Source: a bacterium
GTDB lineage: Bacteria > Patescibacteriota > Minisyncoccia > Phycocordibacterales > UBA2100
NCBI GenBank assembly: GCA_016789445.1
Contig: JAEUQT010000001.1
Span: forward strand, 131,603 to 195,602
Length of the DNA stretch: 64,000 bases
Direction of reading: 5' to 3'
Positions within the stretch are counted from its first letter, which is position 1. Every line of letters starts with the position of its first letter. A program made the translations under genes and the position numbers. The notes under the pieces were generated by a model that saw only the letters and a program-made list of their open reading frames with translations, made no database searches and was not told the DNA's origin. This document shows positions 1-64,000 of this stretch, one piece after another.

Positions 1-774
1 CACCGCACCGGCGGAAAGCGTGAAGAGATAGTCGGAATACGGGAGCCCTGCCAAGGCCATGAAATTCCAATCGTACTGGCGGAGGAAATTGAGACCGAAT
101 TCCGGATGCAGGATTTTTTCCGTAAAGCCCAGAATGAAAAGGGTCGCCCCCGTGCCGAGACGCAGGAGCGGCAATGCATACGAGCGATATGTATGCGCAA
201 GAGGCGCCACGGCGCGGAACGAGACGAGGCTGAAGTAGTCGTTCCCCATGATGAATACGAACGCGGCAGTCGAGAGTATCCAGACATCCTCGATCATCGG
301 GATGACGCCGATGACCGGAATGCCGATGAACCAAAGCGCCGCGAGCAGGATGGCGGCGAGACGCGCATAGATACCGAGGAGGAATGCGAGGCCGATGAGG
401 AATTGCAGATAGACGAAGAGCGGCGCGATCCCGAGATCTATCGCGAGATTCGGCGAGAACAGGAACCCATGGGTCCCGGCGATCATGAGGAACGCGCCCG
501 CCATCATCGTGAACGCCGATGCTGCACGATCAAACGAGTGCACTGCGCGTGGTTGCAGGAATCTCAGCGAGAGATACCCTCGCCGTTCAAGCCAGTACCC
601 GATGCCGACCGTTGCAGCTACGATGATCGTCCACGCACCGAGATAGAGGCCTGTCGGTTCTGATGCTTTGTACGGAAGCAGTTCTTCGTGTGCAAACCAG
701 CGTGTGTGCGCGGTCGTCACCGTCGGCACGATGAACATGAGAAGGCTGACGTAGAAGAACCGCTTGAGCATCAT
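1..774 (-). CDS. polytopic membrane protein; C-terminus lies beyond the window start
   Basis: Manual reverse translation from the ATG at 772-774 (MMLKRFFYVSLLMFIVPTVTTAHTRWF...) stays open to position 1 and shows several hydrophobic helices. The listed + ORF 106..663 is its R/E/D-rich antisense shadow. Confidence 0.55.
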   Translation of the reverse strand, partial: MMLKRFFYVSLLMFIVPTVTTAHTRWFAHEELLPYKASEPTGLYLGAWTIIVAATVGIGYWLERRGYLSLRFLQPRAVHSFDRAASAFTMMAGAFLMIAGTHGFLFSPNLAIDLGIAPLFVYLQFLIGLAFLLGIYARLAAILLAALWFIGIPVIGVIPMIEDVWILSTAAFVFIMGNDYFSLVSFRAVAPLAHTYRSYALPLLRLGTGATLFILGFTEKILHPEFGLNFLRQYDWNFMALAGLPYSDYLFTLSAGAV

Positions 775-820
775 CGTATTGTCGCGTGATTCCTCGCTCA
801 CCGCACTCCCCGCATGTGCA

Positions 821-1324
821 TTACAGTTTGCGACTATCGTACGCCCAATGCAGAAGCGCCTGGCGCTGCACCGGTCGGCATGAGATGTCCCCTGGTTGGC
901 ATGCGCGCACGAGCTGGCCGATGTGACGGCGGATGTTGATCCATCGCTGTATCTGCCGTGCATCCTCTTTCGGCAATCGACGACCCAGGTAGTAGCGGCA
1001 GTACCATTGGAACCAGCCGCGCGGATCATCCGCATAGATCCAGCCTTTGCGCTGCCATTCTTTAAGCGACTGCGATGCTTTCACTTTGAAGAAGTTCTTG
1101 CTTCGGTCGTACCCTTCCGGCGAAAGCTTCGCCTTCGTAAACCAATCCTTCGGGAATTCCTTCGTGCAATCGGTCATGTATTTACCGCCGAAGATTCCCA
1201 GCGCGAGCATCTGTTTCGGCGTGAGATCGGGCTTGAAGCGCTTATCGAACTGCTTCCCCATCGGCGCCGTGAGGGTGTAGCGGTACTTTTTCTGCATCCG
1301 GTCGTTTACCGTGATCGTGCGCAT
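821..1324 (-). CDS. conserved hypothetical protein (W/R-rich motif KEWQRKGWI..DPRGWFQWYCRYYLGRR)
   Basis: ORF 821..1345. Start moved to MRTITVN (1324), which abuts the upstream stop at 1326. I cannot name the family with certainty. Confidence 0.6.
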   Translation of the reverse strand: MRTITVNDRMQKKYRYTLTAPMGKQFDKRFKPDLTPKQMLALGIFGGKYMTDCTKEFPKDWFTKAKLSPEGYDRSKNFFKVKASQSLKEWQRKGWIYADDPRGWFQWYCRYYLGRRLPKEDARQIQRWINIRRHIGQLVRACQPGDISCRPVQRQALLHWAYDSRKL

Positions 1325-1325
1325 A

Positions 1326-2009
1326 TTAGCGGCGCATGATCGCACGTGCCGCGTACATGAACGGGATATCCACGATACCCACGAGCCACTTGGTCACCGT
1401 GAGCCCGATGACGAGCGGAAGAAGCGGCATCACACCCCAGAATGCGAAGGAAACGAAAACCACACTATCGATCGCCATCGCCGGGAGCGATGAGAACACA
1501 TTGCGCATCCAGAGATGTTTACCACCGGTGAGGGTGCGTAGCCATTGGTACAGATTCGCATCCAAGAGCTCGCTCACGAGGAATGCGAGAAGGCCTGCGA
1601 GCACGATACGAGGCACCATGCCGAAAACCGCCTCGAACGCGGCCTGATTCGTGAAGAACGGTGCGGCCGCTGCGTTGAGTACGAGATACGAAAAGACAAG
1701 GAATGCTACCTGTGCAAGAAGTCCCAGAAGGATCATGCGATATACCTCTTTTTTACCGAACTTCTCGTTGATGATGTCGGTAAGAAGAAACGTGACCGAG
1801 AATATAAGAACCGCACCCGGCGCGAAGAATTCCGCGAATCCGAAATCGAAAGAAATCGTCTTCGAAGCGAAGATGGAAGACGCGACCGCGAGCGTCACAT
1901 AGAATGCAAGGATCGCATCAGAGCGGTTGAAGGCGCGGACATACCACGCGCCGCCGAGCGCGAACAGCGCGATGACGGCTGACCAGATGACCGCGAGCGG
2001 AAGTGTCAT
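1326..2009 (-). CDS. yhhQ: queuosine-precursor transporter, VUT/YhhQ (DUF165) family
   Basis: ORF 1326..2021. Motifs FLLTDIINEKFGKK, SELLDANLYQWL and AMAIDSVVFVSFAF are typical of YhhQ. Start probably MTLPLAV (2009), just 3' of a hairpin. Confidence 0.75.
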   Translation of the reverse strand: MTLPLAVIWSAVIALFALGGAWYVRAFNRSDAILAFYVTLAVASSIFASKTISFDFGFAEFFAPGAVLIFSVTFLLTDIINEKFGKKEVYRMILLGLLAQVAFLVFSYLVLNAAAAPFFTNQAAFEAVFGMVPRIVLAGLLAFLVSELLDANLYQWLRTLTGGKHLWMRNVFSSLPAMAIDSVVFVSFAFWGVMPLLPLVIGLTVTKWLVGIVDIPFMYAARAIMRR

Positions 2010-2011
2010 AC

Positions 2012-2041
2012 GCGGCAGCATACCGGAAGGTATGCTGCCGC
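2012..2041 (-). promoter_or_regulatory. perfect 13-bp hairpin (GCGGCAGCATACC ggaa GGTATGCTGCCGC) 2 nt upstream of the yhhQ start
   Basis: Read directly from the sequence. There is no U-run. It could be a terminator remnant of the upstream gene or a translational control structure. Confidence 0.3.
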
Positions 2042-2050
2042 GCTACAGAG

Positions 2051-2608
2051 CTAGATGGACAATCGGTAGACCCGGGCATCGAAGGCACCGAGATTGCGGA
2101 AGAGCGAGAGGACGTCGGTCTTTTCCGGTGCGATGACGGCCACTACGACGTTCTTCGGTTCTGCTTCCCCGCTGTAGAGGCGCATGCGTCGTCCCGCGAG
2201 TGCGAGTTCGGAAAGCGCGCCGACCAAGACGCCGAGCACCGTACCCATGATCGCGGTACCGATGATGATCGCGAGATTGCCGCTGATCCCGGCAAGCGCG
2301 AGGAAATCCGCCATGGGACCGATGGCGATAAGGCTGCTCAGGAATGGCGTAAGGCCCAAGACGGTCGTCACGCCGACGACGGAACCGAGGACGGCGCCGG
2401 TGAGCGCGCCGACGGAGACGTTGGCAGTGAGAGAACCTTGCTGTTTCTCGATGAGCGCATCCGTACGCACTTCACGCACCTCCCCTTCCGTACTGCGGTA
2501 GAGGAACGAGATGTCATCTGCAGGGATATTAAGTTGCTTGTAGACGGTGTCGATCGCCTTTTCAGCGTCGGCACGTTCTTCGAATACTCCGATGGTGGTC
2601 TGCTTCAT
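2051..2608 (-). CDS. membrane protein with Gly-zipper transmembrane core (general-stress-protein-like)
   Basis: ORF 2051..2647. Start set at MKQTTIGVFEERADAEKAI (2608). The central G/A/V/I-rich hydrophobic segment is flanked by soluble ends. Confidence 0.55.
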   Translation of the reverse strand: MKQTTIGVFEERADAEKAIDTVYKQLNIPADDISFLYRSTEGEVREVRTDALIEKQQGSLTANVSVGALTGAVLGSVVGVTTVLGLTPFLSSLIAIGPMADFLALAGISGNLAIIIGTAIMGTVLGVLVGALSELALAGRRMRLYSGEAEPKNVVVAVIAPEKTDVLSLFRNLGAFDARVYRLSI

Positions 2609-2672
2609 AAGGCAAGTTTTAACGACTAACGTTCTCAATACAACCAAAGTCGGATGAAAGAATCGTTAAGCG

Positions 2673-2696
2673 AAAACGCCCCTTGCGGGGCGTTTT
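2673..2696 (-). terminator. hairpin AAAACGCCCC ttgc GGGGCGTTTT abutting the typA stop
   Basis: Perfect 10-bp stem including A/T extensions. It lies directly after the typA stop codon (2697-2699). Confidence 0.6.
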
Positions 2697-4487
2697 CTAG
2701 TTTCCTTCGCGCTTTGCCTTTGCTGCTGCGCTTTCGGTGAGATAGATCTTTCGCAGACGTACGCTCTCAGGAGTGACTTCGAGGTATTCATCCTTCTGCA
2801 TGAGCTCCAATCCGCGCTCGATGGAGAGCTCGTATGCCGGGACGAGATTGATGGCATCGTCGGTACCGGACGAACGCACGTTCGTGAGGTTCTTCCCCTT
2901 CGTCGGATTCACGTACATTTCGTCGCCCTTGGAGGTATCGCCGATGACCTGGCCTTCGTACACTTCGGTTCCCGGCGTGATGAAAAGACGGCCGCGATCC
3001 TGGAGATTCCAGAGCGAGAAGCCCAAGGCTTTTCCGGTCGCCATGGAAACCATCGAGCCCTGTGCACGGCGACGGATCTCTCCCGCGAACGGACGGAAGC
3101 CGATGACGCGTGCCGCGATGATACCCTCACCCTTCGTATCGATGATGAACTGGTTGCGGTAACCGAGAAGACCACGGGTCGGACCTTCGAAGATGAGACG
3201 CACCGTCGCTTCGTGGACGAGCATGTTGGTCATCTGGAAACCACGAGTACCGAGCTTTTCGATGACGGCGCCTTGGTATTCAGACGGGATATCGACGACG
3301 ACTTCTTCGAACGGCTCTTTCTTGACGCCCTCCTCTTCCTTCACGATGACCTGCGGCTGTGAGACCTGCATCTCGAAACCTTCACGGCGCATGTTCTCAA
3401 GGAGGATCGCGATATGGAGTTCGCCGCGACCAGAGACCTGGAAATTATCCGGCGACTGGAAGTCGACTTTGAGACCGACGTTGATCTCGAGCTCCTTCTC
3501 AAGGCGATCACGAAGCTGGCGCGAAGTGACGTACTTACCTTCGCGTCCGCCGAACGGAGAATTGTTGACGAGGAAGCTGAGTGTAATCGTCGGCTGATCG
3601 ACGGCGATTGCCGGAAGCGTCTCGACGTTGGCATCAGTCGTGACGGTCTCGCCGATTTCGATATCAGGCACGCCCGCGATGATGCAGATGTCTCCCGGTC
3701 CGACTTCCGTCGCTTCGACACGCTTGAGGCCCGTGAACGTGAACATCTTAGTGATCTTGCCGCTGCGGGTCTCTCCTGTAGGCTTCTTTACGAAGATGCT
3801 GCCGCCGGTCTTCAAAGTACCTTCGTACACGCGGCAGACCGCGAGGCGGCCGAGGAAGTTGTCGTACGCGAGGTTGAACGGCTGTGCGCGAAGTGCGGAA
3901 TCAGCAGACGCATTGGAGGCTACCGGAACCTTCTCAAGGATCATGTCGAGGAGCGGCGTGAGATCCTTGCGTTCATCATCGAGTTTGCGCATCGCGACAC
4001 CTTCGCGGCCGATGGCATACATGACCGGAAACTCTGCCTGCTCATCGGATGCGCCGAGCTCCAAGAAGAGTTCCAAGACCTGATCTTCTGCGCGAGCCGG
4101 ATCTGCGGCCGGCTTGTCGATCTTATTGAGGACGACGATCGGCTTGAGGCCGAGCTCGAGCGACTTCTTCAAGACGAATCGCGTCTGCGGCATCGGGCCT
4201 TCCTGCGCATCGACGACGAGAAGGACGCTGTCGATGGAGCGGAGCACGCGTTCGACCTCGGAACCGAAGTCAGCGTGGCCCGGCGTGTCAACGATGTTGA
4301 TCTTGGTACCCTTGTATTCCACCGAGGCATTCTTGGCGTAGATGGTGATGCCGCGCTCCTGTTCGAGCTTATTGGAGTCCATGGAAACCCCCTCCTCCGC
4401 TGCCCCGGTCTGCTTCAGGATGGCATCGGTAAGGGTCGTCTTCCCGTGGTCGACGTGGGCGATGATGGCGATGTTGCGGATTTCCAT
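2697..4487 (-). CDS. typA: translational GTPase TypA/BipA
   Basis: ORF 2697..4574. Start set at [19 protein letters not shown] (G1 motif). DTPGHADF and NKID motifs are present, and the length and C-terminal region match BipA. Confidence 0.95.
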
Positions 4488-4561
4488 AAAAAAGAGGGCG
4501 AGAGGCCCTTGGTTCGACAATACTAACCTAAAACCGTCAAAAATCAAACTTTTCACTTTGG

Positions 4562-4597
4562 CTAATCGGGTCATTTGTATACAAATGACCCGATTAG
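4562..4597. promoter_or_regulatory. 36-bp perfect palindrome CTAATCGGGTCATTTGTA|TACAAATGACCCGATTAG
   Basis: Read directly. It lies 4 nt after the NUDIX stop (4602) and about 75 nt upstream of the typA start. It is either a terminator-like hairpin or a dimeric-regulator operator. Confidence 0.5.
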
Positions 4598-4601
4598 GGG
4601 T

Positions 4602-5051
4602 TCAGGAATCCCAGAAATTCCTGCCGGTTTTCAACGCTTCGAAATAGGTCGGGAGCGCAGAGAAGTGCGGCGTCGGGATGTTTTCGATGTCACACCACTG
4701 CCATCCTTCCATCTTCTCTGGCTCCATCACCTTCGGGTCGCCATTCTTCCAGTCGGCAATGAGCCCGATGTCGACGTAGTGCTTTGGCGCATAATCTTTC
4801 AGATTGAGGAGACGGAGGAAGCGGACGTTCTCGATCTCGATCCCGGCTTCTTCCCTGACTTCGCGTTTCGCGCATTCTTCGAACGATTCCATATACTCCA
4901 TGTGTCCGCCGGGCCAGCTCCATTCGCCCGCGCCGTGCGAACTCACGCGCTTCCCCATGAGAACCTTCCCCTCCTTGAATACCATCACACCGACGCCGAC
5001 TTTCGGTCGTGGATTTTCTTCCATAGGGGAAGCATACGGGAAACGGGACAA
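4602..5051 (-). CDS. NUDIX hydrolase
   Basis: Nudix box GGHMEYMESFEECAKREVREEAGI. An alternative start is MEENPRPK at 5024. Confidence 0.85.
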   Translation of the reverse strand: MSRFPYASPMEENPRPKVGVGVMVFKEGKVLMGKRVSSHGAGEWSWPGGHMEYMESFEECAKREVREEAGIEIENVRFLRLLNLKDYAPKHYVDIGLIADWKNGDPKVMEPEKMEGWQWCDIENIPTPHFSALPTYFEALKTGRNFWDS

Positions 5052-5090
5052 AAAGAAACGGCGGCCGCGAAGCGGCCGCCGTACATGTCA

Positions 5091-5273
5091 TCAGAACCAA
5101 CTGACGACGATCTGGTATGCAGCGCGATACATCGCAACCGCTTGATCCTCAAGCCATTGCAGGGCGTCGTGCAAGTAATACACGAAGAGCCCCAAGATGA
5201 TGAACCCGATGATCAGTGCCAGAAAGCTGAGATCGCTCGGGGTCTCCGGCTTACGCGAATCCTCGTGATACAT
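5091..5273 (-). CDS. small membrane protein (60 aa)
   Basis: ORF-track entry with one hydrophobic helix (LSFLALIIGFIILGLFVYYL). GGGAG lies upstream of the ATG. Confidence 0.4.
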   Translation of the reverse strand: MYHEDSRKPETPSDLSFLALIIGFIILGLFVYYLHDALQWLEDQAVAMYRAAYQIVVSWF

Positions 5274-5283
5274 CGCGCACTCC

Positions 5284-5442
5284 CTAGAGCCACAGGAACG
5301 ACGTCGGGGCCATGAAGAACGGCGCGGCCGCGAGCATCATGATCCCGAACGAGACCATCATGCCGATCATGCCGTAGATGAAACCCTTCGTCATCCATTC
5401 GCTGTTGTCGCCTAGCGGCGACACCGGGGGTATCTTGAACAT
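5284..5442 (-). CDS. small membrane protein (52 aa; below the ORF-track cutoff)
   Basis: Manual translation gives MFKIPPVSPLGDNSEWMTKGFIYGMIGMMVSFGIMMLAAAPFFMAPTSFLWL. A strong AAAGGAGG lies 7 nt upstream of the ATG. Confidence 0.45.
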   Translation of the reverse strand: MFKIPPVSPLGDNSEWMTKGFIYGMIGMMVSFGIMMLAAAPFFMAPTSFLWL

Positions 5443-5573
5443 GCCACATCCTCCTTTCAGATGTACTGCCCCTCATACCCTACTCCTCTCTCGAGAAGGG
5501 TCAACTAGTGCGCGTGACCGAACCACTCCTCGACCCATGCACGTATTCACGATTCATAGCTCGAGTATACGGC

Positions 5574-6167
5574 CTAGTTCCCGTACCAGCTTGTTCTCCA
5601 GATGCGCATCATTTCGATCTCACGGCTCTGGGAAGTGATGATGTTGTCAGCAAGCGTGCGCATCTCATCACGAGCTGTGCTCGATTCCAACATCGAAGCC
5701 ATCATGACAGCCATCTCGTGATGCGGAATCATTTGGTCTATGAACTCACGATCGAATTGGGCGTCGGAAACGCTTCTGAGCTCGTCGTTGTCCCCGGTCA
5801 TGCCATCCATGTGCATGCCGTGCTCCGTTCCCATCCCGCCTTGCGGTGGCGCCGAGCCGAACCAATCCTGATACCAAGATTTCATTTCAGCGATCTCGCG
5901 CTCCTGTGCTTCGATGATGCCATTCGCCAATGAGATTATCTCTGGACGCTTCGAGCGCTCAAGCGCGATTTCTGCCATGGCGATCGCACCCTCGTGGTGC
6001 GGGATCATCTGTACGATGAAGTGCTGGTCGATATTCTGCCGCATCTCTGAGCCACCAGACATCATATGCATGCCTCCACGGCCTACGCTGGATTGTGTGA
6101 GGGTATATCCGATGCCGGTACCGAGAACAAGCATGGCTACACCGACAATAAGTGCGTTCTTTTCCAT
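5574..6167 (-). CDS. DUF305 domain protein (secreted or membrane-anchored; metal-associated family)
   Basis: ORF 5574..6464 trimmed to MEKNALIVGVAMLVLG (6167). It has two repeats of the F...MIPHH(E)GA/MA motif typical of DUF305. Confidence 0.85.
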   Translation of the reverse strand: MEKNALIVGVAMLVLGTGIGYTLTQSSVGRGGMHMMSGGSEMRQNIDQHFIVQMIPHHEGAIAMAEIALERSKRPEIISLANGIIEAQEREIAEMKSWYQDWFGSAPPQGGMGTEHGMHMDGMTGDNDELRSVSDAQFDREFIDQMIPHHEMAVMMASMLESSTARDEMRTLADNIITSQSREIEMMRIWRTSWYGN

Positions 6168-6210
6168 AGTGAAGTTGATTAGTTTCCGGATTAAGTGAAA
6201 CGTTACCGAG

Positions 6211-6558
6211 CTACGGTTCTTTGCGGTTATGGATACCGCGCGAGACAAGCTCTTGGTAGAGCGTCGGTCGTGGGTTCCATTGATATGAACGAAGCCGGAC
6301 AGTCTCAGATACGCACATCGGCGTTCCGACTCGAAACACAGCAAGGCCGATGAACAGGACGAAAACCGACAAGATGGAAGAGAACATACTCTGCCACAGC
6401 GAGAGATGTTCGAGAGCCGCTTCAGAGCAGAGCGCCGCCTGCGCGGTCTGCAGCGGACAACCAAAGTGATGATCGGTGTGCGAAAGCAGGACCGGTAGTC
6501 CGAAAGCAGCGACGAAAAGCAGGATCACGATAAGCACTGAGGCAAGCTGTGCTTTCAT
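6211..6558 (-). CDS. hypothetical membrane protein
   Basis: N-terminal and central transmembrane helices, a HHFGCP...C cysteine/histidine motif, and a position upstream of DUF305. Confidence 0.5.
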   Translation of the reverse strand: MKAQLASVLIVILLFVAAFGLPVLLSHTDHHFGCPLQTAQAALCSEAALEHLSLWQSMFSSILSVFVLFIGLAVFRVGTPMCVSETVRLRSYQWNPRPTLYQELVSRGIHNRKEP

Positions 6559-6593
6559 ACCTTCACGATACTCCTCCCTCAGGAAAACGCCAG

Positions 6594-7139
6594 CTAGAAC
6601 CAGCGACGTACTTTCTTCTTATATTCAAGATAGGTCTTCCCGAATTTCTTCTCGAGATACGCCTCCTCGCGCGCAACGACACCGTAGTGGAGGACGAAAT
6701 GCACGAAGACGATCATGCTCAGTATCCAGAGCGAATTGAGCCAGATCGCGAACCCAATGAGGATGAGCGTCATACCGAGATACATCGGATTGCGGCTCAG
6801 TGAATACGGAAGCGCCGTGACGATCGCAGTCGGAATCTTCCGCACATCGATCTCGGTTTTCGCATCAGCAAAGCGCTGCGCCGCCCACGCGATGAGGAAG
6901 ATGCCGAGCGCGATCACCGTGAGCCCGAGCGGCAGATCGTACGACTCAGGGATGAACGGCTTCGGTAAGAACCAATCGAGCACAAACCCGACGACAAGGC
7001 CGAAAAGGAAAATAAAAGGTGGTAATGCGATCACGTTCGGCGAATCAGTAGTGCTTTGCATGATCGTAGGATACGCGTTTGCGCCGCGGCTTTCAAGAAA
7101 GCGAAACGGCGGCTCTGTTGCCGCCGTTTCCATCATCAC
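6594..7139 (-). CDS. isoprenylcysteine carboxyl / phospholipid methyltransferase family membrane protein
   Basis: C-terminal motif SRNPMYLG...VAREEAYLEKKFGKTYLEYKKKVRRWF. An alternative start is MQSTTDSP (7061). Confidence 0.8.
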   Translation of the reverse strand: MMMETAATEPPFRFLESRGANAYPTIMQSTTDSPNVIALPPFIFLFGLVVGFVLDWFLPKPFIPESYDLPLGLTVIALGIFLIAWAAQRFADAKTEIDVRKIPTAIVTALPYSLSRNPMYLGMTLILIGFAIWLNSLWILSMIVFVHFVLHYGVVAREEAYLEKKFGKTYLEYKKKVRRWF

Positions 7140-7321
7140 CGCTTCCGGAAGAGCTTCGCTTTGAGAAGCATCATCATGCCTCCCGCCACCATTCCGCCGA
7201 GGAATGCGGCAAACGTCTTCTTCTGCGGCACGAATCGCCGCGGGACCGTAACCGGTAGTTTCGCGAGCGAGTTCGGACGCTTGAAATTCGCGAAGTCGAT
7301 GACGTTTGAATCCGTAATCAT
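7136..7321 (-). CDS. small protein with C-terminal transmembrane helix (61 aa)
   Basis: ORF 7136..7387 trimmed to MITDSNV, which is preceded by AAAGGAGGG. Confidence 0.4.
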   Translation of the reverse strand: MITDSNVIDFANFKRPNSLAKLPVTVPRRFVPQKKTFAAFLGGMVAGGMMMLLKAKLFRKR

Positions 7322-7420
7322 GACGCCCTCCTTTCGAGCCGACGGATCTCTCTGAAGCATACCTCCATGGATACGATGCACAAACAAGAAGCGCCGGGAT
7401 AATTCCGGCGCTCCGTTTTA

Positions 7421-7753
7421 CTAGTGGACACTTACGATCTCCAGCGCGCCTTCCATGGCATGACTGAGTGCAGCCTGTCGCGTATCAGTGAGTGCGATGG
7501 GCGTGCCGTCCGCCGCATGGAGTGCGAAGAGATTGATACCCAATGGGACTTCTTCAAGCGCTGGAAATCTCTTAAGCGCCTCCTCGGAAGATATCGTGGT
7601 AAGGTACGCGACCTGTCCACCACCGAGCCGAGCAAGCTCGATCTCAGTCATAACAGGCGCGTGGTGAGGTTCCTTGTGCCGTTTCCTCAGGCTTTTCTTC
7701 TTGGCCGAATCAGTTTTCCGAGCACGCATGGCAACCTCCTTTCCGTACGGCAA
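7421..7753 (-). CDS. DUF1150-like protein
   Basis: LGGGQVAYLTT...LFALHAADGTPIALTDTRQAA...VSVH resembles DUF1150 as I recall that family. Confidence 0.6.
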   Translation of the reverse strand: MPYGKEVAMRARKTDSAKKKSLRKRHKEPHHAPVMTEIELARLGGGQVAYLTTISSEEALKRFPALEEVPLGINLFALHAADGTPIALTDTRQAALSHAMEGALEIVSVH

Positions 7754-7858
7754 AGAACCGTATCAGCTGCATTCACACTAGCAACAGGCCAAAAAGGCGC
7801 AAGTGCACAACACAACGGCGGCCCAAGGGCCGCTGTTGTGTCTTTTAAGTGGAGGATT

Positions 7859-9217
7859 TTATTCGATGAACGTGAGCGCCTTGCCGGTCTGCCCTGCGCG
7901 GCCCGTACGACCGATGCGGTGCACGTAATCCTCGTAGGAATTCGGCTGGTCGAAGTTGATGACGTGGGTCACCTTCGGGATGTCGAGGCCACGTGCGGCG
8001 ACGTCCGTCGCGACAAGCACCTGCACATGCTCTTTCTTGAAGAGATCGAGTGCGCGCAAACGCTGACCGTGGGTCTTGTTGCCGTGGATGGATTCCGCAC
8101 TGAAACCTGAATCCTTGAGGATCTTCGAGAGCTTCTCGACGCCGTGTTTGGTGCGGCCGAAGACCAGCACCTTCGTAAACTCCGGATCACGGAGAAGATC
8201 TGCAAGATGATCGAACTTGGACTTGCCCGGTTCGACGCGGACGATGTCCTGATCGACATTCTTGGAAGTCTCATGCTTTTTCACCGAGACACGAAGCGGA
8301 TCGGTGAGGAATTCACCGATGAGCTTCTCGATCTCCGGCGAGAGTGTCGCCGAGAAGAAGAGCGTCTGGCGTTCAGGCGCCATGCTGCCGAGGATGCGGC
8401 GCATGCTGTCGATGAATCCCATGTCGAGCATGCGGTCGGCTTCGTCGAGGACGACGTTCGCGCACTTCGTGAGATTGAGCTCACGGCGCTCCATGAGGTC
8501 CATGAGACGGCCCGGAGTTCCTATAAGGAATTGGCCTCCACGGCGAAGATCACGGATCTGCGAATTGATGTTCGCGCCGCCGACCGCGACGATCGAGTGA
8601 AGGCCGAGGCCCGTGACGAAGCCCTTGAATTCATCGGCGATCTGGACGGCAAGTTCACGCGTCGGCGCCATGATGAGCACCTTCTCGTCCGGATTCTTCA
8701 GGACCTTGTCGATGAGCGGGATGAGGAATGCGCCGGTCTTGCCGGTACCGGTCTCCGCGAGCCCGACCATGTCGCGACCCGTAAGAGTAAGCGGCACCGA
8801 TTGGTCTTGGATCGGAGTCGGGGTCACGTAACCCTTCTTCGCGATGTTCGCCTTGAGGCGTGCATCGATGTCGAAATCATTGAAGGTGTGCTTCGGCTCA
8901 TACGGAGCCTCCGGCGCTACTGCTTCTGCCTTACGAATGAACTTCGAGTAGTGGATATCCTGTCCGCGATGCGCGTTGCGCTGCGGACGACCCCCGCGGA
9001 ATCCTCCGCCGCGTGAACCGCCACGGAAACCGCCCTGAGGACGCGAGCCGCCATACGAACTCCCGCTACGACCGCCTTGCGGACGAGAGTATGAACCACC
9101 ACGCTGACCGCCTCCCCCGGAGGAGCGGCGCTTGTGACGAGGCGTACTGTTAAATCGGAGGCGGAAACCGCCTACCATGTCGTCGCTATTCTGCGAACGA
9201 CTATCGTTCTGATGCAT
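7859..9217 (-). CDS. DEAD-box ATP-dependent RNA helicase with N-terminal RGG-rich extension
   Basis: Motifs AETGTGKT, PTRELA, VLDEADRMLDMGF, SAT and HRIGRTGRAG. The first ~85 aa are R/G/S low complexity. Confidence 0.95.
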   Translation of the reverse strand: MHQNDSRSQNSDDMVGGFRLRFNSTPRHKRRSSGGGGQRGGSYSRPQGGRSGSSYGGSRPQGGFRGGSRGGGFRGGRPQRNAHRGQDIHYSKFIRKAEAVAPEAPYEPKHTFNDFDIDARLKANIAKKGYVTPTPIQDQSVPLTLTGRDMVGLAETGTGKTGAFLIPLIDKVLKNPDEKVLIMAPTRELAVQIADEFKGFVTGLGLHSIVAVGGANINSQIRDLRRGGQFLIGTPGRLMDLMERRELNLTKCANVVLDEADRMLDMGFIDSMRRILGSMAPERQTLFFSATLSPEIEKLIGEFLTDPLRVSVKKHETSKNVDQDIVRVEPGKSKFDHLADLLRDPEFTKVLVFGRTKHGVEKLSKILKDSGFSAESIHGNKTHGQRLRALDLFKKEHVQVLVATDVAARGLDIPKVTHVINFDQPNSYEDYVHRIGRTGRAGQTGKALTFIE

Positions 9218-9375
9218 ATTCTATGATGCGTTGCGGGCGCGAGCGGCCCTGGCTAATTCAACGCGTCTCGAGAGATTTCGGCCCCTGCTTGAACACCGGG
9301 ACGGCCTTGAGTTCTCTCAAGACAAAAACCACAGAGAAGGTTGATATCAGTAGTGTAGCAGAAATAAGGATTTTG

Positions 9376-9927
9376 TCAATCCGTTTTCCAACTCAGGTCG
9401 TAGGCGTACCGTTTGCCGCCGAGATCTTCGGCATGCACCTCACCGTCCAAACGCCCGTAGTCCATTACGCCTTGGAAGAATCCGGCGAAATGATCCAAGG
9501 GATAGTCATTGTTCTCCATAATGATACGGATGTTTCCTTTCCCTCGCTCCTCAGAAATGAAGCGCACCCCATTGAATACATAGCCGGCGATGTGGTTGGC
9601 ATTCATAAAGAAAAGGCGGATGTTCGAACGGAAGAGCGGCAGGATGAGTCCGCCGAGTTCCGTCTTGGAAAAGTTCTCGAAATGCAGTTTTCCTGCACTG
9701 AACGCACGTCGCTCCGGCGGCACGCTCGGATCGAGGATGTCGAGCACATGCTCGATGATAGCGACTTCTTCCCGCACCGGAACATTCTCGAACATACCGA
9801 AGCGGGTCGGCTTCCCGTAGCGCGTCATCAGCTCGACAACACCGTCGCGACCCCGCTCTGCTTCAAGCGCATTGATGTGACTCATGACGAACAGGCCTCG
9901 TATTGTAGGCGTAGGCTCTGGTTCCAT
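9376..9927 (-). CDS. hypothetical protein, DUF2378-like
   Basis: The ~180 aa size and C-terminal ...YAYDLSWK resemble the myxobacterial TIGR02265/DUF2378 family as I recall it. Not verified. Confidence 0.55.
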   Translation of the reverse strand: MEPEPTPTIRGLFVMSHINALEAERGRDGVVELMTRYGKPTRFGMFENVPVREEVAIIEHVLDILDPSVPPERRAFSAGKLHFENFSKTELGGLILPLFRSNIRLFFMNANHIAGYVFNGVRFISEERGKGNIRIIMENNDYPLDHFAGFFQGVMDYGRLDGEVHAEDLGGKRYAYDLSWKTD

Positions 9928-10067
9928 ACTTATATGATACGAGACGTATCAGGAAGCGCCGCCTTTCACCCGTGCGCAAAGCACGGAGTACCCCTCACCC
10001 CCTTTTCATCCTCATGAAGGCACTATGGTATATTCACAAGGCTTATTAAGTTCACGAACCTATTGAT

Positions 10068-10556
10068 ATGAAAGGTTTCGCAGTACTTCTCGCAGCTCTC
10101 GTCGTCCTTGGTGGCGGCTATTACTGGTACATCTCGCAGCAGCCGGCCGCGACTGATCTCAATGTGACCGTCGACCAGATGGATGATATGGATCAGGATG
10201 ATATGGATCATTCGGCATCGACCAGCACCTCGACGTCGACCGCGACATCCTCTGCTCCTGCGACGGGCACACAGAACGGCAACGTGAAGGAATTCACCGT
10301 CACCGGCAAGAACTTCTCATTCGCACCTGCTGCGATGACGGTCAACAAGGGCGATCGCGTCCGCATCACCTTCGTCAACGACAGCGGTACGCACGATCTC
10401 GTCATCGATGAGTTCGATGTACGCACCAAGGTCATCCAAGGAGGCGCACGGGAGACGATCGAGTTCGTCGCCGACAAGACCGGCAGCTTCGAGTACTACT
10501 GCTCGGTCGGTCAGCATCGCCAGATGGGCATGAAGGGTACGCTTACGGTTAAGTAA
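10068..10556 (+). CDS. cupredoxin (plastocyanin/azurin-like type 1 copper protein), membrane-anchored
   Basis: N-terminal transmembrane helix and an S/T/D linker. Copper ligands are GTHD ... YYCSVGQHRQMGM (His, Cys, His, Met). Confidence 0.85.
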   Translation: MKGFAVLLAALVVLGGGYYWYISQQPAATDLNVTVDQMDDMDQDDMDHSASTSTSTSTATSSAPATGTQNGNVKEFTVTGKNFSFAPAAMTVNKGDRVRITFVNDSGTHDLVIDEFDVRTKVIQGGARETIEFVADKTGSFEYYCSVGQHRQMGMKGTLTVK

Positions 10557-10574
10557 GATCCCCTCTTCCGAAAG

Positions 10575-10599
10575 ACGCCGGCGCGTGCCGGCGTTTTTT
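10575..10599 (+). terminator. rho-independent terminator ACGCCGGC gcgt GCCGGCGT TTTTT
   Basis: Perfect 8-bp GC stem, 4-nt loop and T-run, 19 nt after the cupredoxin stop. Confidence 0.75.
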
Positions 10600-10617
10600 G
10601 GCATACCCCTGCCTGCT

Positions 10618-10884
10618 TCACGCGCCCGTCGTCTGCTTGGCGATGATACGGATGAGTACGAACAAGAAGGCATACAGCAGTCCGTTGAAGAGCGTGAGGA
10701 TGATTACCTCCCCCGTCGATCCATCCGCCCCACCGATGAGAGAACCGAGTGCGCGCCCCGGATACATCAAAGGACTCACGAGGAGCTCGAGTATCGGATG
10801 CATCAAGGAAAGCATGGCGACGACATAGAGACCGATGGTCCCGAAGAGGAATCCATACGTCCCGTACGTGAGCGCTTTATTCAT
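10618..10884 (-). CDS. hypothetical membrane protein (88 aa)
   Basis: Three predicted hydrophobic helices; ORF-track entry. Confidence 0.5.
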   Translation of the reverse strand: MNKALTYGTYGFLFGTIGLYVVAMLSLMHPILELLVSPLMYPGRALGSLIGGADGSTGEVIILTLFNGLLYAFLFVLIRIIAKQTTGA

Positions 10885-11022
10885 CCGGGAAGTATAGCAA
10901 GCCCGCTTTCATGAATACTGTGCAGAGGACAGAATTCATCGAAAATCAATCTTCCCGAATCCCACATCTCTGAGACAATGCATATATGTTAGTCGCTCAC
11001 TCACCTGCATCTATGTATCGCT

Positions 11023-11721
11023 ATGAGACCTCTCTTGTTTATTCTCTTCTTGGCGCTCTTCGTCGTACCTTTGGGAATCGATCGCCGTTCGCACGCCCCC
11101 TCGCCCTCCAACCTGTCCCCGTCCGAGTCGGAAACGGTAACGTGGGTAGATAGCAAACCTTCGCGGGTAAGCACCACTTCCGCACAAGCGACTGCTCGTG
11201 CAGAAACCCCTCAGCCCACAGTCGTCGCACCCGTGACGACTGTCGTTGCTGCTGAAGCAGCACCAGTGGTCGAGACCAAACCTGCTGCAGAGCCAACAAC
11301 CCCAATCGACGTCATCGCGGAGATGGAAACGGAGATCCTGCGTCTCACCAATGAAGAGCGTGTCGAACAAGGCCTACCAGCCCTCACCTTTGATACGAAA
11401 CTGCACAGCATCGCCACCCTCCACAGCGAGGACATGCTCGCGAATGATTATTTCGAGCACGAAGATCCGGATGGCTGCAGTTCATCGTGCCGCGCCACGA
11501 ATGCAGGATATCGCTGGCGAGCGATCGGCGAGAACATCTACATGATGTCGGGATATAAAATAGACCCTGCAAAGATGGCAGCACAGGTCGTTGCCGGCTG
11601 GATGGATTCCCCCGGTCATCGCGCCAACATCCTTGGCACGTCATTCGCTGAGAGCGGCGTCGGCGTCGCCATCAAAGGCAAAGACGTGTACGTTACGGCG
11701 GTGTACGGCAAGGAGCGCTGA
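11023..11721 (+). CDS. secreted CAP/SCP (YkwD-like) domain protein
   Basis: Signal-like N-terminus. NEER...GLP.L.....L...A..HS.DM....F.H......GEN....GWM.SPGHRANIL matches the CAP pattern. Confidence 0.85.
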   Translation: MRPLLFILFLALFVVPLGIDRRSHAPSPSNLSPSESETVTWVDSKPSRVSTTSAQATARAETPQPTVVAPVTTVVAAEAAPVVETKPAAEPTTPIDVIAEMETEILRLTNEERVEQGLPALTFDTKLHSIATLHSEDMLANDYFEHEDPDGCSSSCRATNAGYRWRAIGENIYMMSGYKIDPAKMAAQVVAGWMDSPGHRANILGTSFAESGVGVAIKGKDVYVTAVYGKER

Positions 11722-13038
11722 TTACTGCTTGAAACCGACGGCCTGGATGACTGCATCGGCGAAGCCAGCGGTGCGGAATGTCGAACGCACTTCCGCTTTC
11801 CAGTTCGCGCCCGTTATATCGATATGCGGATCGACGCCGCGACCCTCGATCGGTTCGCCGTCGTCACGCAGCGTGAGGCTGTGCACGAGGAGGACGGTGA
11901 ATTTTTCATCATCAGTGAGCTGTGTCGATATCGGGAACGTATTCTCGACCGTCCCCCATCCGCGCGTTTTCGTTCCGACGATCGTCGCCAGCCGCATGCG
12001 CTTGAAGATCGCCGTCGTGAGTTCCGCCGTCGATTGCGACATGGCGTCCGTGAGGATCACGATTTCTTTGAAATTGCTGAGTGACGGAATCTTCGGCACC
12101 GCGGGTGTGCGCTCGAGCTTCAACTCCCCCTGTTGGAAGAGATCGAACGCGTACTGATTCGGCCCGATGAAAAGCGCCAAGAGATACTTCGCGAAATCCA
12201 AGGTGCCACCCACGTTCCCACGCACATCAATCACCATCGAAGTGAGCTGTGGATTGTCTTTCGTCTTCTCAAGCGTGTTCACGAATTCCTGCAGTGTTGC
12301 CGGAGTGACCTTCGAGAGATCGAGGTAGAGCGTCCTCGAGCCGAGCACTTGGCTCACGACCGAGGGCAGTATCTTCGTCTCATCATAGATACTCTTGGAA
12401 CCTGCATCAGCAAGCACCTCCTTCGCCTTCTCGACTTGTGCCAGCTGCTCCTTCGCCTGCGGCGATGAGCTCGCCGCAAGTTCTGCGGCCTTGGTTTCGT
12501 ACGCCTGCTGCACTTGTTCTGGTGACGCGCTCTTGTCGACGCCGAGCTGCGCATAGAGATCATTCTCGCGCTCGATATTATTTGCTTGATCACGAAATGC
12601 GAGTTCCTGTTTCTCCGAAAGGAGTCCGCTGCGTCCCTGTGGTGCAAGATTCGCCAAGACGACGATACCGGTATCCACCGCCAGCTGACGCTTCTTCTCT
12701 TCAGGTGTGCGTGCAAACGCCTCGGCGAGCATCTGGGCGGTACCGGCACGATCCGGAGTTGGGAGCTTCTCTTCCGCGGTTCCAGCAGCTTTAGCGAGCG
12801 CAAGGCGATAGATTTCCGCGAGATCGGCTTCGGTTCCCTTCTGCCAGTAATTGGCCATCACGATATCGAAGATCTCCATGTCGAAGCGGACGTATTTGTC
12901 GGCCTCGGCCTCGGTCTTGTAGGCAGCGGCGCTTGCCGTCTGCGAGCGTGCATCAGCGCTGTAGTACCAGTATCCGCCGATTCCCGAGGTGATGACGAGC
13001 GAGAGAGCAGCGAAGGTGAAGAGCAATTTCCGTGTCAC
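11722..13038 (-). CDS. S41-family (C-terminal processing) peptidase with internal J-domain-like segment
   Basis: VIDVRGNVGG, ILTDAMSQSTAE and GTKTRGWG motifs. Residues ~159-221 look like a J domain without HPD. Confidence 0.85.
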   Translation of the reverse strand: MTRKLLFTFAALSLVITSGIGGYWYYSADARSQTASAAAYKTEAEADKYVRFDMEIFDIVMANYWQKGTEADLAEIYRLALAKAAGTAEEKLPTPDRAGTAQMLAEAFARTPEEKKRQLAVDTGIVVLANLAPQGRSGLLSEKQELAFRDQANNIERENDLYAQLGVDKSASPEQVQQAYETKAAELAASSSPQAKEQLAQVEKAKEVLADAGSKSIYDETKILPSVVSQVLGSRTLYLDLSKVTPATLQEFVNTLEKTKDNPQLTSMVIDVRGNVGGTLDFAKYLLALFIGPNQYAFDLFQQGELKLERTPAVPKIPSLSNFKEIVILTDAMSQSTAELTTAIFKRMRLATIVGTKTRGWGTVENTFPISTQLTDDEKFTVLLVHSLTLRDDGEPIEGRGVDPHIDITGANWKAEVRSTFRTAGFADAVIQAVGFKQ

Positions 13039-13156
13039 GCTGGATAGTGTAGCAGAAAAAAACCCGTCGGATTTCCTTCATCTTCGGTACATCATCAATC
13101 CGTACGATAAGCCGTATTAGTGCCTGTCTGCGACAGGTTCGTTAGACAAACAAACT

Positions 13157-13408
13157 ATGGGTATCATTGCATTCTTGGTTCTCGGAGGTGTCGCTGGATG
13201 GATCGCGTCGCTCATCATGGGCACCGACGCATCCCAGGGCGTCCTGGCGAACATCGTCGTCGGCGTCGTGGGGGCTATGATCGGCGGCCTTCTCTTCAAC
13301 GCATTCGGCAATGCCGGAGTTACAGGCTTCAATCTCTACAGCCTCGTCGTAGCGACGCTTGGCGCCATCATCGGCCTCTATATCGTCCGTCTCGTCAGGA
13401 CGGCGTAA
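13157..13408 (+). CDS. GlsB/YeaQ/YmgE (transglycosylase-associated) family membrane protein
   Basis: GGVAGWIASLIMG......ANIVVGVVGAMIGG is the typical family signature, and the protein is 83 aa. Confidence 0.85.
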   Translation: MGIIAFLVLGGVAGWIASLIMGTDASQGVLANIVVGVVGAMIGGLLFNAFGNAGVTGFNLYSLVVATLGAIIGLYIVRLVRTA

Positions 13409-13424
13409 CGAGGATCCTCGAGTC

Positions 13425-13454
13425 AAAACGGCCGCTCACGCGGCCGTTTTGTTC
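13425..13454 (+). terminator. rho-independent terminator AAAACGGCCGC tcac GCGGCCGTTTT GTT
   Basis: Hairpin plus T-run, 17 nt after the stop. Confidence 0.7.
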
Positions 13455-13518
13455 ATGAAATTTCTTGTATTGTCCCGCTCGCGCACGTGCATGAAGACGT
13501 TTATCCTACGGAGACTTC

Positions 13519-14118
13519 ATGGCGCGTTCACTTCTGATCTTCCTCTCTTCCCTTGCGCTTGCGGTACTCGTGGTACCCGTTATCGAGCATGCAGCGAGCA
13601 CTCCTACCCCGCTCGCTCCGGATGCCGGAGCCACTACCACCGCGATGGGCGATGCGCATTTCGAGGAACGTCTTCCGGATCCGACAGATAACCCTGCGCG
13701 CCTCATCATGCCCTCTATACAACTCGACACCTCGGTCATCGAAGTCGGTGTGACCGCGACGGGCGAGATGGACGTGCCGGATGGGAAGACGAAGAACGTC
13801 GGCTGGTATCGTTATGGCACTGTGCCGGGAGACCGGGGTAGCGCCGTCATGGATGCGCACGTCTATGCCGCCTTCAATAAGCTCCGGAATGTGAAGATCG
13901 GTGACGATATCTACGTGGTAAACATGCGCGGCGAGAAGCTCCACTTCCGCGTCACCGATTCGCGCGTGTACGAATACGACAAGCTCCCCTTGGAATACAT
14001 CTTCGCGAATAGCGACGGACGCCATCTCAATTTCATCACCTGTGCACGGAAATTCATCCCGTCGATCAACACCTACAGCCATCGCTTGGTGGTGTACACC
14101 GAACTCGTCGAAGATTGA
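13519..14118 (+). CDS. sortase (class F/E-like)
   Basis: N-terminal anchor. Catalytic-type residues are DAHV (His), FITC (Cys) and HRLVVY (Arg), and IPSI.LD-like RLIMPSIQLD is present. Confidence 0.8.
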   Translation: MARSLLIFLSSLALAVLVVPVIEHAASTPTPLAPDAGATTTAMGDAHFEERLPDPTDNPARLIMPSIQLDTSVIEVGVTATGEMDVPDGKTKNVGWYRYGTVPGDRGSAVMDAHVYAAFNKLRNVKIGDDIYVVNMRGEKLHFRVTDSRVYEYDKLPLEYIFANSDGRHLNFITCARKFIPSINTYSHRLVVYTELVED

Positions 14119-14997
14119 TTACTGTTGCGGAACGCCGAGGAGGACGGAATCGGCTACGGTACCGACCTTCGTACGCAGGAATTGTGCGGTCGCCTCGAAA
14201 AGGAGCACGGTCTGATCGATATCGCCGTCGGTATTCTCGTTCTTCGTCTTCACGATGAGTTCGTCGATGTCCCGCTGCAAGCCCTTCACGGTGAAGAACT
14301 TCCGTACGAAGAAGCGGTACCACGGCAGCTTCACGCTCACGCGCTCGTCCAAAGTAGGCGCCGCGGGAATCACCTTCACCCGCACCGGCAGCGACCACGG
14401 TATGATCGCCAGAAGATAGCCACGCGAACGATACACGATCTCATACGACGACGCGGTGAACGCGACCTCCTGCACGTTCGTATCGCGCAGCGCCGTAGAT
14501 GCGGCGATGAGACCGAGCTCTGCATCCGAAGCCTTCCCTTTTCCCTTACGCCAATACGAAAGTATTTCGCGCAGGTCGACGTCCCCCGAGAGAACTTGTC
14601 GCACTTTCGCGCCGATGACGCGTACGCCGAGTCCCCCGCTCGCCGTAGCCGCGGTCGTACCGCTGCCTTGCGCACCGACGCCTGTGAGCGCGCCGCCGCT
14701 AAGAAGCGTATTCACGAGCTCTTCCACGTCCGGATCATCGGAATCGTCTGGATCATCGGGAGTCGTCTCGGGTGTATTCGGTGCAGGATCATTCGGCACA
14801 ACGGTGCCCCCTGCCTGCGAACCGGGACCGTTTCCGCCGCCCGGTGTTGCAGTGCTGCCGGTATTGTTCGTCGAATCCGGACTCGGTTCCGGTAGCGAAC
14901 CGTCACCCACCTCGATCGTCTCCGTATTGTTGTAAAAAACCGCCTGCGCGTACCCTGTCGGCACCAAAAGAAGCGCGATGACGAGTGCGATCCTCAT
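14119..14997 (-). CDS. secreted hypothetical protein (P/T/G/D-rich linker)
   Basis: ORF 14119..15015. Start set at MRIALVIALLLVPTGYAQA (signal peptide). Confidence 0.55.
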   Translation of the reverse strand: MRIALVIALLLVPTGYAQAVFYNNTETIEVGDGSLPEPSPDSTNNTGSTATPGGGNGPGSQAGGTVVPNDPAPNTPETTPDDPDDSDDPDVEELVNTLLSGGALTGVGAQGSGTTAATASGGLGVRVIGAKVRQVLSGDVDLREILSYWRKGKGKASDAELGLIAASTALRDTNVQEVAFTASSYEIVYRSRGYLLAIIPWSLPVRVKVIPAAPTLDERVSVKLPWYRFFVRKFFTVKGLQRDIDELIVKTKNENTDGDIDQTVLLFEATAQFLRTKVGTVADSVLLGVPQQ

Positions 14998-14998
14998 A

Positions 14999-15637
14999 TT
15001 AGCGGAGTGCCACATAGATAAGGGTCGCGAGCAGCGTGTACGTCGCGGTATTCACCGGCGCAGAAGTACCGAAGAGTTTCGTCGCCCCACCGAAGGTGCT
15101 CTTCGGATTGAACAAGACGCCATCAAGCGTGATGCCCGCATAGATTTCATCGAGGATGAGGTGCGTGAAGAATCCCGCCGCCATGGCTCCGCCGAAATAG
15201 AGAGCGACTTCTTGAGAGAATCCGTAGTGTTTCGCGAGAAGAAAGGTTCCGACGGCGGCTATACCCAGAGCCGGCAGCGAGTGGAACATACCGCGATGAT
15301 GCGTGAGTCGCTTGATGATGCCGCCGACCACTACCCAGAAAAAGACCAAAGACGCTCCGGGGATGCCGACAAGATACCGCCAATCAGTCGCATACGCCGA
15401 AGCGAGCGTATAGAACGTAACCACCGTCGTCACCGCAAGCGTCATCGCCCCGAACACGAGATAGAACGGCATACTCGAATCGCTGTCCGTATCGGGCAAA
15501 AATGAGCCGATGACGGTAACGCCGAAAAGAAACACGAGGAGCGCGATGTCGGTGACGAGCGCGTATGAATAGAGCGCGACAACGACCACCATCGCGACGA
15601 TGGCACCCCATGCGATATGTTCCCTGAACATCGCCAT
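14999..15637 (-). CDS. membrane-bound metal-dependent hydrolase, YdjM/DUF457 family
   Basis: Multiple transmembrane helices with LPDTDS...HRGMFHS...THLILD motifs. Confidence 0.75.
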   Translation of the reverse strand: MAMFREHIAWGAIVAMVVVVALYSYALVTDIALLVFLFGVTVIGSFLPDTDSDSSMPFYLVFGAMTLAVTTVVTFYTLASAYATDWRYLVGIPGASLVFFWVVVGGIIKRLTHHRGMFHSLPALGIAAVGTFLLAKHYGFSQEVALYFGGAMAAGFFTHLILDEIYAGITLDGVLFNPKSTFGGATKLFGTSAPVNTATYTLLATLIYVALR

Positions 15638-15651
15638 GGGACTATTTTAAG

Positions 15652-15894
15652 CTACGCGCGACGGCGGCTGAGCAGTTTCCCTACTACGTAGAGGATATAG
15701 GCATTAAGTACGATAGGAGCGAGGATGAGCACGTACGCGAGATCGCCGCTCACGCCGCCGAACTCGAAAGAGGCGAGGATCAGCGTCCAGGGCATCCCCA
15801 GGATGAGCGCGATGAAGCTCTCGCCGAAAAGGCCTTGGGTGAAGATGAAGTAAGCGCTTATGGCGAGATAGATGCCGGGCAGGAGGTATTTCAT
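15652..15894 (-). CDS. hypothetical membrane protein (80 aa)
   Basis: Three hydrophobic helices. It lies immediately upstream of the ydjM-like gene. Confidence 0.5.
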   Translation of the reverse strand: MKYLLPGIYLAISAYFIFTQGLFGESFIALILGMPWTLILASFEFGGVSGDLAYVLILAPIVLNAYILYVVGKLLSRRRA

Positions 15895-15965
15895 GGGATT
15901 AAGTGTACCACTCTTCCCGTGCTAGATTGGAGCTAGTTGTATGGCTTTGACATGAGGAGACTCTG

Positions 15966-16199
15966 ATGAATAGTGAGAAACTGCCTGATTCTCTGACGTT
16001 GGCGACGAAGGTATTGCCGACCGGACAGGTCGAGGATCTTTCGAAGATTGATTTGATGGAACTCGTCGATCGAATGAATTTCGCAAGCCGGTACGCCCGA
16101 CAAGTCATTCCCACACATGGGAACGGAGACCTTTTCCGCCAAAGAACCGCGACTGCGATGAATGCGGTCGCTCACGGCAAGGATCCGCGTATCAAGTAA
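15966..16199 (+). CDS. hypothetical protein (77 aa)
   Basis: ORF-track entry in a locally lower-GC patch. It is followed by the hairpin GCCCCGC ttct GCGGGGC at ~16208-16225. Confidence 0.4.
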   Translation: MNSEKLPDSLTLATKVLPTGQVEDLSKIDLMELVDRMNFASRYARQVIPTHGNGDLFRQRTATAMNAVAHGKDPRIK

Positions 16200-16253
16200 T
16201 TTACCTTGCCCCGCTTCTGCGGGGCTTTACCTTTAAACGATTCGTACTGCACT

Positions 16254-16596
16254 TTAAGAAAGCTCGAAACCTAAAATGCCTTTAGCTTCTATTTTCTCGA
16301 GATATCGAGGGTATGAGGCATATCGATTCTTCACCTGCTCAACGGTAAGCAATCCTGGCATCACTTTTGCAATCGGAACCTCGGCAAGCATCGCCTCAAC
16401 TGTGGGCCAGAAATAAATTTTCCGGACTTTTCTTGAGAACGAATCGCTCCCGCAGATGAACTGGATATCGTCTCCTTCTTTATATTGAAGAGTGCTGCTC
16501 ATTAACGGCTCGTGTCTCTACACTTTTGAGCCCGCTCTTGATTTCATCAAAGCGAGCGCGGTCTACCTCCCTGAATTCTAGATTGTGAATTTCCAT
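16254..16596 (-). pseudogene. ASCH-domain gene split by a 1-nt frameshift
   Basis: The upstream 38-codon frame from the ATG at 16594-16596 (MEIHNLEFREVDRARFDEIKSGLKSVETRAVNEQHSSI*) and ORF 16254..16502 (MSSTLQYKEGDDIQF...GILGFELS) are in different frames. Together they reconstruct one ~113-aa ASCH-like protein. Confidence 0.55.
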
Positions 16597-16610
16597 ATTA
16601 CATGCGAGTA

Positions 16611-16747
16611 CGCCAGACAAGGATACTTTGGAAACCCTCGGTTTTCCAACGGTCGCCGAAGCGACCTGCCTTCCGACACGGGGAACTCCCGTTCCCCGAC
16701 CCCCTCCCTATCCAAGTCTGGCAACAAATCTCGTTGCACTCAATTTG
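16611..16747 (-). repeat. tRNA-trailing element, subfamily 2 (after tRNA-Gln)
   Basis: It shares gaaaccctcggttt and cttccgacacgg[hairpin]ccgacccctccc with the copy at 21842-21989. An inverted copy of the tRNA 3' end (16712-16729) forms an 18-bp hairpin with 16743-16760. A degenerate direct copy (cgccagacaaggat) lies at 16611-16624. Confidence 0.7.
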
Positions 16748-16818
16748 TTGCCAGACTTGGATTCGAACCAAGATACACTCCTCCAGAGGGAGTAGTCCTA
16801 CCATTAGACGATCTGGCA
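16748..16818 (-). tRNA. tRNA-Gln (anticodon CUG)
   Basis: Manual cloverleaf: TGCCAGA / GTCT..GGAC / ACTCC CTCTGGA GGAGT / CTTGG TTCGAAT CCAAG / TCTGGCA A. No encoded CCA. Confidence 0.85.
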
Positions 16819-16866
16819 ATTCCTAGCCATTCTACACATTTTTCCCCCGCCCTCAACGTAGCGTTC

Positions 16867-17073
16867 ATGCGGAAGATACGCGACAATAGGGATATGCAGG
16901 ACAATCTCCGGCTGATCTTTTCGGGCCTTTGGTTCCCCGCGACAGGATCGCTGTTCGCGAGCACCCTTCTTTTCGTACTTACTTTGGGTGACTATTGGGA
17001 ATTCCTCCTCTACGCACTCGGCGCATGGATCATCTGCACCAGCGTCGTGATCCTCACCTCCCTCAATTCGTAG
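16867..17073 (+). CDS. possible small membrane protein (68 aa)
   Basis: This is only the C-terminal part of ORF 16585..17073 (from MRKIRDNRD). It has two hydrophobic helices. The 5' part of that ORF runs through tRNA-Gln and the repeat, so it is discarded. Confidence 0.3.
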   Translation: MRKIRDNRDMQDNLRLIFSGLWFPATGSLFASTLLFVLTLGDYWEFLLYALGAWIICTSVVILTSLNS

Positions 17074-18738
17074 CTATTTGATCTTCCGTGCGAGCGAAGC
17101 TTTGACGAACGCACTGAACAAGGGGTGCGGTGTGAGCGGTCGCGCCTTGAGTTCCGGATGGAACTGGGTACCGAGGAAGAATGGATGCTCATCCTTCGGC
17201 AATTCCGCGATTTCCATCAGCTTTCCATCAGGCGAGGTGCCTGAAAATACCAGACCTGCATCAGAAAGCTGCTCAACATACTCCGGATTCACTTCGAAAC
17301 GATGACGATGGCGTTCGGAAATCTCCCCTGCCCCATACGCCTTCTGCGCGACGGAGCCGCTCTTCAATTTGCACGGGTATGCACCCAAGCGCATCGAACC
17401 GCCGTAATCCTTTTTCTGCATCTTCTCGATCTGCTCAGGCAGGATCATGATGATCGGATGCTTGGTCTTCGGATCGATCTCCGTGGTGTGCGCTCCCGCC
17501 AGTTTCGCTACATGACGCGCGTATTCCACCGTAAGGAGCTGCATGCCGTAGCAAAGACCGAAGTACGGGATCTTGTTCTCGCGCACATATTTGATCACGT
17601 TGATCTTCCCCTCGATACCGCTTTCCCCGAAGCCCCCCGGCACAAGGATGCCATGATACTGAGAGAGCTCTTTCACCTTTGAAGGATCCTTCTGGTAATC
17701 CTTGGCGTTGAGCCAATGGATCTCCGGCTTTACACCGAGATGGAACGCGGAGAATTTGATTGCCTCGATGACTGAAAGATACGCGTCTGAAAGCACGAAA
17801 TCCCCCGTATCGAAATACTTGCCGACGATACCGATCTTAACCTTCTCGCGACCATTGTGCGCATGCGCCGCGAACTTACGCCACTCATTCATGTCCGACG
17901 CCTGCTTACCTTTCTTATTGAGCGCTTTGAGGAGGATGTCAGAGAGATTGTCGCGCTCGAAATTGAGCGGCACATCGTAGATGGAATCGACGTCCGGTGC
18001 GGAAATGATGTGATCCGCCGGGATGTTCACTTGGATCGAAAGTTTCTCCTTGCGCTTATCATCGAGCGGCGTATTCGCACGCGCGATGAGGAAATCCGGC
18101 TGCACGCCGTAGGCATTAAGCTGGCGCACGGCATTCTGCGTCGGCTTGGTCTTCATCTCGCCGATGGTCCCCGGCACCGGCATGTAGGAGACCATTACGA
18201 AAAGACAATCAGCCGGATTCTGAAGATGGATGACGCGTGCGGCATCGATGAAGAGCGCGTTCGAGAAATCCCCCAATGTCCCGCCGATCTCGATCACGGT
18301 CACATCGGATTTCGCGAGCTGCGCGCTACGCTTCAAACGCTCCACGACGGCGTCACGCACATGTGGCACTGCCTCGACACACTTGCCGCCGTAGCCGAGG
18401 TTGCGCTCGCGATCGATCACCTGCTTATAGATCATGCCGGAGGTCATGTAGTCCTCGGGGCCGAGATCGCGATTGAGGAAGCGTTCGTAGTTCCCCATGT
18501 CCTGGTCGGTCTCGAGGCCGCTATCCAAGACGAACACCTCGCCGTGTTCCGTCGGGTTCATAGTCCCCGCATCTACGTTGAGATACGGATCGATCTTCAC
18601 GAGATTCACCTTGAGACCTCGTGCGGCAAGAATCTTGCCGATCGAGGCAGTCGCGATCCCCTTACCGACGCCTGACATGACGCCTCCGATCACGAATATG
18701 TATTTATGGTTGTTTGCGCGCGCACGCGTTGCCGTCAT
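17074..18738 (-). CDS. pyrG: CTP synthase
   Basis: KYIFVIGGVMSGVGKG N-terminus, the glutaminase domain GLCYGMQ...HRHR(F)EVN, and a length of 554 aa. Confidence 0.97.
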   Translation of the reverse strand: MTATRARANNHKYIFVIGGVMSGVGKGIATASIGKILAARGLKVNLVKIDPYLNVDAGTMNPTEHGEVFVLDSGLETDQDMGNYERFLNRDLGPEDYMTSGMIYKQVIDRERNLGYGGKCVEAVPHVRDAVVERLKRSAQLAKSDVTVIEIGGTLGDFSNALFIDAARVIHLQNPADCLFVMVSYMPVPGTIGEMKTKPTQNAVRQLNAYGVQPDFLIARANTPLDDKRKEKLSIQVNIPADHIISAPDVDSIYDVPLNFERDNLSDILLKALNKKGKQASDMNEWRKFAAHAHNGREKVKIGIVGKYFDTGDFVLSDAYLSVIEAIKFSAFHLGVKPEIHWLNAKDYQKDPSKVKELSQYHGILVPGGFGESGIEGKINVIKYVRENKIPYFGLCYGMQLLTVEYARHVAKLAGAHTTEIDPKTKHPIIMILPEQIEKMQKKDYGGSMRLGAYPCKLKSGSVAQKAYGAGEISERHRHRFEVNPEYVEQLSDAGLVFSGTSPDGKLMEIAELPKDEHPFFLGTQFHPELKARPLTPHPLFSAFVKASLARKIK

Positions 18739-18800
18739 AACCGGAATATCTGTATCTTAGTCAGTAATATCCATCGTGACCGGAATGACTGTGCATAACC

Positions 18801-19718
18801 CTAGCTACGCAAATACCGGCGGACCGCCAGGAAGCTCGAGATGGCTCCCAGCGCGATGCCGAGTCCGATGATGGTGAAGAAAAGGCTCGGGAACGAGCTC
18901 ACGTAGTAGTCGAACACGTTGAAAGTGCCGAAGAATGCCTCAGACGCAGGCCCAAGCCAGATGGCCAACGGGTACAGGATAAGAAGCACGATGATGCCGG
19001 AAATGAGGCCGTAGAGAATACCCGCAACAACGAAGGGGCCGCGGACATACCAATGCCCTGCACCGACGAGATTCATGACCCCGATCTCATCACGCGCGGT
19101 ATAGATGGCGAGACGGATGGTATTGAACGCGATAAGCACGCTCGCTGCGGCGAGGAAGATAGCCGCGGCGATGCCGACGGTGCGCGAGGTCTCGATGATG
19201 TTGGTGAGGCGATCGATCGCCGTCTTGTTCTGGAAGAAGTTGACCTTGCTGATGGTGCTATCCGTCCCCTGCTGGGTCTCCAAGAACTGCGCGATCGATG
19301 CGTACTGCGACGTCTCCTTCGCGCGGATAGCAAGCGACGGACCGAGCGGATTCTCCGAGAGCTGATCGAGCGCCTGGATGGTCATCTGCTCGTTCTTATG
19401 GCGCTCACGGAACTCCGTCAGCGCCTGCTCGCGTGAGGTATACGCGACCGACGCGACTTCCGGCAATCGCTCAAGATCCTGCTTCACGCGCATCACCTGC
19501 TCTTCCGACGCAGTGGTGGTGAAGTAGACGTTCACATCCACCTTGTTGGTAAGCTGATCGAGCGTGGACTGGAGTGCAGCGCCGGAAACCATAAGGCATG
19601 CCATCACGAAGAGCGTGATGAGCATGATGAAGATCGCGGAGAGCGAAACGAAACCGTTACGGATGAAGCCGATGAGACCGTAGCGCGCGACACGTTTGGT
19701 GGTTACCCAGAATGACAT
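18801..19718 (-). CDS. ftsX: cell-division permease FtsX
   Basis: Four-transmembrane FtsX topology with a large periplasmic loop, directly downstream of ftsE. Confidence 0.85.
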   Translation of the reverse strand: MSFWVTTKRVARYGLIGFIRNGFVSLSAIFIMLITLFVMACLMVSGAALQSTLDQLTNKVDVNVYFTTTASEEQVMRVKQDLERLPEVASVAYTSREQALTEFRERHKNEQMTIQALDQLSENPLGPSLAIRAKETSQYASIAQFLETQQGTDSTISKVNFFQNKTAIDRLTNIIETSRTVGIAAAIFLAAASVLIAFNTIRLAIYTARDEIGVMNLVGAGHWYVRGPFVVAGILYGLISGIIVLLILYPLAIWLGPASEAFFGTFNVFDYYVSSFPSLFFTIIGLGIALGAISSFLAVRRYLRS

Positions 19719-19719
19719 A

Positions 19720-20409
19720 TTACAGAGTGTATTTACCTTCCTTATCGTCGCGCACGACGCGACCCTGATCCAAGGTCACGACGCGACGGCCGACCGAGTC
19801 GACAACGGTCTTGTTGTGGGTAGTGAGAAGTACGGTCGTCCCGAGGTTGTTGATCTTCTTGAGGATCTCCACGACGTCATGCGTGTTCACCGGATCGAGG
19901 TTGCCCGTCGGCTCATCGGCGATGAGGACGTCCGGCTGGTTGACGATCGCGCGCGCGATCGCGACGCGCTGCTGCTCACCGCCGGAGAGCTGTCGCGGGA
20001 AATGCCAGAGCTTGTCGCTGAGACCCACGAGATCGAGTACATGCGGGACATCCGCCTGGATGTCCTCATCAGGCTTCCCTGCCACTTCCATGGCGAACGC
20101 TACGTTCTCGTAGATGTTCTTGGATGGGATAAGACGGAAATCCTGGAAGATGGTGCCGATGTTGCGGCGAAGACCGAGGAGCTCCCTATCAGAAAGACCC
20201 GCGATCTCTCGCGAGCCGAAATAGACCGTCCCTTCCGTCGGGAAGATCTCAGCGAACAGCATCTTGAGGAGGGTCGTCTTACCGGCACCGGAATGCCCGA
20301 CGATGGATACGAATTCTCCCGGATCGATCGAGAGGGTGATGTCTTCGACAGCGGGCACGCCATCGCTATATTTCTTCGTCACTCGATCGAAATAAATCAC
20401 GGACCTCAT
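19720..20409 (-). CDS. ftsE: cell-division ATP-binding protein FtsE
   Basis: Walker [24 protein letters not shown] and Walker [12 protein letters not shown]. Confidence 0.92.
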
Positions 20410-20533
20410 TATACCCCACTCATGCGAGGTGCAACAATTTCATGAATCCTAGGCCCCCAGCTCCTTTTCAGCGTCGATAGAAAGCCTCGCTTTATATAGA
20501 CTTGCTGGCTCGAGAATAGAAAACCCGGGTTTT

Positions 20534-21415
20534 CTATTCTACTCGCTGCGCGGCGTCTATGAACGACTGGATGTCCCCTTCGAGCACCTTCTCGATGTCA
20601 CGGCGCTCATGCTCGGTACGATGGTCTTTGACGAGCTGGTACGGATGCAGCACATACGAGCGGATCTGGCTTCCCCACTCGATCTTTGTCGAAGCCCCCG
20701 CCGAAAGTCCGCGCGCTTCCGCTTCCGCTGCCGCTTCACGCATCTGGAACAGCTTTCCGCGGATCATCTCGAGCGCTTTCTCTTTGTTCTGGAGCTGGCT
20801 GCGCTCCGACGTGACATGGACGGAAATTCCGCTCGGCTTGTGCGTCATGCGCACGGCCGTGTCGCGCTTATTTACGTTCTGTCCGCCGGGGCCGCCGCTG
20901 CGCGCGACAGTGATCTCAAGATCGGTCTCGGGGATATGGTCATCACCCACGTCGGGCAGTTTCGGCAATACTTCCGCGAGCGCGAACGAGGTCTGCCGCT
21001 TTCCCGCGGAGCCGAAGGGAGAAATACGCACCAAGCGATGCACGCCTGCTTCTTTCTTCAAGGCGCCGTATGCGCCGTTGCCGCTTACTTCGAATGAGAT
21101 ACTGCGGAATCCTCCCATCGAATTCTCGTTGGATGAGAGGAGTGCATTCTTCCATCCGCGGTTGGCAGCGTATTTGGCATACATGCTGTAAAGGATGCGC
21201 GCGAAATCCTCCGCATCATCCCCTCCCGCGCCTGCGATGATCGAGATGATTGCGTCACCCTTGTCGTAGGAGCCTGCACCCGCAAGTTTCGCCTTCAGAT
21301 CTTGGTACTCCTTCAGTGTCGCCTGTGCCTTATCTTTATCCGACCAGAAATCCGGCAACCCCATTGCCGCCTCGATCTCTACGATGCGTGCCTCGATCAC
21401 CTCTTTCCCTTGCAT
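20534..21415 (-). CDS. prfB: peptide chain release factor 2 (short form, no frameshift site seen)
   Basis: SPF and GGQ motifs ([18 protein letters not shown]). ORF 20534..21442. Start likely MQGKEV. Confidence 0.9.
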
Positions 21416-21451
21416 GGCGGGAGTATAGCAAGAGGGGCGCATCTGCGCCCC

Positions 21452-21685
21452 TCAATGCAACGGCACTGCACGTACCAACATGATACGTATCGCGCCTTCC
21501 CATTGGACGAGGTCCCACACTCGAAATCGCGAGATACCTTCACCGTCTCGCGACGGAAGCGGAATTTCTTCCGATGTCTCACCGATATTCAAAAGCATGA
21601 GTATGACTTCCTCGTGATCAGGGTCGAGCTCAGCAACAAACTGAGGCTCATTGAGCCGATTACGGCAGTCCGCGAATACTCGCAT
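21452..21685 (-). CDS. hypothetical protein (77 aa)
   Basis: A strong GGAAAGGAGG lies 6 nt upstream of the ATG at 21685. No recognisable domain. Confidence 0.5.
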   Translation of the reverse strand: MRVFADCRNRLNEPQFVAELDPDHEEVILMLLNIGETSEEIPLPSRDGEGISRFRVWDLVQWEGAIRIMLVRAVPLH

Positions 21686-21724
21686 GCGCGACCTCCTTTC
21701 CTCTTCCTGAAGTGTACACCCTCT

Positions 21725-21800
21725 TGGAGCCGAAGACCGGGATTGAACCGGTGACCCCGTCTTTACGAAAGACGTGCTCTACCAACTGAGCTACTTCGGC
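21725..21800 (-). tRNA. tRNA-Thr (anticodon CGU), CCA encoded
   Basis: GCCGAAG TA GCTC..GAGC A CGTCT TTCGTAA AGACG GGGTC ACCGG TTCAATC CCGGT CTTCGGC T CCA. Confidence 0.9.
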
Positions 21801-21841
21801 AATGCGGATATCCTACGCGAAAATGCTGGATTTTCAATCTT

Positions 21842-21989
21842 ACGGTCCGGGATTTCACTGCTCGCCGTATTCTCGGCTGCGCTTTCGAAACCCTCGGTTT
21901 CGAATAACTTCCGACACGGAGGGGGTCCGGTGGGTCCCCCTCCGACCCTCCCCCGTTCAATCCCGGTCGGGCCTCTCGCTACGCTCGTG
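21842..21989 (-). repeat. tRNA-trailing element, subfamily 2 (after tRNA-Thr GGU)
   Basis: Same conserved blocks as 16611-16747. The inverted copy gttcaatcccggtcg (about 21953-21967) is complementary to the tRNA T-arm/acceptor. The degenerate direct copy acggtccgggatt lies at 21842-21854. Confidence 0.7.
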
Positions 21990-22062
<73 letters not shown>

Positions 22063-22078
22063 TAGTGGAGCCAAGATA

Positions 22079-22735
22079 TCACGCAATCGCGTAGTCCCAA
22101 AGCTCCCCTATGCGGGCCGTTATGGACGCATCGGCGATGTCTTCAGGATTCAGGTCGATACCGGAAAAGAGCATCTCTTCAAGCTTCAGGACGTTTACCG
22201 GGAACGTATCAGCGATATGTGCGGTCCCGTCCTCTTTCCAGGCAGCCGCATATCGCGCGGCCCCGTCTGCAAGGCGCTCCTGTACCGAGAGGACACCGAA
22301 CGGTCCGACGCGCATGTCCGCATACTGCACGATCTGCAGATTCACATCCTCACTCATCAGTATCTGCATCATATTGCGCAACCCCAGCTGATCAAAGATC
22401 CTCCGCTCAGCCCCCTTGCCTAACTCATCCAGTATCGCGTCGGTCGCCTCATGCTCCTCTGCTCCATATCGAGACCGGATCTTCTCCTGCACCCCCTCCC
22501 AATGAGGGATCTCATCTGGTGGGCAGAGTGATCGCAGGGCAGAATGCGTGGTATAGGTGAAATCGAATTTCACGATCGCACCGATATCGTGCAAGAGACA
22601 TGTCGAGAGGACGAGCCTGCTGTCCGCGCCCTGAATATGCTTCGCGAGCATCTCCCCTACTGCGGCCACGCGCAGCTGGTGCAGCTGCAGCCACGGCGGC
22701 ACCTGATATCGCTCGTAGAGTTCGCGAACGGTCAT
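22079..22735 (-). CDS. HD-domain protein (metal-dependent phosphohydrolase superfamily)
   Basis: H...LLHDIG motif; 218 aa. Confidence 0.7.
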   Translation of the reverse strand: MTVRELYERYQVPPWLQLHQLRVAAVGEMLAKHIQGADSRLVLSTCLLHDIGAIVKFDFTYTTHSALRSLCPPDEIPHWEGVQEKIRSRYGAEEHEATDAILDELGKGAERRIFDQLGLRNMMQILMSEDVNLQIVQYADMRVGPFGVLSVQERLADGAARYAAAWKEDGTAHIADTFPVNVLKLEEMLFSGIDLNPEDIADASITARIGELWDYAIA

Positions 22736-22752
22736 CGGCCCACCTTAACACG

Positions 22753-24318
22753 TCAGACTAATGCGATACCCTTCTCTTCGATACGCTTCAAGAGGCGCAG
22801 AAGGACCTGCGGATCGACCGGCTTCACGAGGTGCTCGTCGAATCCGGCCGCCTTCGATTTCATGCGGTCACTCTCCTGCCCCCATCCGGTCATCGCGATG
22901 AGCGCCATATTCTGCCCCCACGACTGCTTACGGATGGTCTCCGCCGCTTCGTACCCGTTCATCCGCGGCATACCGATGTCCAAGAGGACCACATTCGGTC
23001 GGTACGTATTGGCGAGATCGACCGCCTCGATACCGTCACGTGCCGTCCGTGTCTGGTGTCCGGCAAGATGCAGCATCATGTTGAGTGTCGAGACCGCATC
23101 TTCGTTGTCGTCCACGATGAGGATGCGCATAGACGCCGCAGGGGTAGGCGCGCTTCGATGCGGTCGTTCCACTGATTCATCCACGACGATCGGCAAGTGG
23201 ACCGCGAACGAGCTTCCTTTGCCATGCCCCTTACTCTCCACATGGATGGAGCCGTGATGCATCTTGATGAGACGCTTCGCGAGCGTGAGCCCGATACCGA
23301 GCCCTCCTTTCGTTCCGGAAGAATTCTCCGCTTGCCGGAACATGTCGAACACGTGCGGGAGCATCTCCGCAGAGATACCGATACCGGAATCCCGCACGAC
23401 GATCACCACTTCCCTGCCACGACATTCTGCGGTGAGCCAGATATGTCCGCCGGATTCCGTGTACTTCGCCGCATTATTGAGGAGGTTCGAGATCGCCTGT
23501 GCGATGCGCACGAGATCTCCTTTCAGGAAGACAGAACCCTCCGGCATCGTGACCGAGAATTCATGGCCGGACGATTCGATGAGCGGCTTCGAGGTCTCGA
23601 TCGCGACGCGCAGCACATCGGCAAGCGGGATCACTTCTTTCTTAAGCTCGAGCTTGTTACCGGTGATGCGCGCGATATCCAGAAGATCATCGATGAGACG
23701 TGTCATCTGCTTCATCTGCCTGCTCATGATGTCGAGCGCCCATTGCGATTCCGCGCTGCGTTCTCCCTGCATCTGCAATATCTCTATGGCGTTACGCAAA
23801 GGAGCGAGCGGGTTGCGCAACTCATGCGCCAAAGTCGCCAGGAATTCATCCTTGGTGCGTGCGGAATTACGCAGTGCATCCTCCGCTTTGCGACGCGCGG
23901 TCACATCGCTCACGATCTTCATGACGCCCGTAATGCGCCCATCCTCGTATAGTGGCGCAGCGGAAAGATTCACATGCACGAGGGAACCGGATTTCGTGCG
24001 CCGGAATGTCTCGATATCATAGAAAGTCTCGCCGTGAGCGGCGCGGGTCCGGAAGTGCTCGAATTCCTCCACCTTGTCCCGCGGTACGAACGGTACCGGA
24101 TTCCCCAAAACCTCGGACGCCTTCCATCCGAAAAGACGCTCGGCCGCAGGATTCCAGAGACGCACGATACCGCTATCCGGATCAAGCACGATGATAGGAA
24201 GCGGCGCAGCCGCGATGAGCGTGCGCAGCATGGCGTTCGCACGACGCAATTCATCAAGCATGTGTGTCTCCTCGCCCGCGGGTCCTGACTGTCCATCCTG
24301 AGTGACGTAATGCGGCAT
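22753..24318 (-). CDS. PAS-domain hybrid sensor histidine kinase / response regulator
   Basis: PAS (IVLDPDSGIVRLWNPAAERLFGW), the H-box FLATLAHELRNPL, HATPase (N, G1, G2 boxes), and a C-terminal receiver (ILIVDDNED...LLDIGMPRMNG...KP). Confidence 0.92.
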   Translation of the reverse strand: MPHYVTQDGQSGPAGEETHMLDELRRANAMLRTLIAAAPLPIIVLDPDSGIVRLWNPAAERLFGWKASEVLGNPVPFVPRDKVEEFEHFRTRAAHGETFYDIETFRRTKSGSLVHVNLSAAPLYEDGRITGVMKIVSDVTARRKAEDALRNSARTKDEFLATLAHELRNPLAPLRNAIEILQMQGERSAESQWALDIMSRQMKQMTRLIDDLLDIARITGNKLELKKEVIPLADVLRVAIETSKPLIESSGHEFSVTMPEGSVFLKGDLVRIAQAISNLLNNAAKYTESGGHIWLTAECRGREVVIVVRDSGIGISAEMLPHVFDMFRQAENSSGTKGGLGIGLTLAKRLIKMHHGSIHVESKGHGKGSSFAVHLPIVVDESVERPHRSAPTPAASMRILIVDDNEDAVSTLNMMLHLAGHQTRTARDGIEAVDLANTYRPNVVLLDIGMPRMNGYEAAETIRKQSWGQNMALIAMTGWGQESDRMKSKAAGFDEHLVKPVDPQVLLRLLKRIEEKGIALV

Positions 24319-24427
24319 ATGACCCCCGAAAGCGCGAAGACGCTGACATCCGGATTAAACCATCTCGATGATGAGGTGAAGATGAAGATTCCCTTGCACG
24401 CTTCATTTTGGAGGTATACTGGTCGGT

Positions 24428-24811
24428 ATGAATGAGATGTTCAGGAAGCTATCCCACCGCGCAAGTGCAAGCTTGGGTTCCCCATGGGCATTCGCCATAG
24501 CCCTCTCCATCGTCTTGCTGTGGGCATTCGCGGGGCCGCTGGTCAATTTTTCCACCACGTGGCAGCTTTTCATCAATACGATGACGACCATCCTCACCTT
24601 CCTCATGGTCTTCCTCATCCAGAACACTCAGAACCGCGATGCGCGCGCGATGCAGCTCAAGCTCGACGAGCTCATCCGCGCCGTCCGCCCTGCGCGCGAC
24701 ATGCTCATCGACATCGAGGATATGGAAGAAGAAGAGCTCATGCTTCTCCAGGATGAATTCAAGAAGTTCCGCGAGACCAAGATCAACGAAATCAGATCGA
24801 AGCGCCGCTAG
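24428..24811 (+). CDS. low-affinity iron permease family protein
   Basis: SPWAF...STTWQLFINTMTTILTFLMVFLIQNTQNRDARAMQLKLDELIRA is the family signature as I recall it. Confidence 0.8.
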   Translation: MNEMFRKLSHRASASLGSPWAFAIALSIVLLWAFAGPLVNFSTTWQLFINTMTTILTFLMVFLIQNTQNRDARAMQLKLDELIRAVRPARDMLIDIEDMEEEELMLLQDEFKKFRETKINEIRSKRR

Positions 24812-24832
24812 TACGACTGCTACAATACGCAG

Positions 24833-25666
24833 ATGCTCGGTGTCATCCTGATCGCAGTCGGCGAACTCTTCGCCGAAGCAAGCGCTACGATCGGCCGCTA
24901 CGAAGTGAAGCACCGTAAAGAGACCCTCTATACGATGGGGTTCCTGAGCGGCTTCTGGGCCACGGTCTTCCTCGTCATCTACAGCTTCACGTGGGGAGAA
25001 TTCAGGTTTTCGTACGATAGTCTTCCGACATTCGGAGCGCGACTCGGCCTCGAGATAGCGCTTCTTCTTTTCTCATTGCACGCGATGGTTCAGGCCGATA
25101 GGAGCACGTTCGCGTTCCTGCGCACGTTCACTATCCCCCTGCTTCTTGCGGCAGACCTCGCGCTTGGATACCCGCTTTCCATCAATCAGGTATTCGGTGT
25201 ATCTCTTATCGTCATCGCGCTCCTCATCCTTCTTCTCAATCACGGCCTCAGCCGTCGCGGCAAGCTGCTCTCGCTCATGTCGGCGATCTGCGCGGTAGGG
25301 ACGATCACGCTCTACAAGTACAACATCACGTATTTCAATTCAGTCGAAGCCGAGCAGACATTGATGCACGTGTTCCTGCTGGTTGCGATCGCAGCAGCCG
25401 CAAAGCTTCAGACCGGCGAAGATGTCACCCGTCGCATGTTCAAACCGGTCTTCTTCGCACAATCGCTTCTCGCCGGTGTCGCGACCATGCTCTTCAGTTT
25501 CGCGTTCCTGTTCGCCCCGGCCTCTGTCATCACGGCGGTGAAGCGGTCCTTGGAGATCCTTGGTGCAATCGTCTTCGGTCGCAAGTATTTCCATGAGAAA
25601 CACGTGCTCCTGAAACTGCTCGCCTGTGCGCTCGTTGCGGGAGGGATCGGGCTGATGGTGGTGTAG
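24833..25666 (+). CDS. DMT/EamA-like 10-TM transporter
   Basis: 277 aa with ~10 hydrophobic helices in two halves. Family assignment is by topology only. Confidence 0.55.
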   Translation: MLGVILIAVGELFAEASATIGRYEVKHRKETLYTMGFLSGFWATVFLVIYSFTWGEFRFSYDSLPTFGARLGLEIALLLFSLHAMVQADRSTFAFLRTFTIPLLLAADLALGYPLSINQVFGVSLIVIALLILLLNHGLSRRGKLLSLMSAICAVGTITLYKYNITYFNSVEAEQTLMHVFLLVAIAAAAKLQTGEDVTRRMFKPVFFAQSLLAGVATMLFSFAFLFAPASVITAVKRSLEILGAIVFGRKYFHEKHVLLKLLACALVAGGIGLMVV

Positions 25667-25670
25667 GTTT

Positions 25671-25899
25671 GAGTGACGGGACTCGGTCACAGATATTTCT
25701 TGCGCCGTCGGACAGATTTTTTCGCGACCATAGGCATCGTCTCGGCCAAGAGCTCATTCGTCGCCGTCGCTCCTCATTCCTCTCGGCCCTGATTTTGCGA
25801 CCCCGTCTGCTGACGGGTCCGCCGCAAAATCTTTCGAGTCCCGCCACTCTGCTGAAAAACGCAACAACCCCGACGGCATGCGTCGGGGTTGGCGTTTTG
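25671..25899 (-). repeat. tRNA-trailing element, subfamily 1, composite (after tRNA-Asp)
   Basis: The direct copy gagtgacgggactcg at 25671-25685 matches tRNA 25903-25917 and is followed by GTCACAGATA. The inverted copy is ttcgagtcccgccactc at ~25832-25848. A terminator hairpin CCCCGACG/CGTCGGGG with U-run (25855-25888) lies next to the tRNA. Confidence 0.8.
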
Positions 25900-25973
25900 C
25901 GCGAGTGACGGGACTCGAACCCGCAGCCTTTCCCGTGACAGGGGAATGCTCTAACCAATTGAGCTACACCCGC
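25900..25973 (-). tRNA. tRNA-Asp (anticodon GUC)
   Basis: GCGGGTG TA GCTC AATTGGTTA GAGC A TTCCC CTGTCAC GGGAA AGGCT GCGGG TTCGAGT CCCGT CACTCGC G. Confidence 0.9.
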
Positions 25974-26088
25974 AAGTGAGGAGTAAAGAGGATGCTAGCA
26001 TACTCTTTCTCCGAGCGCAGCGGGTGTATGAGCTCACGATTACACCCGCATTCAGAGGCGGCTAAGCCGCATGAGCCCGTACAATATA

Positions 26089-26352
26089 TCACTTCCCTCC
26101 CCTTTTCAAACCCTTCTTCCCTAAGAGATGCTTCGCCACATCCATGCCGGAAACCAAGCCCCAGACAGCATTCACCACCATGAACGGCAGCACTCCCGAA
26201 TGGTACGCATACGTAAATAGGCCTATGGATGCGACGAAGTTCAAGAGGTCGTAGGTAAGGCTTTCCGCATCAAGTTTGCTCCACTCATTACCGACAAAGG
26301 CGGTCAGTGTAAGGGCCGCCGAGCCGATACCGATGATGTCTATAAACTCCAT
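26089..26352 (-). CDS. small membrane protein, CBU_0592-like
   Basis: 87 aa with three transmembrane helices. The pattern D..G..G..L...F........D...Y..LN...S resembles that family. Moderate recall only. Confidence 0.5.
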   Translation of the reverse strand: MEFIDIIGIGSAALTLTAFVGNEWSKLDAESLTYDLLNFVASIGLFTYAYHSGVLPFMVVNAVWGLVSGMDVAKHLLGKKGLKRGGK

Positions 26353-26370
26353 CTCTCTATTCTATCGTAG

Positions 26371-26539
26371 TGTCGAGGGTGGGGGTCGGTCACGAATAAT
26401 TTCTGTCCCGTCGGACAGAAATTTTCGCGACCCCGGCTCGCGGTCTCGCCTGCTGGCGAGACATCGCTCCGCCTTTCGACCCCCACACGCTGTGTGCGCA
26501 GGCACACAGCCCTCGACACAAATCCACTTCGTATATTTG
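26371..26539 (-). repeat. tRNA-trailing element, subfamily 1 (after tRNA-Met)
   Basis: The 18-nt direct repeat tgtcgagggtgggggtcg occurs at 26371-26388 and 26540-26557. Core hairpins lie at 26388-26432 and 26443-26462. The inverted copy is cgacccccac (26477-26486) + hairpin + cctcgaca (26511-26518). Confidence 0.85.
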
Positions 26540-26613
26540 TGTCGAGGGTGGGGGTCGAACCCACGACCTTGGCTTTATGAATGCCACGCTCTAACCAACT
26601 GAGCTACCCCGAC
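26540..26613 (-). tRNA. tRNA with CAU anticodon (elongator Met, or Ile2 if lysidinylated)
   Basis: GTCGGGG TA GCTC AGTTGGTTA GAGC G TGGCA TTCATAA AGCCA AGGTC GTGGG TTCGACC CCCAC CCTCGAC A. It has a 31:39 A-A mismatch. Confidence 0.85.
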
Positions 26614-26723
26614 AAGTGAGGAACAAAATGAGGATATACCATATTCTCATTTTTTCCGAACGCAGTCGGGCGCATGAGCATGCGAGGACCCGACGTCCTG
26701 CCAAACGTATCATTTTAACGTGC

Positions 26724-27143
26724 TTATTTCAACGTTCCTTTTACGCTCTCGAAAAACTCCTTGTCCTTGGGATGCGTGAGTAATTTCGAGACGTCATCGA
26801 TCGGAACCCATCGCGCCTCGGGATTATCAGCATCGGTCGGTGCAAGCGCTTGCTGCAGGGTCTTATAGAGGAACATATGGATACGCTTCAGCTCACTCGT
26901 ATCCTCTCCCTCCCCGCCCTTACCGATCTTGTAGCGCTCGTACGACCCGAGGTCGCGAATGAACGCCAGCTGCGTGACGCCTGATTCTTCGATAATCTCA
27001 CGCTCCGCCGCTTGCTGCGGCGTCTCTCCCGGATCAACATGACCTTTCGGCAGAGACCACGAATCACCGCGCTGACTGACGACGATCACCTCATTGAGCT
27101 GGTTAAGCACGATACCTCCTGCGCTTTCGGTCACGTTCTGCAT
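26724..27143 (-). CDS. NUDIX hydrolase
   Basis: ORF 26724..27446 trimmed to MQNVTESAGG. Nudix box GHVDPGETPQQAAEREIIEESG. The upstream 101 codons run through the repeat and the tRNA. Confidence 0.85.
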   Translation of the reverse strand: MQNVTESAGGIVLNQLNEVIVVSQRGDSWSLPKGHVDPGETPQQAAEREIIEESGVTQLAFIRDLGSYERYKIGKGGEGEDTSELKRIHMFLYKTLQQALAPTDADNPEARWVPIDDVSKLLTHPKDKEFFESVKGTLK

Positions 27144-27165
27144 GGCGGTAGTATGCCATATGTAC

Positions 27166-27425
27166 GCAGGGCGGGCTTGGTCAAGAACATTTCTTGCTTC
27201 CGTCGAAGCAAGAAATTTCTCGGCCCTGATGTTGCGGGGGCGGGCTTGGTCACGGATAATCTTCGCGCCGTCGCGCGAAGATTTCCGCGACCCCGGCTCG
27301 CGGTTTCGCCCACTGGCGAAACATCGCTCCGCCTTGCAAGTCCAGCACGAAAAGCGCACCGGCGCTTTTCTCCCCGCGACTGCACAAACACAAAACCGCC
27401 CGTACGGCGGCTTTGTGTTTGCTTG
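27166..27425 (-). repeat. tRNA-trailing element, subfamily 1, tandem (one short plus one full copy; after initiator-like tRNA)
   Basis: The direct copy gttgcgggggcggg at 27231-27244 matches 27425-27438. A second degenerate copy gcagggcgggcttg lies at 27166-27179. The core hairpin P-a is at 27303-27322. The inverted copy is tgcaagtcc + hairpin + ccccgc, and a terminator hairpin lies at ~27391-27415. Confidence 0.85.
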
Positions 27426-27497
27426 TTGCGGGGGCGGGACTTGCACCCGCGACCTCCAGGTTATGAGCCTGGCGAGCTACTACTGCTCCACCCCGCT
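27426..27497 (-). tRNA. tRNA-Met (CAU), initiator-like, with non-canonical D- and T-loops
   Basis: A GCGGGG TG GAGC AGTAGTA GCTC G CCAGG CTCATAA CCTGG AGGTC GCGGG TGCAAGT CCCGC CCCCGCA A. It has a 1:72 A-A mismatch, no GG in the D-loop, and G at T-loop position 55. Confidence 0.75.
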
Positions 27498-27539
27498 ATG
27501 AAGTGCGTAGTATACCTCACGAGGAAGTGTGAGGCAAAT

Positions 27540-28127
27540 CTAGATGAATCCGAATTCCTTGAAAACGCGGGCGTACTGACTGATGACGATATTCTTCTCA
27601 CGTTCGGTGAGGGGGTTTTCCGATCCTTCATGCGCGACGCGGTTACGGACCTTATGCGCTTCCCATGCCTCATCGATGGAATTGAAGTTCGCGCGGTTCA
27701 CCATTTTCATCTTCTCACCCATGGTCTCGCCCTTGTACCCCAGAACATCAAGAAGTTCATTGAGCATGATGTCCGCTTCGAGGATCGCCAATCGCCACTG
27801 GTGCTCATCGTTGGAATTCGCATGTTCCATGATGCGATTCCAGCGCAAGCGCGTTCGCGGCACGTCCTCGTGATGCACGGAGTGCGCGTGCCTATGGAAG
27901 TTCGCATGCTCGATCTTACGTATCTGCGAGATACGCAATGCGCAATATGCGATACCGACACAGAACAATAAGGAGACGATGACCGCCAAAGGATAGATCG
28001 GCCCCCACAAGAGAAAAACCGACTCGGGCGACCAGCCGGTACGCATCTCCTCTTGGGCGATCGCTGCCCAATCCGGATGTTCGGTAACCTCTATGAATTC
28101 GTATACCGGCGAATTTCCCTCCATCAC
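27540..28127 (-). CDS. hypothetical membrane protein
   Basis: 195 aa with one central transmembrane helix and a His-rich stretch (HANFHRHAHSVHHED). No family recognised. Confidence 0.55.
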   Translation of the reverse strand: MMEGNSPVYEFIEVTEHPDWAAIAQEEMRTGWSPESVFLLWGPIYPLAVIVSLLFCVGIAYCALRISQIRKIEHANFHRHAHSVHHEDVPRTRLRWNRIMEHANSNDEHQWRLAILEADIMLNELLDVLGYKGETMGEKMKMVNRANFNSIDEAWEAHKVRNRVAHEGSENPLTEREKNIVISQYARVFKEFGFI

Positions 28128-28153
28128 CGGATTATATCCTGCCCTGCTTGGCC

Positions 28154-29572
28154 TTAGGCAGCCTTCTCAACATCAGCGCCGATCATAAGAAGCGCGTCTT
28201 CTCCGTGATGTGGACCGATGAGCTGGAAACCTACCGGAAGAGCCTTTCCATCACGCTGCACTGATCCCGATGGAACCGAGAGCGCAGGGACACCTGCGAG
28301 ATTGACCGGCACGGTAAAGATGTCCGCTGCATACATCGCGACCGGATCCGATTTCTCACCAAGCTTCCACGCCGGGATCGGCGACGTCGGTGTTGCAATA
28401 GCATCGACACCCTCGAATGCTTTCTCGAGATCGGAACGGATGAGCGCACGGACAGCACGCGCCTTTCGATAGTACGCATCGGCGTATCCGGACGAGAGAA
28501 CGAACGTCCCCACGAGGATGCGGCGGCGCACTTCCGGACCGAAGCCCTGACCGCGCGATTTCTCATAGACGCTCGAGATATCTTCCGCAGGAACGGAGAG
28601 TCCGTAGCGGATGCCGTCGTAGCGCGCAAGGTTGGTCGAGACTTCGGCAGGATTGATGATGTAGTAGACCGCGAGCGAATGCGCAAGGTTCGGCAGCTCG
28701 ATATCACGGACCTCATATCCTGCGGTACGAAGATCGGTGAGCGTCTTTTCGAACGCAGCAAGCACATCGGGATCTACCCCCTTTTCAAGGAGCGCACGAG
28801 GTACGCCGATGACTTTCTTCAGATTCTTCGCCGCGGTGCGCACATTCTCAGGAAGCGACGTGCTGTCATTCGCGTCATATCCTGCGATCGCTTCGCGCAT
28901 GATGCGCGCGTCTTCGGTGTTCTTCGTGATGGGACCGATCTGATCGAGCGATGATGCTGCGGCCATGAGTCCGAAACGCGATACGGTGCCATACGTGGTC
29001 TTCAGTCCCACGACGCCACAGAATGCGGACGGCTGACGGATGGAGCCGCCGGTATCCGATCCAAGTGCTGCAAGCGCGAGATTCCCCGCGACCGCTGCCG
29101 ACGAACCACCGGAAGTGCCGCCCGGCACACGTGCCGTATCGATCGGATTCTTCGTCGGTCCGAATGCCGAGTTCTCGGTAGAACCGCCGAGCGCGAATTC
29201 ATCCATGTTGGTGCGGCCAAGAAAGATTGCCCCCTGTTCTTTCAGCTTGGTGATGACCGTCGCATCGTATGACGCACGATAGTTCTCCAACATCTTCGAT
29301 GCGGAAGATGCGATGCGACCCTTGATGAGAATATTGTCTTTCACCGCGATCGGGATACCGGTAAGCGGCTTCACATCGCCTTTTGCGATGCGCTCATCAG
29401 CCGCCTTCGCTTCTTCTCGCGCCGAATCCTTCCACACCTCGAGGTAGGCATGGATTTCCGGATCGCGCTTCTCGATCTCCGCAAGATACGCATCGGTGAG
29501 TTCGAGCGCCGTGAATTCCTTCGCATCAAGAGCTTTACGCGCCGAGGAGATAGTGAGTTTCGAGAGATCCAT
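28154..29572 (-). CDS. gatA: Asp/Glu-tRNA amidotransferase subunit A
   Basis: Amidase signature GGSSGGSAAAVA. 472 aa, downstream of gatC. Confidence 0.95.
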   Translation of the reverse strand: MDLSKLTISSARKALDAKEFTALELTDAYLAEIEKRDPEIHAYLEVWKDSAREEAKAADERIAKGDVKPLTGIPIAVKDNILIKGRIASSASKMLENYRASYDATVITKLKEQGAIFLGRTNMDEFALGGSTENSAFGPTKNPIDTARVPGGTSGGSSAAVAGNLALAALGSDTGGSIRQPSAFCGVVGLKTTYGTVSRFGLMAAASSLDQIGPITKNTEDARIMREAIAGYDANDSTSLPENVRTAAKNLKKVIGVPRALLEKGVDPDVLAAFEKTLTDLRTAGYEVRDIELPNLAHSLAVYYIINPAEVSTNLARYDGIRYGLSVPAEDISSVYEKSRGQGFGPEVRRRILVGTFVLSSGYADAYYRKARAVRALIRSDLEKAFEGVDAIATPTSPIPAWKLGEKSDPVAMYAADIFTVPVNLAGVPALSVPSGSVQRDGKALPVGFQLIGPHHGEDALLMIGADVEKAA

Positions 29573-29573
29573 A

Positions 29574-31864
<2,291 letters not shown>

Positions 31865-31891
31865 TTAGCGTCTTTCGACGCTTTTTTCTAC

Positions 31892-32344
31892 CTAGTAGCT
31901 GAGCTCGACGGAGCGCTGGAGCGCGCGACCGGAGAGCGAAATATCCGAGCAGGGCGTGCTGAAACCATCGGCATGGATGACCGTCCGCGGATCGGTCGTC
32001 TTTTTCTCCACCGCCACCTGCACGCAGTAGCCATTCGGTTCGAACTCGAATTCCATGGTGTATGGCAGCGCTCCCGGCGCGCCGGTAATGGTGAGCGGTG
32101 CACCGTTGCATGCCGGATCGAGTCCCGGGGTCGTGCTGCTGAAATATTCATAGCGCACGTCCCAGTACAGCGCACACTCAGCGCCGGTATCCGCCGCATA
32201 GAATGCATATTGCGAACTGCGCCCCAAGGACGAGAGGATGACCTGTTTCTGCGCAACGCTGAAAATCGAGATGCCCAGCGTAAGGACCAAGGACGCTACG
32301 AGTGCCGAGAACAATATCGTGAAGCCGCGCTGGTTTTTCATCAT
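31892..32344 (-). CDS. pseudopilin / minor pilin (PilX-like)
   Basis: N-terminal QRGFTILFSALVASLVL hydrophobic helix, within the pilus operon. Confidence 0.6.
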   Translation of the reverse strand: MMKNQRGFTILFSALVASLVLTLGISIFSVAQKQVILSSLGRSSQYAFYAADTGAECALYWDVRYEYFSSTTPGLDPACNGAPLTITGAPGALPYTMEFEFEPNGYCVQVAVEKKTTDPRTVIHADGFSTPCSDISLSGRALQRSVELSY

Positions 32345-32889
32345 ACGCTTCCATCGTTAACCCAGCGGTACAGATTCTCGTAGATCGTAAACGTGCGGAG
32401 CTGATTGAGGCCGCCCGTCGTCCATTCGACAGTGACGGTGACGCGGATCTCATCCTGCGTACCTTCGACGTACTCCGCCTCGACGGTCCGACGATATTTG
32501 GTACTCGCCCATCCGGTACTGTACCCGTAGAGGTCCCCATCAGTCTGCAGATACTGACAGGTGCCCGAGCAGGTAGCGATGGCGTTATTGCGCGTATCGA
32601 TGGTGAATGGTGTGCCGATCGGGATATTGCATAGCAGCGTCATCGGGGTGCACGCCGGATCAGGCTGATCATAGGCGATGCGCAGGATATTCCCGTCGCG
32701 GATCGAGCGCACCGATTCGATCGCCTCCTGTCCGAGATTGAATGCCGCGATCTGGTCACGTGCGTAATACGCAGCGGAAAGCGATTGCATGGTGAGTGAC
32801 ATCGGCGCCACGATCGCCACCGTGAGGATGGTGATCGCGACCAAGGTCTCGATGAGCGTCATCCCTTTTTGTGATTCGTGCGTTTTCAT
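32341..32889 (-). CDS. pseudopilin with prepilin-type N-terminal cleavage/methylation motif
   Basis: ORF 32341..32967 trimmed to MKTHESQKGMTLIETLVAITIL. The ATGA overlap with the upstream stop supports this start. Confidence 0.7.
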   Translation of the reverse strand: MKTHESQKGMTLIETLVAITILTVAIVAPMSLTMQSLSAAYYARDQIAAFNLGQEAIESVRSIRDGNILRIAYDQPDPACTPMTLLCNIPIGTPFTIDTRNNAIATCSGTCQYLQTDGDLYGYSTGWASTKYRRTVEAEYVEGTQDEIRVTVTVEWTTGGLNQLRTFTIYENLYRWVNDGSV

Positions 32890-32890
32890 A

Positions 32891-33466
32891 TCAGATATCG
32901 AGCGCACGCTGCACCGCGGTTGCCTGGATGTAGAACGTGGTACGGGTTTTCTCGTCATTGCCGGCACTTCCCTTCACCACGACCACGACCTTCGGCTGGG
33001 TGATGTCTCCCGGCTGGGTTCCGATGACATAGAACGTCAGTTCTTCGATGGAGATCTCCGGTGCCGTGATCGGGATCGAATTCGTGCCGCCGTTGAGCGA
33101 TCGATAGATGCGCCCTCCCTGGATGAAATATACCGCGCGCTCATTCTGCTGGGTGCTATCTGATCCATATGGAGCGAACGAAAAGAGATCGTCACCATTC
33201 GCGCAGTCTGCTCCTACGGCGCCTGGAATACCTGATCCGTTGCAATTGTAATGCGTACCCATGCGCGCGGCGCGTACCATGCTGTCCAGAGAGATATTGA
33301 GGTTGTTCATGACGCTCTCGAGCGTACGCGCCTTACGGTTCGCGTCCACGAGAGCCAGGAGCGCACCGACGGCGACCAGCATGATGATCGCGAAAAGCGA
33401 TACGGAAACCATCATCTCGACGAGCGAGAAACCCTTCTCAGAACGTATGTCGCGAGAAGATGTCAT
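32891..33466 (-). CDS. pseudopilin with prepilin-type N-terminal motif
   Basis: SEKGFSLVEMMVSVSLFAIIML. Confidence 0.7.
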   Translation of the reverse strand: MTSSRDIRSEKGFSLVEMMVSVSLFAIIMLVAVGALLALVDANRKARTLESVMNNLNISLDSMVRAARMGTHYNCNGSGIPGAVGADCANGDDLFSFAPYGSDSTQQNERAVYFIQGGRIYRSLNGGTNSIPITAPEISIEELTFYVIGTQPGDITQPKVVVVVKGSAGNDEKTRTTFYIQATAVQRALDI

Positions 33467-34053
33467 TGTACGGAGATCTGGCCCGAAGCTTCGACGATGA
33501 CTTCTGATTGTTCGCCGCTGCGAGACTGCAGCACGATACGCGCCCGGTCATCGAGCGTGGCCCCTGCGGAGCGGCGGATCATCGCATCCGGCTCGGGACG
33601 CCTGAAGAGCATGCTCAGCTGGGACAAACTACAGGTCTCGATCCCGTTCATCGCTCGGGCGCAGATATTCGCGATGCGGTATCCGCCGTTGAGCGTGGTC
33701 GAGGTGACCGTCTCTCCTGTATCGAAAACGCCGTTCTGGTTCACATCCCCGAACAGCACGTACGAACTCAGGGCATCCTCTGCCGGCTGCGTGATATGGA
33801 TCCCGTATCCCACATCGAAATTGACTCCTTGATACCGACGCACGGCGATACCGTAGACCTGTGCCTGACGGACCGAAAGCGCCATGTCATGCGCGAGGTT
33901 CTGTAAGACGATGAGATTGCCGAAGCGCGCGTTCGTCGAGAGGACCACGCCAGAGAGGATCATGAAGATCCCGGTCACTACCATCAATTCCACAAGACTA
34001 AAGCCCCGGGAAAGCCGAGAATCGGTGCGTAGGAATATATGAGAGCGAACCAT
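33463..34053 (-). CDS. pseudopilin with prepilin-type N-terminal motif
   Basis: ORF 33463..34467 trimmed to MVRSHIFLRTDSRLSRGFSLVELMVVTGIF. This is the only canonical start upstream of the G|F site, and it overlaps the pilD 3' end by 70 nt. Confidence 0.6.
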   Translation of the reverse strand: MVRSHIFLRTDSRLSRGFSLVELMVVTGIFMILSGVVLSTNARFGNLIVLQNLAHDMALSVRQAQVYGIAVRRYQGVNFDVGYGIHITQPAEDALSSYVLFGDVNQNGVFDTGETVTSTTLNGGYRIANICARAMNGIETCSLSQLSMLFRRPEPDAMIRRSAGATLDDRARIVLQSRSGEQSEVIVEASGQISVQ

Positions 34054-34835
34054 ACGATGCTGGTGCCGATGATGAGGAACGGTCCGAACGGCACTTCGCT
34101 CTTCATTGTAAATCCCTCCTTCCCTCCTCCCAAGCGAGTTATCCCAAGAGAATGGAGGACCTTCACGATATGCGGAAGCGGAATAAGGATGAATACTCCT
34201 ATGATCGCGCCGATGACGAAAGAATACATGAGCGCCAAATATCCGTACCCAAGGCCGAGAAGCCATCCCATACCGAGCGCGAATTTCACATCGCCGAACC
34301 CCATCCACGTACCACGCGAGATGAGCCACATGAGGAAAAGCGGGAGCGAAACCAGCGGCCCTGCCACGAGAAGCCACACGTAGGGCACCCACTCCCCCGT
34401 TGGCGCAAAGAGATACATGAGATAGAGGGAGAATACGAGCGCCAGAGCATTGAAACTCCACACCCATCGATCAGGCATGATCATGTGGTAGAGGTCGTAC
34501 ACGAATATCGCGATGCAGAAAATCGCAATCGCGCACCCGATCACCTGCGCGATAAGAGGAAGCGGCGCGAGACCGAGCATAAGAAACGAGATTCCTGCCG
34601 CGAGTTCGACTACGGGATACTGGACGGAGATCGAGGCACGGCACGAGGAGCACTTCCCGCGCAGCATGAGCCACGAAAGGACGGGAAGAAGCTCGTGCCA
34701 TGCAAGCACCCTGCCGCATTTCGGACACGAACTTCGTCCATCAAGCGCGCGCGTGCCGTGGCGAAGGATGAGCACATTCGTGAAGCTGCCGAAGATGAGG
34801 CCGAATCCGAGCCAGACGACGGCCTCGTAGAGCAT
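33984..34835 (-). CDS. pilD: prepilin peptidase (A24 family)
   Basis: The N-terminal C..C...L......P..S......G.C..C zinc motif, plus a polytopic region with GFGDVKF-type aspartates. Confidence 0.9.
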   Translation of the reverse strand: MLYEAVVWLGFGLIFGSFTNVLILRHGTRALDGRSSCPKCGRVLAWHELLPVLSWLMLRGKCSSCRASISVQYPVVELAAGISFLMLGLAPLPLIAQVIGCAIAIFCIAIFVYDLYHMIMPDRWVWSFNALALVFSLYLMYLFAPTGEWVPYVWLLVAGPLVSLPLFLMWLISRGTWMGFGDVKFALGMGWLLGLGYGYLALMYSFVIGAIIGVFILIPLPHIVKVLHSLGITRLGGGKEGFTMKSEVPFGPFLIIGTSIVWFALIYSYAPILGFPGALVLWN

Positions 34836-34896
34836 GCGGAGATTCTAACAGAAAAGCACACCTCTCGGTGTGCTTTTCCTTCAGAACAGAGAGAAA

Positions 34897-35388
34897 CTAC
34901 GGCGTTACGCAGAAGCGCGCGGTCGCACCACTGTCAGAGCAGTCGATGCCGCCGATCGGATTGGTATCAACATCGCCCGCAGGAACGGCCGAAGATCCAC
35001 CTTCGATATCAGCACCAATGACATAGCCTGGGCACGCTGGAGACGTTGTCGTACATGCAGTCGTACCGTCTGCCGCGAGCGCTGCATAGCTGTACGGCGC
35101 GAGCGTCGTCGGATCAAGCGGAAGCGCCGAGATGTACTTGCTGGTGACGAGCACCGACGTGGTTGCTGAGGCAAACGCTTCGGTAGCCGTCGGGAAACGC
35201 TGGTTTGCATCGTAGTAAAGCTCAAGCGCCAACTGAAGCTGCTTGATGTCGGAGATACGGCGTGCATCGCGACCCTTCTTACGGGCGCTGTTGAGTGACG
35301 CCAGGACGACCGACGAGAGGATACCGATGATGGCGATCACCACGAGGAGCTCGATGAGGGTGAAGCCGCGCTGAGATCGATTAAACAT
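34897..35388 (-). CDS. type IV pilin (major-pilin-like), paralog A
   Basis: MFNRSQRGFTLIELLVVIAIIGILSSVVLASL. The C-terminal domain contains Cys pairs. Confidence 0.88.
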   Translation of the reverse strand: MFNRSQRGFTLIELLVVIAIIGILSSVVLASLNSARKKGRDARRISDIKQLQLALELYYDANQRFPTATEAFASATTSVLVTSKYISALPLDPTTLAPYSYAALAADGTTACTTTSPACPGYVIGADIEGGSSAVPAGDVDTNPIGGIDCSDSGATARFCVTP

Positions 35389-35425
35389 AGTTATGATTGC
35401 GTTAATCCGCTAATGAATAACAAAC

Positions 35426-35872
35426 TTACGGTTGCTGACAGTACATCGGATCGGTGCAGGTTACGCTACCCACCGTACCGTCGATGTCCTGACTGAGCGC
35501 TGCGTTCGCCGTATCCTCAAGCGTTGCGCCGAGGATGTAGCTCGCACAGACACCGCCGCTTTGCGTACATGCTGCACCCGCGCTCGTAAGGTTATCGAAC
35601 GAGTACGAGCCCGATTGAGGATCTGTCGGCACGACTGAGATGTATGTCGGCGCAAGCTGCGAGAGAGCATCCGGATACTCGCTCGAGTTATTGTCATAAA
35701 AGAGCTCGAGCGCCAACTGAAGCTGCTTGATGTCGGAGATACGGCGTGCATCGCGACCCTTCTTACGGGCGCTGTTGAGTGACGCCAGGACGACCGACGA
35801 GAGGATACCGATGATGGCGATCACCACGAGGAGCTCGATGAGGGTGAAGCCGCGTTCATTTCGTGAAAACAT
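35426..35872 (-). CDS. type IV pilin (major-pilin-like), paralog B
   Basis: MFSRNERGFTLIELLVVIAIIGILSSVVLASL. Residues 8-56 are identical to paralog A at the DNA level. Confidence 0.88.
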   Translation of the reverse strand: MFSRNERGFTLIELLVVIAIIGILSSVVLASLNSARKKGRDARRISDIKQLQLALELFYDNNSSEYPDALSQLAPTYISVVPTDPQSGSYSFDNLTSAGAACTQSGGVCASYILGATLEDTANAALSQDIDGTVGSVTCTDPMYCQQP

Positions 35873-35978
35873 AGAATTGTGAATAAACGGTTAAAATTTG
35901 ATCGCTATGCACGCTACGCGCGATGCAATCATCATACGGCACATCACACTCCCCTTGTCGAGTGGGTGTGTATAACCG

Positions 35979-37184
35979 CTAGATACCTGACGCGATGTTG
36001 TAGATAGGCACGAGGACCGACGCGAGAAGGATGGCGACGCCGACGGCGAGCATGACGATCATGAACGGCTCGATGAGTGAGACGAGCGTGTCCACTGCGT
36101 TATTCACTTCGCGGCGGTAGAACTTCGCAATGGAATCAAGGATCGAACCCATATTGCCGGTCTCTTCGCCGATCTTGATCATCGCCACCATGATGCCCGG
36201 GATCTCCGGATGCTTACGGAACGCTTCGGAAACCGGCATACCGGCCTTCACGTCGACCGCTGCTTCGCGCAGGACGCGCTCGTACGTCGGGTCTTCGACG
36301 ACGGTGCCGGTGATCTCGAGTCCGCGCAGCATCTGAATACCCGATCGGAGCATGGTTGAGAGGTTGTCAGCGAGACGCGAGAGATAGAGGTTCTGATAGA
36401 TACCGCCGAGGACCGGGACCTGTAATCGTGCACGCGAGAAGACCACCTGACCGGTTTGTGTCTTGATGTAGCGATAGAGGAAAAAACCCGCAAGGACGAC
36501 GAGGATACCCCAGAGCAGTGCGTAATTGGCGAAGAGATTACTCATGCCGATGACGACGCGAGTATAGACCGGCACCGACTGCCCCACTTCCGTGAGCATG
36601 CCCGCGAGCTTCGGGATCACCAGCGTCATCATGAGCACCATGACGATGACGAACGTTCCCACGATGAACGCCGGATAGATGAGTGCGTTCTTCGCTTTCG
36701 CCGTGATTTCGTAGTTACGATCGAGGTAATCCGCGAGATAGGCAAACGTCTCATCGAGCTTGCCGGATTCCTCGCCGGCACGGATCATGTTCACATAGAA
36801 ACCGGAGAAGACTTCCGGATGCCGGGAAAGCGCCGCTGAAATCGCGCTACCCGCTTGGATATCCGATGCGATCGCGGAGAGTTTTGCAGCAAGCTGCGGC
36901 GTGCGTGCCTCCGCCGCAAGGAGCTGGAATCCGCGAAGCGCGGAAACCTGCGCCTCGAACAGCGTCGTCATCTGACGCGAGAGCATCACGATATCGCTCC
37001 CCTTGATACCGCTGAATATCTGGATGCTCCTCTGAAGGCCGACTTTCTGATCCGCCGGATCGATGGATGCGATGATGAGGCCGCGGCGCTGCAGAGCCGC
37101 GATCGCGACATCGATGTTCACCGCATCGACCGTACCGCTACGATCCGCTCCCTTATCGTCGACTGCCTTGTAGGAAAACAACAT
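35979..37184 (-). CDS. pilC: type IV pilus platform protein PilC (GspF family)
   Basis: Two GspF repeats, three transmembrane helices, 401 aa. Confidence 0.9.
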   Translation of the reverse strand: MLFSYKAVDDKGADRSGTVDAVNIDVAIAALQRRGLIIASIDPADQKVGLQRSIQIFSGIKGSDIVMLSRQMTTLFEAQVSALRGFQLLAAEARTPQLAAKLSAIASDIQAGSAISAALSRHPEVFSGFYVNMIRAGEESGKLDETFAYLADYLDRNYEITAKAKNALIYPAFIVGTFVIVMVLMMTLVIPKLAGMLTEVGQSVPVYTRVVIGMSNLFANYALLWGILVVLAGFFLYRYIKTQTGQVVFSRARLQVPVLGGIYQNLYLSRLADNLSTMLRSGIQMLRGLEITGTVVEDPTYERVLREAAVDVKAGMPVSEAFRKHPEIPGIMVAMIKIGEETGNMGSILDSIAKFYRREVNNAVDTLVSLIEPFMIVMLAVGVAILLASVLVPIYNIASGI

Positions 37185-37190
37185 ACTGGC

Positions 37191-38258
37191 TTAGAGCAAT
37201 TTCTGGAGCACGTTCGGATTGAGCGAATACTGGTAGGCGGTCTCGACGGTGATCTCTCCGCGCGAGACGAGTTCCGAAAGCGAGCGATTCATATCGATCA
37301 TGCCTTCCGCGGAAGAGGTCTCGATGACCGTATTGATCTCGTGCGTGCGTTTCTCGCGGATAAGATTCGCGACGGCTTTATTGTTGATGAGAAGCTCGTA
37401 CGCCGGGATGAGACCACCGGAAATGCGCGGCACGAGACGCTGCGAGAAGATCCCCGCGAGCGATGAGCCGAGCTGCAGGCGGATCTGATCCTGCTGCGAC
37501 GCCGGGAAGGTATCGATGATGCGGTCGATGGTCTGTGCTGCGTTGTTCGTGTGGAGCGTCGAGAAGACGAGGTGACCCGTTTCTGCCGCCGTGACCGCCG
37601 CGGCCATGGTTTCCGGTCCACGCATCTCCCCCACCAATATCACGTCCACGTCCTGACGGAATGCGCTCACCAGCGCGGTCGCGAAATCCTTCGTATCAAG
37701 AAGCACTTCACGCTGATCGATGATGGAGCGCTTCGGTTCGTAGATGTATTCGATCGGGTCCTCGATGGTGACGATGTGCTCCATGCGTTCCATGTTGATC
37801 ATCTCGATCATCGCGGAGAGCGTAGTCGATTTGCCCTGCCCGACCGGACCGACTACCAGGAAGAAGCCTTGGTTCTTGCGAGCGAACGTCGTGAGGATAT
37901 CCGGCAGGTTGAGCTCCTGCAGCGTCTTGATCTGCTTCGGAATAAGACGCAAAGCTATACCTACTGCACCGCGCTGGAAGAAAGCATTGCCGCGGAAGCG
38001 GTTTCCATCTGCGGTTTGATACGCGAAATCCAGCTCGAGCGTCGAGAAAAACCGGCTCTGCTGGTCCTGGTTGAGAAGCACCTTCGCGTACCCCATCGTG
38101 TCCTCTGCAGTAAGAACCGGCTCCTTGAGCATCGGGGTGAGATTCCCCGCGACACGGATCGTCGGGTGTGCACCGGTAGAAAAATGAAGGTCGGATCCGC
38201 CTTCATGCGTCAGGACCGTGATGTACTTCTTCAGCTGTGCATCGTAATCGAGCGCCAT
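37191..38258 (-). CDS. pilT: twitching-motility retraction ATPase PilT
   Basis: Walker A GPVGQGKST, Asp box, Walker B ILVGEMR, His box TGHLVFSTLHT. The 355 aa size fits PilT. Confidence 0.9.
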   Translation of the reverse strand: MALDYDAQLKKYITVLTHEGGSDLHFSTGAHPTIRVAGNLTPMLKEPVLTAEDTMGYAKVLLNQDQQSRFFSTLELDFAYQTADGNRFRGNAFFQRGAVGIALRLIPKQIKTLQELNLPDILTTFARKNQGFFLVVGPVGQGKSTTLSAMIEMINMERMEHIVTIEDPIEYIYEPKRSIIDQREVLLDTKDFATALVSAFRQDVDVILVGEMRGPETMAAAVTAAETGHLVFSTLHTNNAAQTIDRIIDTFPASQQDQIRLQLGSSLAGIFSQRLVPRISGGLIPAYELLINNKAVANLIREKRTHEINTVIETSSAEGMIDMNRSLSELVSRGEITVETAYQYSLNPNVLQKLL

Positions 38259-38319
38259 GAAATATATTGTAACGTACTTTTATAGGTCCCCCTCCCTATC
38301 CACACGCCGATGACGCGTA

Positions 38320-38706
38320 TCACTTCATTCCGATCTCTTCCTTCACCATTGAGACGACTTCCGACGGGATCATACTCGCCTTCACGACGTATTTCTGCGC
38401 ACCGAGCTCTTCCGCGTGCTTGCGATCGGCATCGTTGCTCTGGTTCGTGAGCGCGATGAGACGCGCGGTGCCGCCGAGCTTCTCGTCGCGGACGCCTTTC
38501 AGGAATTCGAAACCATCCTGTCCCGGCATGGTGATATCGAACAGGATGACATCAGCTTTCGCACCGCCGCGCAGCGCTTCTATTGCCTCATGCACTGAGA
38601 AACACGAGATCACCGTGAATCCTTCCTGCGTGAATTTAAGGCTGTACATGTCGAGGAGGAACTTATCATCGTCCACCAACATCACTGTCTTTCCGTTTTC
38701 TGCCAT
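38320..38706 (-). CDS. single-domain response regulator (CheY-like receiver)
   Basis: VMLVDDD...ILFDITMPGQDG...K receiver pattern; 128 aa. Confidence 0.85.
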   Translation of the reverse strand: MAENGKTVMLVDDDKFLLDMYSLKFTQEGFTVISCFSVHEAIEALRGGAKADVILFDITMPGQDGFEFLKGVRDEKLGGTARLIALTNQSNDADRKHAEELGAQKYVVKASMIPSEVVSMVKEEIGMK

Positions 38707-38714
38707 AGTGAAAA

Positions 38715-40442
38715 TTAATTCGTTTTCGTATCTTCTGGTTCTTCAGTATCAGCGGGCGTCTCTTCGGTAGCGGCAGGCTTTTTCTCTTCCGGCTCTTCCT
38801 CCGTATCCAAGAGGAGCGATGAGAGCGTATTCACTTCAGAGAACGGGACCTGCTTCGCGAACGCTTTCATTGTAGCATCCTCGCGCATCGTGAGCATTCC
38901 CTGCTCGCGTGCCGACGCCCAGATCTTCGAATCCACCGGGTTGGTAAGGACGATCTTCTCGATTGCGGTCGTCATTTCCATCACCTCGAAGACCGCGGCA
39001 CGTCCACGCATACCCGTCGGACATGCGGCGGTACGCTCTGGCTCATACACGGTGTCTTGTATCGGGAATCGGTATTCCTTCGGAAGGCTCGCCATATCCA
39101 TTTCCATCGACTTTCGATCGCTGGCGGAGAGCGGTACTGCCTTGCCGGTACCAGGACAAAGCGTACGCACGAGACGCTGCGCCATCGAAAGGATAAGCAC
39201 CGGTGGAATGAGGTACGGCTCCACTCCCATATCGATAAGGCGAGGGATGGTGCCGACCGCATCGTTGGTGTGGATCGTTGAGAGCACCAAGTGACCGGTG
39301 AGCGCCGCCTGCATCGCGAGCTTCGCCGTCTCACCGTCGCGGATTTCGCCGACCATGATGACATCCGGGTCCTGACGGAGCGTCGTGCGCAGACCGTTCG
39401 CGAACGTATACCCGATCTCAGGACGCACTTGTGACTGGATGATACCGTCGACGTGATATTCGATCGGATCCTCGAGTGAGAGCACGTTCTTATGCTCGCG
39501 ATCGAGCTCCGCAAGCATCGAGTAGAGCGTCGTGGATTTACCGGAACCGGTCGGACCCGAGATGAGGATGAGTCCGTGCGGTCGTTGGATCGCGTCGCGC
39601 ATGAGACGGAGATTGCGTTCCGAAAGACCGATCTGATCAAGTGGGATGAATCCCTGATCACGATCGAGGATACGCATCACCACCTTCTCACCGGCATACG
39701 ACGGGAATGTGGAGACACGGAAGTCGATCTGGCGATTGTCGAATGACGCCGAAAAGCGTCCGTCCTGCGGCTTACGTCGCTCGTCGAGTCGGATCGAGGA
39801 GAGGACCTTGATACGGGCGACAACTGCGCGATGCGTCTCAAGCGGCAAGACGACGCTGGTATGCAGATCGCCGTCGACACGATAACGGACGCGAAGCCCG
39901 GCGGAGGTCGGTTCGACGTGGATATCGGATGCTTTTCCGTCGATCGCATAGCGCAGGATCGTCGAGACGATCTTGATCGCTGGCGCGTCCTCGGTGATTG
40001 AACCTCCTCCTTCGGTAGCTCCCGCAAGATTGCCGAGCTGCAGCATCCCTTCATCGTCGGTCTCTTCTTTCTTGCGACCACTGGTACGCTCTTCCGATTC
40101 GAGGTCAGAGAGCGCCTTATCGACCTCCCCACCCAAACCCTTATACATCGAGAGGATCTTCTGCAGATCCTGTTCGCTCATGCGGAAGATCTTGAACGGC
40201 ATTCCCGTCTTGCGGGCGATGAAGTTCAATGCATCGATAGCAGCGATGTTATCGGGATCCACCATGCCGACCTCCAAGACATCCTCGACGACACCGAGCG
40301 GCGCGAGCTTATAGTGTTCCGCGGATTCCTGCGGGATGAATTTGAGGACATCGTACGGGATCTTCTGCTCGCCAAGAGTACGCGTCGGGATCGCGTTCGC
40401 GGCATTTCCCTGCCCTGCGCCTGCCTGGACCTCAGGAGGCAT
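38715..40442 (-). CDS. pilB: type IV pilus assembly ATPase PilB (GspE family)
   Basis: Walker A GPTGSGKST, Walker B MVGEIRD, His box TGHLVLSTIHT, and a tetracysteine-like region. Confidence 0.92.
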   Translation of the reverse strand: MPPEVQAGAGQGNAANAIPTRTLGEQKIPYDVLKFIPQESAEHYKLAPLGVVEDVLEVGMVDPDNIAAIDALNFIARKTGMPFKIFRMSEQDLQKILSMYKGLGGEVDKALSDLESEERTSGRKKEETDDEGMLQLGNLAGATEGGGSITEDAPAIKIVSTILRYAIDGKASDIHVEPTSAGLRVRYRVDGDLHTSVVLPLETHRAVVARIKVLSSIRLDERRKPQDGRFSASFDNRQIDFRVSTFPSYAGEKVVMRILDRDQGFIPLDQIGLSERNLRLMRDAIQRPHGLILISGPTGSGKSTTLYSMLAELDREHKNVLSLEDPIEYHVDGIIQSQVRPEIGYTFANGLRTTLRQDPDVIMVGEIRDGETAKLAMQAALTGHLVLSTIHTNDAVGTIPRLIDMGVEPYLIPPVLILSMAQRLVRTLCPGTGKAVPLSASDRKSMEMDMASLPKEYRFPIQDTVYEPERTAACPTGMRGRAAVFEVMEMTTAIEKIVLTNPVDSKIWASAREQGMLTMREDATMKAFAKQVPFSEVNTLSSLLLDTEEEPEEKKPAATEETPADTEEPEDTKTN

Positions 40443-40445
40443 ACG

Positions 40446-40814
40446 TTAGCGTGAACCTTGCGAGGTGGAAGTTGCAGCTCGTGTCGTCGTCGCGGTCTGG
40501 GTCGGCGTCTGGGTCATTCCAGGAAGCGGGAGGAACGGATTCTCACGACCCACCGGCTCAGGAACAATCTGCGTACCGTTATCCTTGAGCGCGACGAATG
40601 CGGGATCAGAGAAAATCGTGCCCGAGAGCGTGATGGCGCGCAGTTGCAACAACGTCTCGACGACATCCTTGTCCGCTCCGCTGGACGTCGTCAGATCCTC
40701 GGTCGTAAGAAGCGCCTGTGGCGTCGTGTCACGCAAGAAGAGGTACCACGCCGCGGTGGCAGCGACCACGCTACCCAGGATCAGTATCACGAATTTATTC
40801 TGGAGTATCGCCAT
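40446..40814 (-). CDS. pilus-locus membrane-anchored protein (PilP-position)
   Basis: N-terminal transmembrane helix and a T/S-rich tail. The role is inferred from position only. Confidence 0.45.
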   Translation of the reverse strand: MAILQNKFVILILGSVVAATAAWYLFLRDTTPQALLTTEDLTTSSGADKDVVETLLQLRAITLSGTIFSDPAFVALKDNGTQIVPEPVGRENPFLPLPGMTQTPTQTATTTRAATSTSQGSR

Positions 40815-40817
40815 ACA

Positions 40818-41399
40818 TTATTTGAGCCAGTAGGTACGGAGCGTAATGTCGAATCGGTAGATCGGCTCACCCCCTGCTGCAGAAGCCGCATCAGCATCGA
40901 GCGTAAGGTTTACGACATCGACCAAACGGAGACTTCCCTCAAGGGCGGTAATGAACTCGACGAATTTCGGATACGTACCGCTGGTTGCGAATTTGAGAGT
41001 AAGCGAGTCGTAGGTCTGACGACTTGGCCCGATCGAGACCTGCTGTTCCGCACCGTTCGCACCCGCGGTGCCGGTACCCGGAGCATTGATGACGACGTTC
41101 TGCAGCGCGAATCCGTACTGGCTCGCAAGCGTATCGAGATCCAAGACCAGTCGGACGTTATCGACGTGATCCGGAAGCAGTTTGTGGAGTCGATCGACAT
41201 CCGTAGGATTGAACGCGTTATAGCGAGACAGCAACTGTTGCTTGAGACGCTGCAATTCGGCTGCTTTATTGAGCGCCTGATCATATTGGGCGATCTGGGC
41301 CTGCACGCTTCGGACACCATCGTAAGCAGGACGGGTGTAGAAGAAGAACAGTCCGCCGGCTGCTGCTAGGAAAAGGAGCGAGAAAAGTGTGCGTGTCAT
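40818..41399 (-). CDS. pilO: PilO-like pilus assembly protein
   Basis: N-terminal transmembrane helix, a coiled coil and a ferredoxin-like C-terminus, in the pilM-N-O order. Confidence 0.6.
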   Translation of the reverse strand: MTRTLFSLLFLAAAGGLFFFYTRPAYDGVRSVQAQIAQYDQALNKAAELQRLKQQLLSRYNAFNPTDVDRLHKLLPDHVDNVRLVLDLDTLASQYGFALQNVVINAPGTGTAGANGAEQQVSIGPSRQTYDSLTLKFATSGTYPKFVEFITALEGSLRLVDVVNLTLDADAASAAGGEPIYRFDITLRTYWLK

Positions 41400-42130
41400 A
41401 GCTGGGGTTCAGGTTGTGCGTCTTGTGCGGGCGGCGTCTGTTGTTGTGATCCCTGCGGCTGGGCGCCGGTCATGTCCTGCGGGAGACCGAACGGCGTAGC
41501 TGGCTCTTCGGGCGCCGCCTGCTGCTGCATGCTTGCGCCCCCTGCACGCACCGAGCGGTATCGCAGGCCTTCAGGATTGATACCGGACGTAAAATCGAAA
41601 CGGACGCCCTGCGGCGTACGATTCATATTCGAGAAGATCGGACTCGTGATGACGCCGCTCTTGGACAGGAGGTCCGCTTCAAGCGCGATGGAATTCACAC
41701 TCTGCGCGACACCCTGCATGGCAAGCGTCATGTCGCTGGAGTTCTGCGCCGAGAAATCAAGGGTCGAGAACGCGACGGTCTGAAGCGTCAGCTGCTGGAG
41801 CACATTGAAAAGCGCGGACGGTGCCACGTGGATCGAAAGGACTTCATCCGCAGCGCGCATACGATCATCAAGACGCGTGAGCTCCGCGATGAGCGCCGGT
41901 TCGAATGCCGCCTTGGCACGATTGAGCTGATCGAGCTTGCTCGTCGCGGTGGTGTTCAGGAACTGCACATACAGGAAGACACCGACAGCCAGCACCGCCG
42001 ACGCGATGAAGAGAATGAGCCCCAGCAGCATGAACATGTCGAAACCGCCGCCTCCGGGTCCTTTCGATCCGGGAGTCGGTGCAGCTACAGGCGATTGCGG
42101 TATGAACGATGAGCGTATGTTTGATTCCAT
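41396..42130 (-). CDS. pilN: PilN-like pilus assembly protein
   Basis: Single transmembrane helix after a short cytoplasmic N-terminus, a coiled coil, and a position after pilM. Confidence 0.6.
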   Translation of the reverse strand: MESNIRSSFIPQSPVAAPTPGSKGPGGGGFDMFMLLGLILFIASAVLAVGVFLYVQFLNTTATSKLDQLNRAKAAFEPALIAELTRLDDRMRAADEVLSIHVAPSALFNVLQQLTLQTVAFSTLDFSAQNSSDMTLAMQGVAQSVNSIALEADLLSKSGVITSPIFSNMNRTPQGVRFDFTSGINPEGLRYRSVRAGGASMQQQAAPEEPATPFGLPQDMTGAQPQGSQQQTPPAQDAQPEPQL

Positions 42131-42133
42131 ATC

Positions 42134-43285
42134 TTAGCCTTGTCGAAGTTCCCTTAAGGCCAGACCGACGGCTACCGCGAAACCAGGACCGATCGCCTGA
42201 AGGACCTGATCGAGGAATGCCGGTGATTCCGTACGACTGAACGGATTCGCGATTTCGACCTGCGCATGCAGGGCCTGATTCGCGAAACCAAGAAGACCGG
42301 GAAGCGATGCCCCGCCCCCGGTCAGGAGGACGTGCGATACGTCTTTATTGTATCGTTTCCCGTAGCTCAATAGTACCTTATCCGCTTCACCGAAGATCCT
42401 TTCCAGTGTGGATATGAGCGACGACTTGATGCGATCGTTCTCGTCCGTCGAATACGCAGCGGATTCCGTGAGGCCGCGCTCACGCTTCACGCGCTCGGCC
42501 TTCTCGAATTCCCACGAGAGCGATCGCGCGAGCTGCTCGGTCATCTGCTGTCCTCCCATGTTCGCGAGGTGGGTCATGCGCACGACACCGCGTTCGACGA
42601 TGTACATCTTCGTAGTCGACGCACCCAAGTCGATGACGAGGACGGGCGCAACGCCGTGCCCCAACGAGGAACGGATCGCGCTGAAGATCTCGATCTCGTA
42701 GAAATGCGTGGAAAGACCGGCACCCGTTGAGATGACCTGGTAGTTGCGGACCGTATCGTTATGGATGGCGACGAGCAGCACCTCCTGCCCTTTCGCCTGC
42801 AGCGGCGCTTTCCCTTGGATGCGATCGAACGCTTCATTCGAGCCCTCATCCGGCGGGATGATGAACCAATCGAGCATGACTTCGGAGACCTGCATCGGGA
42901 TATATTTGCGCGCCTCGATCGGAATCATCTGCTTCAGCTGTTCAGGATCGGTCTTCGGAAGATCCAGGATGGAGACGAGACTCGAGGAGAATGGAATAGA
43001 GATGCCCGCTGCCTTTGCGGTCACGTTCGCCTCCTTCATGAGATCCAGGAGCACCTGGGTGGTCTGCTCGGGAGAGAGCTTCACCACCTTACCGACGGGT
43101 TCTTTTGCGTAGGGGCCAAGCGCGATCTCACCATACGTTTCAAGAACGGCAGCGCCATGCGCGCCACGCAACTGCACGACTTTCGCAGAAGATGCGCCGA
43201 TATCCACTCCGATCACGCTCGTATCACCTTTTCCCGTGAGTGCACCGGTCAATTTCTGCGTCAAAGATCCCAGCGACAACGCCAT
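42134..43285 (-). CDS. pilM: PilM (actin-like ATPase of the type IV pilus)
   Basis: GVDIGASSAKVV and VIDLGASTT phosphate-binding motifs; 383 aa. Confidence 0.85.
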   Translation of the reverse strand: MALSLGSLTQKLTGALTGKGDTSVIGVDIGASSAKVVQLRGAHGAAVLETYGEIALGPYAKEPVGKVVKLSPEQTTQVLLDLMKEANVTAKAAGISIPFSSSLVSILDLPKTDPEQLKQMIPIEARKYIPMQVSEVMLDWFIIPPDEGSNEAFDRIQGKAPLQAKGQEVLLVAIHNDTVRNYQVISTGAGLSTHFYEIEIFSAIRSSLGHGVAPVLVIDLGASTTKMYIVERGVVRMTHLANMGGQQMTEQLARSLSWEFEKAERVKRERGLTESAAYSTDENDRIKSSLISTLERIFGEADKVLLSYGKRYNKDVSHVLLTGGGASLPGLLGFANQALHAQVEIANPFSRTESPAFLDQVLQAIGPGFAVAVGLALRELRQG

Positions 43286-43307
43286 GGGCGGAATTATATC
43301 ACTGATA

Positions 43308-43679
43308 TTAGGTGATCTTGTCTATCTTTGCGGCCAGGATGAAGTCATTTTCCGAGAGGCCGCCGATCGCGTGCGTCGAGAGCTCGATCTCCACCCTTCC
43401 CCACGAGATAAGAAGATCGGGATGATGTCCTTCTTCTTCAGCCAGCGCAGCGATCTTCGTCGCGCACGCGAATGCATCTTTGAAATTCTTGAATTTAAGC
43501 GAGCGCGATATGGTCGATGCATCCGGCCAGAGCATCCATGCGGGAGTATCTTTGAGCAGTTTCTCCGCCTCGTCTCGTGTGAGCGGAAACGCGCCCCCTT
43601 CGCACGGCACACACTTCTTAGCCGCAAGATCCACCCCGTTAGAAGCTTTGCCCCGATCTGCATCGTCCGACTGGTTCAT
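43308..43679 (-). CDS. pterin-4a-carbinolamine dehydratase (PCD/DCoH)
   Basis: ORF 43308..43865 trimmed to MNQSDDAD. GHHPD...W..V...L.TH motif. Confidence 0.85.
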   Translation of the reverse strand: MNQSDDADRGKASNGVDLAAKKCVPCEGGAFPLTRDEAEKLLKDTPAWMLWPDASTISRSLKFKNFKDAFACATKIAALAEEEGHHPDLLISWGRVEIELSTHAIGGLSENDFILAAKIDKIT

Positions 43680-43746
43680 ATCGTTCGATACGTTACTGTT
43701 CCGACAGAGAGATGGCTTCTGACGGGGTCCATGCCACAATGCTAGC

Positions 43747-44412
43747 ATGCTCGGCCTCTTCTCCAGGGCTGCCGCATCCATCCAGACGCTGCTCGACATC
43801 GTCCTGCCGCGTAACGAGCGCGTGATCCGCGCCGACGCGTACACTCTTGAGGATATTGCGGTCAATCCGCAGGTTCACGAAGCGTCCCGCATCGCGATCA
43901 CCACACTGCTCTCCTATCGCGATACGGTGGTCGAAGACCTGATACGTGCGGTCAAATATGACGGATCCCGACATGCCGCTGGACTGCTTGCCGAGGTGCT
44001 TGCCGAATACCTTCGGGAGGAAATCGCTTCCCTGCACGCCTTCTCGACGCGATCGATCATCCTCATCCCGCTGCCTCTCCATGTACGACGCGCACAAGAG
44101 CGCGGATTCAATCAGATCGCATTCATCATGGAACAGCTCCCGGAGGAATTCCGGGACGGATCACTCGCGCGGATCGAACATGACGCACTCATGCGCATCC
44201 GTGAGACGAGACCGCAGACGCGTCTCACACGCGCCGAGCGGCTCGTCAATGTAAAAGACGCTTTCGCGGTGCGCGACATCGCGGCAGCCCTTGATTGTCA
44301 CGCCTTCGTCATCGATGACGTGACGACAACGGGGGCCACCCTCGCCGAAGCTGTGCGTCCGTTACAGGGACTCAATATACCGGTGAGTCCGCTCGCGTTA
44401 GCAAAAGCCTAG
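43747..44412 (+). CDS. comF: ComF-family phosphoribosyltransferase-like competence protein
   Basis: RAQERGFNQ and the VIDDVTTTGATL PRTase motif. Confidence 0.85.
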   Translation: MLGLFSRAAASIQTLLDIVLPRNERVIRADAYTLEDIAVNPQVHEASRIAITTLLSYRDTVVEDLIRAVKYDGSRHAAGLLAEVLAEYLREEIASLHAFSTRSIILIPLPLHVRRAQERGFNQIAFIMEQLPEEFRDGSLARIEHDALMRIRETRPQTRLTRAERLVNVKDAFAVRDIAAALDCHAFVIDDVTTTGATLAEAVRPLQGLNIPVSPLALAKA

Positions 44413-44415
44413 AAT

Positions 44416-44585
44416 TGCGGAGAGGGAGGGATTCGGTCACGGATAATTTTCTGCTGAAAATTTCCGCGACCCCGCCTCGTCGCCTACGCTCCTGCGACTT
44501 TCGAATCCCTCCGTTTCGCTATGCGAAACCGCCACCCTTTCGGGCGGCGCTCTCCGCAAAAAACTTGCGGGTCTCGTTTTTTTTG
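44416..44585 (-). repeat. tRNA-trailing element, subfamily 1 (after tRNA-Ser) - clearest exemplar
   Basis: The 20-nt direct repeat tgcggagagggagggattcg occurs at 44416-44435 and 44584-44603. The hairpin GGTCACGGATAATTTTC tgct GAAAATTTCCGCGACC lies at 44435-44471. The inverted copy is ttcgaatccctcc + two small hairpins + ctctccgc. Confidence 0.88.
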
Positions 44586-44674
44586 CGGAGAGGGAGGGAT
44601 TCGAACCCTCGAGACAGTTTGACCCGCCTAACACGTTAGCACCGTGCCGCCTTCGACCACTCGGCCACCTCTCC
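44586..44674 (-). tRNA. tRNA-Ser (anticodon GCU), long variable arm
   Basis: GGAGAGG TG GCC GAGTGGTCGAA GGC G GCACG GTGCTAA CGTGT + variable arm + GAGGG TTCGAAT CCCTC CCTCTCC G. Confidence 0.9.
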
Positions 44675-44708
44675 TTCGTTCGCTACCCTACCATAAAACC
44701 GCGCCGTT

Positions 44709-45338
44709 TTATACCGCTTTCGCCCCCTCACGCGCATGCATCTCTAGTGAGAGGATGCATCCCTCGGCATCAATCTCATAGATGCGCGCCTCGGCAACAC
44801 CGATTTCCACCTGCGCGACCTCGCGGTCATCCAGATCCTCGAGATGACGCATGAGTGCTCGAAGCGAATTGCCATGCGCGACGATGAGCACATTCTTTCC
44901 CTCTTCGATGACAGGAAGTATGGAATTCACGTAGTACGGCACCACGCGATCATAGACATCCTTCAGCGATTCCCCTTCCGGAATCGGCACATCCCAGCCG
45001 CGACGCAGTCTCTGGAAGGCTTCCTCGCCGATCTCATCGCGGACTTCCCACTTGTTCTTTCCCGTGTAGGTGCCGTAATTGCGTTCATTGAGCGCTTCGT
45101 GCGCGATCGTCGGGAGGTTCGTGATACCGAGCTTCTCTTTCAGCTTACGGAGCGTCTCCGACGCGCGGCGGAGCGTAGAAGTGAACGCCGCGTGATACTC
45201 GATCTCAGGAAGCCGTTCGGCAAGGATCGCTACCTCCTCATCGGCGTGCGCGGAGAGCCCGACATCACGCCAGCCGGTCCACATACCTTTAGCGTTCCAC
45301 TCCGATCGGGCGTGGCGCACGAGAACAAGCTGCGCCAT
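44709..45338 (-). CDS. gpmA: histidine-phosphatase family, 2,3-bisphosphoglycerate-dependent phosphoglycerate mutase-like
   Basis: LVLVRHARSEWN...TGW.D..LS and HGNSLRAL motifs. At 209 aa it is shorter than typical GpmA. Confidence 0.75.
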   Translation of the reverse strand: MAQLVLVRHARSEWNAKGMWTGWRDVGLSAHADEEVAILAERLPEIEYHAAFTSTLRRASETLRKLKEKLGITNLPTIAHEALNERNYGTYTGKNKWEVRDEIGEEAFQRLRRGWDVPIPEGESLKDVYDRVVPYYVNSILPVIEEGKNVLIVAHGNSLRALMRHLEDLDDREVAQVEIGVAEARIYEIDAEGCILSLEMHAREGAKAV

Positions 45339-45339
45339 G

Positions 45340-45675
45340 TTACAAGGCCTTCTGGATGAACCACGAGATAATCGAAAGCACTATCGAACCCAAGAGCGCC
45401 GGCACGAAACCCGCAATAGTGAATCCGGGCACGATCAGTGTCATCGCCCAGAACAGGAGCGCATTGAGGATGAATGAGAAAAGACCGAGCGTCACGATCG
45501 TAATCGGAAGCGCGAGAAGCTGCAGTACCGGTCGGATCACCGTGATGATCACCGACCACACGAGACTCACCAGAAGAAGCGTCGTCCACCCTCCGGCAAC
45601 CGAAATACCCGGGACGATATTGACCGTGAGATAGACCGCGACGGCGACGGCGACGAATTTAAGAAGGAAATGCAT
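45340..45675 (-). CDS. DUF360 / phage-holin-4-like membrane protein
   Basis: ORF 45340..45714 trimmed to MHFLLKFVAV. It has 4 transmembrane helices, and the LFSFILNALLFW pattern is typical of YvlD-like proteins. Confidence 0.65.
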   Translation of the reverse strand: MHFLLKFVAVAVAVYLTVNIVPGISVAGGWTTLLLVSLVWSVIITVIRPVLQLLALPITIVTLGLFSFILNALLFWAMTLIVPGFTIAGFVPALLGSIVLSIISWFIQKAL

Positions 45676-45762
45676 GCCGTATGCTACCGAGACTCGGTGC
45701 TCTATGCAAGACAAAAGAAAAAACCCCGCGCAACTCGGGGCCTTTTCCTGATCCTCCCTATT

Positions 45763-45885
45763 CTACTCGCTTGTCTCCTCTTCGTCTTCACCTTCTTCGA
45801 CTTCATCATCATCTACTTCCTCGGCAAGCTCGTCAATCGCTGCAGGATCAAGCACATCATCTTTCTCGTCGTCACTCATCATCAT
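45763..45885 (-). CDS. possible 40-aa highly acidic peptide
   Basis: Manual translation gives MMMSDDEKDDVLDPAAIDELAEEVDDDEVEEGEDEEETSE*. It is followed on the same strand by a CCCCG..CGGGG hairpin plus T-run at ~45722-45745. No clear RBS. Confidence 0.3.
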   Translation of the reverse strand: MMMSDDEKDDVLDPAAIDELAEEVDDDEVEEGEDEEETSE

Positions 45886-46029
45886 AACGCCGCTGCATTT
45901 ATCACTTCTAAATTACAAACTCCGCTATCGTACCCGGGACACGCATTCGTGCAAGCCGGGATGATCGGCGCGCATGTGTATAACTCATCCTCCCCTCGCA
46001 TGCAAGCGCATCCTCGCTACAATGCGGCT

Positions 46030-48189
46030 ATGCATCCAGACGACGCACTGACAAAATCCCTTCGCCTTGCAGCGCCACAGGTGAGCGCACTGCGCCGCCT
46101 TGGAATCGTAAGCGTACGCGATCTCCTGTATCACTTCCCCTCCCGTCATGAGCGCGCAGGAGCCAGCGCGTCGACGACGCAGCTCATTCCCGGGACGAAG
46201 GTGACGCTCATCGGCCAACTCAGCAAGCTCGAAGCCAAGCGGCTCTGGAAAAGCCGTCGTCCCGCAACAGAAGGATGGTTTACCGATGCGCACGGCCGCG
46301 TGAAAGTCATGTGGTTCAACCAGCCGTACATGGCGAAGATGGCGCCGCAGGAAGTACCGGTGCGTCTCACCGGTTCTGTCGGCGGCTCTGCCGAGCGCCC
46401 TTACATCACGAATCCAGAAGTTGTCGCGGTAACTACCGAGGAGCTCGCCGCCGGTCTTTTCAAACCGGAAAACGAATCTGAAGCAAAGCTGGAAATATTT
46501 CCGATCTATCCTGAGAGCCGCGGCATATCATCGAAATGGTTTTACCACGCCCTGAAGCGGGTCTTTGAAGCAAAAGTGCACGAAACCATACAGGATCCGA
46601 TTCCGGCAGAATTACGCGAACGCTATCATCTCCCTGACCTCTCCACCGCCCTTCTCTGGATTCACCTTCCTGAAGAAGAAAAACATGCCGTCGCCGCGCG
46701 GAAGCGTTTCGCGTTCGAGGAGATATTCACGCTCCAGGTCGCGCGTGCGAAGGATAAGGCAGAGAACGCGTCACTGCCTTCGTTCCGTATCACCGACGCC
46801 CGCGAGCACGCCGCACGATTCCTGAAAGACATCCCGTTTCCGCCGACGAACGCACAGAAACGCGCGATCGAGGAGATCATCACGGATTTCGAGAAGCCGC
46901 ATCCGATGGCACGCCTCCTCGAGGGTGATGTCGGCGCCGGCAAGACGCTCGTCGCCGCGGCAACGGCATATGCCGCCGTCCATTCCCGTCCACCGGGACG
47001 CCTCTCCGGCACGCTGCAGGTCGCGTATATGGCCCCGACGGAAATCCTCGCGACGCAGCATTTCGAATCATTCATCGAGTATTTCAAAGACCTCCCTATC
47101 AACATCGCACTTGTCACCGGCTCCGGTGCCAAGAAATTCCCCTCGAAGACGGCACGCGGCGGCGCAACCGACATCTCGCGCACCCAGCTCCTGAAGTGGA
47201 TCAAGAACGGTGAGATCGCGATGCTCGTCGGGACGCATGCACTCATCCAGAAGAAAGTAGGCTTCCAACATCTCGCATATGCGATCGTCGATGAACAGCA
47301 CCGATTCGGTACGCGGCAGCGCCGCGAACTCGCGCACAAGGGTGACGCCGCACCGCACTTCCTTTCCATGACCGCGACGCCGATCCCACGTACGCTCGCC
47401 CTCACCATCTACGGTGATCTCGATCTTTCGATTCTCGATGAACTTCCACCGGGCCGCGCAAAGATCACGACGGAAATCGTGATGCCGAAGGATCGCGCGA
47501 AGGCCTACGCAAGAATCCGCGAGGAATTGGAGAAAGGTCGTCAGGCGTATGTCATTTGTCCGCGCATCAACGAACCCGATCCTCAGAAAATGAATGCCAT
47601 CCAGGCGAAGAGCGCAAAAGCAGAGGCCGAGCGATTACAGAAAGACGTGTTCCCAGATTATGAAGTGGGACTCCTTCATGGCGGTATGAAGCCTGCGGAA
47701 AAAGACAGGGCGATGACGCGATTCGAAAATGGCGAGACGCACATCCTCGTCGCAACCTCCGTCGTCGAGGTCGGTATCAACGTGCCGAACGCGACCTGCA
47801 TCCTCATCGAGGGCGCCGAACGCTTCGGCTTGGCCCAGCTCCATCAGCTGCGCGGTCGTGTCCAGCGCTCGTCACATCCCCCGTTCTGTTTTCTCTTGCC
47901 GGAGACCAAGGGCGAAGCGGCAATGAAGCGCTTGAAAGCACTCGAGAAATCGAGTGATGGATTCAAATTGGCCGAAGCGGATCTTGAGACCCGCGGCGCA
48001 GGAGATCTCTACGGCAGCCGTCAATGGGGCATGTCGGATCTGGGTATGGAAGCGCTCCAGAATGCGAAACTCATCCAAGCCGCACGCTCTGAAGCACATG
48101 ACCTTGTCGCGAAAGACCCTTCGCTCTCGCGACACCCTGCCCTTCTCGCGAAAGTCGAGAAGGCACAGGCGGCACATCATCGCGAATGA
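46030..48189 (+). CDS. recG: ATP-dependent DNA helicase RecG
   Basis: ORF 45670..48189 trimmed to MHPDDALTKSL. Wedge domain, GDVGAGKT, DEQHRFG, and the TPIPRTL and QLHQLRGRV motifs. Confidence 0.93.
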   Translation: MHPDDALTKSLRLAAPQVSALRRLGIVSVRDLLYHFPSRHERAGASASTTQLIPGTKVTLIGQLSKLEAKRLWKSRRPATEGWFTDAHGRVKVMWFNQPYMAKMAPQEVPVRLTGSVGGSAERPYITNPEVVAVTTEELAAGLFKPENESEAKLEIFPIYPESRGISSKWFYHALKRVFEAKVHETIQDPIPAELRERYHLPDLSTALLWIHLPEEEKHAVAARKRFAFEEIFTLQVARAKDKAENASLPSFRITDAREHAARFLKDIPFPPTNAQKRAIEEIITDFEKPHPMARLLEGDVGAGKTLVAAATAYAAVHSRPPGRLSGTLQVAYMAPTEILATQHFESFIEYFKDLPINIALVTGSGAKKFPSKTARGGATDISRTQLLKWIKNGEIAMLVGTHALIQKKVGFQHLAYAIVDEQHRFGTRQRRELAHKGDAAPHFLSMTATPIPRTLALTIYGDLDLSILDELPPGRAKITTEIVMPKDRAKAYARIREELEKGRQAYVICPRINEPDPQKMNAIQAKSAKAEAERLQKDVFPDYEVGLLHGGMKPAEKDRAMTRFENGETHILVATSVVEVGINVPNATCILIEGAERFGLAQLHQLRGRVQRSSHPPFCFLLPETKGEAAMKRLKALEKSSDGFKLAEADLETRGAGDLYGSRQWGMSDLGMEALQNAKLIQAARSEAHDLVAKDPSLSRHPALLAKVEKAQAAHHRE

Positions 48190-49530
48190 TTACTGTACGA
48201 TCGTGATCGCTGCGGTATCGGTATTCTGCAGCGAAGCACCGCGCTTGAGCGTAATAGTGTATGAACCAGGACCCGAATACGTGTGCGTGAGATCCTTGCC
48301 GATGACCCCTGAAGAGCACGAGCCTTCCGCCTGTACGGCATGCGCCGTGCCATCACCCCAATCGAGATCGTAGCGCGAGCACGAAGAATTGATATCGAAG
48401 AGTGCACGCGCCTGCAGCGGATTGCCGTTGATGCCGCCGGAGACCGAGAACTGACCACCCGATGAGGACACAGAGCCGCCCGCATTGACCGAGACCGAGC
48501 CGACATTCACTGCCGGAGTACCACGATAAAGACGCGCGACATACGTGCCGCTGGAAGTATAGGTGTGCGGCACCGAGAAGTTCGTCGCACTGCAGCCTGC
48601 GACCGCGATATTCGCACTGGAGCCGTCACCGAAATCGATTCGATACGGACCGGAATTACACTGCGCACCCGAATTCACGAGACCCGTGAAATTGACCGTG
48701 AGCGGCGTTGCACCTGAAGTCGGCGAGCCGGTTACCGTATCAGAGGATGGATTTACCACTTCATTACCCTGCGTGACCGTGACCGTTGCCGAGACCTGGT
48801 GCGTTCCTGCACGCAACAACACCTGATACGTGCCTCCGCGCTGATACGTATGCGGGAAGGTCTGCTGGATCTCATTGCATCCGTTTTGCGGCACGGAGAC
48901 CGAAGAGCTAGGCGTGCCGTCTCCGTAATCGATGACGTAATTCATGGAACCGCAGTTGCGCGCCGTATTCACGGTCGCTTCGACCATGACATTGAGCGGT
49001 GAGACGCCGGTCGTCGGGGTGACGCGGATGAATCCGCTTACCTGCCCTGCCGTACCGCCAGTCGAGGTCGTTGCGCCGCCATCAGGACACTGCAGCGCAA
49101 GCAACGCCGCAGTACGCGGACCCGTGACGCCATATCCGGTCGTCGCCGGCGTTCCATCGCAGACGAGCTTGTTCTTGCACTGGAAGCGCTTCACCGCAGC
49201 CTCGGTAAGTGCGCCGTAATAACCGGTGACTGAGCGCTCAGGATAGACGGATGAATCCTGCGCGAGGAATTGCTGGAGACGCGTGACATCCGCACCACTA
49301 TCTCCAAGTTTAAGGACGCGACTGACGCGCGGACATGAACCCGCTGGTGCGGGCGACGTCGGCGTCGAAGTGGTAGGAGTCGTCGGCGTGCTGCCTATCT
49401 GCTGCTGTAGCTGTTGGATGCGCTGCAAGAGGCTGCTGATCTGGGCGGCAAGCTCTTCCTGCGTTGCGGCACTGACAGCGACCGGGACGAGGATCGCGCT
49501 GATAATCAGGGTCTGGATGATTCGTGACAT
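48190..49530 (-). CDS. secreted protein: peptidoglycan-binding domain plus PKD-like repeats
   Basis: Signal peptide MSRIIQTLIISAILVPVAVSA. PG_binding_1-like LKLGDSGADVTRLQQFLA...GYYG..T..AV..FQ. Three or four repeats of DYGDG....HTY...GTY. Confidence 0.8.
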   Translation of the reverse strand: MSRIIQTLIISAILVPVAVSAATQEELAAQISSLLQRIQQLQQQIGSTPTTPTTSTPTSPAPAGSCPRVSRVLKLGDSGADVTRLQQFLAQDSSVYPERSVTGYYGALTEAAVKRFQCKNKLVCDGTPATTGYGVTGPRTAALLALQCPDGGATTSTGGTAGQVSGFIRVTPTTGVSPLNVMVEATVNTARNCGSMNYVIDYGDGTPSSSVSVPQNGCNEIQQTFPHTYQRGGTYQVLLRAGTHQVSATVTVTQGNEVVNPSSDTVTGSPTSGATPLTVNFTGLVNSGAQCNSGPYRIDFGDGSSANIAVAGCSATNFSVPHTYTSSGTYVARLYRGTPAVNVGSVSVNAGGSVSSSGGQFSVSGGINGNPLQARALFDINSSCSRYDLDWGDGTAHAVQAEGSCSSGVIGKDLTHTYSGPGSYTITLKRGASLQNTDTAAITIVQ

Positions 49531-49567
49531 GGGACAATTGTCCCACACCCTACCCTCGCCGCAACCG

Positions 49568-50029
49568 TCAATTCACAAGCGCCATCCTCAGAGCAGCAAT
49601 GGTCGCCTCGATGCCTTTATTCGCTTTGCCGCGCGATCGCGCCTTCGCCTGTGCGAGATTATTCGGAGTGATGACGCCAAATCCGATGGGTACGCCGGTA
49701 GTGAGCATAAGCTGGGTGAGGCCGTGCGCGACGGCGTTGGCGATGTATTCATCGTGCTTGGTCTCGCCCTTGATGATGCACCCAAGTGTGATGACGACGT
49801 CCACCTTCTTCTTGATCAGTTTCGCGCTGGCGAGCGGCAATTCGAAACTACCAGGGGCACGCATGACCGTAATGGCCTTTTCAGGAACCCTCCACTCTTT
49901 GAGCGTTGCGAGTGCCGCCTCGAACATCGAGCCGGTTATATCATCGTTGAATTCGGATATGGCTATACCAACTTTGAGGCGGGACGCGTCACCGACTGCC
50001 TGCGCCTTCGCATAGTGGGAACGTTGCAT
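49568..50029 (-). CDS. ribH: 6,7-dimethyl-8-ribityllumazine synthase
   Basis: VPG(S)FELP, TKHDEY and GVPIGFGV motifs. Confidence 0.92.
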   Translation of the reverse strand: MQRSHYAKAQAVGDASRLKVGIAISEFNDDITGSMFEAALATLKEWRVPEKAITVMRAPGSFELPLASAKLIKKKVDVVITLGCIIKGETKHDEYIANAVAHGLTQLMLTTGVPIGFGVITPNNLAQAKARSRGKANKGIEATIAALRMALVN

Positions 50030-50041
50030 CGGGACACCGTA

Positions 50042-50623
50042 TCACCTTCCCTTCAGGGTCGCTAGATGACGAGCGATCAGATCTGTTTCGATATTCACAC
50101 GGCTGCCTTTTTTGAGCGCGCCGAGTGTCGTGTGCAGGAGCGTATGTGGAATGAGGGCGACCGTGAATGAGTCCGCGGTACGCGCGGCCACGGTCAGGCT
50201 GACCCCGTTCACGGTAATCGAACCCTTCGGCGCCAGATATTTCATATGGATGCGCGGGATGCCGATGCGTATCTCTCGCGAAGTCCCGCGCACCTTGATT
50301 TCTTTCACAACACCGAGACAATCGACGTGACCTTGCACGAAGTGCCCGTCGAGCCGGTCCCCTATTTTGAGTGATCGCTCCAGGTTTACGATGCTACCCT
50401 GCGTAAAATCTGCCGCGGTCGATACGCGAAGTGTCTCGGGCATATACGTCGCGCTGAACGAGCCCTTCCCAATCCCTTCGACGGTCGTACAGATTCCATC
50501 AACTGAGATGCTCTGTCCGGGTATCAGCTTCCATCCATGCGGCTTCTCGATGCGGACCTGGAGGCTTTTCGCTTTCTCCACTGCACGGATGCGCGCCTTC
50601 GCCTCAATGATGCCCGTAAACAT
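50042..50623 (-). CDS. ribE: riboflavin synthase alpha chain
   Basis: MFTGII start and a duplicated GxSIxVxGxCLT-like barrel motif (SISVDGICTTV / SITVNGVSLTV). Confidence 0.92.
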   Translation of the reverse strand: MFTGIIEAKARIRAVEKAKSLQVRIEKPHGWKLIPGQSISVDGICTTVEGIGKGSFSATYMPETLRVSTAADFTQGSIVNLERSLKIGDRLDGHFVQGHVDCLGVVKEIKVRGTSREIRIGIPRIHMKYLAPKGSITVNGVSLTVAARTADSFTVALIPHTLLHTTLGALKKGSRVNIETDLIARHLATLKGR

Positions 50624-50625
50624 AG

Positions 50626-50979
50626 TTATGCGAAATACGCCATGATCGCATCGATGTCGGCCGCGATCGCCTTCTTGAGTTCCGCCTCGTCTTCAAATCG
50701 CTGGTCCTCGCGAATCTTCTTCTTCAATTCAATCGTCGCCTCGAGGCCATAGAGGTCATCTTCAAAATGCAGGAGATGCGCTTCAAGGAGCTTGCGGCGC
50801 GTGTCTGCATACGCAGCCGCGTGATACGGAGAACCTTTGATCGTCACGATGGCAGCATAGATTCCGGAAACCGTCTCGTCCTCGAGCGGGATATTCAGCG
50901 TCGGGAAACCGAGCGTCTTTCCGGTCCCATTGCCGTGCTGGATGATGCCTTTGAAGATCATGTGCACGCACTGTCTCAT
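50626..50979 (-). CDS. riboflavin kinase domain protein (monofunctional RibF C-terminal type)
   Basis: G.V..G.G.G..LGFPTLN and E.H....D.DLYG motifs. An alternative start is MIFKG at 50961. Confidence 0.8.
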   Translation of the reverse strand: MRQCVHMIFKGIIQHGNGTGKTLGFPTLNIPLEDETVSGIYAAIVTIKGSPYHAAAYADTRRKLLEAHLLHFEDDLYGLEATIELKKKIREDQRFEDEAELKKAIAADIDAIMAYFA

Positions 50980-50982
50980 GTC

Positions 50983-51148
50983 GTCACGGATAATTCAATG
51001 AGTGTCAATATCGAGTCCCCAGGGATAATTTTGTCGCCGTCGCTCCAAAATTTCCCCGGGCCTGGCTCGCGGTCGCGCGTACTCGCGCGACATCGCTCCG
51101 CCTCGGACCAGTAAACAAAAACAGCGCTCAATGCGCTGTTTTTGATTC
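50983..51148 (-). repeat. tRNA-trailing element, subfamily 1 (after tRNA-Ile), no distal direct repeat
   Basis: GTCACGGATAAT at 50983. There is an inner hairpin CCCAGGGATAATTTTG..CAAAATTTCCCCGGG, P-a GTCGCGCG tact CGCGCGAC (51072-51091), catcgctccgcc, and a short inverted match ggaccag. A bidirectional terminator ACAGCGC tcaat GCGCTGT lies at ~51121-51139. Confidence 0.8.
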
Positions 51149-51225
51149 TGGTCCGCCCTCTTGGATTCGAACCAAGGACCGCAAAGGTATAAGCTTTGTG
51201 CTCTAACCAACTGAGCTAAGGGCGG
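51149..51225 (-). tRNA. tRNA-Ile with genuine UAU anticodon, CCA encoded
   Basis: CCGCCCT TA GCTC AGTTGGTTA GAGC A CAAAG CTTATAC CTTTG CGGTC CTTGG TTCGAAT CCAAG AGGGCGG A CCA. Confidence 0.85.
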
Positions 51226-51260
51226 ATGCAAGCGATTATAGGCGCGCTTCCCTGTGGACG

Positions 51261-52400
51261 CTAGCGTATGACTTTCGCGACCGCCTTCGCGACTCGTTTG
51301 TCGAACATATCCGGCAATATCTTCCCTGCAGTCGGCTTCGGCGTGAGCGCCGCAATCGCCTTCGCGGCTTTCAGTTTCATTTCTTCGGTGATGCGCGTCA
51401 CCTTATGGTCGATCGCACCGCGGAAGATTCCCGGAAAGACGAGCGAATTGTTGAGCTGATTCGGGAAATCACTGCGTCCGGTTGCAATAACTGCCGCTCC
51501 ACCCTTCTTCGCTTCGTCCGGCATGATTTCAGGAATCGGATTCGCGAGCGCGAAGACGATCGCGCCCTTCTTCATGAGTTTGATATCTTTTGCTGTTGCG
51601 AGCCCAGGACCGGAAACACCGATGAGTACATCCGCACCGATGAGCGCATCCTGCAAGTTTCCGGCAAGATTCTCCGGATTCGTAAACCCCGCAAGCTCCA
51701 TCTTCTGGCGAGAAAGATCTTCGCGATGCACGCCGATGAGACCCTTGCTATCGAGGATGAGGATGTGTTTTGCACCCGCAGCACGCAAGAGATACGTGAC
51801 CGCCGCACCTGCGGCCCCTGCCCCGCTCACCACGATGCGTACATCTGACATCTTCTTCTTCACGACTTTCAGTGCATTGATGAGCCCCGCAAGGACGACG
51901 ATCGCGGTCCCGTGCTGATCATCGTGCATGACCGGTACATTCAATCGCTCGATGATACGTCGTTCGATATCGAAACACTTCGGCGCGGCGATGTCTTCCA
52001 AGTTTATGCCGCCGAACGCCGGCGCGATGCGCACCACTGTTTCTACGATCTCATCCGGCTCCTGTGTGTCCAGAACGATCGGCACCGCATCGAGATCGGC
52101 GAAGGTCTTGAAAAGAGCAGCTTTCCCTTCCATGACCGGCAACGCGCCAAGTGCGCCGATATTACCCAAACCGAGAACCGCGGAGCCATCCGAGATAACA
52201 GCGACCGTCCGGCCTTTCATGGTGTACTCGCGGGCCTTCTCTTTATTCTTCGCAACGAAGGTAGAGACCGCTCCCACTCCCGGCGTATAGACGAGCGAGA
52301 GATCGATGCGGTTCTTGATGGGTTTTGCCGGCACAATACGAAGCTTGCCGCCTAATTTCTTGTGGAGCGCGAGGGCTTTCTTGGAGACGTCTTTTGCCAT
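51261..52400 (-). CDS. NAD(P)-dependent malic enzyme (short, MaeB N-terminal type)
   Basis: LSLVYTPGV, the GLGNIG dinucleotide motif and FNDDQHGTA-like MHDDQHGTA. Confidence 0.93.
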   Translation of the reverse strand: MAKDVSKKALALHKKLGGKLRIVPAKPIKNRIDLSLVYTPGVGAVSTFVAKNKEKAREYTMKGRTVAVISDGSAVLGLGNIGALGALPVMEGKAALFKTFADLDAVPIVLDTQEPDEIVETVVRIAPAFGGINLEDIAAPKCFDIERRIIERLNVPVMHDDQHGTAIVVLAGLINALKVVKKKMSDVRIVVSGAGAAGAAVTYLLRAAGAKHILILDSKGLIGVHREDLSRQKMELAGFTNPENLAGNLQDALIGADVLIGVSGPGLATAKDIKLMKKGAIVFALANPIPEIMPDEAKKGGAAVIATGRSDFPNQLNNSLVFPGIFRGAIDHKVTRITEEMKLKAAKAIAALTPKPTAGKILPDMFDKRVAKAVAKVIR

Positions 52401-52495
52401 ATCAGCGGGAGTATAGCACCCGGTCTCCAGCGCTTGCTATTCCCTCCCAGAAGTGGATACTGGGCTTTTAGTGTGCTCTTACAAAGGAGGAATTA

Positions 52496-53722
52496 ATGGC
52501 ACCTCGTAGAGCGACCGCACCTGCGGCTCGCACGAAGCCGAAACTGAGGCGTAACCACGAGCTTCTGCCGTGGTACGACCAGGAAGTGCTGCGCATGTGC
52601 GCAGAGTTCGGCGGAATCTTCAACGCACACGCACATCTTGACCGTGCGCATACGCTTGAAGATACGTACTTGCGACACATCGGCACCACGCCGCTTGAAG
52701 CAAGCAGCCTCCCCCTCTCGGTGAAGCAGAATCTCGTCGGTGACCTCCACAAAGGACCCGCCTATACGAGAGAGAATCTCACCAAACGGATGAGTTACGC
52801 GATCGACCTTCAGATCGCGTATGGCGTTACGCGGCTCGATACCAATATCGACGCAACGCCTGATCTTCCGGATGATGGCCTGCTCGCTATCAACGTCGCC
52901 CTTGAGCTGAAGAAGAAGTACGCAGCGCAAGGATTCGATCTTCGCATCGCGCCGACACCCATCTTCGGGTTCAAGCACGATGAAAACGATCGACTGAGCC
53001 GATGGGAGGTCTTCGCGAAGGCAGCCGAGAAGTGCGATTACCTCTCGTTGCTGCCGGAAAAGGACGACTACCCCAAAGGAAGCAATCCTGACGGGAAAGT
53101 CGGTTTCAAGCGACACATTCGCATGGGAATGGAGCTTGCCTGCAAGCTCGGCAAGGAGGTGCAGTTCCACCTCGACCAGATGAATGTTCCCGGCGAATGC
53201 GGCACCGAGCGATTGCTCGATGTCCTCGAAGTACTGGACATGCCGTTCGTCTCCGGCCAGAAATTGCCGGCACCGACGGTCTGGATCATTCACATGATCT
53301 CGCCGTCGGCATACGACGAACTGCGGTTCGCACGCCTCATTGACCGCCTCTTGGAATTCCATGTGGGCGTCATCGTCTGCCCCAGTGCCGCGCTCTCGAT
53401 GCGTCAGCTTCGTTCTATCGAAGCCCCGACGCACAACTCGATCGCACGCGTTCTGGAGCTGGTGAAGCGCAGGGTCCCGATCCGACTTGGTACCGACAAC
53501 ATCGCAGATGTCTTCGTCCCGCAAGGCGACGGCGACATGCTTACCGAGATCAAGATAGGCGGCGTGGGCCTTCGGCTCAATCCTCCATCGATCTGGGCGA
53601 AGCTCGCGAGCGGCAAAGCGCCGAACAATGTCGATATCAACGGCGTCGGACGGATCCTCCACGAGGAACGCAAGGCCAACAGCAACGTCGGGCCTCCCGG
53701 CTGGAAACCAGCCGTCGAATAG
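52496..53722 (+). CDS. amidohydrolase-superfamily protein (cytosine-deaminase-like)
   Basis: HxH metal motif (FNAHAHLD), a later HLDQ, and GTDN..D. The opposite-strand ORF 52493..53746 is its shadow. Confidence 0.7.
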   Translation: MAPRRATAPAARTKPKLRRNHELLPWYDQEVLRMCAEFGGIFNAHAHLDRAHTLEDTYLRHIGTTPLEASSLPLSVKQNLVGDLHKGPAYTRENLTKRMSYAIDLQIAYGVTRLDTNIDATPDLPDDGLLAINVALELKKKYAAQGFDLRIAPTPIFGFKHDENDRLSRWEVFAKAAEKCDYLSLLPEKDDYPKGSNPDGKVGFKRHIRMGMELACKLGKEVQFHLDQMNVPGECGTERLLDVLEVLDMPFVSGQKLPAPTVWIIHMISPSAYDELRFARLIDRLLEFHVGVIVCPSAALSMRQLRSIEAPTHNSIARVLELVKRRVPIRLGTDNIADVFVPQGDGDMLTEIKIGGVGLRLNPPSIWAKLASGKAPNNVDINGVGRILHEERKANSNVGPPGWKPAVE

Positions 53723-53778
53723 TCGCAAAAAAGCCGCGGCGCACATGCGCCGCGGCTATTCTTTATTGGCTTTTTTTG

Positions 53779-55707
53779 TTAGACGAGCGGCGCGTGCTCG
53801 ATGTCCTCCTTCTTCTTCGGCACGATGCCGTTGGCGATGAGAATCTTCTCGAATTCATCGCGCTCAAGGTTTTCTACTTCGACGAGCGCTGCGGCAATCG
53901 CATCGAGTGCCTTGCGATGCTTCTTGATGACGTCTTCCGCGCGCTTATACGCACCCATCACGATCTCCTTCACTTCATCGTCGATCTTCGCGGAGACATC
54001 CTGCGAGAGCTCGCCCGGTTCGATACCGGCACCGAAGAGCGTGCGGCCCGGCGCCATTTCAAGCGCCATCGGTCCCATCTTTTCGGACATGCCGTACTTC
54101 GTGACCATATCGCGCGCAAGCGCGGTCAAGACCTGCAAGTCGTTCGATGCACCGGTCGTGATGTCGCCATACACCTCCTTCTCGGCGATGTAACCGCCAA
54201 GGGAGACTGCGATGTCATCGAGGAACTCGAGCTTGGACTGCATGCGGCGATCTTCGAGCGGAAGCTTCAACGTGTACCCTGCTGCGCGACCGCGGGAGAT
54301 GATCGAGACCTTGTGGACCGGATCTGCGTACTTGAGGATGGATGCGATGATCGCATGACCCGCCTCGTGATACGCCGTGATCTCCTTCTCCTTCTTGTTG
54401 AGGACATGCGAGCGGCGCTCAGGTCCGAGCATGACCTTCTCGATCGAACGGATGAGGTCGTACTGCGTGATTTCCGTGCGATCTTCGCGCGCCGCGAGGA
54501 TGGCACCTTCGTTCATGAGATTCGCGAGATCAGCGCCTGAGAAACCAGGAGTTCGCTCGGAGATGACACCGAGGTTCACATCCGGACCCATCGGCTTCTG
54601 GCGTGCATGGACATTGAGGATCTCCTCGCGATCACGACGGTCCGGCAGATCGATGGTGACACGGCGGTCGAAGCGACCCGGGCGAAGAAGCGCAGGGTCG
54701 AGGACATCCGGTCGGTTGGAGGCAGCCATCACGATGACTTTCTCGTTCGGCTCGAAGCCATCCATCTCGACGAGGATCTGGTTGAGGGTCTGTTCGCGCT
54801 CATCGTTACCGCCACCGACGCCCGTACCGCGGATGCGGCCGACGGCATCGATTTCATCCATGAATACGATCGCGGGAGCTGCACGCTTTGCCTGTTGGAA
54901 GAGATCACGTACACGCGATGCGCCGACACCCACGAACATCTCGACGAATTCTGAACCGGAGATCGAGAAGAACGGGACACCCGCCTCGCCGGCAACTGCA
55001 CGAGCGAGAAGCGTCTTACCGGTTCCCGGAGCACCCATGAGAAGCACACCCTTCGGGATACGCGCACCGATCTGGATGAACTTCTTCGGATTCTTCAAGA
55101 AATCGACGATCTCGGTGAGTTCGACTTTCGCTTCGCGTGCACCGGCGACGTCCTTGAACGTGACTTTCTGGCCATCATCTTCCGGCGAGACGAGGCGCGC
55201 CATCGAGCGACCGAAGGTGAATGCCTGCATGCCTGCGCCGCGCACCTGACGCGAGAGGTACCACATGATGCCGAGCAAGAGGAGGACCGGGATGAGAAGC
55301 GGGGCGAGCGTGAGCGCCCAGAAGCGGACACCACCCTGATCTTCCACCGTCACCTTCACGCTCGCGATCTCATCCGGCGTGAGGCCGTAGTTCGCGAGGG
55401 TCTCCGTAAACGACGCTTCGGTTTCCTTGCGGGATTCCTTTTCGGATTTGTCGTTGTAGGTCGCGGTGATGGTGTCCCCTGCTACCGTGAGTTCGGCAAC
55501 GATGCCCGAGCGGACATCCGCAGCGATCTGCGAGAGCGGGACCTCTTCGGTCTCCGTCATGAAATATTCGCGCACCGCACTGTAACCAGCGGAGAGCACG
55601 AGGAAGATCGCAAACGCGATCGCGAGCTGGGTCCAGATGTTCGGACCCTGCGGCAGGACGACTGGCTTCTTGCCTTTCTTCGGCTTCTCGGAGTTCTCTT
55701 CGGCCAT
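53779..55707 (-). CDS. ftsH: ATP-dependent zinc metalloprotease FtsH
   Basis: Two transmembrane helices, AAA Walker [14 protein letters not shown], the SRH, and the HEAGHA zinc site. Start set at [11 protein letters not shown]. Confidence 0.96.
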
Positions 55708-55782
55708 GATTGGCGCATTATACATATATGGGCACTGAACGGAAGATGAAGCCAGCGGCACCATGAATGCTATAGTCTCCCC

Positions 55783-56226
55783 ATGTCTCTCATCCGGAAC
55801 GACAAAGTCGGATTCGATTACACCATCCTTGAGGAGATCGAGGCAGGTTTGGAATTACTCGGCCTTGAGGTGAAATCCCTGCGTGCCGGACAAGGTTCTC
55901 TTAAAGGAGCACGCGTCGTCGCCCGCGGCGGTGAGGCATACTTGGTAGGAGCAACGATCCCCGCTTGGCAGGTGCTCAACGCTCCGAAGACCTACGACGC
56001 CCTGCGGACCCGCAAACTCCTCCTCTCAAAGAAACAAATTGCCCATATTTCAAGCGCCGAAGGACAGGATGGCTTGACAGTAGTGCCTCTTGCGGTGTAT
56101 AATAAAGGAAGGAGATTGAAGCTCGGTATCGCCATCGCCCGCGGTAAGAAGAAGGCTGACAAACGTCAGACTATCAAGGAACGCGACACGAAACGGCAGA
56201 TCGAGAGGACATTGAAAACTAAATAG
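55783..56226 (+). CDS. smpB: SsrA-binding protein SmpB
   Basis: GLELLGLEVKSLR...YD..R.RKLLL...I pattern and a basic C-terminal tail. It lies directly upstream of tmRNA. Confidence 0.93.
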   Translation: MSLIRNDKVGFDYTILEEIEAGLELLGLEVKSLRAGQGSLKGARVVARGGEAYLVGATIPAWQVLNAPKTYDALRTRKLLLSKKQIAHISSAEGQDGLTVVPLAVYNKGRRLKLGIAIARGKKKADKRQTIKERDTKRQIERTLKTK

Positions 56227-56346
56227 CGACTGATTCCCTTTCAGTCCTTCCCCATGAGATATTGGTCATTTTGCAGAGTACGACAGTTACAGAAAATTCC
56301 TGACACGAAAGAACTCGGTAGCAGAACAGTAATTCGATATCTCACG

Positions 56347-56730
56347 GGGGATGATTGGCTTCGACAGGGAGATCGATGCATATACATGCATGGCGGAAGT
56401 GGGTATCTTCCCAAAAACACCCAAACTCTAAGTGCAAACAAAACTGCACGGGGGGTTCTCTCGCCTATTCAGGTGAAGGACCTCGGCTTTGCTTTCGCGT
56501 AAGCCAAGGCAACCGTTCGTTCAGAGGTCTCCAATACTCTGATGCGAGCGTCATATCATTGGATACGGCTTCCCTATCACACCGTAGGTTAGTCTAAAGA
56601 AAGAGTGTCCGACGCGAAGCGATCTTGTGCGTTCCATACTCTCCGCGTTCAAAACCTTTGAACGCCCTACGCCTTGTAGATGTGTGTATGCGTTTCTCTT
56701 TGCACCGCGGTTCGATTCCGCGCATCTCCA
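56347..56730 (+). ncRNA. ssrA: tmRNA (SsrA)
   Basis: The 5' GGGGATGATTGGCTTCGACAGGGA pairs with the 3' ...GCGG TTCGATT CCGCG CATCTCC A (G3-U70). The tag frame 56434-56499 encodes ANKTARGVLSPIQVKDLGFAFA, then TAA. No encoded CCA. Confidence 0.93.
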
Positions 56731-56921
56731 CAGCCAATGCAAGCCGCCTTCCAGGCGGCTTTTGCATTTGCATTGCGACGGTGGAGATGAAGAAAGCGCC
56801 TGCGCGCTTTCTGCGGGGGTCTCGAAAGGCGGAGCGCTGTTCCGACAGCAGGCGGAACCGCGAGCCGGGGTCGCGGAAATTCAAAGGCGACGGCGTTTGA
56901 ATTATCTGTGACCGATTCCGC
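56731..56921 (+). repeat. trailing element, subfamily 1 (after tmRNA)
   Basis: Terminator AAGCCGCC ttcca GGCGGCTT TT (56741-56765). Inverted copy GGTGGAGATG + hairpin + GCGGGGGTCTCGAA. Core AGGCGGAGCGCTG, P-a 56839-56858, CCGCGAGCCGGGGTCGCGGAAAT...ATTATCTGTGAC (ends 56912). The direct copy cgattccgc at 56913-56921 matches 56713-56721. Confidence 0.85.
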
Positions 56922-56972
56922 CGCCGATATTCCTTCATGCAACCTTATGTGTTTTGATACGTCCACTGAGAT

Positions 56973-58298
56973 ATGCCGAAGCGATACTGGTGGAAGGATG
57001 CGAAGATATACGAGCTCTACGTCGATCGCTTCGCGGGGAATTTCCAGAACCTGACGGCACAATTGGATTACCTGGAGCGTCTTGGCATCAACGCACTCCA
57101 CATCCTCCCCCACTACCCGTCGCCCATGGCCGATGGCGGCTATGACGTGATGGAATATCTCAACGTCCGGCCGGAACTCGGCACGATCGAGGATTTCGAT
57201 ACCTTCCTCAAAGAAGCGCACCGCCGCGATATCAAAGTCATCATCGACTTCGTCCTCAATCACGTCTCAGAACATCATCCTTGGTTCTTGGAGGCGCGAT
57301 CATCGAAAGACAACAACAAGCGCGATTACTTTTTATGGAGCGAGAGCGGACACGAACTCGCCCTCGGTTGGAATGCCTTCCCCGACATCAAGCCTGGCAA
57401 TTGGATATTCAACGAAGAGACGCAGGACTACTACTATGCGACCTTCTATCCGCAGCAGCCGGATCTGAATTGGGACAATCCGGAAGTCTTCGCAAGCATG
57501 ATGCAGAACATGGATTTCTGGGCCGGCCGCGGCGTGGACGGCTTCCGCTTGGACGCAGCGGTGACGCTCATCAAACGAGACGGCACGCTCTCGAAAGGAT
57601 TGCCGGAAACGCACCAGCTCATCAAACGCATCCGCAAACACTTGGACACGAAATTCGGCGGCGAGATCGTCCTTCTTGCTGAAGCGCATCAGCACGTCAA
57701 AGAGATGAAGACGTATTTCGGGGACGGCGACGAATGCCATCTCGTGTACCATTTCTCACTCACCGAGCAGCTCTTCCTCGCTCTTATGCGCAATGATCGC
57801 ACCGAACTCGATGCGATGCTTGAGGAATCACGCGACATCCCGGAGAACTGCCAGTGGGCGATCTTTCTGCGCAATCACGACGAACTCTCGCTCGCGACAC
57901 TCGCCCCTGAAGTACGCACCGAGCTCATCACCTATCTTGATCCGAAGAGCGAATATCTTTTCAATGGCGGCGCAGCGACCGCCAAGAGGTTGGGCAGCAT
58001 GTTCGACGAAGCGAAGCTGCGCGAAGCGATTTCTCTCCTCTACTCGCTTCCGGGGGCGCCTATCATGTACTACGGCGACGAGATCGGCATGCAGAATCTT
58101 CCACGTACGGAAGGCGTGATCGACAGCCGCGTGTACGTCCGCGGTGAATTCGATTGGCTTGAGGCCGGGCTGCAGCGCAGTGATCCTGATTCCCTCTACA
58201 ACTTCACGAAGGGTGTCATCCGTAAATCACTCTGGCCATATAAGCGGGATTTCAATTCACCTCCCCCAGAAGAGGGATCGCCAAGCGACGACGAGTAG
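56973..58298 (+). CDS. GH13 alpha-amylase-family glycosidase (trehalose-synthase/amylosucrase-like N-terminal and catalytic domains)
   Basis: WWKDAKIYELYVDRF, GYDV.DY, DFVLNH, GFRLDA and the LLAE...NHD motif series. Confidence 0.85.
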   Translation: MPKRYWWKDAKIYELYVDRFAGNFQNLTAQLDYLERLGINALHILPHYPSPMADGGYDVMEYLNVRPELGTIEDFDTFLKEAHRRDIKVIIDFVLNHVSEHHPWFLEARSSKDNNKRDYFLWSESGHELALGWNAFPDIKPGNWIFNEETQDYYYATFYPQQPDLNWDNPEVFASMMQNMDFWAGRGVDGFRLDAAVTLIKRDGTLSKGLPETHQLIKRIRKHLDTKFGGEIVLLAEAHQHVKEMKTYFGDGDECHLVYHFSLTEQLFLALMRNDRTELDAMLEESRDIPENCQWAIFLRNHDELSLATLAPEVRTELITYLDPKSEYLFNGGAATAKRLGSMFDEAKLREAISLLYSLPGAPIMYYGDEIGMQNLPRTEGVIDSRVYVRGEFDWLEAGLQRSDPDSLYNFTKGVIRKSLWPYKRDFNSPPPEEGSPSDDE

Positions 58299-59556
58299 TC
58301 TCACCTTTGAAGAGTTGCCGCGTCCGCTCCGGCATGTCTCCTCGCTCGCCAAGATGCGCGCCGAATTTCATCGCCTGGAAACTCGAACCGAGGAAGACTG
58401 CGTGTTTACCGTATCGTTCCGATATCGCATCCACGCTCTCGAACACCATCTTCAATCCTTGGGATTCTTCCACTTTGCCGAAAAGATCGAGCTGAAGACT
58501 GTCCGCGGGGCGCAGCTGCGCGAGGGTCACGCCGCTCGCACGATACAGCTTCCCGTTCTCGAAAACCTGCGGGAAGAATTTAGCGACCTCGCGCAGGACA
58601 TCCTGCGGGACATTCGTGGGGTGCGGGAGCTTCACTTCGATACCGTGGTATCTGAAATCCTGTGTCTTGAGAAAGAAGAACACGCGATCACTCGCGAGAT
58701 TCCATCGGCGCGCCTTGATGCACGCATTCTCGACATTTTTGGAGAGCTGACTGAAGATAAACTTCGCATCGCGCAATGGTGGCGTGAAGGTCTTGGTCTT
58801 CTGGATGCTCTGGTAGCTGGTCTTCTTTTCCGTCGTGAGTGGATAGATGGCTTCGCCATTGAGCTCCCGCCAGATCTCCTGCACCGGCTTCGAAACTTTC
58901 GCACGCACCCATGGTTCGTTCTTGCGCGCAAAATCGAGCGCGCTCTGAATACCGAACTTATTGAGATACGCCGCAGTGTTTGGCCCGATCCCCCATACAT
59001 TCCCTACCGGCAGCTTTCCGAGAAATTTTGATGCGTCGCTGAGCGGTATCGAGGTGAGACCATCAGGCTTCTTCCATTTCGAACCGACCTTCGCCAGGAC
59101 TTTCGTCGCCGAGAGACCCACACTGAACGTGATGCCGAGCTTCACCTGCAGCTCCTGCTTAATGGAATGCGCCATGTCGTGGTAGTTCATCCGATTCACG
59201 CGGCGCATACCGGTGAGGTCCGCGAAGCATTCATCAATGGAATACTCCTCGACGGCAGGCGTGTAGCGACGCACGATCTCGTACATACGCTCTGAATATA
59301 GACTGTAGGTCTCGTAATCCGACGGCAGCACGATCGCATCTGGGCACGCTTCAAGAGCTTCGCTTAATTTGACCCCGCGCTTCACGCCGCGACGCTTCGC
59401 CTCGTAGGTGCACGCAGAGACGATGCCGCGCTCTTTGCCGGTGATGACCGGCTTACCGCGCAGCTTTGGATTCTTTGCCACTTCGACTGCAGCAAAGAAA
59501 GAGTCACCATCCACGTGCAGGATGGCTCTGGGATACGAGTATGACTTACCCCACAT
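58252..59556 (-). CDS. dinB: Y-family DNA polymerase IV
   Basis: ILHVDGDSFFAAVE, SIDECFADLTG and SVGLSATKVLAK motifs. It converges on and overlaps the GH13 gene by 47 nt. Confidence 0.93.
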   Translation of the reverse strand: MWGKSYSYPRAILHVDGDSFFAAVEVAKNPKLRGKPVITGKERGIVSACTYEAKRRGVKRGVKLSEALEACPDAIVLPSDYETYSLYSERMYEIVRRYTPAVEEYSIDECFADLTGMRRVNRMNYHDMAHSIKQELQVKLGITFSVGLSATKVLAKVGSKWKKPDGLTSIPLSDASKFLGKLPVGNVWGIGPNTAAYLNKFGIQSALDFARKNEPWVRAKVSKPVQEIWRELNGEAIYPLTTEKKTSYQSIQKTKTFTPPLRDAKFIFSQLSKNVENACIKARRWNLASDRVFFFLKTQDFRYHGIEVKLPHPTNVPQDVLREVAKFFPQVFENGKLYRASGVTLAQLRPADSLQLDLFGKVEESQGLKMVFESVDAISERYGKHAVFLGSSFQAMKFGAHLGERGDMPERTRQLFKGETTRRRLAIPLLGEVN

Positions 59557-59576
59557 AGGCCATGTACGTCCGGACT

Positions 59577-59635
59577 GTCACGGATAATTTTCTGCTGAAA
59601 ATTTCCGCAACCCCGCCTCGACACCTAAAGTGTCT
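59577..59635 (-). repeat. solo partial copy of the subfamily-1 core (no tRNA adjacent)
   Basis: GTCACGGATAATTTTCTGCTGAAAATTTCCGCAACCCCGCCTCG differs at one base over 44 nt from the Ser-linked copy at 44436-44479. It lies 20 nt upstream of the dinB start. Confidence 0.8.
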
Positions 59636-59682
59636 CCGGCCTTGCGAAGCTCCATGTATTCGCTTCTCACCCCAGACCATAG

Positions 59683-60168
59683 CTACCTGAACTTAAGCGT
59701 GTAGGCTGGCTTGAATGCAGGAAGTGGTGCGTACCGCGAAGTGCGTGGTAGCGGCGTCCGCATGCGTGATGGCCGGATCTGTTTCGCAGGCTTTACCGGA
59801 TTCGTCTCGGCAAGAAATTCCATGACCGCGAGATTCACCGTAGCGAATTGCCGATCACTGATGCGACCGAGACGACGGATAAGCTGGTCCTTCCGCAGCA
59901 TGCGCATCTGCGAAAGGGTTCCGGTGCGGTTCGCACCCTTGAGTGACGTAAGAAAATAAAACGGGGTTTCCTTACCGCTCGCACGCGACGTAAGCGGCAA
60001 TCCCCAGAACGTATCGGTACCGAGCGTACGGAACACCAAGACCGGCCTCTCAGCTGCAGCGTCGGTTGCCGAAGGCACCGAACACCACCAGATATCCTGC
60101 GCACGATATTTCACTTCTCGTACGCGCGCTGTCTTCTTCGAAAAAATGTGGGAAAGCTGTTTAAACAT
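59683..60168 (-). CDS. MazF/PemK-family toxin-like protein with basic C-terminal tail
   Basis: DIWWCSV......ERPVLVF.......FWGLPLTS.........F......G...TLSQMRMLRKDQLIRRLG.IS...F matches the solitary PemK-like pattern. Confidence 0.7.
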   Translation of the reverse strand: MFKQLSHIFSKKTARVREVKYRAQDIWWCSVPSATDAAAERPVLVFRTLGTDTFWGLPLTSRASGKETPFYFLTSLKGANRTGTLSQMRMLRKDQLIRRLGRISDRQFATVNLAVMEFLAETNPVKPAKQIRPSRMRTPLPRTSRYAPLPAFKPAYTLKFR

Positions 60169-60187
60169 ATGCTGGTTGGTTCCGCTA

Positions 60188-60760
60188 CTAATACTTCCGT
60201 ACGACGCCCGTGACTACTGCTTCGACTTTGAACGATTCTGTCGGATAAATGTTGCTGAACTTCTCATTCGCCGGCTCCAGATAATGATTCCCCTTCTTGT
60301 CCTGTCTCAGGTATTTCATGGTGTACTCGCCGTCGACCATCGCGATCACGATCTGCCCGACCTTGTACGTGTTGCGACGCTCGACGACTACCATGTCTCC
60401 CGGACGGATCCCCGCATCGATCATGGATTCGCCTTTTACTTTCAAGATGTAACTCGATTCCTTATTCGGCGTCAGGAACTCGTCGAAATCCATCGTATCG
60501 AGCAGCTCCTCCTCCGCTGCCGACGGAAAGCCCGCTTCGACTAAGCCAAGGAGAGGGACACCTCCTCCGAAATTTCCGGGAGAAAGACGGCCCTGTCGGT
60601 CTTTGACGACCACACCCTCGTCGACAAGTTTTTCGATGAGCTTGAACACAGCGTTCTTGGATCTAAAACCCGTGAAGACCATGATCTCCTTGTAGCCCGG
60701 GAAACGCCCATGCTTCTCATAAAACGCGACCAACTTCTGTTTATAGTGCTCATACGTCAT
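60188..60760 (-). CDS. lexA: LexA repressor (wHTH plus S24 peptidase)
   Basis: VEAGFPS, the cleavage region, KVKGESMIDAGI (Ser) and AMVDGEYTMKYL (Lys). ORF 60188..60808. The first ATG lies inside the operator, so the start is set at MTYEHYKQK. Confidence 0.88.
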   Translation of the reverse strand: MTYEHYKQKLVAFYEKHGRFPGYKEIMVFTGFRSKNAVFKLIEKLVDEGVVVKDRQGRLSPGNFGGGVPLLGLVEAGFPSAAEEELLDTMDFDEFLTPNKESSYILKVKGESMIDAGIRPGDMVVVERRNTYKVGQIVIAMVDGEYTMKYLRQDKKGNHYLEPANEKFSNIYPTESFKVEAVVTGVVRKY

Positions 60761-60793
60761 ACATGTTTTCCCTAGTAATTCCTTATGGAGTTC

Positions 60794-60822
60794 AGTGTAG
60801 TGAACCATGGTTCACCAGTCAA
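60794..60822 (-). promoter_or_regulatory. lexA promoter TTGACT-N17-TACACT with an embedded SOS (Cheo-type) box GTGAACCATGGTTCAC
   Basis: The -35 is at 60817-60822 and the -10 at 60794-60799. The perfect 16-bp palindrome at 60800-60815 contains GAAC-N4-GTTC. Confidence 0.75.
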
Positions 60823-60843
60823 ATATTTTGCTGTGGATAAACG

Positions 60844-60870
60844 AAAAAGGCGGCTTGCGGCCGCCTTTTT
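60844..60870 (-). terminator. hairpin AAAAAGGCGGC ttgcg GCCGCCTTTTT (bidirectional shape)
   Basis: It follows the stop of the 60888..61181 gene and is flanked by A- and T-runs. Confidence 0.65.
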
Positions 60871-60887
60871 CCGAGAGGAATGCTGGG

Positions 60888-61181
60888 TTACTGCGTCGGT
60901 GTCGGAGTGTTCGTAGTGCCCCCCGATGGCTGCGTTCCCTGCTGGGCGCCCGCGCCTGCTCCGGCGCCCTGGATTCCTTGCTGGACGCCTTCCGGAAGCT
61001 GGACGTTCACATCGATAGCTCCTGGTGTCGATGCGTTGCCAGTAGAAGTACGGGTCATGCCCGGCCACACGAAGAGGCCGAAGAGAACGACGCCGAGAAG
61101 TACGATGACCGCGACAGCCCAACCGGCCGCGCTGGAATCGTTACGCTCATATGCACTCGGGGTGATGACGGTGTCTGCCAT
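60888..61181 (-). CDS. small membrane protein with G/Q/T-rich tail (97 aa)
   Basis: One transmembrane helix (WAVAVIVLLGVVLFGLFVW) and a low-complexity C-terminus. Confidence 0.5.
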   Translation of the reverse strand: MADTVITPSAYERNDSSAAGWAVAVIVLLGVVLFGLFVWPGMTRTSTGNASTPGAIDVNVQLPEGVQQGIQGAGAGAGAQQGTQPSGGTTNTPTPTQ

Positions 61182-61251
61182 AGATATTGCAGTTATATTC
61201 GCTTGCTAATACCTAGCAGAATAGCGAGGGGGCGTGAAGCGAGGGTGAATC

Positions 61252-62136
61252 TCACGCGCGTACGATACGTATGTACGAACGGTCGTCGATGTTCTCAGGC
61301 ATGACGCCACGGGTCGAGAGCATGTCGCCGATTGCGAGCTTGTCGCGATCCCTGATCTCTTTCAAGGCCGCTTCAGTCTCTGCGAGACTCGGTTTCAGGG
61401 ATTGCGGCGGATAACCATCTGTAGCAAGGATGATCGATGATGCCCCTTTGGGCACTTCGATATACTCGACGAGATCTTCAGGCACATCATGACCGTTCAT
61501 GACGGGATATCGGTATGTATCGAAAATCGTATCGTTGCCGGAGAGCGGCGCGTTCGCGAGACGTGGTTGGATATCTTTCGTAAGCGCGCGCATGCGAGGA
61601 CGCGTAGGATCATTGGCAAGTAACGCATCCACATCAGCTCCCTGTTCGATCTCTTCACGCAGGCGACGTGCACGATCTTTTGATTTCAGACGATCGATCG
61701 CAAGACCAGGATTATCCCCCACACCATCAATGAGGTACGAACAATCCGCAACGCGGATGATCATCCCGTTCTCCCCAAAATTCGGGAAGAACGCCGCGAA
61801 GACGAAGCTTGGCGTCGTAGTGAGTGTGTACGGCCCCAACGCTTCGCGTAGACGACGCGAAACGAACGGAACTACTTCCTTTGGATCAGAGAGCTTCGCC
61901 GCATCCTTCAGAGCTTCCATACCTACTTGCACGGCGAATTGTCCCGGCGTGAGGCCTTCGATCTTCTCTGTCGAATCTCCGGATGAGACGCCGTCGAGGG
62001 CCGCGATGCATTCAGGATCGGTCAGCGTGCCATCTTCAGACGGACGACGCGCTTCATCTCGTGCGATATTCACTCGCTCGGCGATCCGCCATGCCTGAGG
62101 CGTCTCACGCCCTTCACGTCGCCGGATGCGTTCCAT
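61252..62136 (-). CDS. hypothetical protein (294 aa)
   Basis: Long ORF with balanced composition. No motif that I can name. Confidence 0.6.
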   Translation of the reverse strand: MERIRRREGRETPQAWRIAERVNIARDEARRPSEDGTLTDPECIAALDGVSSGDSTEKIEGLTPGQFAVQVGMEALKDAAKLSDPKEVVPFVSRRLREALGPYTLTTTPSFVFAAFFPNFGENGMIIRVADCSYLIDGVGDNPGLAIDRLKSKDRARRLREEIEQGADVDALLANDPTRPRMRALTKDIQPRLANAPLSGNDTIFDTYRYPVMNGHDVPEDLVEYIEVPKGASSIILATDGYPPQSLKPSLAETEAALKEIRDRDKLAIGDMLSTRGVMPENIDDRSYIRIVRA

Positions 62137-62198
62137 TGCCGAAGCGTACTATGCGAGATGCTCACTCTCAAGAAGCGGGCGGTTCGTAATGAGGTATA

Positions 62199-63206
62199 GT
62201 GTGCCGCATGCAGCCAGACCTCAGCGTGATTGCCGCCGCATTCCCCATCGGCACTATCCGTTCAATCGAACCTCTCGGCAATGGACGCATACACGCGACC
62301 TATCTCGTACGGAGCGATATGGGAGAATACGTCCTTCAGAAGATTGGAGTTCTCTTCGTTCCAGCACTGCCTGACATCGAAGCCGTCACCGCACACATCG
62401 CCGCAAAAGGGCTCCTGACGAGCCGAGTGGTCCGGACGGAGGACGGCGCACTGTCCCGACAGGACGGTGATAGTGCATGGCGCCTCATGACATTCATCCC
62501 TGGTATGACGATCGAGACAGAACCGACGCCCGCACAGGCGGCGAACGGTGCAGCATTCATCGCACAGTTCCATACCGCACTCGCCGACTATACCCAGCCC
62601 TTCGCTTACCGCATCCCGCACTATCGCGACACTGGCTATGCTCTTGGACATCTGCACGAACTCGACCGCAGAAATACGGGATCATCCAAATATGAGAAAT
62701 GCCACCCGCTTGCCGAGGAGATCGAGCATCGGCGAACCCTCCTCTCTCCCGCAATGTCCGCACTCCCTCTGCATACACTTCATGGTGACCTCAAGCTCAA
62801 CAACCTCCGATTCGACACGGAAGGCGTGGAAGCGATCGCGCTCCTCGATCTGGATACGCTCGGCAGCTATCCTCTGCCGCTCGAGCTCGGAGACATGCTT
62901 CGGAGCTGGTGTAAGCGCGGAACAGGAATCGACACGGAAACATGGAAGACTCTTATGAAGACATATCGCGAACATGCCGCATTCATGCACGATGACGAAT
63001 GGAGACTCATCCCCGACGGATTCTTCGAGATAACGCTTTCGCTCGCTGCGCGCTACTGCGCAGATGCGTATGAAGAAACATGGTTCAAGCACAACCCAGA
63101 GTACCCTTCTCTGTTCGAACAGAATGTCGCGAGCACCGAGCGATGCCTCGCGCTTCTTGATGATTTCACCACGAAGCTGCCCGAACTGCGTCAACTGCAC
63201 GATTAA
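62199..63206 (+). CDS. aminoglycoside/choline-kinase-type phosphotransferase family protein
   Basis: Catalytic-loop LHGDLKLNNLRF and the downstream LLDLDT (DxD) motif. Confidence 0.8.
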   Translation: MCRMQPDLSVIAAAFPIGTIRSIEPLGNGRIHATYLVRSDMGEYVLQKIGVLFVPALPDIEAVTAHIAAKGLLTSRVVRTEDGALSRQDGDSAWRLMTFIPGMTIETEPTPAQAANGAAFIAQFHTALADYTQPFAYRIPHYRDTGYALGHLHELDRRNTGSSKYEKCHPLAEEIEHRRTLLSPAMSALPLHTLHGDLKLNNLRFDTEGVEAIALLDLDTLGSYPLPLELGDMLRSWCKRGTGIDTETWKTLMKTYREHAAFMHDDEWRLIPDGFFEITLSLAARYCADAYEETWFKHNPEYPSLFEQNVASTERCLALLDDFTTKLPELRQLHD

Positions 63207-63234
63207 AAAACAAGCGCCCGATCATGGGCGCTTG

Positions 63235-64000
63235 TCAGGTCTGATTCTTTTTTGCACGAATCACAGCGATCAGGGCACTGCGAAAGATGTCGTCGCTCGA
63301 TGCGCCACGCGAGAGGTCGTGCACCGGACTCTTGAACCCGTGAACGATAGGTCCGAGCGCCTGCGCACCAGGCACGAGACGCTCGACGAGCTTGTACGCG
63401 ATGTTCGCAGCATCAAGCGATGGGAAGATAAGCACGTTCGCTGTTCCGGCAACCGCGCTTCCTGGCACCTTACGTTCAGCGACCGAGGCAACGAGTGCCG
63501 CATCTCCTTGCAATTCGTGTTCGGCAAGCAAGATATCAGGACGTCGTTTCTGAACGAGACCGATCGCGTCGCGCACGCGCGCAACCGATTCGCTCGTTCC
63601 CCCTGAACCCTTCGTGCTGAACGAGAGAAATGCGAGACGCGGCTCGTCGCCGACGATGAACGTTCGCGCATCGGCGGCGGCAATCGCGATATCCGCAAGC
63701 TGCTCCGAGGTTGGTGTCTCCACGACGCCACAATCAGCGAACGTGATGACTTCTTCGAAACCGCCACGAAACGGTGGCACAAGCATGTAGAAGGAACTTG
63801 AGATCGTCTTGATCCCCTCTTCCTTCTCGACAAGCCAGAGACCTGCGCGGAGCACATCGGACGTAGTGCGTACCGCACCCGCCACAAGTGCATCTGCTTC
63901 ACCAATGCGAAGCAGATACATCCCATAGATCAAAGGATCGCGAGAGAGACGTTTCGCCTCATCCTCGGTCATGCCTTTGTGTCCGCGCAGTTCGACGAGC
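63235..64000 (-). CDS. pta: phosphate acetyltransferase (N-terminus beyond the window end)
   Basis: GAVRTTSDVLRA, LSFSTKGS, LQGDAAL and ANVLIFPSLDAANIAYKL motifs. The frame stays open to position 64000. Confidence 0.88.
   Translation of the reverse strand, partial: LVELRGHKGMTEDEAKRLSRDPLIYGMYLLRIGEADALVAGAVRTTSDVLRAGLWLVEKEEGIKTISSSFYMLVPPFRGGFEEVITFADCGVVETPTSEQLADIAIAAADARTFIVGDEPRLAFLSFSTKGSGGTSESVARVRDAIGLVQKRRPDILLAEHELQGDAALVASVAERKVPGSAVAGTANVLIFPSLDAANIAYKLVERLVPGAQALGPIVHGFKSPVHDLSRGASSDDIFRSALIAVIRAKKNQT

Follow-up and report, generated by a model that had tools for sequence, protein, structure and literature searches.

The question raised by this locus is what kind of sequence follows its tRNA genes, since a small, tightly folded stretch partly built from the gene's own 3' end lies directly 3' of most of them and of the tmRNA gene. 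The window, by which is meant the whole stretch of DNA that was analyzed, is 64,000 nt long and comes from a bacterium (GCA_016789445.1 JAEUQT010000001.1:131603-195602). The elements, which are non-coding and about 60-260 bp in length, are spread across positions 16611-59635. By ARAGORN and a covariance model, one is present at 8 of the 9 tRNA and tmRNA genes of the 64 kb, and all eight host genes named in an initial annotation of this DNA were recovered at their positions by ARAGORN and Rfam. Our preferred reading, to which we give a probability of roughly 0.6, is that they belong to a superfamily of very small (about 90-260 bp) non-coding site-specific insertion elements in CPR/Patescibacteria, with at least two families (A and B), which are integrative and mobilized in trans. 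It builds on their anatomy, exact junctions, structure and folding strand, wide distribution, and gain, loss and replacement among close relatives.

Read in the sense of the tRNA, an element runs from X1 through a hairpin (Hx, often a terminator), an inverted copy of the target (X') and a two-hairpin core to X2. X1 is a copy of the gene from the insertion point to its 3' end, and the host gene is intact; X2 is a 3'-end fragment left behind the element, which decays freely at tmRNA and tRNA-Ile. The second core hairpin terminates in AUUAUYYGUGAC precisely at the junction. The initial annotation had placed nine copies in one family. Seven of these (Asp, Met, initiator-like Met or iMet, Ser, Ile, tmRNA and an orphan) do share a core and are recovered by a single covariance model, all co-oriented with the host gene; they make up type A. 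Their scores are 92-103 bits for Met, iMet, tmRNA and Ile, and 34-41 bits for Ser, the orphan and Asp. Neither the Gln nor the Thr-GGU copy matched the type A model in the window scan; these two form type B, with a different core in the same layout.

The type A element of tRNA-Met (26371-26539, minus strand, 102.8 bits; tRNA 26540-26613) comprises a spacer hairpin, an inverted acceptor copy (26510-26520), Hx (26490-26509), an inverted T-arm copy (26475-26486), the core (26389-26472) and X2 (26371-26388), and its DNA fold reaches -60.6 kcal/mol (z -10.6). At the initiator-like tRNA-Met (27425-27497), the type A element (27169-27424, minus strand, 102 bits) has a terminator (27388-27418), an inverted acceptor copy (27370-27377), Hx (27349-27370), an inverted T-loop copy (27335-27343), the core (27249-27332) and X2 (27231-27248). 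Beyond these lies the remnant of an older element (16.7 bits), with a second hairpin domain at 27180-27228 and its own X2 at 27169-27179; a homologue of this older type is intact in a relative (L110). The tRNA-Asp copy (25671-25899, minus strand, 33.9 bits; tRNA 25900-25973) is a divergent type A (A2) with an orthologous copy in another relative (L113). It has a terminator (25865-25891), an inverted T-arm copy (25833-25845), a degenerate core (25745-25827), an extra copy of the second domain (25686-25729) and X2 (25671-25685). The iMet and Asp loci thus also hold partial older copies, at 27180-27230 and 25686-25729.

At tRNA-Ser (44586-44674), the type A element (44416-44585, minus strand, 40.6 bits, fold z -8.6) has a reduced first domain. 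Its parts are an inverted acceptor copy (44550-44563), two hairpins (44513-44549), an inverted T-arm copy (44500-44512), the core (44436-44504) and X2 (44416-44435), the last adjoining the stop codon of a convergent ComF-like gene. The tRNA-Ile-UAU copy (50983-51148, minus strand, 92.1 bits; tRNA 51149-51225) belongs to a "3'-end class" of type A and consists of a terminator-type hairpin (51117-51143), an inverted copy of the tRNA 3' end (51104-51111), the core (51018-51101) and an extra 3' end (50983-51017). The tmRNA gene (56347-56731) is followed on the plus strand by a type A element at 56732-56921 (95.6 bits), with a terminator (56741-56761), an inverted acceptor copy (56781-56789), Hx (56791-56812), a decayed inverted T-arm copy (56813-56826), the core (56829-56912) and an X2 of which 9 nt are left (56913-56921), the remainder having decayed. 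The type A orphan (59577-59639, minus strand, 40.6 bits) has no tRNA and is nearly identical to the second domain of the Ser copy; it is flanked by a PemK-like toxin gene and the start of a DinB gene.

Both type B elements lie on the minus strand and have their core in common. That of tRNA-Gln (16747-16818) occupies 16612-16746; its core B (16625-16709) has the inverted copy of the tRNA 3' end (16710-16729) on one side and an imperfect direct copy (16612-16624) on the other. That of tRNA-Thr-GGU (21990-22062) occupies 21847-21989, where core B and a tail ending AGCAGTGA together fill 21855-21954, between an inverted copy (21955-21969) and a short direct copy (21847-21854). A promoter-like site and a tRNA-Thr-CGU gene follow it.

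The arms tie each copy to its own host. Direct repeats were recovered as annotated at Ser (20 nt, 44416-44435 = 44584-44603), Met (18 nt, 26371-26388 = 26540-26557, or 19 with the next C), Asp (15 nt, 25671-25685 = 25903-25917) and tmRNA (9 nt, 56913-56921 = 56713-56721). The iMet repeat, given before as 14 nt, is present but extends to 18 nt with one T deleted (27231-27248 against 27425-27443). In all five the first base is C56, as had been noted. Inverted copies of about 10-20 nt had been described throughout; within the last 25 nt of the gene, the longest exact runs are in that range at Gln (15, or 20 once the trailer is counted), Thr-GGU (15), Ser (13), Met (12) and Asp (11), but measure 9 nt at iMet and tmRNA, and the Ile arm matches its tRNA over 8 nt, with no direct repeat there.

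A virtually untenable alternative is that there is no element, and that the arms are chance matches, decayed tandem tRNA duplications or leftovers of old prophage att sites. Integrases commonly leave tRNA 3' fragments downstream of tRNA genes, and T-loop similarity inflates short matches. Each tRNA tail was accordingly compared with the region downstream of another tRNA. In these mismatched pairs direct matches averaged 6.2 nt and inverted ones 6.6 nt, against 9-20 nt and 9-16 nt for the real arms, which are thus 2-3 times longer; long control values came only from the neighboring tRNA-Thr-CGU gene and from similar T arms, with related T arms reaching 9-14 nt. The flanks hence exceed chance length, the comparison by which the initial annotation had proposed that its own claim might fall. 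In addition, the inverted acceptor copy complements the tRNA 3' strand rather than copying the G-U-containing stem or 5' strand, no integrase lies nearby, and more than 120 copies, drawn from many genomes, have a conserved, covarying 84-nt core between their arms. Core covariation, copy number and arm controls already contradict this alternative, and the family is real.

The shared core strings likewise greatly exceed shuffled sequence. ATTATCYGTGAC (at most 1 mismatch) has 7 window sites against 0.42 expected from shuffles, the 21-nt core motif (at most 3 mismatches) has 4 against 0.02, and CATCGCTCCGCC (at most 1 mismatch) has 5, four inside elements and three exact. The core is a conserved 84-nt, two-hairpin fold with strong covariation: 97.4% of alignment cells are paired, both-side changes occur in 209 cells against 48 in shuffles, and one pair switches between A-U (29) and G-C (26). 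At Ile, several basal pairs of the second hairpin are altered on both sides (CCGGGG with CCCUGG, against the usual UCGCGG with CCGUGA). One pair is G-U in every one of the 58 sequences and would become C-A on the opposite strand; because of such invariant G-U(T) pairs, the fold is assigned to the tRNA-sense strand. Folding with DNA parameters gives z-scores of -4 to -10.6. In the modeled fold, X' and X would close a three-way junction whose branch point holds the junction phosphate, with an outer helix resembling the acceptor and T arm. Among 18 perfect-seed copies, 16 have an X' that reaches exactly 2 nt beyond the junction; at five of the targets concerned, those 2 nt are something other than TT.

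Beyond the window, GTDB genomes contain the exact 21-nt core motif in 109 stretches, almost all from CPR lineages, and the type B core is itself widespread. Of 120 copies of type A, 88 lie no more than 450 nt downstream of a co-oriented tRNA or tmRNA gene. Across about 20 tRNA species and tmRNA, the junction falls between T55 and C56 or at the tRNA 3' end. Among the 38 copies with a locatable upstream repeat, 26 pair GGTT/CGA (the slash marking the junction, T55/C56) with an element end GTGAC/CGA, and the rest are mostly other T-loop variants or the tRNA 3' end. The repeats are about 5 to 75 nt long, with the element's 3' junction fixed and the other end variable; these ends mostly cluster at the tRNA 3' end (18-21 nt). 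Tandem arrays of whole units occur in two stretches, L109 (period 139) and L017.

Protein genes also serve as targets. T-loop-like sequences are used at a gene end in L013 and L025 (GGGT/CGAGTC) and inside a gene in L043, L047 and L060 (GGCAC/CGAAAAC), in each case with duplication of the gene end, and type B behaves likewise at L33 and L7/L12-like genes. One of two readings offered initially, structured RNAs forming a tRNA-linked family, thus holds for structure, given the strong strand-specific covariation, but not for a necessary tie to tRNA. In the orthologous protein-gene insertions of L013 and L025, X1:X' complementarity is maintained despite synonymous changes, a sequence comparison that points to a role for the hairpin itself in the resident copy. 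Near-identical cores (92-98%) are found behind different tRNAs with very different arms, implying either free recombination between core and arms or arms made at insertion; this is ill explained by our best model.

Relatives were compared by GatA identity. In L116 (91%), the iMet and Met tRNAs have identical 3' ends and both are element-free, providing the clean empty sites that the initial annotation had suggested looking for. L113 (90%) has no element at Met and iMet and one at Asp, while in L110 (96%) the iMet site is taken by another family member and the Met site by a reversed type B; reversed type B is also found in L178. Since the same tRNAs of close relatives are empty or carry a different family member, elements must be gained and lost, and remnants are stacked at the iMet locus. 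Ordinary homologous recombination after DNA uptake could also produce this presence/absence pattern, with no dedicated machinery. Empty sites, replacement, stacked remnants and arrays, precise junctions, and repeats that in most cases go no further than the tRNA 3' end all support the other initial reading, in which a tRNA-targeting mobile or integrative element restores the 3' end of the tRNA.

Structure and distribution both bear on the possibility, which we consider unlikely, that short, highly expressed genes carry a cis-acting structured RNA module at their 3' end. Transcribed by read-through from the tRNA promoter, it would act in 3'-end formation, processing, stability or read-through control, or be a new self-cleaving ribozyme cutting GUGAC/C; X' would alternate between pairing with X1 and with a decoy X2, and copies would spread by duplication and recombination. 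The strong covariation and its sense-strand G-U pairs, the predicted three-way junction with its acceptor/T-arm-like outer helix, the compensated X1:X' pairing and the presence of an element at nearly every tRNA and tmRNA gene of the window all fit such a module. So do two features typical of functional RNAs that count against our own explanation, namely circularly permuted variants of the type B motif and tandem G.A pairs recurring opposite G57-A58; copies with no recognizable X' count against it as well, as does the X1:X' compensation. However, terminators lie between gene and core, so that most transcripts should end before the core. The initial annotation had a terminator hairpin as usual; canonical ones are confined to Asp, iMet and tmRNA (by scan) and Ile (by eye), and the Hx of the 3'-end class is the terminator itself. 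A scan for promoter-like sites inside the elements detected none. Also at odds with an RNA module are the element-free identical tRNAs of the 91% relative, the reversed type B at the corresponding place in the 96% relative and in L178, and the freedom of X2 to decay. The acceptor-like helix is a perfect 3'-strand complement, which fits a duplex-DNA mimic rather than a tRNA mimic. Finally, in Rfam 15 only tRNA and tmRNA pass, other best E-values being 0.05-0.6 and far under gathering scores, and no ribozyme or RNA family matches.

The insertion reading invites comparison with known mobile elements. The initial annotation recognized no IS, MITE, integron attC, CRISPR or Rfam family, in agreement with the libraries and criteria tried; no described RNA or repeat family matched in the libraries searched. 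A MITE is rejected because the copies have no terminal inverted repeats in common, the only inverted sequence being the target-specific arm that varies by copy, and no fixed short target-site duplication, the repeats being about 5-75 nt and mostly ending at the gene 3' end. A CRISPR array does not suit copies dispersed singly behind genes, and the L109 array repeats whole units. An integron attC, with its crossover at G/TT, is rejected since the alignment lacks GTTRRRY and has a conserved 3' end, AUUAUYYGUGAC, followed at the junction by C(G/A)A. Sublocations of integrase-borne islands and prophages in tRNA and tmRNA genes are reportedly treated by Williams (Nucleic Acids Res. 2002). Such islands and prophages resemble the present elements in T-loop or 3'-end insertion into tRNA and tmRNA genes, a new 3' end supplied by the element, a displaced 3' fragment forming a direct repeat that ends at the gene 3' end, stacked insertions, and use of protein-gene 3' ends. 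The e14 element in icd follows the same 3'-end-replacement logic at a protein gene. Islands and prophages differ in being 5-100 kb long and carrying an integrase. The present elements are gene-less, have one conserved core for dozens of targets, include an inverted target copy, and conserve a single-strand fold rather than arm-type protein binding sites. Direct repeats and empty sites thus agree with an integrase-type tRNA element; the integrase that such an element should encode was not found. None lies inside the elements; none was seen by eye among window ORF translations, of which five were scanned with Pfam; no recombinase recurs within 4 kb of the 109 loci, where syntenic housekeeping neighbors are the only recurring gene families; and Pfam found no integrase in a 5-kb cargo in L001.

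Single-strand systems offer further parallels in structure. As required of an element derived from IS200/IS605 or REP-like sequences, the conserved hairpins are strand-specific. Like IS200/IS605 insertion sequences, the gene-less PATEs derived from them, and REP/REPIN with RAYT transposases, the elements have wobble pairs, a bulged base, no terminal inverted repeats, and non-coding copies behind genes that would be mobilized in trans. In IS608, target and cleavage sites are picked by base pairing with a short guide in the element end. The putative guide here is target-specific and 12-20 nt long rather than fixed and 4 nt, the target 3' end is duplicated, which IS200/IS605 do not do, the junction lies at the hairpin base rather than at a distance, and there is no linked Y1/HUH enzyme: no TnpA or RAYT was seen by eye in the window ORFs, five of which were scanned with Pfam. 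The attC hairpin and the CTX-phage attP(+) hairpin used by XerCD likewise have a lower stem that is conserved, an upper stem and loop that vary, a bulged base, a folded strand reproducing a target-like duplex, a single active strand, and a host-encoded or unlinked recombinase (predicted here). However, our sequence departs from the R-box consensus (RYYYAAC/GTTRRRY) and dif, its targets are tRNA T loops and gene ends rather than attI or dif, and its arms vary per copy.

Group II introns (EBS/IBS), R2 and IS110 bridge RNAs, like the present elements, contain sequence able to pair with the intact target on both sides of the insertion point, and may be co-transcribed with a highly expressed host RNA gene. 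Splicing logic is absent here because the host gene is intact upstream, the hairpins lack the internal guide loops of bridge RNA, and there is no Rfam ribozyme or family match and no adjacent reverse transcriptase or DEDD recombinase. R2 in rDNA is the model for a quite improbable alternative, a non-autonomous retroelement co-transcribed with its host gene, copied by a reverse transcriptase encoded elsewhere and inserted by target priming, with a fixed 3' junction and variable duplication. CPR genomes are rich in DGR-type reverse transcriptases, the fixed junction and variable repeat end are as such insertion would leave them, the sense-strand fold suits RNA, and the targets are highly transcribed. 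X' and X2 also flank short-hairpin and long-hairpin domains as a1/a2 do in a retron ncRNA, a resemblance only. Against it, inspection of the window by eye revealed no reverse transcriptase, and none, nor any other recurring non-housekeeping family, was found near the 109 loci. Repeat ends are clustered rather than random, X' agrees with the genomic trailer and not with mature tRNA carrying CCA, terminators precede the core, and poly-A or similar tails are absent.

Under the insertion reading, the element would occupy the 3' portion of a short gene, be it tRNA, tmRNA or, in some cases, protein-coding. Its left end would bring a replacement X1, preserving the gene, and the displaced original 3' end would stay behind as X2 and decay. 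Mobility or recognition presumably involves a folded single strand of tRNA-sense polarity, and the terminators upstream of the core make single-stranded DNA likelier than RNA. Pairing of X' with X may close the three-way junction and so present the junction phosphate. The chemistry would fall to a recombinase or nuclease encoded elsewhere in the genome, a putative enzyme placed there because none was found in or beside the elements. New targets might arise by off-target insertion at T-loop-like sequences, after which the arms would come to match their new surroundings by conversion.

In the uninterrupted target, the sequence complementary to X' starts 2 nt left of the junction and extends 10-20 nt to its right. 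By analogy with the guides of IS200/IS605, or with the target mimicry of the folded attC and CTX-phage attP sites, X' could also pair with a naive target and choose the insertion point. That X' is a true guide, so that one conserved core and one unlinked enzyme are sent to any X'-complementary sequence with X1 as a carried repair copy, we regard as possible but doubtful. If it is true, these elements would amount to a compact insertion system of natural origin, programmed by nucleic acid and working either on single-stranded DNA or via RNA, which could be retargeted by rewriting about 20-40 nt.

Small non-coding elements with a conserved, strand-specific fold form a widespread superfamily, and they are precisely inserted in the 3' part of tRNA, tmRNA and some protein genes, where the end of the gene is present twice and an additional, inverted arm spans the junction. 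The window has eight tRNA genes and one tmRNA gene (ARAGORN, Rfam), and an element is present at eight of these nine genes within 64 kb. ORF translations are those of an ordinary small bacterial chromosome (TypA, CTP synthase, FtsX, RF2, GatCAB, LigA, type IV pilus genes, RecG, FtsH, DinB and LexA, with the SmpB gene adjoining the tmRNA gene), and GatA homologues place the organism as a Kaiserbacteria-like member of the Paceibacterota within the CPR/Patescibacteria. Read in the tRNA sense, the host gene, with its intact 3' part (X1), is followed by a hairpin, an inverted copy of the 3' part (X'), a conserved core and a direct copy (X2). The hairpin is terminator-like in a scan at the Asp, initiator-like Met (iMet) and tmRNA genes, and by eye at Ile, and a side hairpin (Hx) often separates the acceptor portion of X' from its T-arm portion. 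The direct repeats measure 20 nt at Ser, 18 nt at Met, 15 nt at Asp, 18 nt with one deletion at iMet, and 9 nt at the tmRNA gene.

Several observations concern the window genes themselves. Among the window tRNAs, only tRNA-Ile with anticodon UAU (51149-51225), an anticodon that is rare for bacterial tRNA-Ile, has an encoded CCA end, the other seven being without it. The initiator-like tRNA (27425-27497) has the unusual T loop UGCAAGU, with G at position 55, where U is near-universal, and tRNA-Cys genes at several CPR loci (database stretches L011, L155 and L166) have the T loop UGCAACU. A promoter-like site of tRNA-Thr-CGU (21810-21837) lies immediately 3' of the tRNA-Thr-GGU element, so the two Thr genes seem to be transcribed as separate units, one on each side of the element. 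The orphan element (59577-59639) has a PemK/MazF-like toxin gene directly upstream (59683-60168) and the start of DinB 20 nt downstream, and LexA is the next gene but one.

The initial annotation had described nine copies of one element with flanks that match the host gene. The flank matches do exceed chance: the direct repeats reach 9-20 nt and the longest exact runs of the inverted copies 9-15 nt (tested on the 25-nt tail), compared with about 6 nt when a tRNA tail is matched to the region downstream of another tRNA, and core strings occur 4-7 times in the window versus 0.02-1.1 times in shuffles. The nine copies, on the other hand, fall into two families. Seven match a covariance model of the main core (type A, 59 sequences), with 92-103 bits for the Met, iMet, tmRNA and Ile copies and 34-41 bits for the Ser, orphan and Asp copies, the last being of a divergent type called A2. 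The Gln and Thr-GGU copies in the window do not match this model and have in common another core, GGGGGUCGG-hairpin-CCGUGUCGGAAG...AACCGAGGGUUUC, named family B. By eye, the 5' hairpin of B is similar to the second hairpin of A (GGGGUCGCGG...CCGUGAC), and on this likeness the two families look distantly related.

The type A core has two domains. The first consists of GCG-N-AGCG-AUG, a 7-8 bp hairpin and CCGCGAGCC, with a small internal loop in which G/A stands opposite G-A, while the second consists of GUCGCGRAAAU, a variable hairpin and AUUAUYYGUGAC, with one A bulged. In the type A alignment 97.4% of cells are paired, compared with 31-44% when the partners are slid, and changes on both sides are seen in 209 cells, compared with 48 in shuffles. 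One pair switches between A-U (29) and G-C (26), and several basal pairs of domain 2 are altered on both sides in the Ile copy. One G-U pair is invariant in all 58 of 58 sequences, and a second wobble position is G-U in 30 and G-C in 25. Because G-U pairs would become C-A mismatches on the opposite strand, the fold as judged from the alignment is that of the tRNA-sense strand, either as RNA or as single-stranded DNA. Two hairpins covary in type B, five copies of which are circularly permuted about the conserved strands. When the Met and Ser elements are folded with their arms under DNA parameters (z-scores of -10.6 and -8.6, respectively), the outer helix is the acceptor stem, followed by Hx and by a second helix equivalent to the T stem and half of the T loop, and the two core domains stand where the T loop would be. 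The outer helix reproduces the target as a perfect duplex and not the tRNA's own stem, which contains G-U.

Junctions were analyzed in 38 copies with a locatable upstream repeat. In 26 of these, GGTT|CGA.. in the gene (T55|C56) corresponds to an element end of ..GTGAC|CGA.., and a second junction class lies at the tRNA 3' end (e.g. GGGCA|CAAAAG). The direct repeats mostly end at the gene's 3' end (18-21 nt), and some extend to 37-75 nt, with an older second unit behind (database stretches L017, L072 and L109). X' begins to complement the target precisely 2 nt to the left of the junction. This is so for 16 of the 18 perfect-seed copies, and among these are five targets with CA, CA, CC, GG and GT in place of TT; X' thus matches the uninterrupted target rather than the joint of element and X2. 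Opposite C56-G57-A58, GAG replaces UCG in at least nine copies, creating tandem G.A pairs beside the junction. The inverted acceptor copy is a perfect complement of the 3' strand, with the G-U pair of tRNA-Met removed, and so it is not derived from the 5' strand of the tRNA. This contradicts the decay of tandem tRNA genes, which had been raised at the outset as a possible source of the flanks, and we regard chance or decayed tRNA duplicates as an explanation of practically negligible probability. An origin of X' by snap-back copying from the target was rejected in the case of the T-loop class, since Hx, which is conserved, separates the acceptor part of X' from its T part. A group I intron in the T loop was also rejected, since the host tRNA is intact and the last nucleotide of the element is not G; a paper on introns of CPR tRNAs deals with position 35/36 in the anticodon loop (PMC13011429).

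The exact 21-nt type A motif was found in 109 stretches of GTDB contigs, searched with one genome per species. By label, the carriers are nearly all Saccharibacteria, Paceibacterota (Kaiser-, Adler-, Taylor-, Nomura-, Zambryski- and Wolfebacteria), Moranbacteria or 'Patescibacteria group', and the same 84-nt core spans Saccharibacteria to Paceibacterota. A co-oriented tRNA or tmRNA gene lies within 450 nt upstream in 88 of the 120 type A copies with an intact 3' end (nhmmer, ARAGORN), and the type B pattern matches 70 metagenome contigs, 36 of them with a co-oriented tRNA within 300 nt upstream. Searches of Rfam 15 with types A and B, at both gathering and permissive thresholds, matched only tRNA and tmRNA, in agreement with the early impression that this is not a known Rfam family, and a known RNA family was accordingly rejected as the identity. 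By eye the three-way junction has the topology of a type I hammerhead, a candidate rejected because the CUGAUGA and GAAA core nucleotides are missing. A phage or plasmid origin was rejected as well, neither family having turned up when IMG/VR was searched for the exact core motif and the phage and plasmid collections by blastn. Full-text literature searching found no account of such an element.

Type A copies also lie 3' of a protein gene ending ..MMGSSQ* (database stretches L013 and L025), the last codons of which resemble a T loop (GGGT|CGAGTCAG), and inside the 3' end of another gene (..GGCAC|CGAAAAC..; L043, L047 and L060), where at least 30 nt of coding sequence is duplicated. Type B copies are likewise found at the L33 gene, an L7/L12-like gene and others. 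Synonymous changes distinguish the last codons of the gene in L013 from those in L025, and each X' complements the local version, so that the X1:X' hairpin is kept by compensation or conversion. In another database stretch (L001:345-5411), tRNA-Gln and a type A core are separated by about 5 kb of cargo, comprising a periplasmic-binding-protein gene and several ORFs that have no Pfam matches, and a diverged copy of the tRNA-Gln 3' end follows that core. Cores can thus be the far end of larger inserts.

Turnover of the elements among close relatives is rapid, as seen when the iMet, Met and Asp sites were compared in relatives found through GatA. The window has a type A element plus a remnant of an older A2 at iMet, a type A element at Met and an A2-type element at Asp. 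L110 (GatA 96%) has an intact A2-type element and a tiny older remnant at iMet and a reverse-oriented type B element against the same tRNA 3' end at Met, with Asp beyond the contig end. The empty sites proposed as a check do exist in sister genomes: in L116 (GatA 91%) the identical tRNA 3' ends lead at iMet to a terminator and the next gene, and at Met through 51 nt to the next gene (the contig ends within the Asp tRNA). In L113 (GatA 90%) iMet is inverted and empty, Met is empty and Asp has an A2-type element. These differences, together with tandem arrays and the orphan copy, show gain, loss and replacement within a short time; at 91% the trailer flanks are too diverged for the empty-versus-filled comparison to delimit the inserted segment. 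The inversion in L113 (7784-7856) is local and concerns only one tRNA gene, as seen by comparison with the window and the other relatives, and a bidirectional terminator is common to this gene and the gene upstream. The L110 contig (ending at 8770) stops inside the reversed type B element 3' of tRNA-Met, and the shorter contig L111, which comes from a related sample, stops at 3376, about 70 nt past the same tRNA by gene coordinates, suggesting that the elements may break short-read CPR assemblies.

Clusters built from every ORF up to 4 kb away from the 109 loci were searched for a linked enzyme, and only syntenic housekeeping neighbours were obtained: a membrane protein beside tRNA-Arg, FtsH, SmpB, a Mur ligase and a tRNA-binding-domain-like protein (identified by eye from its sequence). 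The 5-kb insert of L001 has no recombinase by Pfam. In a more distant relative (L117:8877-13333; GatA 78%), a large serine recombinase with Resolvase, Recombinase and Zn-ribbon domains and a Prim-Pol gene are found downstream of GatA, where ARAGORN finds no tRNA gene and the window has iMet, Met and Asp; this replacement makes the stretch look like an integrated element. It was rejected as the source of a linked enzyme, having no type A core by the covariance model.

We infer that these are miniature integrative elements mobilised in trans. The element would bring X1 and displace the original 3' end as X2, as suggested by repeats that end at the gene's 3' end, by stacked remnants and by integrase-type sublocations. 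Integrases use two tRNA-gene sublocations, exactly those used here. The site would be recognised as folded single-stranded DNA, comparable to attC, CTX-phage attP(+) and IS200/IS605 ends, and X' would serve as a guide or mimic the target. The fold on the sense strand, terminators that precede the core and the perfect duplex of the outer helix argue for such a site. The elements would work like integrase-type tRNA islands, but these carry an integrase by definition and the present elements do not. They would also resemble single-strand hairpin elements in their working, adding target-specific arms and a duplicated target end. That X' truly programmes the insertion site is possible, though we rather doubt it.

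Some features fit the integrative reading poorly. Cores 92-98% identical lie behind different tRNAs with unrelated arms, so that either cores and arms recombine or the arms are made locally, and both the permuted type B variants and the G.A motifs look RNA-like. For these reasons we retain the alternatives that the elements are cis-acting RNAs, which seems unlikely, or retroelements, which seems considerably less probable again.

Genomes of the CPR/Patescibacteria are among the smallest and most streamlined of bacteria. In them the family would make up an abundant component that is mobile, or at least turns over rapidly, and that standard annotation leaves unreported. It combines features so far seen separately, namely the integrative logic by which the end of a target gene is rebuilt, an element that encodes no protein, the folding of a single strand, and an arm whose complementarity to the uninterrupted target extends across the cut. 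Should the arm direct insertion, the elements would constitute a new programmable (guided) insertion system of natural origin; if they are functional RNAs instead, they would form a new and widespread class of RNA linked to the 3' ends of tRNAs.

Follow-up and report, generated by a model that had tools for sequence, protein, structure and literature searches.

Islands and phages that enter tRNA genes with a tyrosine integrase are flanked by a direct repeat running from the T-loop to the tRNA's 3' end, the inserted DNA restoring the gene end, and finding the tRNA 3' end as a direct repeat is reportedly the classic mark of integrase-mediated insertion. Integron cassettes, sometimes with cargo, end in an attC site whose inverted arm is followed by a structured middle and then by a direct arm that repeats the sequence of the insertion point; attC makes sense only as a folded single strand, its arms are conserved (RYYYAAC ... 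GTTRRRY boxes, R''/L'' and L'/R') around a variable centre, its direct repeat measures 7 nt, and the cassettes form arrays in a system with an IntI and one attI. Bridge RNAs of IS110/IS1111 elements and TIGR guides have a structured non-coding part in which two segments flank a stem-loop, one being the complement of the target top strand and the other identical to that strand; IS110 has a dinucleotide core without long duplication, and its bridge RNA a second, donor-binding loop. TIGR systems are present in Patescibacteria, and their arrays consist of tandem ~36-nt units with two 9-nt spacers each, beside a Tas (Nop-domain) gene (PMC12045711). MITEs, REPINs, and the PATEs derived from IS200/IS605 are small, protein-less, hairpin-forming, multi-copy, presumably trans-mobilized, and assembly-breaking; the inverted arms of MITEs are conserved within a family and their duplications are short and fixed, and insertion of IS200/IS605 derivatives leaves no duplication.

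We find that two elements following tRNA-Thr(GGT) and tRNA-Gln(CTG) in a 64,000-nt stretch of bacterial DNA (hereafter the window) are genuine copies of an insertion module that encodes no protein, is widespread in Patescibacteria, and is apparently undescribed: a literature search found no published description of the module, and the group I introns reported from Patescibacteria tRNAs lie in the anticodon loop and are unrelated to it (PMC13011429). The window is a Kaiserbacteria-like (Patescibacteria) chromosome that encodes CTP synthase, FtsEX, RF2, LigA, GatA, FtsH, RecG, type IV pilus genes, and tmRNA; the nearest named PyrG is from Candidatus Kaiserbacteria (90% identity), and homologues of its HD protein carry the labels Minisyncoccia or Parcubacteria. 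A phage origin of the window was rejected, its genes being chromosomal housekeeping genes and its phage similarity limited to tRNAs. Because all eight tRNA genes of the window (ARAGORN) lie on the minus strand, both elements stand immediately 3' of tRNA genes in the tRNA sense. Read in that sense, the consensus order of the module is tRNA, spacer, inverted arm T', helix Pa between two junctions, helix Pb, hairpin Pc, and distal direct arm R_d (Table 1); elements measure 130-200 nt and contain no ORF.

Table 1. Parts of the Thr and Gln elements and their host genes (window positions).
Feature	Position	Strand	Evidence or remark
Host tRNA-Thr(GGT)	21989..22062	-	ARAGORN; Rfam tRNA 71.6 bits
Proximal copy R_p, final ~21 nt of tRNA-Thr, T-loop to 3' end	about 21990-22010	-	
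Spacer ACGAGCGTAGCGAGAGGC, tRNA-Thr to inverted arm	21971..21988	-	
T' arm CCGACCGGGATTGAAC, inverted copy of tRNA-Thr positions ~53-67	21955..21970	-	inner end at complement of G53
Conserved subfamily-2 core, Thr element	21879..21956	-	covariance model 77.9 bits; covariation
Junction GGGGGAGGGTC, Thr core	21944-21954	-	
Helix Pa, Thr core	21918-21943	-	
Junction GTGTCGGAAG, Thr core	21908-21917	-	
Helix Pb, TTCGAAACC-GAG-GGTTTCGAA, Thr core	21884-21904	-	
3' core part: AG, hairpin Pc (GCGCAGCCGAGAATACGGCGAGC), AGTGA, then distal arm, Thr element	21855..21883	-	
R_d arm AATCCCGGaCcGT, distal direct copy of tRNA-Thr from T-loop on	21842..21854	-	
Host tRNA-Gln(CTG)	16747..16818	-	ARAGORN
T' arm ATTTGTTGCCAGACTTGGAT, Gln element	16710..16729	-	13-nt hairpin loop at 16730-16742
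Subfamily-2 core, Gln element	16623..16710	-	covariance model 71.1 bits; fold
Pa with GGGA loop, Gln core	16680-16697	-	
Junction GTGTCGGAAG, Gln core	16670-16679	-	
Additional UUCG-capped hairpin, Gln core	16651-16666	-	
Pb, Gln core	16628-16649	-	
R_d arm ATCCttGTCTGGCg, degenerate, Gln element	16611..16624	-	

A preliminary description of this DNA held that the two elements share sequence blocks with each other, that each carries an inverted and a degenerate direct copy of the 3' part of its own tRNA, and that they form a second subfamily, with a core of its own in a common layout. The strings it quoted are all in place. Two long identical blocks appear in the alignment of the elements. Of the quoted shared blocks, the first, ctttNgaaaccctcggttt(t)cNaa, is found at 16626-16649 and 21882-21904, and cttccgacacgg at 16670-16681 and 21908-21919. 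A further block, beside a GC-rich hairpin, was given correctly for the Gln element (ccgaccccctccc, 16696-16708) but reads slightly differently in the Thr element (ccgaccctccccc). The 15-mer of the first block has 4 matches in the window at up to 2 mismatches against 0.10 expected, a count that 0 of 100 shuffles reach; the 12-mer CCGTGTCGGAAG is not significant at 2 mismatches, and its exact matches in the window are confined to the Thr and Gln elements. A covariance model made with the copies of other genomes has strong matches in the 64 kb only at these two elements (E about 1e-17 for Thr and 6e-16 for Gln), and one marginal match after prfB. The proposed inverted copies are equally real: that of the Thr element (21955-21969) is the reverse complement of 21996-22010, inside the tRNA gene, and the Gln hairpin described as 18 bp (16712-16729 with 16743-16760) is exact but was drawn too short, since it is a perfect 20-bp hairpin (16710-16729 with 16743-16762) in which the 3' 16 nt of tRNA-Gln and 4 trailer nucleotides pair with T'. 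The distal direct copies are likewise found (R_d in Table 1); in both, the part that pairs with T' is preserved and the remainder has decayed. A relative, locus L143, shares the degenerate R_d of the Gln element, which is therefore an old insertion. Spacers akin to ACGAGCGTAGCGAGAGGC occur in elements of relatives (ACGTAGCGAAGCGGAGTGAG).

The division into two subfamilies also stands. Among the nine tRNA-like genes of the window, tmRNA included, eight bear an element: Gln(CTG) and Thr(GGT) one of subfamily 2; Asp(GTC), Met(CAT) at 26539, Met(CAT) at 27425 (with a partial second unit), Ser(GCT), and tmRNA one of subfamily 1; and Ile(TAT) one that is subfamily 1-like, its distal copy not being clear. 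Thr(CGT) has no element. The subfamily-2 covariance model misses the subfamily-1 copies (best 8 bits, E 1.7), and each subfamily shows compensatory changes of its own, subfamily 1 in 13 of 32 pairs of a separate two-domain fold (five window copies), with one G·U pair invariant in 5/5 copies. Both cores show GGGGUCG...CCGUG(A/U)C around a helix, and a homology of the two was considered on that ground, but the covariance model gives no significant cross-match.

The subfamily-2 core is ~100 nt long and consists of covarying helices linked by the invariant junctions GGGGGUC, GUGUCGGAAG, and GAAACCGAGGGUUUC. Its consensus begins with GGGAGGGGGUC, helix Pa, and GUGUCGGAAG, continues with an optional hairpin and helix Pb (NNN-GAAACC-GAG-GGUUUC-N'N'N'), and ends with AAG, hairpin Pc, and AGUGA ahead of R_d. 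At least six copies are circularly permuted, with Pa open and running into the T'·R helix and Pb joined to GGGGGUC by about 4 nt, and these retain the same junctions. Among 106 distinct sequences, 96.8% of cells are paired against 83.2% after shuffling, a figure somewhat inflated by the fitting of the alignment to the model, although an independent MAFFT alignment gives the same picture; both sides change in 12 of 18 pairs (272 compensatory cells), 0 of 500 shuffles show covariation as strong, and no slid register comes near. A G·U pair at the base of Pa (columns 10/120) is conserved in 84 of the 106. Hairpin caps are strand-asymmetric, GCGAAGC occurring 27 times in sense versus 4 in antisense (11 times background) and C-GGGA-G 35 versus 11 times. 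The kept G·U pairs of both subfamilies, together with these caps, identify the gene-sense strand as the folding strand. Both subfamily-2 elements of the window fold with T' paired to R_d, closing a multi-branch core (z-scores -2.8 and -4.3).

Such a fold could belong to what is primarily a functional RNA, transcribed together with the tRNA or gene and freed by tRNA processing. T' and R would then be two guide segments, and the core would be either a new ribozyme or the scaffold on which a protein encoded elsewhere assembles; T' would complement the sense strand of the target and R the antisense strand, much as in IS110 bridge RNAs and TIGR RNAs with their tandem-spacer guides. We consider this, the chief rival of the reading that we prefer, possible but rather doubtful. 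The strong covariation and invariant junction nucleotides, the conserved sense-strand G·U pairs, the circular permutation (typical of small ribozymes and RNA motifs), the GNRA-like Pa loops and one UUCG loop, and a tandem G·A motif at the meeting point of T' and R_d all speak for it, as do the many copies that follow a tRNA without an intervening terminator; two-strand guides are, moreover, known from systems in Patescibacteria (PMC12045711). The GNRA-type and UUCG loops and tandem G·A pairs fit a functional RNA as well as they fit folded single-stranded DNA. Against an RNA, many copies have a strong terminator-like hairpin and T-run directly upstream of T', with no room for a promoter, and some lie antisense to, or within, a neighbouring gene; T' and R overlap and pair with each other, as bridge or TIGR guide pairs do not; and the GCGAAGC caps are exceptionally stable mini-hairpins as DNA. 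Nor does any Rfam family, including all known self-cleaving ribozymes, match at E up to 10: gathering-score matches in the window are limited to tRNA and tmRNA, a 161-nt element gives only spurious miRNA hairpin matches (17 bits or less), and a subfamily-1 copy gives one weak twister-sister match (19 bits, E 3.7). We therefore set aside the hammerhead, twister, twister-sister, pistol, hatchet, HDV, and hairpin ribozymes and the other RNA families described so far, since no element comes near an Rfam gathering score.

The arms follow a general rule, R(1..n), spacer, rc(R(1..k)), core, R(1..n), where R is the end of the target. The spacer between tRNA and T' spans 0-100 nt and is often a terminator-like hairpin, sometimes a gene. 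Over all targets T' copies the first 9-21 nt of R. At tRNAs, it is the reverse complement of the tRNA from G53 outward, 11-21 nt long and always ending in ...TTCGAAC; R_d begins within the T-loop or T-stem, and its end usually lies 0-2 nt from the tRNA 3' end. Among 46 non-redundant copies linked to tRNAs, the longest stretch that agrees exactly with the copy's own tRNA has a median of 11 nt for T' and 14 nt for R_d, against 6 nt for cross-pairs of arms and other tRNAs (p 2e-16 inverted, 7e-27 direct). Exact repeats are 13-43 nt long and whole duplications 9 to >100 nt, the longer ones diverged. Where R_d and the tRNA differ, T' follows the tRNA at 48 positions and R_d at 4, as a guide in the RNA reading would; the main difference is a recurrent T-loop alteration of R_d, GUUCGAUUC to GUGAGAUUC or loss of G57, which places a tandem G·A or a bulge in the T'·R_d helix.

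We searched three collections for further copies with the pattern GTGTCGGAAG, a gap of 2-30 nt, and AACCGAGGGTT, and found 47 loci in species-representative genomes, all but one from Patescibacteria or unclassified MAGs (Paceibacterota, Parcubacteria, Saccharibacteria, and Kaiser-, Yonath-, and Colwellbacteria), 79 loci in metagenome contigs, and 0 in 2.9 million viral contigs. About 5 of the 126 matches are due to chance and lack the rest of the core, among them L015 in an Alloprevotella MAG, and nearly all of the remaining ~120 are from Patescibacteria. A same-strand tRNA ends within 260 nt upstream in 65 of the 105 loci with enough upstream sequence to be evaluated (62%), compared with 2.5% of positions in the same loci that qualify by chance; the association with tRNAs drawn in the preliminary description thus extends beyond this window, to 27 anticodons and 15 amino acids. 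Copies detected by the covariance model alone also lie behind tRNAs, e.g., three in L018 and three in L012. These data have already refuted the reading of the elements as a generic intergenic repeat or terminator motif (REP-like) that resembles tRNAs by chance, to which we assign next to no probability: elements are indeed intergenic, hairpin-rich, and repeated, and assemblies often break there, but the arms are specific to their own tRNA, linkage to tRNAs is far above background, and a constant core is found with different arms at different targets.

About 38% of module copies sit at targets other than tRNAs, which extends the tRNA-only picture of the preliminary description. These targets include the 3' ends of rplL (L039, L112, and L131) and rpsI (L040, L119, and L129), the 3' end of an AlaX/AlaRS-like ORF (L124; first 43 nt identical, then >100 nt diverged, with T' complementary to the first 9 nt), on the opposite strand, the start of a gene for metal transport (L033; exact repeat of 43 nt), a further gene start (L105), and positions inside a methyltransferase ORF, in frame (L038, L086, and L126). 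Their arms are copied from those targets in the same layout as at tRNAs. In the rplL repeats, 9 of 10 differing codons are changed at the third position (4/4 in L039; 5/6 in L112, where one codon is replaced), a pattern in the sequences suggesting that each copy may have been functional in a different lineage. Simple staggered-cut target duplication was discarded as a mechanism, on account of these third-codon differences and of the sharp end of the repeat at the gene end.

Comparison of orthologous sites points to mobility. At the Thr(GGT) site, L136, with flanking genes of 82-86% identity, has the same element, and the 300 nt made up of tRNA, element, and tRNA are 100% identical; in the more distant L140 and in L018, two Thr tRNAs stand 67 and 40 nt apart, respectively, with no element. 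The Gln site is empty in L144 and L145; a large serine recombinase adjoins tRNA-Gln in the latter. In L143 the same site holds the window's old insertion and further nested pieces, including a subfamily-1 core, and in L141 it holds a different element, with Gln-specific spacer, T', and R_d, whose core matches that of the window Thr element at 88 of 91 positions, the arms being different. This last comparison indicates that one core lineage can be re-armed at a different tRNA. The alternative is that gene conversion swaps cores among loci; L141 and the window Gln element differ in the length of spacer and arms as well, which favours independent insertion. The finding of one core lineage with Thr or Gln arms, the match of arms to their own tRNA, and the tRNA linkage of the blocks elsewhere directly show arms that are generated and not fixed, and so support the earlier view that the architecture, and not one particular sequence, is what is selected or generated.

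The same sites bear on whether the element benefits the host by serving tRNA expression, be it in 3' processing, termination, or stability, and is inherited vertically with its complementarity kept by selection. This we judge improbable. An element at eight of nine tRNA-like genes, tmRNA included, could indicate a host function, the perfectly conserved block shared with L136 could mean strong constraint and not recent transfer, and T' remains a perfect complement of the tRNA as the unpaired part of R_d decays. Orthologous tRNAs of close relatives, however, lack the element or have a different one, the empty sites arguing against an essential role; copies also occupy the ends of protein genes, a gene start, and the interior of ORFs; some are stacked in tandem; point mutation at the individual tRNAs could not produce a perfect 20-nt complement, which must therefore be templated; and pairing of T' with the 3' half of the tRNA would compete with tRNA folding.

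Several loci carry cargo. In L043, tRNA-Asp and T' enclose a promoter, an ORF for a Nudix protein (about 140 aa), and a terminator; L120 has two cargo cassettes between tRNA-Tyr and the module; in L078 a Nudix cassette follows the module; and L012, L013, and L019 hold tandem modules. The cargo found comprises Nudix, an NYN-like protein, and an S66 peptidase, with no recombinases. No enzyme recurs beside the module in the 126 loci, where only a small Nudix family (11 loci) and syntenic housekeeping genes are repeated neighbours, and this want of an associated protein weighs against the RNA reading too. No recombinase, transposase, or reverse transcriptase was found in or beside elements, and a Pfam scan of 40 window ORFs (38 of at least 200 aa) gave nothing relevant, with no integrase and no PF01548 or PF02371; no circular or excised form was observed. 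Readings as a retron, a DGR, or an LTR-type primer-binding site were rejected because no reverse transcriptase is near, T' often stops short of the tRNA 3' terminus, and the Gln T' matches the genomic trailer and not CCA.

Cargo cassettes and arrays at the same tRNAs, the direct repeat of the tRNA 3' end, said to be the integrase signature, and the serine recombinase gene of L145 could also be taken to mean that the modules are attachment-site scars, left at tRNA 3' ends by larger integrase-bearing prophages or islands that were later deleted. We see only a slim chance of this. Mostly 0-100 nt separate the tRNA from T', so that >100 loci would each need to have undergone an almost perfect deletion; the viral contigs yield no match to the motif, no integrase lies nearby in the 126 loci, and a conserved covarying core with a target-matched inverted arm is no feature of known attP flanks.

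The reading that we prefer, and to which we give about an even chance, is that of a non-autonomous mobile module that forms the right end of small cassettes and acts in a folded single-stranded form. Such a module would have been mobile over evolutionary time in Patescibacteria. Since R is present twice, the host gene stays intact, and R_p would let it survive the insertion. Its active form would be a folded single strand, either RNA or single-stranded DNA, for example DNA taken up by naturally competent cells; pilus and competence genes are carried by these organisms (PMC12455944). The T'·R helix may present a duplex copy of the target beside the core, which a trans-supplied enzyme would recognize, and insertion and spread would use the conserved gene end as a recombination or homology site. 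Spread between lineages may proceed by recombination through the flanking conserved tRNA genes, with the conserved core as an additional portable homology. A fixed attachment site carried by the element does not by itself account for both arms being copied afresh when the target changes. An appearance of re-arming could also come from gene conversion among cores at different loci, which counts against our preferred reading. A bolder proposal, which we put forward tentatively as a possibility well short of an even chance, is that the module is a new sort of self-contained programmable targeting device, a conserved folded core whose arms read both strands of the site (one complementary to sense, the other to antisense) and are re-templated at each move, by which a ~150-nt protein-less element would home to dozens of tRNA genes and protein-gene ends with a host or trans-acting enzyme or its own catalytic RNA.

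Set beside the systems described above, the module shares the duplicated tRNA 3' end with tRNA-integrating islands and the folded arm-middle-arm architecture with attC. Like the islands, it is flanked by a repeat from T-loop to tRNA 3' end and restores the gene end, and at the protein targets of L039 and L112 its repeat copies, which stem from different lineages, vary in synonymous positions; unlike them, it is 130-200 nt long without an integrase gene, has a conserved structured core with a target-matched inverted arm, and serves at least 27 tRNA types as well as non-tRNA targets with one core family. As in integrons, a cassette with or without cargo closes with an inverted arm followed by a structured middle and then a direct arm repeating the insertion point, the site makes sense only as a folded single strand (covariation, strand-asymmetric loops), and arrays of cassettes with cargo ORFs occur (L012, L043, L078, and L120). 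The inner ends of its arms, ...GAAC / GTTC..., recall the AAC/GTT of attC R boxes, but they stem from the tRNA T-loop and are absent at protein-gene targets. The module further departs from attC in that its middle is conserved and its arms are copied from the target, the paired boxes around a variable centre being absent; its targets are many tRNAs and protein-gene ends and not one attI, its direct repeat is 13 to >100 nt and not 7, and no IntI or attI was seen, the 40 window ORFs scanned with Pfam including no integrase and the 126 loci having none nearby.

IS110/IS1111 bridge RNAs and TIGR guides resemble the module in having a structured non-coding part with one segment complementary and one identical to the target top strand, on either side of a stem-loop. 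They differ in that the module has no DEDD/Nop-type protein gene in or near it, its arms (9-21 nt or longer) overlap and pair mutually, it leaves long direct repeats (13-43 nt exact, up to >100 nt) and has no second, donor-binding loop, and it occurs as single units of 130-200 nt with no 36-nt array. Small size, lack of protein, hairpins, copy number, presumed mobilization in trans, and breakage of assemblies are held in common with MITEs, REPINs, and PATEs, although the inverted arms of the module differ between copies according to the target and are not family-conserved, its duplication (9 to >100 nt) is neither short nor fixed, and, in contrast to IS200/IS605 derivatives, it has long duplications with no TnpA/TnpB near the loci. 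We rate the module as belonging with small non-autonomous insertion cassettes at tRNA gene ends, and there is a substantial chance that its arm-programming logic is new in kind: target-copied, exchangeable arms on a conserved folded core are unlike MITEs, integron attC, and known guide-RNA transposons. The genomes of Patescibacteria are tiny, yet nearly every tRNA-like gene of the window bears the module, and the same core recurs across Kaiserbacteria, Paceibacteria, and Saccharibacteria. If the active form is single-stranded DNA, the module would tie natural competence to site-specific gene acquisition; if it is RNA, it could be a new class of guide or ribozyme.

Two further proposals were dropped. 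A pseudoknot between the CCGA of the Pb loop and UCGG motifs does not hold, the loop of related cores being GCU or GUG, and AGTGAG, considered as a conserved motif ahead of both arms, is found in only a subset of copies. Modules mark hotspots at which small cargo genes (Nudix, NYN-like, and S66 peptidase) enter, and in practice they break metagenome assemblies at tRNAs.

Near modules, the folded cores of ~100 nt flanked by an inverted copy (T') and a distal direct copy (R_d) of the host gene end, just one protein family is met with repeatedly, that of small Nudix hydrolases. Its genes (~140-160 aa) adjoin modules and tRNAs, the latter of nine different isotypes, across loci from other genomes and metagenome contigs (L-numbers; see the table), and at L043 the Nudix gene is clearly cargo. 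Other samples of the same organism have cargo of another kind exactly at the 3' end of tRNA-Asp (window 25896-25905): a 1178-bp cassette (L002 541-1718, L001 1-538) encoding an S66 peptidase (LD-carboxypeptidase/MccF-like). The cassette, absent from the window strain, lies between tRNA-Asp and a subfamily-1 element, with the 10-bp repeat CTCGCGCAAA on both sides. Cargo cassettes are terminated by a third, very short type of junction, GTTC(G/C)AAC-A(G/T)CGTCCA followed by 2-4 nt and then by the 3' acceptor strand of the host tRNA, in many cases including CCA. Several genomes that are not related to one another share this junction, which may represent a further form of attachment site in the same system of integration at tRNA ends.

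In the relative L145, a large serine recombinase gene (4741-6351; Resolvase and Recombinase domains, 536 aa) touches the 3' end of tRNA-Gln, and the site is without a module, suggesting that this tRNA also serves as the target of a different integrating element. In the relative L136, prfB directly follows tRNA-Thr(CGT) (5087-5092), whereas in the window the two are separated by ~280 nt (21452-21725) with a 77-aa ORF of unknown function; L136 also has, relative to the window, a 77-nt insertion immediately upstream of tRNA-Thr(GGT).

Coordinates and loci of further copies, associated genes, and variant arrangements
Feature	Location	Strand	Remarks
Subfamily-1 element	window 56780-56913	+	3' of tmRNA gene (56347-56733)
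Marginal match to subfamily-2 covariance model	window 20472-20552	-	overlaps prfB end; 18.8 bits, E 0.004 (rough calibration)
Small Nudix family	L012, L034, L037, L041, L043, L077, L078, L079, L084, L108; also L136, L140		L136, L140: near tRNA-Met/Asp
Core inside methyltransferase ORF	L038 ~6872-6958; L086 10425-10511; L126 1384-1470		
Circularly permuted copies	L014, L021, L031, L051, L052, L056, L078, L084, L090, L128		
Third junction type	L001/L002; L043 2862; L085; L120 ~845 and 1360; L132/L133		

In the window, a subfamily-1 element also stands behind the tmRNA gene, which has a tRNA-like 3' end, and the arms of this element are similar to the tmRNA T-arm (gggggtctcgaaag ... gtgaccgattccgccgcc). 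The match at the end of prfB, a terminator-like hairpin followed by one resembling core hairpin Pb, may be either a decayed copy or a chance resemblance. For this organism and its relatives, contigs frequently stop no more than a few tens of bases from a tRNA or module, as in L003-L009 and many short metagenome contigs; the repeats evidently break short-read assemblies, so that counts of copies in MAGs are probably too low.

Some cores depart from the usual arrangement. Three genomes carry a core, without clear target-derived arms, at the same position within a class I methyltransferase ORF, where it appears to be in frame and to add about 29 codons. In circularly permuted copies, GGGGGUCGG is placed after Pb rather than before core helix Pa, and the open Pa stacks on the helix formed by T' and R (the gene-end copy); some also have a hairpin like Pc, another of the core, between the GGUUC and GAAUCC of the distal copy. 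At L017 (5422-5640), the spacer terminator hairpin and the terminator hairpin after R_d have the same stem and mutually reverse-complementary loops, and the segment that the inverted arms enclose may undergo inversion.

Follow-up and report, generated by a model that had tools for sequence, protein, structure and literature searches.

Integron cassettes are non-autonomous, carry zero or few genes, lie in one orientation and build up arrays. Their attC site, an imperfect hairpin, is active when one strand folds; some extrahelical or mismatched bases are conserved in it, the distal stem varies freely, and the site is completed only once the two ends of the cassette are joined. Single-strand transposition from the lagging-strand template is found in IS200/IS605 elements, PATEs and REP/RAYT systems; these have subterminal imperfect hairpins with a bulged base, and their cleavage sites are set by the pairing of an internal guide with the flank or the target. 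Tyrosine-integrase islands and prophages enter tRNA and tmRNA genes at the T-loop or at the 3' end, bring a replacement 3' end with them, accrete in tandem and leave a direct repeat from the crossover to the end of the tRNA (19-25 nt in our case). In the XerCD elements of the CTX-phi type (IMEX), two inverted segments of a single-stranded DNA fold rebuild a target-like duplex, and the enzyme is that of the host. These are the traits by which each system resembles the element described here. To our knowledge, target choice by base pairing is so far limited to the 4-nt guides of IS200/IS605 and to the bridge RNAs of IS110.

The bacteria of the CPR have very small genomes and few recognised mobile elements. 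In one of them we analyzed a window, the whole stretch of 64 kb to which all coordinates refer, and compared it with loci of related species. ARAGORN and Rfam recognised nine tRNA or tmRNA genes in it and no RNA of any further known family, and eight of the nine genes carry an insert of one design. A covariance model made from 35 copies found seven copies in the window, all of them on the tRNA-sense strand. The insert is probably a new integrative element, cassette-like, folded as a single strand and restoring the gene that it enters, which matches no described family; it lies behind almost every tRNA gene of this CPR bacterium and is also present in more than 100 related species. In the sense of the gene, the order of its parts is the gene ending in X_e, a loop L1 (often with ACGAAGTGA), the antisense segment X'a, a hairpin P-c with a CUGC loop, the antisense segment X'b, GAAA, the core ending in CGTGACC, and X_chr. 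The copy behind the first tRNA-Met gene, Met(1), is laid out as follows.

26388..26473, minus strand: core of the tRNA-Met(1) copy, 106.5 bits, supported by covariation and by the strand test, with P-b at 26388-26432 and P-a at 26435-26473
26370..26388, minus strand: X_chr, a displaced direct copy of the tRNA-Met 3' end and a 19-nt exact repeat of 26539-26557; it starts at T-loop C56, ends 1-2 nt past the tRNA and abuts the P-b base
26474..26486, minus strand: X'b, read from the sequence as antisense of the T-loop and the 3' T-stem strand of tRNA-Met; it lies directly 5' of the core on the sense strand and is predicted to pair with the intact tRNA 3' end
26490..26509, minus strand: P-c, a branch hairpin with a loop of the CUGC type, a motif that recurs across loci; many other copies have an intrinsic terminator here
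26510..26519, minus strand: X'a, antisense of the acceptor 3' strand of tRNA-Met
26520..26538, minus strand: L1 loop, which holds the ACGAAGTG motif common to many long-type copies (L083, L017, L052, L095, L100) and is the cargo position in large versions
26539..26613, minus strand: tRNA-Met (CAT), whose last 19 nt (26539-26557) are X_e, probably a copy borne by the element

The other copies and remnants in the window are these.

27248..27333, minus strand: core behind tRNA-Met(2), 107 bits, with X_chr at 27230-27248
27162..27226, minus strand: older degenerate insertion at tRNA-Met(2), with a covariance-model match at 27179-27235 (E=0.0018)
44435..44498, minus strand: short-type core behind tRNA-Ser (GCT), with X_chr at 44414-44435 and X'b at 44499-44514
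51017..51102, minus strand: core behind tRNA-Ile (TAT), 88.1 bits, of the class B (3'-end) type
56828..56913, plus strand: core behind the tmRNA gene, 97.3 bits, with X'a at 56780-56789, P-c at 56790-56812, X'b at 56813-56827 and a decayed X_chr at 56914-56933
59576..59640, minus strand: orphan short-type core between a MazF-like gene and dinB
25670..25860, minus strand: degenerate composite behind tRNA-Asp, made up of what is left of a P-b (25685-25729), a diverged core (25744-25831) and X_chr (25670-25686)

The core at 26388-26473 has 86 nt and two helices. On the plus strand, P-b (26388-26432) has 20 bp with one bulged T and one A opposite C, and P-a is an 8-bp hairpin (26443-26462) extended to 26435-26473 via GCG/CGC and GSC/GS'C triplets. 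The hand-drawn structure was scored on an alignment of 35 long-type cores read on the tRNA-sense strand, where 93% of the cells were paired and 20 of the 34 pairs showed changes on both sides. The covariation score was 0.416 versus 0.157 for shuffled alignments, none of the 500 shuffles being equally high, and pairing dropped to 28-45% in a control with slid partners. The covariance model built from this alignment then matched 127 copies in 100 Patescibacteria loci, with 93.4% pairing and compensatory changes in 30 of the 34 base pairs. The retrieval pattern fixed CGCGACCCCGSCTCG, in such a way that invariance inside CGCGACCCCGSCTCG is a product of ascertainment, while that does not apply to the variable stems. 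A first, sequence-only reading of this DNA, whose quoted sequences are all present where it had placed them, had proposed compensatory variation of the hairpins and named a larger alignment as the test; the 127 copies bear it out. Both of its exclusions, of neutral decay and of coding sequence, also hold.

The same reading had singled out the alternation of CGGA/TCCG with CGAA/TTCG as a covariation, and all four Watson-Crick types were found at this position among the 35 cores (GC 25, AU 8, CG 1, UA 1). Its conserved bulge, a T on the plus strand, is an A on the tRNA-sense strand and is invariant in the 35-core alignment. The conserved A opposite C, predicted to be a G-U on the tRNA-sense strand, corresponds to pair five of P-b and is indeed G.U in 35 of 35 and in 120 of 127 copies; pair seven, the next but one, is G.U or G-C and never A-U in the 127 copies. 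On the sense strand the core starts with GSCGGAG and the base of P-b is GGTCGCG/CGTGACC, which in the Ile copy is swapped to CCCGGGG/CCCTGGG with the G.T retained, a swap that had already been seen. The P-a base, the P-b tip and often also the helix with the T-loop have a 2x2 internal loop of CGAG over CGAG, which amounts to tandem G.A. The distal stems covary without conservation of sequence. No GNRA or UNCG loops were found at the hairpin tips, and in several copies the tip is GCGAAGC or CGAAG; GCGAAGC is an unusually stable DNA mini-hairpin.

Which of the two strands folds can be read from the mismatches. In the paired columns of the tRNA-sense strand, G.T or T.G was found in 71 cells and A.C or C.A in 4 (17 versus 4 outside the two fixed positions), and G.A or A.G in 71 cells versus 3 with C.T or T.C, in agreement with the tRNA direction called by the first reading. 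The covariance model gave 107 bits on the sense strand and at most 29 bits on the opposite strand at the same loci, and the predicted energies do not separate the strands (-74 kcal/mol for the sense strand versus -72.5). The one-sided spectrum of mismatches and the model scores thus show that selection has acted on the folding of the tRNA-sense strand only, a single strand that has the same polarity as the gene beside it. G.T and tandem G.A are tolerated in RNA and DNA alike, and therefore do not decide the nature of the nucleic acid. The GC skew is negative on the plus strand over most of the window, so the minus strand is likely the lagging-strand template, and six of the seven window copies fold on this inferred template.

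The core forms the right end of an insertion that extends from the tRNA, X_e included, to the core's last C, exactly where the repeat of the displaced tRNA 3' end starts. A tRNA lies within 400 nt of 72 of the 99 parsed copies, and all 72 are 3' of the tRNA and co-oriented with it; some copies with no called tRNA nearby follow tmRNA genes that ARAGORN missed. In class A copies the repeated segment X has 19-25 nt, starts at T-loop C56, ends 1-2 nt beyond the tRNA and matches the genomic trailer, not CCA, and in class B copies it consists of the last few tRNA nucleotides and the trailer. The repeat has 5-31 nt and tracks the gene end, which led us to discard a target-site duplication of fixed length. 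A primer-binding site for mature tRNA was also discarded, since X' matches the genomic trailer and not CCA.

The segment X' is an antisense of 10-21 nt to X_e. When the 18 nt 5' of the core were compared with the cognate X_e, the longest perfect complement had a median of 9 nt (mean 9.0), versus 5 nt with non-cognate tRNAs (mean 4.95) and 5 nt with X_chr (mean 5.7), and in L052, L067, L120 and L017, four loci whose X_e is not the same as their X_chr, X' goes with X_e. As X' matches X_e over X_chr, the helix that closes the core is X_e:X' and not one between paired flanks. A closing helix of X' with the displaced copy was dropped for the same reason, X' matching the intact gene end. A pairing of the flanks had been noted from the letters; X' pairs with X_e rather than X_chr, and in the Met(1) and Ser copies, whose repeats are still perfect, both pairings are possible. 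That reading had overlooked that the element reaches the tRNA with an antisense segment, that this segment pairs with X_e, and that the element is spread among Patescibacteria. When the sense strand of the whole Met(1) element is folded, X_e pairs with X'a and X'b, and P-c, P-a and P-b form (-74 kcal/mol, z -11.9). X' is still complementary to X_e where X_chr has decayed, which could mean function in place, not mobility. The sequences 5' of the left junction (GGGTTC, GGGAGC, GGCACC, GGGAAC) are loosely like the right end GTGACC, a likeness on which nothing here relies. Kissing of the CUGC loop of P-c with AGCAG loops was also considered and rejected, because the two are complementary in the consensus but altered P-a loops (Met2, L006, L014, L061, L070) have no matching change.

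The distribution of the element was studied by a pattern scan (ATAATN{10,40}CGCGACCCCGSCTCG) over 185,579 species genomes, which gave at least 120 matches. Among the matches listed, all but about four are in Patescibacteria genomes assembled from metagenomes, with Saccharibacteria, Kaiser-, Adler-, Nomura-, Taylor-, Zambryskii-, Vogel- and Niyogibacteria and other Paceibacteria among them. The core pattern had no match in viral contigs, phage records or plasmid records. Cores in distant relatives share 82-90% identity with those of this genome, and the ftsH DNA only 68-71%. One conserved core serves more than 20 different targets, among them tRNA T-loops and 3' ends, tmRNA and the C-terminus of topA, and on insertion the gene is kept intact, its original 3' end, X_chr, being moved just beyond the base of P-b. 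In the topA genes of L006 and L086 the element lies some 20 codons ahead of the DNA topoisomerase I stop and provides the last ~20 codons, in such a way that the reading frame runs through element-borne codons (...MMEGTKTIPERCSNK...) and the displaced, diverged topA codons stand after the core (KTIPERCSNTKCPNHRPDK in L086).

The element measures around 130-200 nt, and its small copies have no ORF. Cargo versions of 5 kb (L003) and 2.4 kb (L099) hold their genes between X_e and X', including a periplasmic binding protein, a CopG-like protein and unknowns. Tandem arrays were found in L016, L070, L095 and at tRNA-Met(2) of the window, where the older insertion has a P-b-like hairpin (27179-27226) followed by a second decayed tRNA 3' end (27162-27180). 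Among syntenic tRNA pairs, those that lack the element have spacers of 0-41 nt and those that carry it 102-264 nt, and tRNA-Thr carries this core, core-1, in L008 and a different one in the window. The predicted empty alleles of tRNA-Val/tRNA-Pro in L004 and tRNA-Ser/comF in the window were absent from two metagenome scans, and neither an excised circle nor an empty site was recovered. Exact window proteins were found elsewhere only in contigs of one sample (L121, L122; Logan, SRR24576372), of which one has just 1,584 bp and would fit an assembly break at a repeated element.

Some sites depart from the common layout. In L002 (~960-1080) and L035 (~4200-4420) core-1 lies inside 5S rRNA genes, antisense and near the 5S motif GGTCAC; these two insertions have no X_e, and the 5S gene is interrupted or has an expansion. 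The orphan copy of the window stands 20 nt before the start of dinB, between it and the toxin gene, in a row of genes on the minus strand (58252-60808) for a LexA-like protein (Peptidase_S24), a MazF/PemK-like toxin and the Y-family polymerase DinB. The 40 nt upstream of the orphan (59641-59682, GGGTGAGAAGCGAATACATGGAGCTTCGCAAGG) are shared with the 5S-inserted copy of L035 and include 7-8 nt of reverse-complemented 5S sequence. The shared 40 nt with a part derived from 5S, in a window without a 5S gene, suggest that the element moved with its left flank. The spacer between tRNA-Arg(TCT) and tRNA-Val(TAC) in L101 combines X and X' with another X-like repeat (ATAGTGCAGAG-CACTAT-TGGTGCAGAG) but has no core, and may be a scar after core loss.

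Two further core families were detected. The second, unrelated to core-1, lies on the minus strand behind tRNA-Gln (16600-16745) and tRNA-Thr(GGT) (21830-21985), has the motif …GGGTCGG-hairpin-CCGTGTCGGAAG-hairpin-CCGAGGGTTTC… and repeats the layout of core-1, with a full tRNA 3' end antisense, the core and a decayed copy of the tRNA end; none of the 122 loci examined has it. The third (TCGAAAAGCTTTTC…AAAGGTRTACTG-hairpin) is placed likewise with respect to T-loop antisense segments and in some cases stands in tandem with core-1 (L018 175-186 and 435-446, L037 134-145, L062 1701-1712, L093 2834-2845, L112 317-328 and 2890-2901). A gene for a protein of around 226 aa is found just upstream of element-carrying tRNA genes, slightly overlapping them (L057 1595-2275, L077 909-1628, L117 6039-6728, L115 4335-5000, L085 6043-6723, L039 305-1005); the protein has an FWAEGTK motif, an N-terminus that is helix-turn-helix-like by eye and no Pfam or PHROGs match, and its gene may be homing-endonuclease-like. 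The window also contains a gene cluster with pilin-like N-termini (FTLIELLVV...) on the minus strand (32341-43285), which from these N-termini alone we read as a putative type IV pilus/competence cluster (pilins, PilB/PilT/PilC-like proteins and a response regulator).

Regarding transcription, intrinsic terminators in the sense direction stand between the tRNA and the core at tRNA-Asp and tRNA-Met(2) of the window and in most class B copies, where P-c followed by a T-run makes the terminator, and they argue against co-transcription. The window showed no sigma-70-like promoter in the stretches that separate tRNA and core. In L104 and L032, around 60-100 nt upstream of the core, the conserved motif GGT[GT]CGAGCTT.GT..TA[CT]AAT.G.CAC takes the place of the expected tRNA 3' half and looks like an extended -10 promoter (TTG...TAYAAT) reading towards the element.

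A search for the enzyme found no recombinase, HUH enzyme or resolvase adjoining the ~120 loci or within the cargo, and all-against-all clustering of the neighbouring ORFs gave no linked recombinase or partner protein gene. With XerD, IS200 TnpA and resolvase as phmmer queries no linked enzyme was detected among 1745 ORFs (~120 loci and the window): three ORFs are XerD-like, none consistently adjacent, and IS200 TnpA had no match in the locus neighbourhoods. Pfam and PHROGs identified no recombinase among the cargo and window ORFs, the cargo of L003 and L099 having no integrase. Only tRNA and tmRNA reached the Rfam gathering score, and a permissive Rfam scan of the element gave chance microRNA hairpins as the best sub-threshold hits (E above 2). 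No known ribozyme matched, the hammerhead being checked by eye and the self-cleaving families of Rfam by scan, and no published description of the element was found in the literature.

The layout, the fold of one strand, the specificity of X' and the insertions that restore the gene are plain in the copies. The reading that we give a slightly better than even chance is that of a cassette-like integrative element, small, non-autonomous and site-specific, which has the core as its conserved right end and whose sense strand folds as a single-stranded DNA recombination site. The sense strand would be exposed as single-stranded DNA, X_e:X' would form a helix P1 that meets P-a and P-b at a three-way junction, and this would bring the left junction (5' of X_e) beside the right junction (3' of ...CGTGACC). 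One strand exchange by a putative trans-acting strand-transferase would then free a circle and rejoin the gene to X_chr, and the reverse would be integration, in which X' would pair with the target instead of X_e and in this way choose the site. A protein would recognise the invariant G.T wobble, the bulged A and the tandem G.A modules of the CGAG/CGAG type.

The first reading had left the choice between an RNA made in the tRNA direction and a folded single-stranded DNA recombination substrate, and the data support this pair of options, with the surroundings favouring DNA. An element that is mobile in the same manner, with the fold belonging to an element-encoded sense RNA of the guide or bridge type, whose X' directs a trans-acting recombinase or nuclease (cf. 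the IS110 bridge RNAs and the omega RNAs of TnpB/IscB), seems to us a rather unlikely but serious alternative. G.U and tandem G.A are equally typical of RNA, X' is guide-like in length (10-21 nt) and specificity, and the promoter-like motif of L104 and L032, in the sense direction, together with the retention of X' where X_chr decays also speaks for an element-encoded RNA. Against such an RNA stand the terminators placed before the core, the lack of a promoter between tRNA and core in the window, hairpin tips with no GNRA or UNCG and several with GCGAAGC, stable as DNA, and the searches that gave neither an Rfam match nor a linked partner protein gene. Thus the terminators, the promoter search in the window, the tip loops, the junction exactly at the foot of P-b and the lagging-strand bias favour the DNA reading, as do the end of the core where the displaced copy begins, the arrays, the cargo and the replacement of the end of a protein gene, although this is not proof.

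Immobility would be an alternative of another kind, the core being then a vertically inherited, host-beneficial cis-acting RNA or DNA module of tRNA genes with a role in 3' processing, termination or stability. Such a module would agree with its presence at eight of the nine tRNA and tmRNA genes, with the very high conservation across classes and with the terminator that it provides, but it also appears in the coding end of topA, antisense in 5S rRNA genes and at an orphan locus, older copies in decay stand in arrays with it, it can hold 2.4-5 kb of cargo, and the same tRNA has different core types depending on the species while syntenic tRNA pairs may have no element, in such a way that we regard it as improbable. 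Least credible, and already disfavoured, is a double-stranded protein-binding palindrome or a plus-strand RNA antisense to the tRNA. The two strands do have similar predicted energies, and the first 19 nt of a plus transcript would be antisense to the tRNA 3' end, but the irregularities of the plus strand are A.C and C.T/T.C (the 71+71 cells on one strand versus 4+3 on the other), it scores 29 bits against 107, and the distal stems covary without conservation, which a double-stranded site does not need.

The cassette reading can be carried further, to enzyme-less mini-cassettes that move as folded single strands and whose X' pairing picks the 3' ends of tRNA, tmRNA and topA genes, in a reprogrammable and gene-repairing guided integration, but this fuller version we put forward tentatively, as a possibility that still has the odds against it. 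The element could represent a new mechanism of guided integration: if X' guides the process, a guide of 10-20 nt would be built into the moving strand itself, and could be reprogrammable. The element also matters for gene flow in tiny genomes, with inserts at eight of nine tRNA and tmRNA genes and a core conserved above housekeeping genes. It further explains many partial tRNA genes and assembly breaks in metagenome-assembled CPR genomes, and is a candidate for a new entry in Rfam or of the ISfinder type.

When compared with the described systems, the element has the attC features of an invariant bulged base (here A), an invariant G.T, a covarying distal stem and one-sided mismatches. Unlike attC, it has no RYYYAAC/GTTRRRY boxes (the base of P-b is GGTCGCG/CGTGACC), the base of its hairpin is highly conserved, and it has two hairpins and a target-specific helix. 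It differs from integrons in its many tRNA, tmRNA and topA targets versus a single attI, and no intI was found near the element loci. With respect to IS200/IS605, the guide has 4 nt there and X' 10-21 nt here; there the hairpins of the two ends resemble each other and the target is not copied, whereas here P-a and P-b are different sequences, X_e, which varies, makes up the left end and there is a target repeat of 5-31 nt. DDE-type MITEs are also unlike it, the element having neither conserved terminal inverted repeats nor a target-site duplication of fixed length (5-31 nt).

Tyrosine-integrase islands are distinguished from an element of ~130-200 nt with no integrase, with one core for more than 20 targets, an internal antisense of the target and selection for a strand-specific fold. 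IMEX use dif only, whereas the targets here are tRNA, tmRNA and topA, and the element has no phage genome. A dif-like Xer site within P-b was discarded, GGT..CG.ATAA being only partial and the cleavage side and stem length unfit; in a comparison by eye with dif sequences, no dif-like pair of arms fits P-b, which is too short for two arms and a central region. The element fails defining features of each of these systems, and appears to work most like the attC cassettes of integrons and the single-strand transposition of IS200/IS605, with genes targeted as tyrosine-integrase islands do.

Follow-up and report, generated by a model that had tools for sequence, protein, structure and literature searches.

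How a 150-nt non-coding element enters the T-loops of dozens of different tRNAs, with the gene rebuilt each time, is the question posed by the sequence behind an initiator-like tRNA-Met gene (tRNA-iMet) of a patescibacterial contig. The genomes of CPR bacteria (Patescibacteria) are tiny, and mobile DNA is generally regarded as scarce in them. The window is the whole stretch of 64,000 nucleotides that was analysed. In it, ARAGORN predicted eight tRNA genes, all on the minus strand, and one tmRNA gene on the plus strand. An earlier note had read positions 27166-27425, behind tRNA-iMet, as two stacked copies of the tRNA 3' segment; its coordinates were all right, the repeats being exact over 15 nt, and what it described is far above chance. 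This stretch is probably a stack of two non-coding insertion units of a type here called family A, with the following features:

27425-27497, minus strand: tRNA-Met(cat) with an initiator-like acceptor end, the intact target gene (ARAGORN; Rfam tRNA, 60.6 bits)
27384-27422, minus strand: terminator-like hairpin that forms the 5' part of the proximal unit, its 17-bp stem leading into a T-run (inverted repeat I5; MFE fold)
27335-27380, minus strand: inverted copy of the tRNA 3' part, in two halves (inverted repeat I12; fold)
27372-27380, minus strand: outer inverted half GUCGCGGGG, near-complement of the acceptor 3' strand
27349-27370, minus strand: hairpin between the outer and inner inverted halves (fold)
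27335-27346, minus strand: inner inverted half GCUGGACUUGCA, complement of the T-loop and T-stem 3' strand
27248-27333, minus strand: family A core, long form, 86 nt with two hairpins (covariance model R1, 104.8 bits, E 1e-23)
about 27230-27248, minus strand: proximal direct copy CAAG-CCCGCCCCCGCAACA (plus strand gttgcgggggcgggcttg), which spans the tRNA from C56 to the discriminator but lacks one base, a 3' end displaced by the newer insertion (direct repeat D10)
27180-27229, minus strand: short module of about 50 nt, the 3' hairpin of an older unit of the A2 variant (partial covariance model match; fold z = -5.5)
27166-27179, minus strand: distal copy of the tRNA 3' end AAGCCCGCCCUGC, more decayed, the oldest of the displaced ends (direct repeat D3)

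The covariance model R1 was built from 75 family A copies of other genomes, and it matched both the full core and the short module that had been distinguished in the earlier note; the match to the short module (27179-27235, minus strand) is partial, reaching 24.8 bits with an E-value of 5e-4 over the 3' hairpin alone. When the proximal copy is aligned to the tRNA 3' end (27424-27442), 15 nt are exact and a 1-nt deletion follows, and the distal and proximal copies have a further exact 15 nt in common, GGGCGGGCTTGGTCA (27169-27183 versus 27238-27252). The order given previously, with the tRNA-end copy placed before the core, has to be reversed, since in the tRNA sense the copy comes after the core. 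The promoter region of the NUDIX gene comes after the distal copy. Additionally, the block of the short module that had been seen to reappear inside the Asp-linked copy is TTCTCGGCCCTGAT, which constitutes the 5' strand of the variant 3' hairpin in both places and recurs at 25780-25793 with one mismatch, where 0.04 matches would be expected. The Asp-linked copy, described earlier as longer and with extra sequence, is a composite of a diverged core and a second hairpin.

Units of family A or of a second family, B, trail eight of the nine tRNA and tmRNA genes of the window, tRNA-Thr(cgt) being its sole RNA gene without any unit. The family A architecture was found behind tRNA-iMet, tRNA-Asp, tRNA-Met, tRNA-Ser, tRNA-Ile and the tmRNA gene, and family B, which has a different conserved core with the same type of flanks, behind tRNA-Gln and tRNA-Thr(ggt). 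An inverted copy of the tRNA 3' part, missed in the earlier note, lies in each unit (inverted repeats I2, I6, I7, I9 and I12). The remaining family A features of the window are:

25671-25898, minus strand: composite stack behind tRNA-Asp (repeats and covariance model; the whole composite aligns with the relative L126)
25833-25849, minus strand: inverted copy of the tRNA-Asp stack, 3' of the terminator
25744-25831, minus strand: diverged A2-type core of the tRNA-Asp stack (24.2 bits)
25685-25729, minus strand: second hairpin of the tRNA-Asp stack
25671-25685, minus strand: 15-nt direct copy of the tRNA-Asp stack
26370-26538, minus strand: single young unit behind tRNA-Met, with a split inverted copy (direct repeat D6)
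26388-26473, minus strand: core of the tRNA-Met unit (covariance model, 103.8 bits)
26370-26388, minus strand: direct copy of the tRNA-Met unit, a perfect 19 nt
44416-44584, minus strand: unit behind tRNA-Ser(gct) (repeats and covariance model)
44435-44498, minus strand: short-form core of the tRNA-Ser(gct) unit (52.9 bits)
44416-44436, minus strand: 21-nt direct copy of the tRNA-Ser(gct) unit
51017-51102, minus strand: core behind tRNA-Ile(tat) (83.7 bits)
56828-56913, plus strand: core behind the tmRNA gene, in the same orientation as that gene (95.3 bits)
59576-59640: extra family A core between mazF-like and dinB-like genes (covariance model)

The tRNA-Asp stack is older, as it is common to the window and L126, where the terminator stem of the composite differs by compensatory changes and the second module is fuller. 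The core behind tRNA-Ile(tat) likewise carries compensatory changes, at three pairs of its basal stem (CCCGGGG/CCCUGGG), and the direct copy of the tmRNA unit is decayed after 9 nt. The best pair of cores within the window, which covers 64 kb of the genome, is 81% identical.

A pattern derived from the core was scanned against species-representative genomes, yielding at least 120 loci, all but one of which are labelled Patescibacteria or unclassified bacterial MAGs, the odd one out (L051) being labelled Gammaproteobacteria. The matches fall in Paceibacteria, Kaiser-, Adler-, Zambryski-, Nomura- and Moranbacteria and other lineages. Same-strand tRNA or tmRNA genes lie 45-383 nt upstream of 79 of the 122 pattern matches, and these 79 comprise 35 anticodon types plus tmRNA; stacks of units are common among the loci, and in two of them (L055 and L058) the unit adjoins a 5S rRNA gene on the opposite strand. 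A phage or prophage remnant was rejected, as 2.9 million viral contigs gave no match to the core pattern. Within a genome, the copies are 64-81% identical, and blocks of core sequence are kept across a class-level clade. There was no sign of tRNA-specific core lineages, the similarity being 0.529 for pairs with the same anticodon and 0.556 for the others (p = 0.97), and a 91%-identical core stands at a different tRNA. The cores cluster weakly by locus, and a recent intragenomic burst was rejected because the nearest neighbour of a core lay in the same locus in 0 of 21 cases. Several contigs stop inside units, which probably break short-read assemblies.

In the sense of the tRNA, the parts of a unit are a terminator-like hairpin, X', which is an inverted copy of the tRNA 3' segment (X), and the core, after which comes a direct copy of X. 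The hairpin, which resembles an intrinsic terminator, opens most units, so that little read-through RNA is expected. X extends from C56 in the T-loop to 1-8 nt beyond the tRNA end, mostly over 19-22 nt, and occurs twice per unit, in the intact tRNA and again as a second copy that is followed by the ancestral downstream flank. Two classes of flank were distinguished. In class i, GUGAC is followed by the segment from C56 to the tRNA end plus 1-8 trailer bases, with exact repeats of 10-32 nt (mode 19), and in class ii by the last few tRNA bases and trailer alone, with a duplication of about 4-8 nt. The repeats hold the trailer bases of the gene and no CCA; their source is therefore DNA or precursor RNA, and a retro-copy of mature tRNA was ruled out. 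In all 35 units whose exact repeat measures 10 nt or more, the spacing from repeat to repeat is 99-196 nt, which leaves no space for a gene, and no large autonomous version occurs among these 35; the units have no coding capacity.

The inverted copy inside the unit lies directly 5' of 'AAAG' and the core; often, a hairpin divides it precisely where its acceptor half meets its T-stem half. Among 34 class i units, its inner part is complementary to the tRNA at 7.6 of 10 positions, versus 5.7 in shuffles, and its outer part at 7.1 of 10, versus 6.25. The outer half of X' does no better than chance in many young units; thus, X' is not simply copied from the target upon insertion. In the same 34 units, the inner 10 nt of the distal copy are identical to the tRNA at 9.0 of 10 positions and the outer 10 nt at 5.9, with 13 copies intact and 19 decayed.

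Since a conserved scaffold stands directly before 15-28 nt identical to the tRNA gene, and GGTT precedes the segment in the tRNA, the core and distal copy could be taken for a guide-RNA gene, either a TnpB/IscB omega-RNA or a CAST homing guide, with the T-loop GGTT as PAM or TAM. This is highly improbable, given that the supposed guide is that of the neighbouring intact tRNA, which bears the same target, so that an active nuclease would attack its own genome, that the upstream inverted copy would sequester the guide, and that the guides decay freely in older units. An omega-RNA or guide-RNA gene was rejected, there being no adjacent nuclease gene, whether TnpB-, IscB- or Cas-like, near the units examined. 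TIGR-Tas arrays, which consist of 36-nt box C/D guides (PMC12045711), are unlike the units and were rejected as well.

The family A core measures 62-88 nt, comprises two hairpins and ends in ...GUGAC-C. Its consensus runs GNC-GGAG-hairpin (with an AU bulge)-CGAG-N'C-GG-long hairpin GGUCGCGGA...GACG...A-UCCGUGACC, and over the 75 sequences the 3' hairpin reads GGUCGCGGA-AAUUUUC...loop...GAAAAUU-A-UCYGUGACC. In these 75 sequences, 91% of the cells at paired positions hold a pair, compared with about 44% when the partners are slid, and 369 double-change cells were observed against 112 in shuffles, the double changes falling at 22 pairs; part of the 3' hairpin was set by the search pattern, and covariation is uninformative there, but the three compensatory pairs of the tRNA-Ile copy in the window fall in that stem. 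The pair 53-85 is most commonly G.U (49 of the 75 sequences), which on the opposite strand would give C.A, and under the covariance model R1 the sense matches score 83-105 bits and the antisense ones at most 30 bits, a difference of about 3-4-fold. Therefore, the folded strand is the tRNA-sense strand. The conserved inner repeat and k-turn-like GA loops suggest that the fold itself is under selection. At gathering thresholds, Rfam 15 reported tRNA and tmRNA alone over the whole window, and at E of at most 10 nothing credible over 25600-27520. A hammerhead-like reading of the three-way junction was rejected because the conserved strands do not fit, as was a loop-loop pairing between UGCU of the upstream hairpin and AGCA loops, for which support by eye was inconsistent.

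The comparison of the same tRNA loci in related genomes, which the earlier note had proposed as a check, was carried out on Logan and JGI contigs retrieved through homologues of GatA (28154-29572; 90-99.8% identity) and syntenic with the window (ligA-gatC-gatA-ORF-tRNA-iMet-NUDIX-tRNA-Met-...). Those of L129, L140, L141 and L122 stem from the runs SRR33128028, SRR27712898, SRR16938233 and SRR29876768. The NUDIX protein as bait for strain variants had given one identical contig only, and GatA worked. Although the tRNA-iMet gene is 100% identical in every relative compared, seven states with 0, 1 or 2 units were seen behind it in relatives whose flanks are 79-99.5% identical to those of the window. 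The alleles are given here with their flank nucleotide identity:

L129 (99.5%): two-unit stack as in the window
L140 (99.1%): one unit, a long family A unit with the distal copy directly after it
L141 (97.8%): family B unit in place of the proximal unit, with the short module and distal copy of the window behind it
L122 (87.9%): full-length A2 unit and a still older remnant (..CGUGACC/AAGCCC)
L124 (81%): family B unit, the contig ending within it
L125 and L134 (about 80%): terminator, UGACC (the last 5 nt of a unit) and a decayed copy, with no core
L126 (81%): tRNA inverted, terminator alone, no unit

All of these alleles share ...GCAACAAG and then diverge, the terminator differing per allele. 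The short module of the window is orthologous to the 3' half of the A2 unit that L122 has in full. The distal copy is kept as AAGCCCGCC.. in L122, L140 and L141; in L125 and L134 it has decayed. At the neighbouring tRNA-Met locus, a naked gene is present in L134 and L136, where it reads ...CGACCCCCACCCTCGACAC/TACGGTAGAATAGAGGTC/ATG. In the window the sequence is ...GUGAC/CGACCCCCACCCTCGACAC/TACGATAGAATAGAGAG/ATG, with the flank after the distal 19-nt repeat, and it follows from the match of the flanks that the copy distal to the unit bears the ancestral flank. Against L134, the window allele is a clean 169-nt insertion that includes the 19-nt duplication. The units are thus insertions, with junctions at C56 and just past the tRNA end and with the segment between them duplicated.

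From these relatives, a history at tRNA-iMet can be reconstructed in which an A2 unit would have been inserted in ancient times and would then have lost its 5' half, probably by deletion between CGCAA microhomologies, leaving the short module behind the tRNA. Subsequently, a long family A unit would have entered the T-loop at 55/56 in the lineage of the window, L129 and L140, and a B unit in that of L141. Finally, L140 would have lost the proximal copy and the short module, that is, the 69 nt between two 15-nt repeats TGACCAAGCCCGCCC that it lacks; units are also lost by slippage between repeats. The newer unit is always at the proximal position, and a new insertion into the same tRNA would move older units outward. 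For instance, in L069 a B unit stands between tRNA-Arg and its displaced 3' end, and an A unit still comes after that end. In L003, the two units that follow the tmRNA gene have 2 differences in about 130 nt. The successive insertions suggested earlier are thus borne out by the states with 0, 1 and 2 units, with the amendments that the older unit was shortened by deletion and that the units are not remnants of classical integrative elements. There is further evidence that units move. The B unit of L141 differs from that of L124 at 1 of 98 nt, their flanks being about 84% identical, and the sole metagenome match to the 3' hairpin of the window's tRNA-Met unit has a core 91% identical behind tRNA-Trp in an unrelated genome, where the inverted copy matches tRNA-Trp.

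These alleles bear on the reading of the units as resident functional RNAs, in which tRNA trailers would be inherited vertically, the repeats being kept by selection and the stacks produced by local duplication. The t'/t2 helix would then mimic the acceptor and T stems and thereby expose the core RNA to processing or marking by RNase P, RNase Z or the CCA-adding enzyme. Such a role would agree with the strong covariation and the invariant primary-sequence blocks across a class-level clade, with the retention of the inner distal copy even where the outer part has decayed, with in-genome copies that are old and each well folded, and with t' halves split by a hairpin just where the tRNA body would emerge. 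It is nevertheless quite improbable, because strains 98-99.5% identical differ at one and the same tRNA in whether a unit is there and in its family, neither tRNA-Met nor tRNA-iMet of L134 needs a unit to work, and one unit is 99% identical in backgrounds 84% identical. Moreover, the terminator usually lies between tRNA and core, which argues against abundant co-transcribed RNA, and some units are antisense to the adjoining RNA gene, as with 5S rRNA in L055 and L058. Vertical inheritance alone is excluded for the units; an RNA function is possible.

The same movements could be attributed to no dedicated machinery at all, the units having arisen rarely, for example by template switching at quasi-palindromes of the T-arm or terminator, and having spread by natural transformation and homologous recombination with the tRNA gene as left arm and the repeated tRNA end as right arm. 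The order X-loop-X'-core-X would match a tandem inversion duplication, genomes 80-99% identical have tRNA genes that are 100% identical, genes for a type IV pilin and a prepilin-peptidase adjoin the tRNA-iMet locus in the window, near-identical B units occupy the same tRNA in diverged genomes, and units are lost through repeat slippage. On the other hand, recombination alone leaves unexplained why the same cores stand behind 35 anticodon types and tmRNA with junctions exactly at C56, and how cores 91% identical came to stand behind tRNA-Met and tRNA-Trp, which makes this account, as a complete explanation, unlikely.

Since the units encode nothing, their insertion would have to occur in trans or by the nucleic acid itself. 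One candidate is a conventional tyrosine or serine integrase with its gene elsewhere in the genome, on a phage or on a plasmid, which would move the units in trans as miniature att-site cassettes. Each element would bear a replacement tRNA 3' end (attP), a crossover in the T-loop would displace the old end, and tandem accretion would proceed as in ICEs and CIMEs. The repeat from T-loop to tRNA end, which is that of the classical T-loop class of tRNA integration sites, speaks for such an integrase, as do the proximal position of newer units and the distal one of older units, the same unit at the same tRNA in diverged genomes and the XerD homologues present in some loci (L077 and L103). The earlier statement that the window holds no recombinase gene agrees with a tblastn search of the 64 kb, which found no ORF resembling XerD, lambda Int or IS200 TnpA, a result valid at the sensitivity of its approximate query sequences alone. 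Both this lack of an integrase-like ORF and the 2.9 million viral contigs without a match speak against the integrase. In addition, the units are uniformly 100-200 nt without cargo, and a double-stranded circle so small is hard to form; close cores sit at different tRNA types with matching flanks, so that attP would have to be rewritten per tRNA; and strand-specific covarying hairpins and an inverted target copy are foreign to double-stranded attP sites. An integrase acting in trans is consequently an unlikely source of the units.

An alternative in which the inverted copy guides the insertion is put forward tentatively. The element would act as a single strand of tRNA-sense polarity, which could be ssDNA or RNA. 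X' would pair with the target segment X and so place the conserved 3' hairpin at T-loop position 55/56, where strand transfer would take place, and repair synthesis across X would generate the duplication. Judged from the sequences, a target duplication made by a staggered cut and a tRNA 3' end borne by the element would both fit the data. For the spread of a unit to the same tRNA elsewhere, homologous recombination may suffice, because a donor of the form tRNA-unit-X would be homologous to a naked tRNA at both ends. A broader and somewhat more doubtful proposal is that of a system free of protein genes, in which a target-complementary segment would guide a structured strand of about 150 nt, DNA or RNA, into whichever tRNA T-loop it matches. 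The tRNA end would be duplicated by templated synthesis, with a host housekeeping enzyme or the core as catalyst. No fewer than three unrelated core families would use this system, namely A, B and one on the 5' side.

If this broader proposal holds, such a system would represent a general, unrecognised mode of DNA mobility in CPR bacteria, and targeting by way of the inverted copy, if true, would amount to a compact and programmable principle of insertion. Should the RNA be functional, the units would form a widespread undescribed class of structured RNA with a tRNA-like closing helix. The tRNA-flank loci change between strains whose flanks are 98-99.5% identical, and the units mark these flanks as chief sites of structural turnover; at the same spot, one strain has received a 1.2-kb gene cassette. 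No description of these elements was found in full-text searches of the literature.

Integrative elements of tRNA genes (ICE/CIME) resemble the units in having a repeat that begins in the T-loop and reaches the tRNA end, an intact gene, an old end displaced outward and the newest element next to the tRNA. They differ from the units, which are 100-200 nt long, gene-less and without a linked integrase, which hold an inverted target copy and a strand-specific covarying core, and of which one core family serves dozens of tRNAs. A classical tRNA-integrating element was thus rejected: the 15-28-nt repeats that start at C56 fit, but a unit has no space for an ORF, and the tblastn search of the window gave no integrase gene. 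MITEs, PATEs (IS200/IS605 derivatives) and REP/REPIN sequences are also small, non-coding, hairpin-rich, multi-copy and non-autonomous, and they are often clustered and located in gene 3' flanks; the units, in contrast, lack element-specific terminal inverted repeats, and their duplication is a defined 19-22-nt piece of tRNA instead of 2-10 bp of arbitrary target. We know of no parent IS for the units. A MITE was rejected given that the inverted repeat is target-derived, the duplication has 15-28 nt in class i flanks and about 4-8 nt in those of class ii, and near-identical in-genome copies are absent, the best pair in the 64 kb of genome covered being that of 81% identity. An IS200/IS605 PATE or a REP/RAYT system has subterminal hairpins on one strand, inserts without duplication 3' of a fixed tetra- or pentanucleotide and goes with a Y1 transposase in the genome. 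In the units, the strand-specific hairpins are present, the junction is fixed at TT/CGAA-like T-loops, a duplication is present, and no TnpA-like ORF was found in the window with the approximate query.

Casposons and the repeat duplication of CRISPR arrays, both due to Cas1-type integrases, are alike in producing long target duplications through widely staggered strand transfers, and some casposons target tRNA 3' ends; the casposon duplication is 14-15 bp. They are unlike the units, since no Cas1 was seen in the loci read, the units have no terminal inverted repeats and are far smaller, and one boundary of their duplication is fixed (C56) and the other variable. Integron attC sites and the attP hairpin of CTX phage share with the units strand-specific hairpins, conserved extrahelical bases, an inverted target-like site beside the junction and an integration that favours accumulation; however, they use IntI or XerCD at attI or dif, whereas the units target the tRNA T-loop in a putative single-stranded form. 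In Patescibacteria, tRNA genes also contain group I introns, which are non-coding and structured, mostly without a homing endonuclease, and which are located in the anticodon loop and spliced out (PMC13011429). In being structured, non-coding and inserted into the tRNA genes of this phylum they resemble the units, but the units leave a complete tRNA through duplication of its 3' end and have a 62-88-nt core with no Rfam intron match, and the introns were rejected as an explanation because of their different insertion site. The units are classed as a new variety among the miniature non-autonomous mobile elements, akin to integrative elements in landing and stacking and to MITEs, PATEs and REPINs in size and non-autonomy.

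A second conserved structured core, family B, was found that is unrelated to the two-hairpin core of family A, which characterizes the gene-less units behind tRNA and tmRNA genes. The family B consensus reads GGGGUCGGG-hairpin-CCCGUGNNGGAAGG-hairpin-GGAAAACCGWGGGUUUCC, and the RNA genes preceding it include tRNA-Gln, tRNA-Thr(ggt) and tmRNA, among others. As in family A, the core is flanked by inverted and direct copies of the tRNA end and, in sister strains, family B can stand in place of family A behind the same tRNA.

Family B cores in the window and in contigs from other genomes (L numbers)
Window 16620-16746, minus strand: family B core
Window 21850-21990, minus strand: family B core
L097, 4800-4960: family B core
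L069, 7020-7215: family B core
L141 (relative syntenic with the window), 2740-2900: family B core
L142: family B core
L122 (syntenic relative), 8695-8770: antisense core directly after tRNA-Met, contig end inside core
L140 (syntenic relative), 8650-8678: antisense core directly after tRNA-Met, contig end inside core

Since several other contigs likewise end inside units, it is suggested that the unit repeats break short-read assemblies.

One family A core in the window, a short form, is remote from any tRNA. Ahead of it stands a conserved hairpin whose loop reads GAAUACUUGGA. The core lies downstream of a gene for a LexA-like S24 peptidase, in the interval between a dinB/umuC-like polymerase gene (58252-59556) and a mazF/pemK-like toxin gene (59683-60168).

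Short-form family A core remote from tRNA genes, and related units in other genomes
Window 59576-59640, minus strand: short-form core
L055, 4264-4325: related unit just 3′ of 5S rRNA, opposite strand
L058, 1004-1065: related unit just 3′ of 5S rRNA, opposite strand

Among the window tRNA genes whose 3′ flank was read (Gln, Asp, Met, iMet, Ser and Ile), none encodes CCA, and the trailers often start with CA(A). In the unit of tRNA-Ile (anticodon TAT; 51149-51225), a direct copy of the tRNA end could not be recognised. Just beyond this unit, an isolated fragment, GTCACGGATAATTC, corresponds to the plus strand of the A core's 3′ end (50983-50996) and is probably a relic of an older stacked unit.

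Larger inserts were also seen at unit-bearing loci. The syntenic relative L129, a strain with 99.5% flank identity to the window, has a 1177-nt cassette (9361-10537) with a gene for an LD-carboxypeptidase (Peptidase_S66). The cassette is positioned at the exact tRNA-Asp 3′ end (window equivalent ~25896), with the 10-nt repeat CUCGCGCAAA on both sides, and the window's terminator and composite tRNA-Asp unit follow unchanged. At L003, a locus from another genome, a segment of ~650 nt (5813-6490) that contains a small ORF on its reverse strand and is bordered by the repeat UCCACA is inserted in a displaced copy of the tmRNA 3′ end, between two nearly identical A units. In a single relative (L126, flanks 81% identical to the window), tRNA-iMet and its terminator (7784-7856) have the reverse orientation with respect to the conserved genes on either side, possibly through rearrangement at these repeat-rich loci.

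A third module family lies 5′ of tRNA genes.

5′-side modules in the window
25974-26075, minus strand: upstream of tRNA-Asp
26614-26700, minus strand: upstream of tRNA-Met

Each is an insert of ~90 nt in which tRNA nucleotides 1-9 recur as a displaced copy (e.g., AUGCGGGUGUA), together with the complement of that copy (UACACCCGC). A conserved stretch with CUCACUU at its end comes next, and then the real tRNA. The module is missing upstream of tRNA-Asp in L126 and upstream of tRNA-Met in L134, another syntenic relative. The X-loop-X′-core-X layout, where X′ is the inverted copy of X, is common to these 5′-side modules and the 3′-side units.
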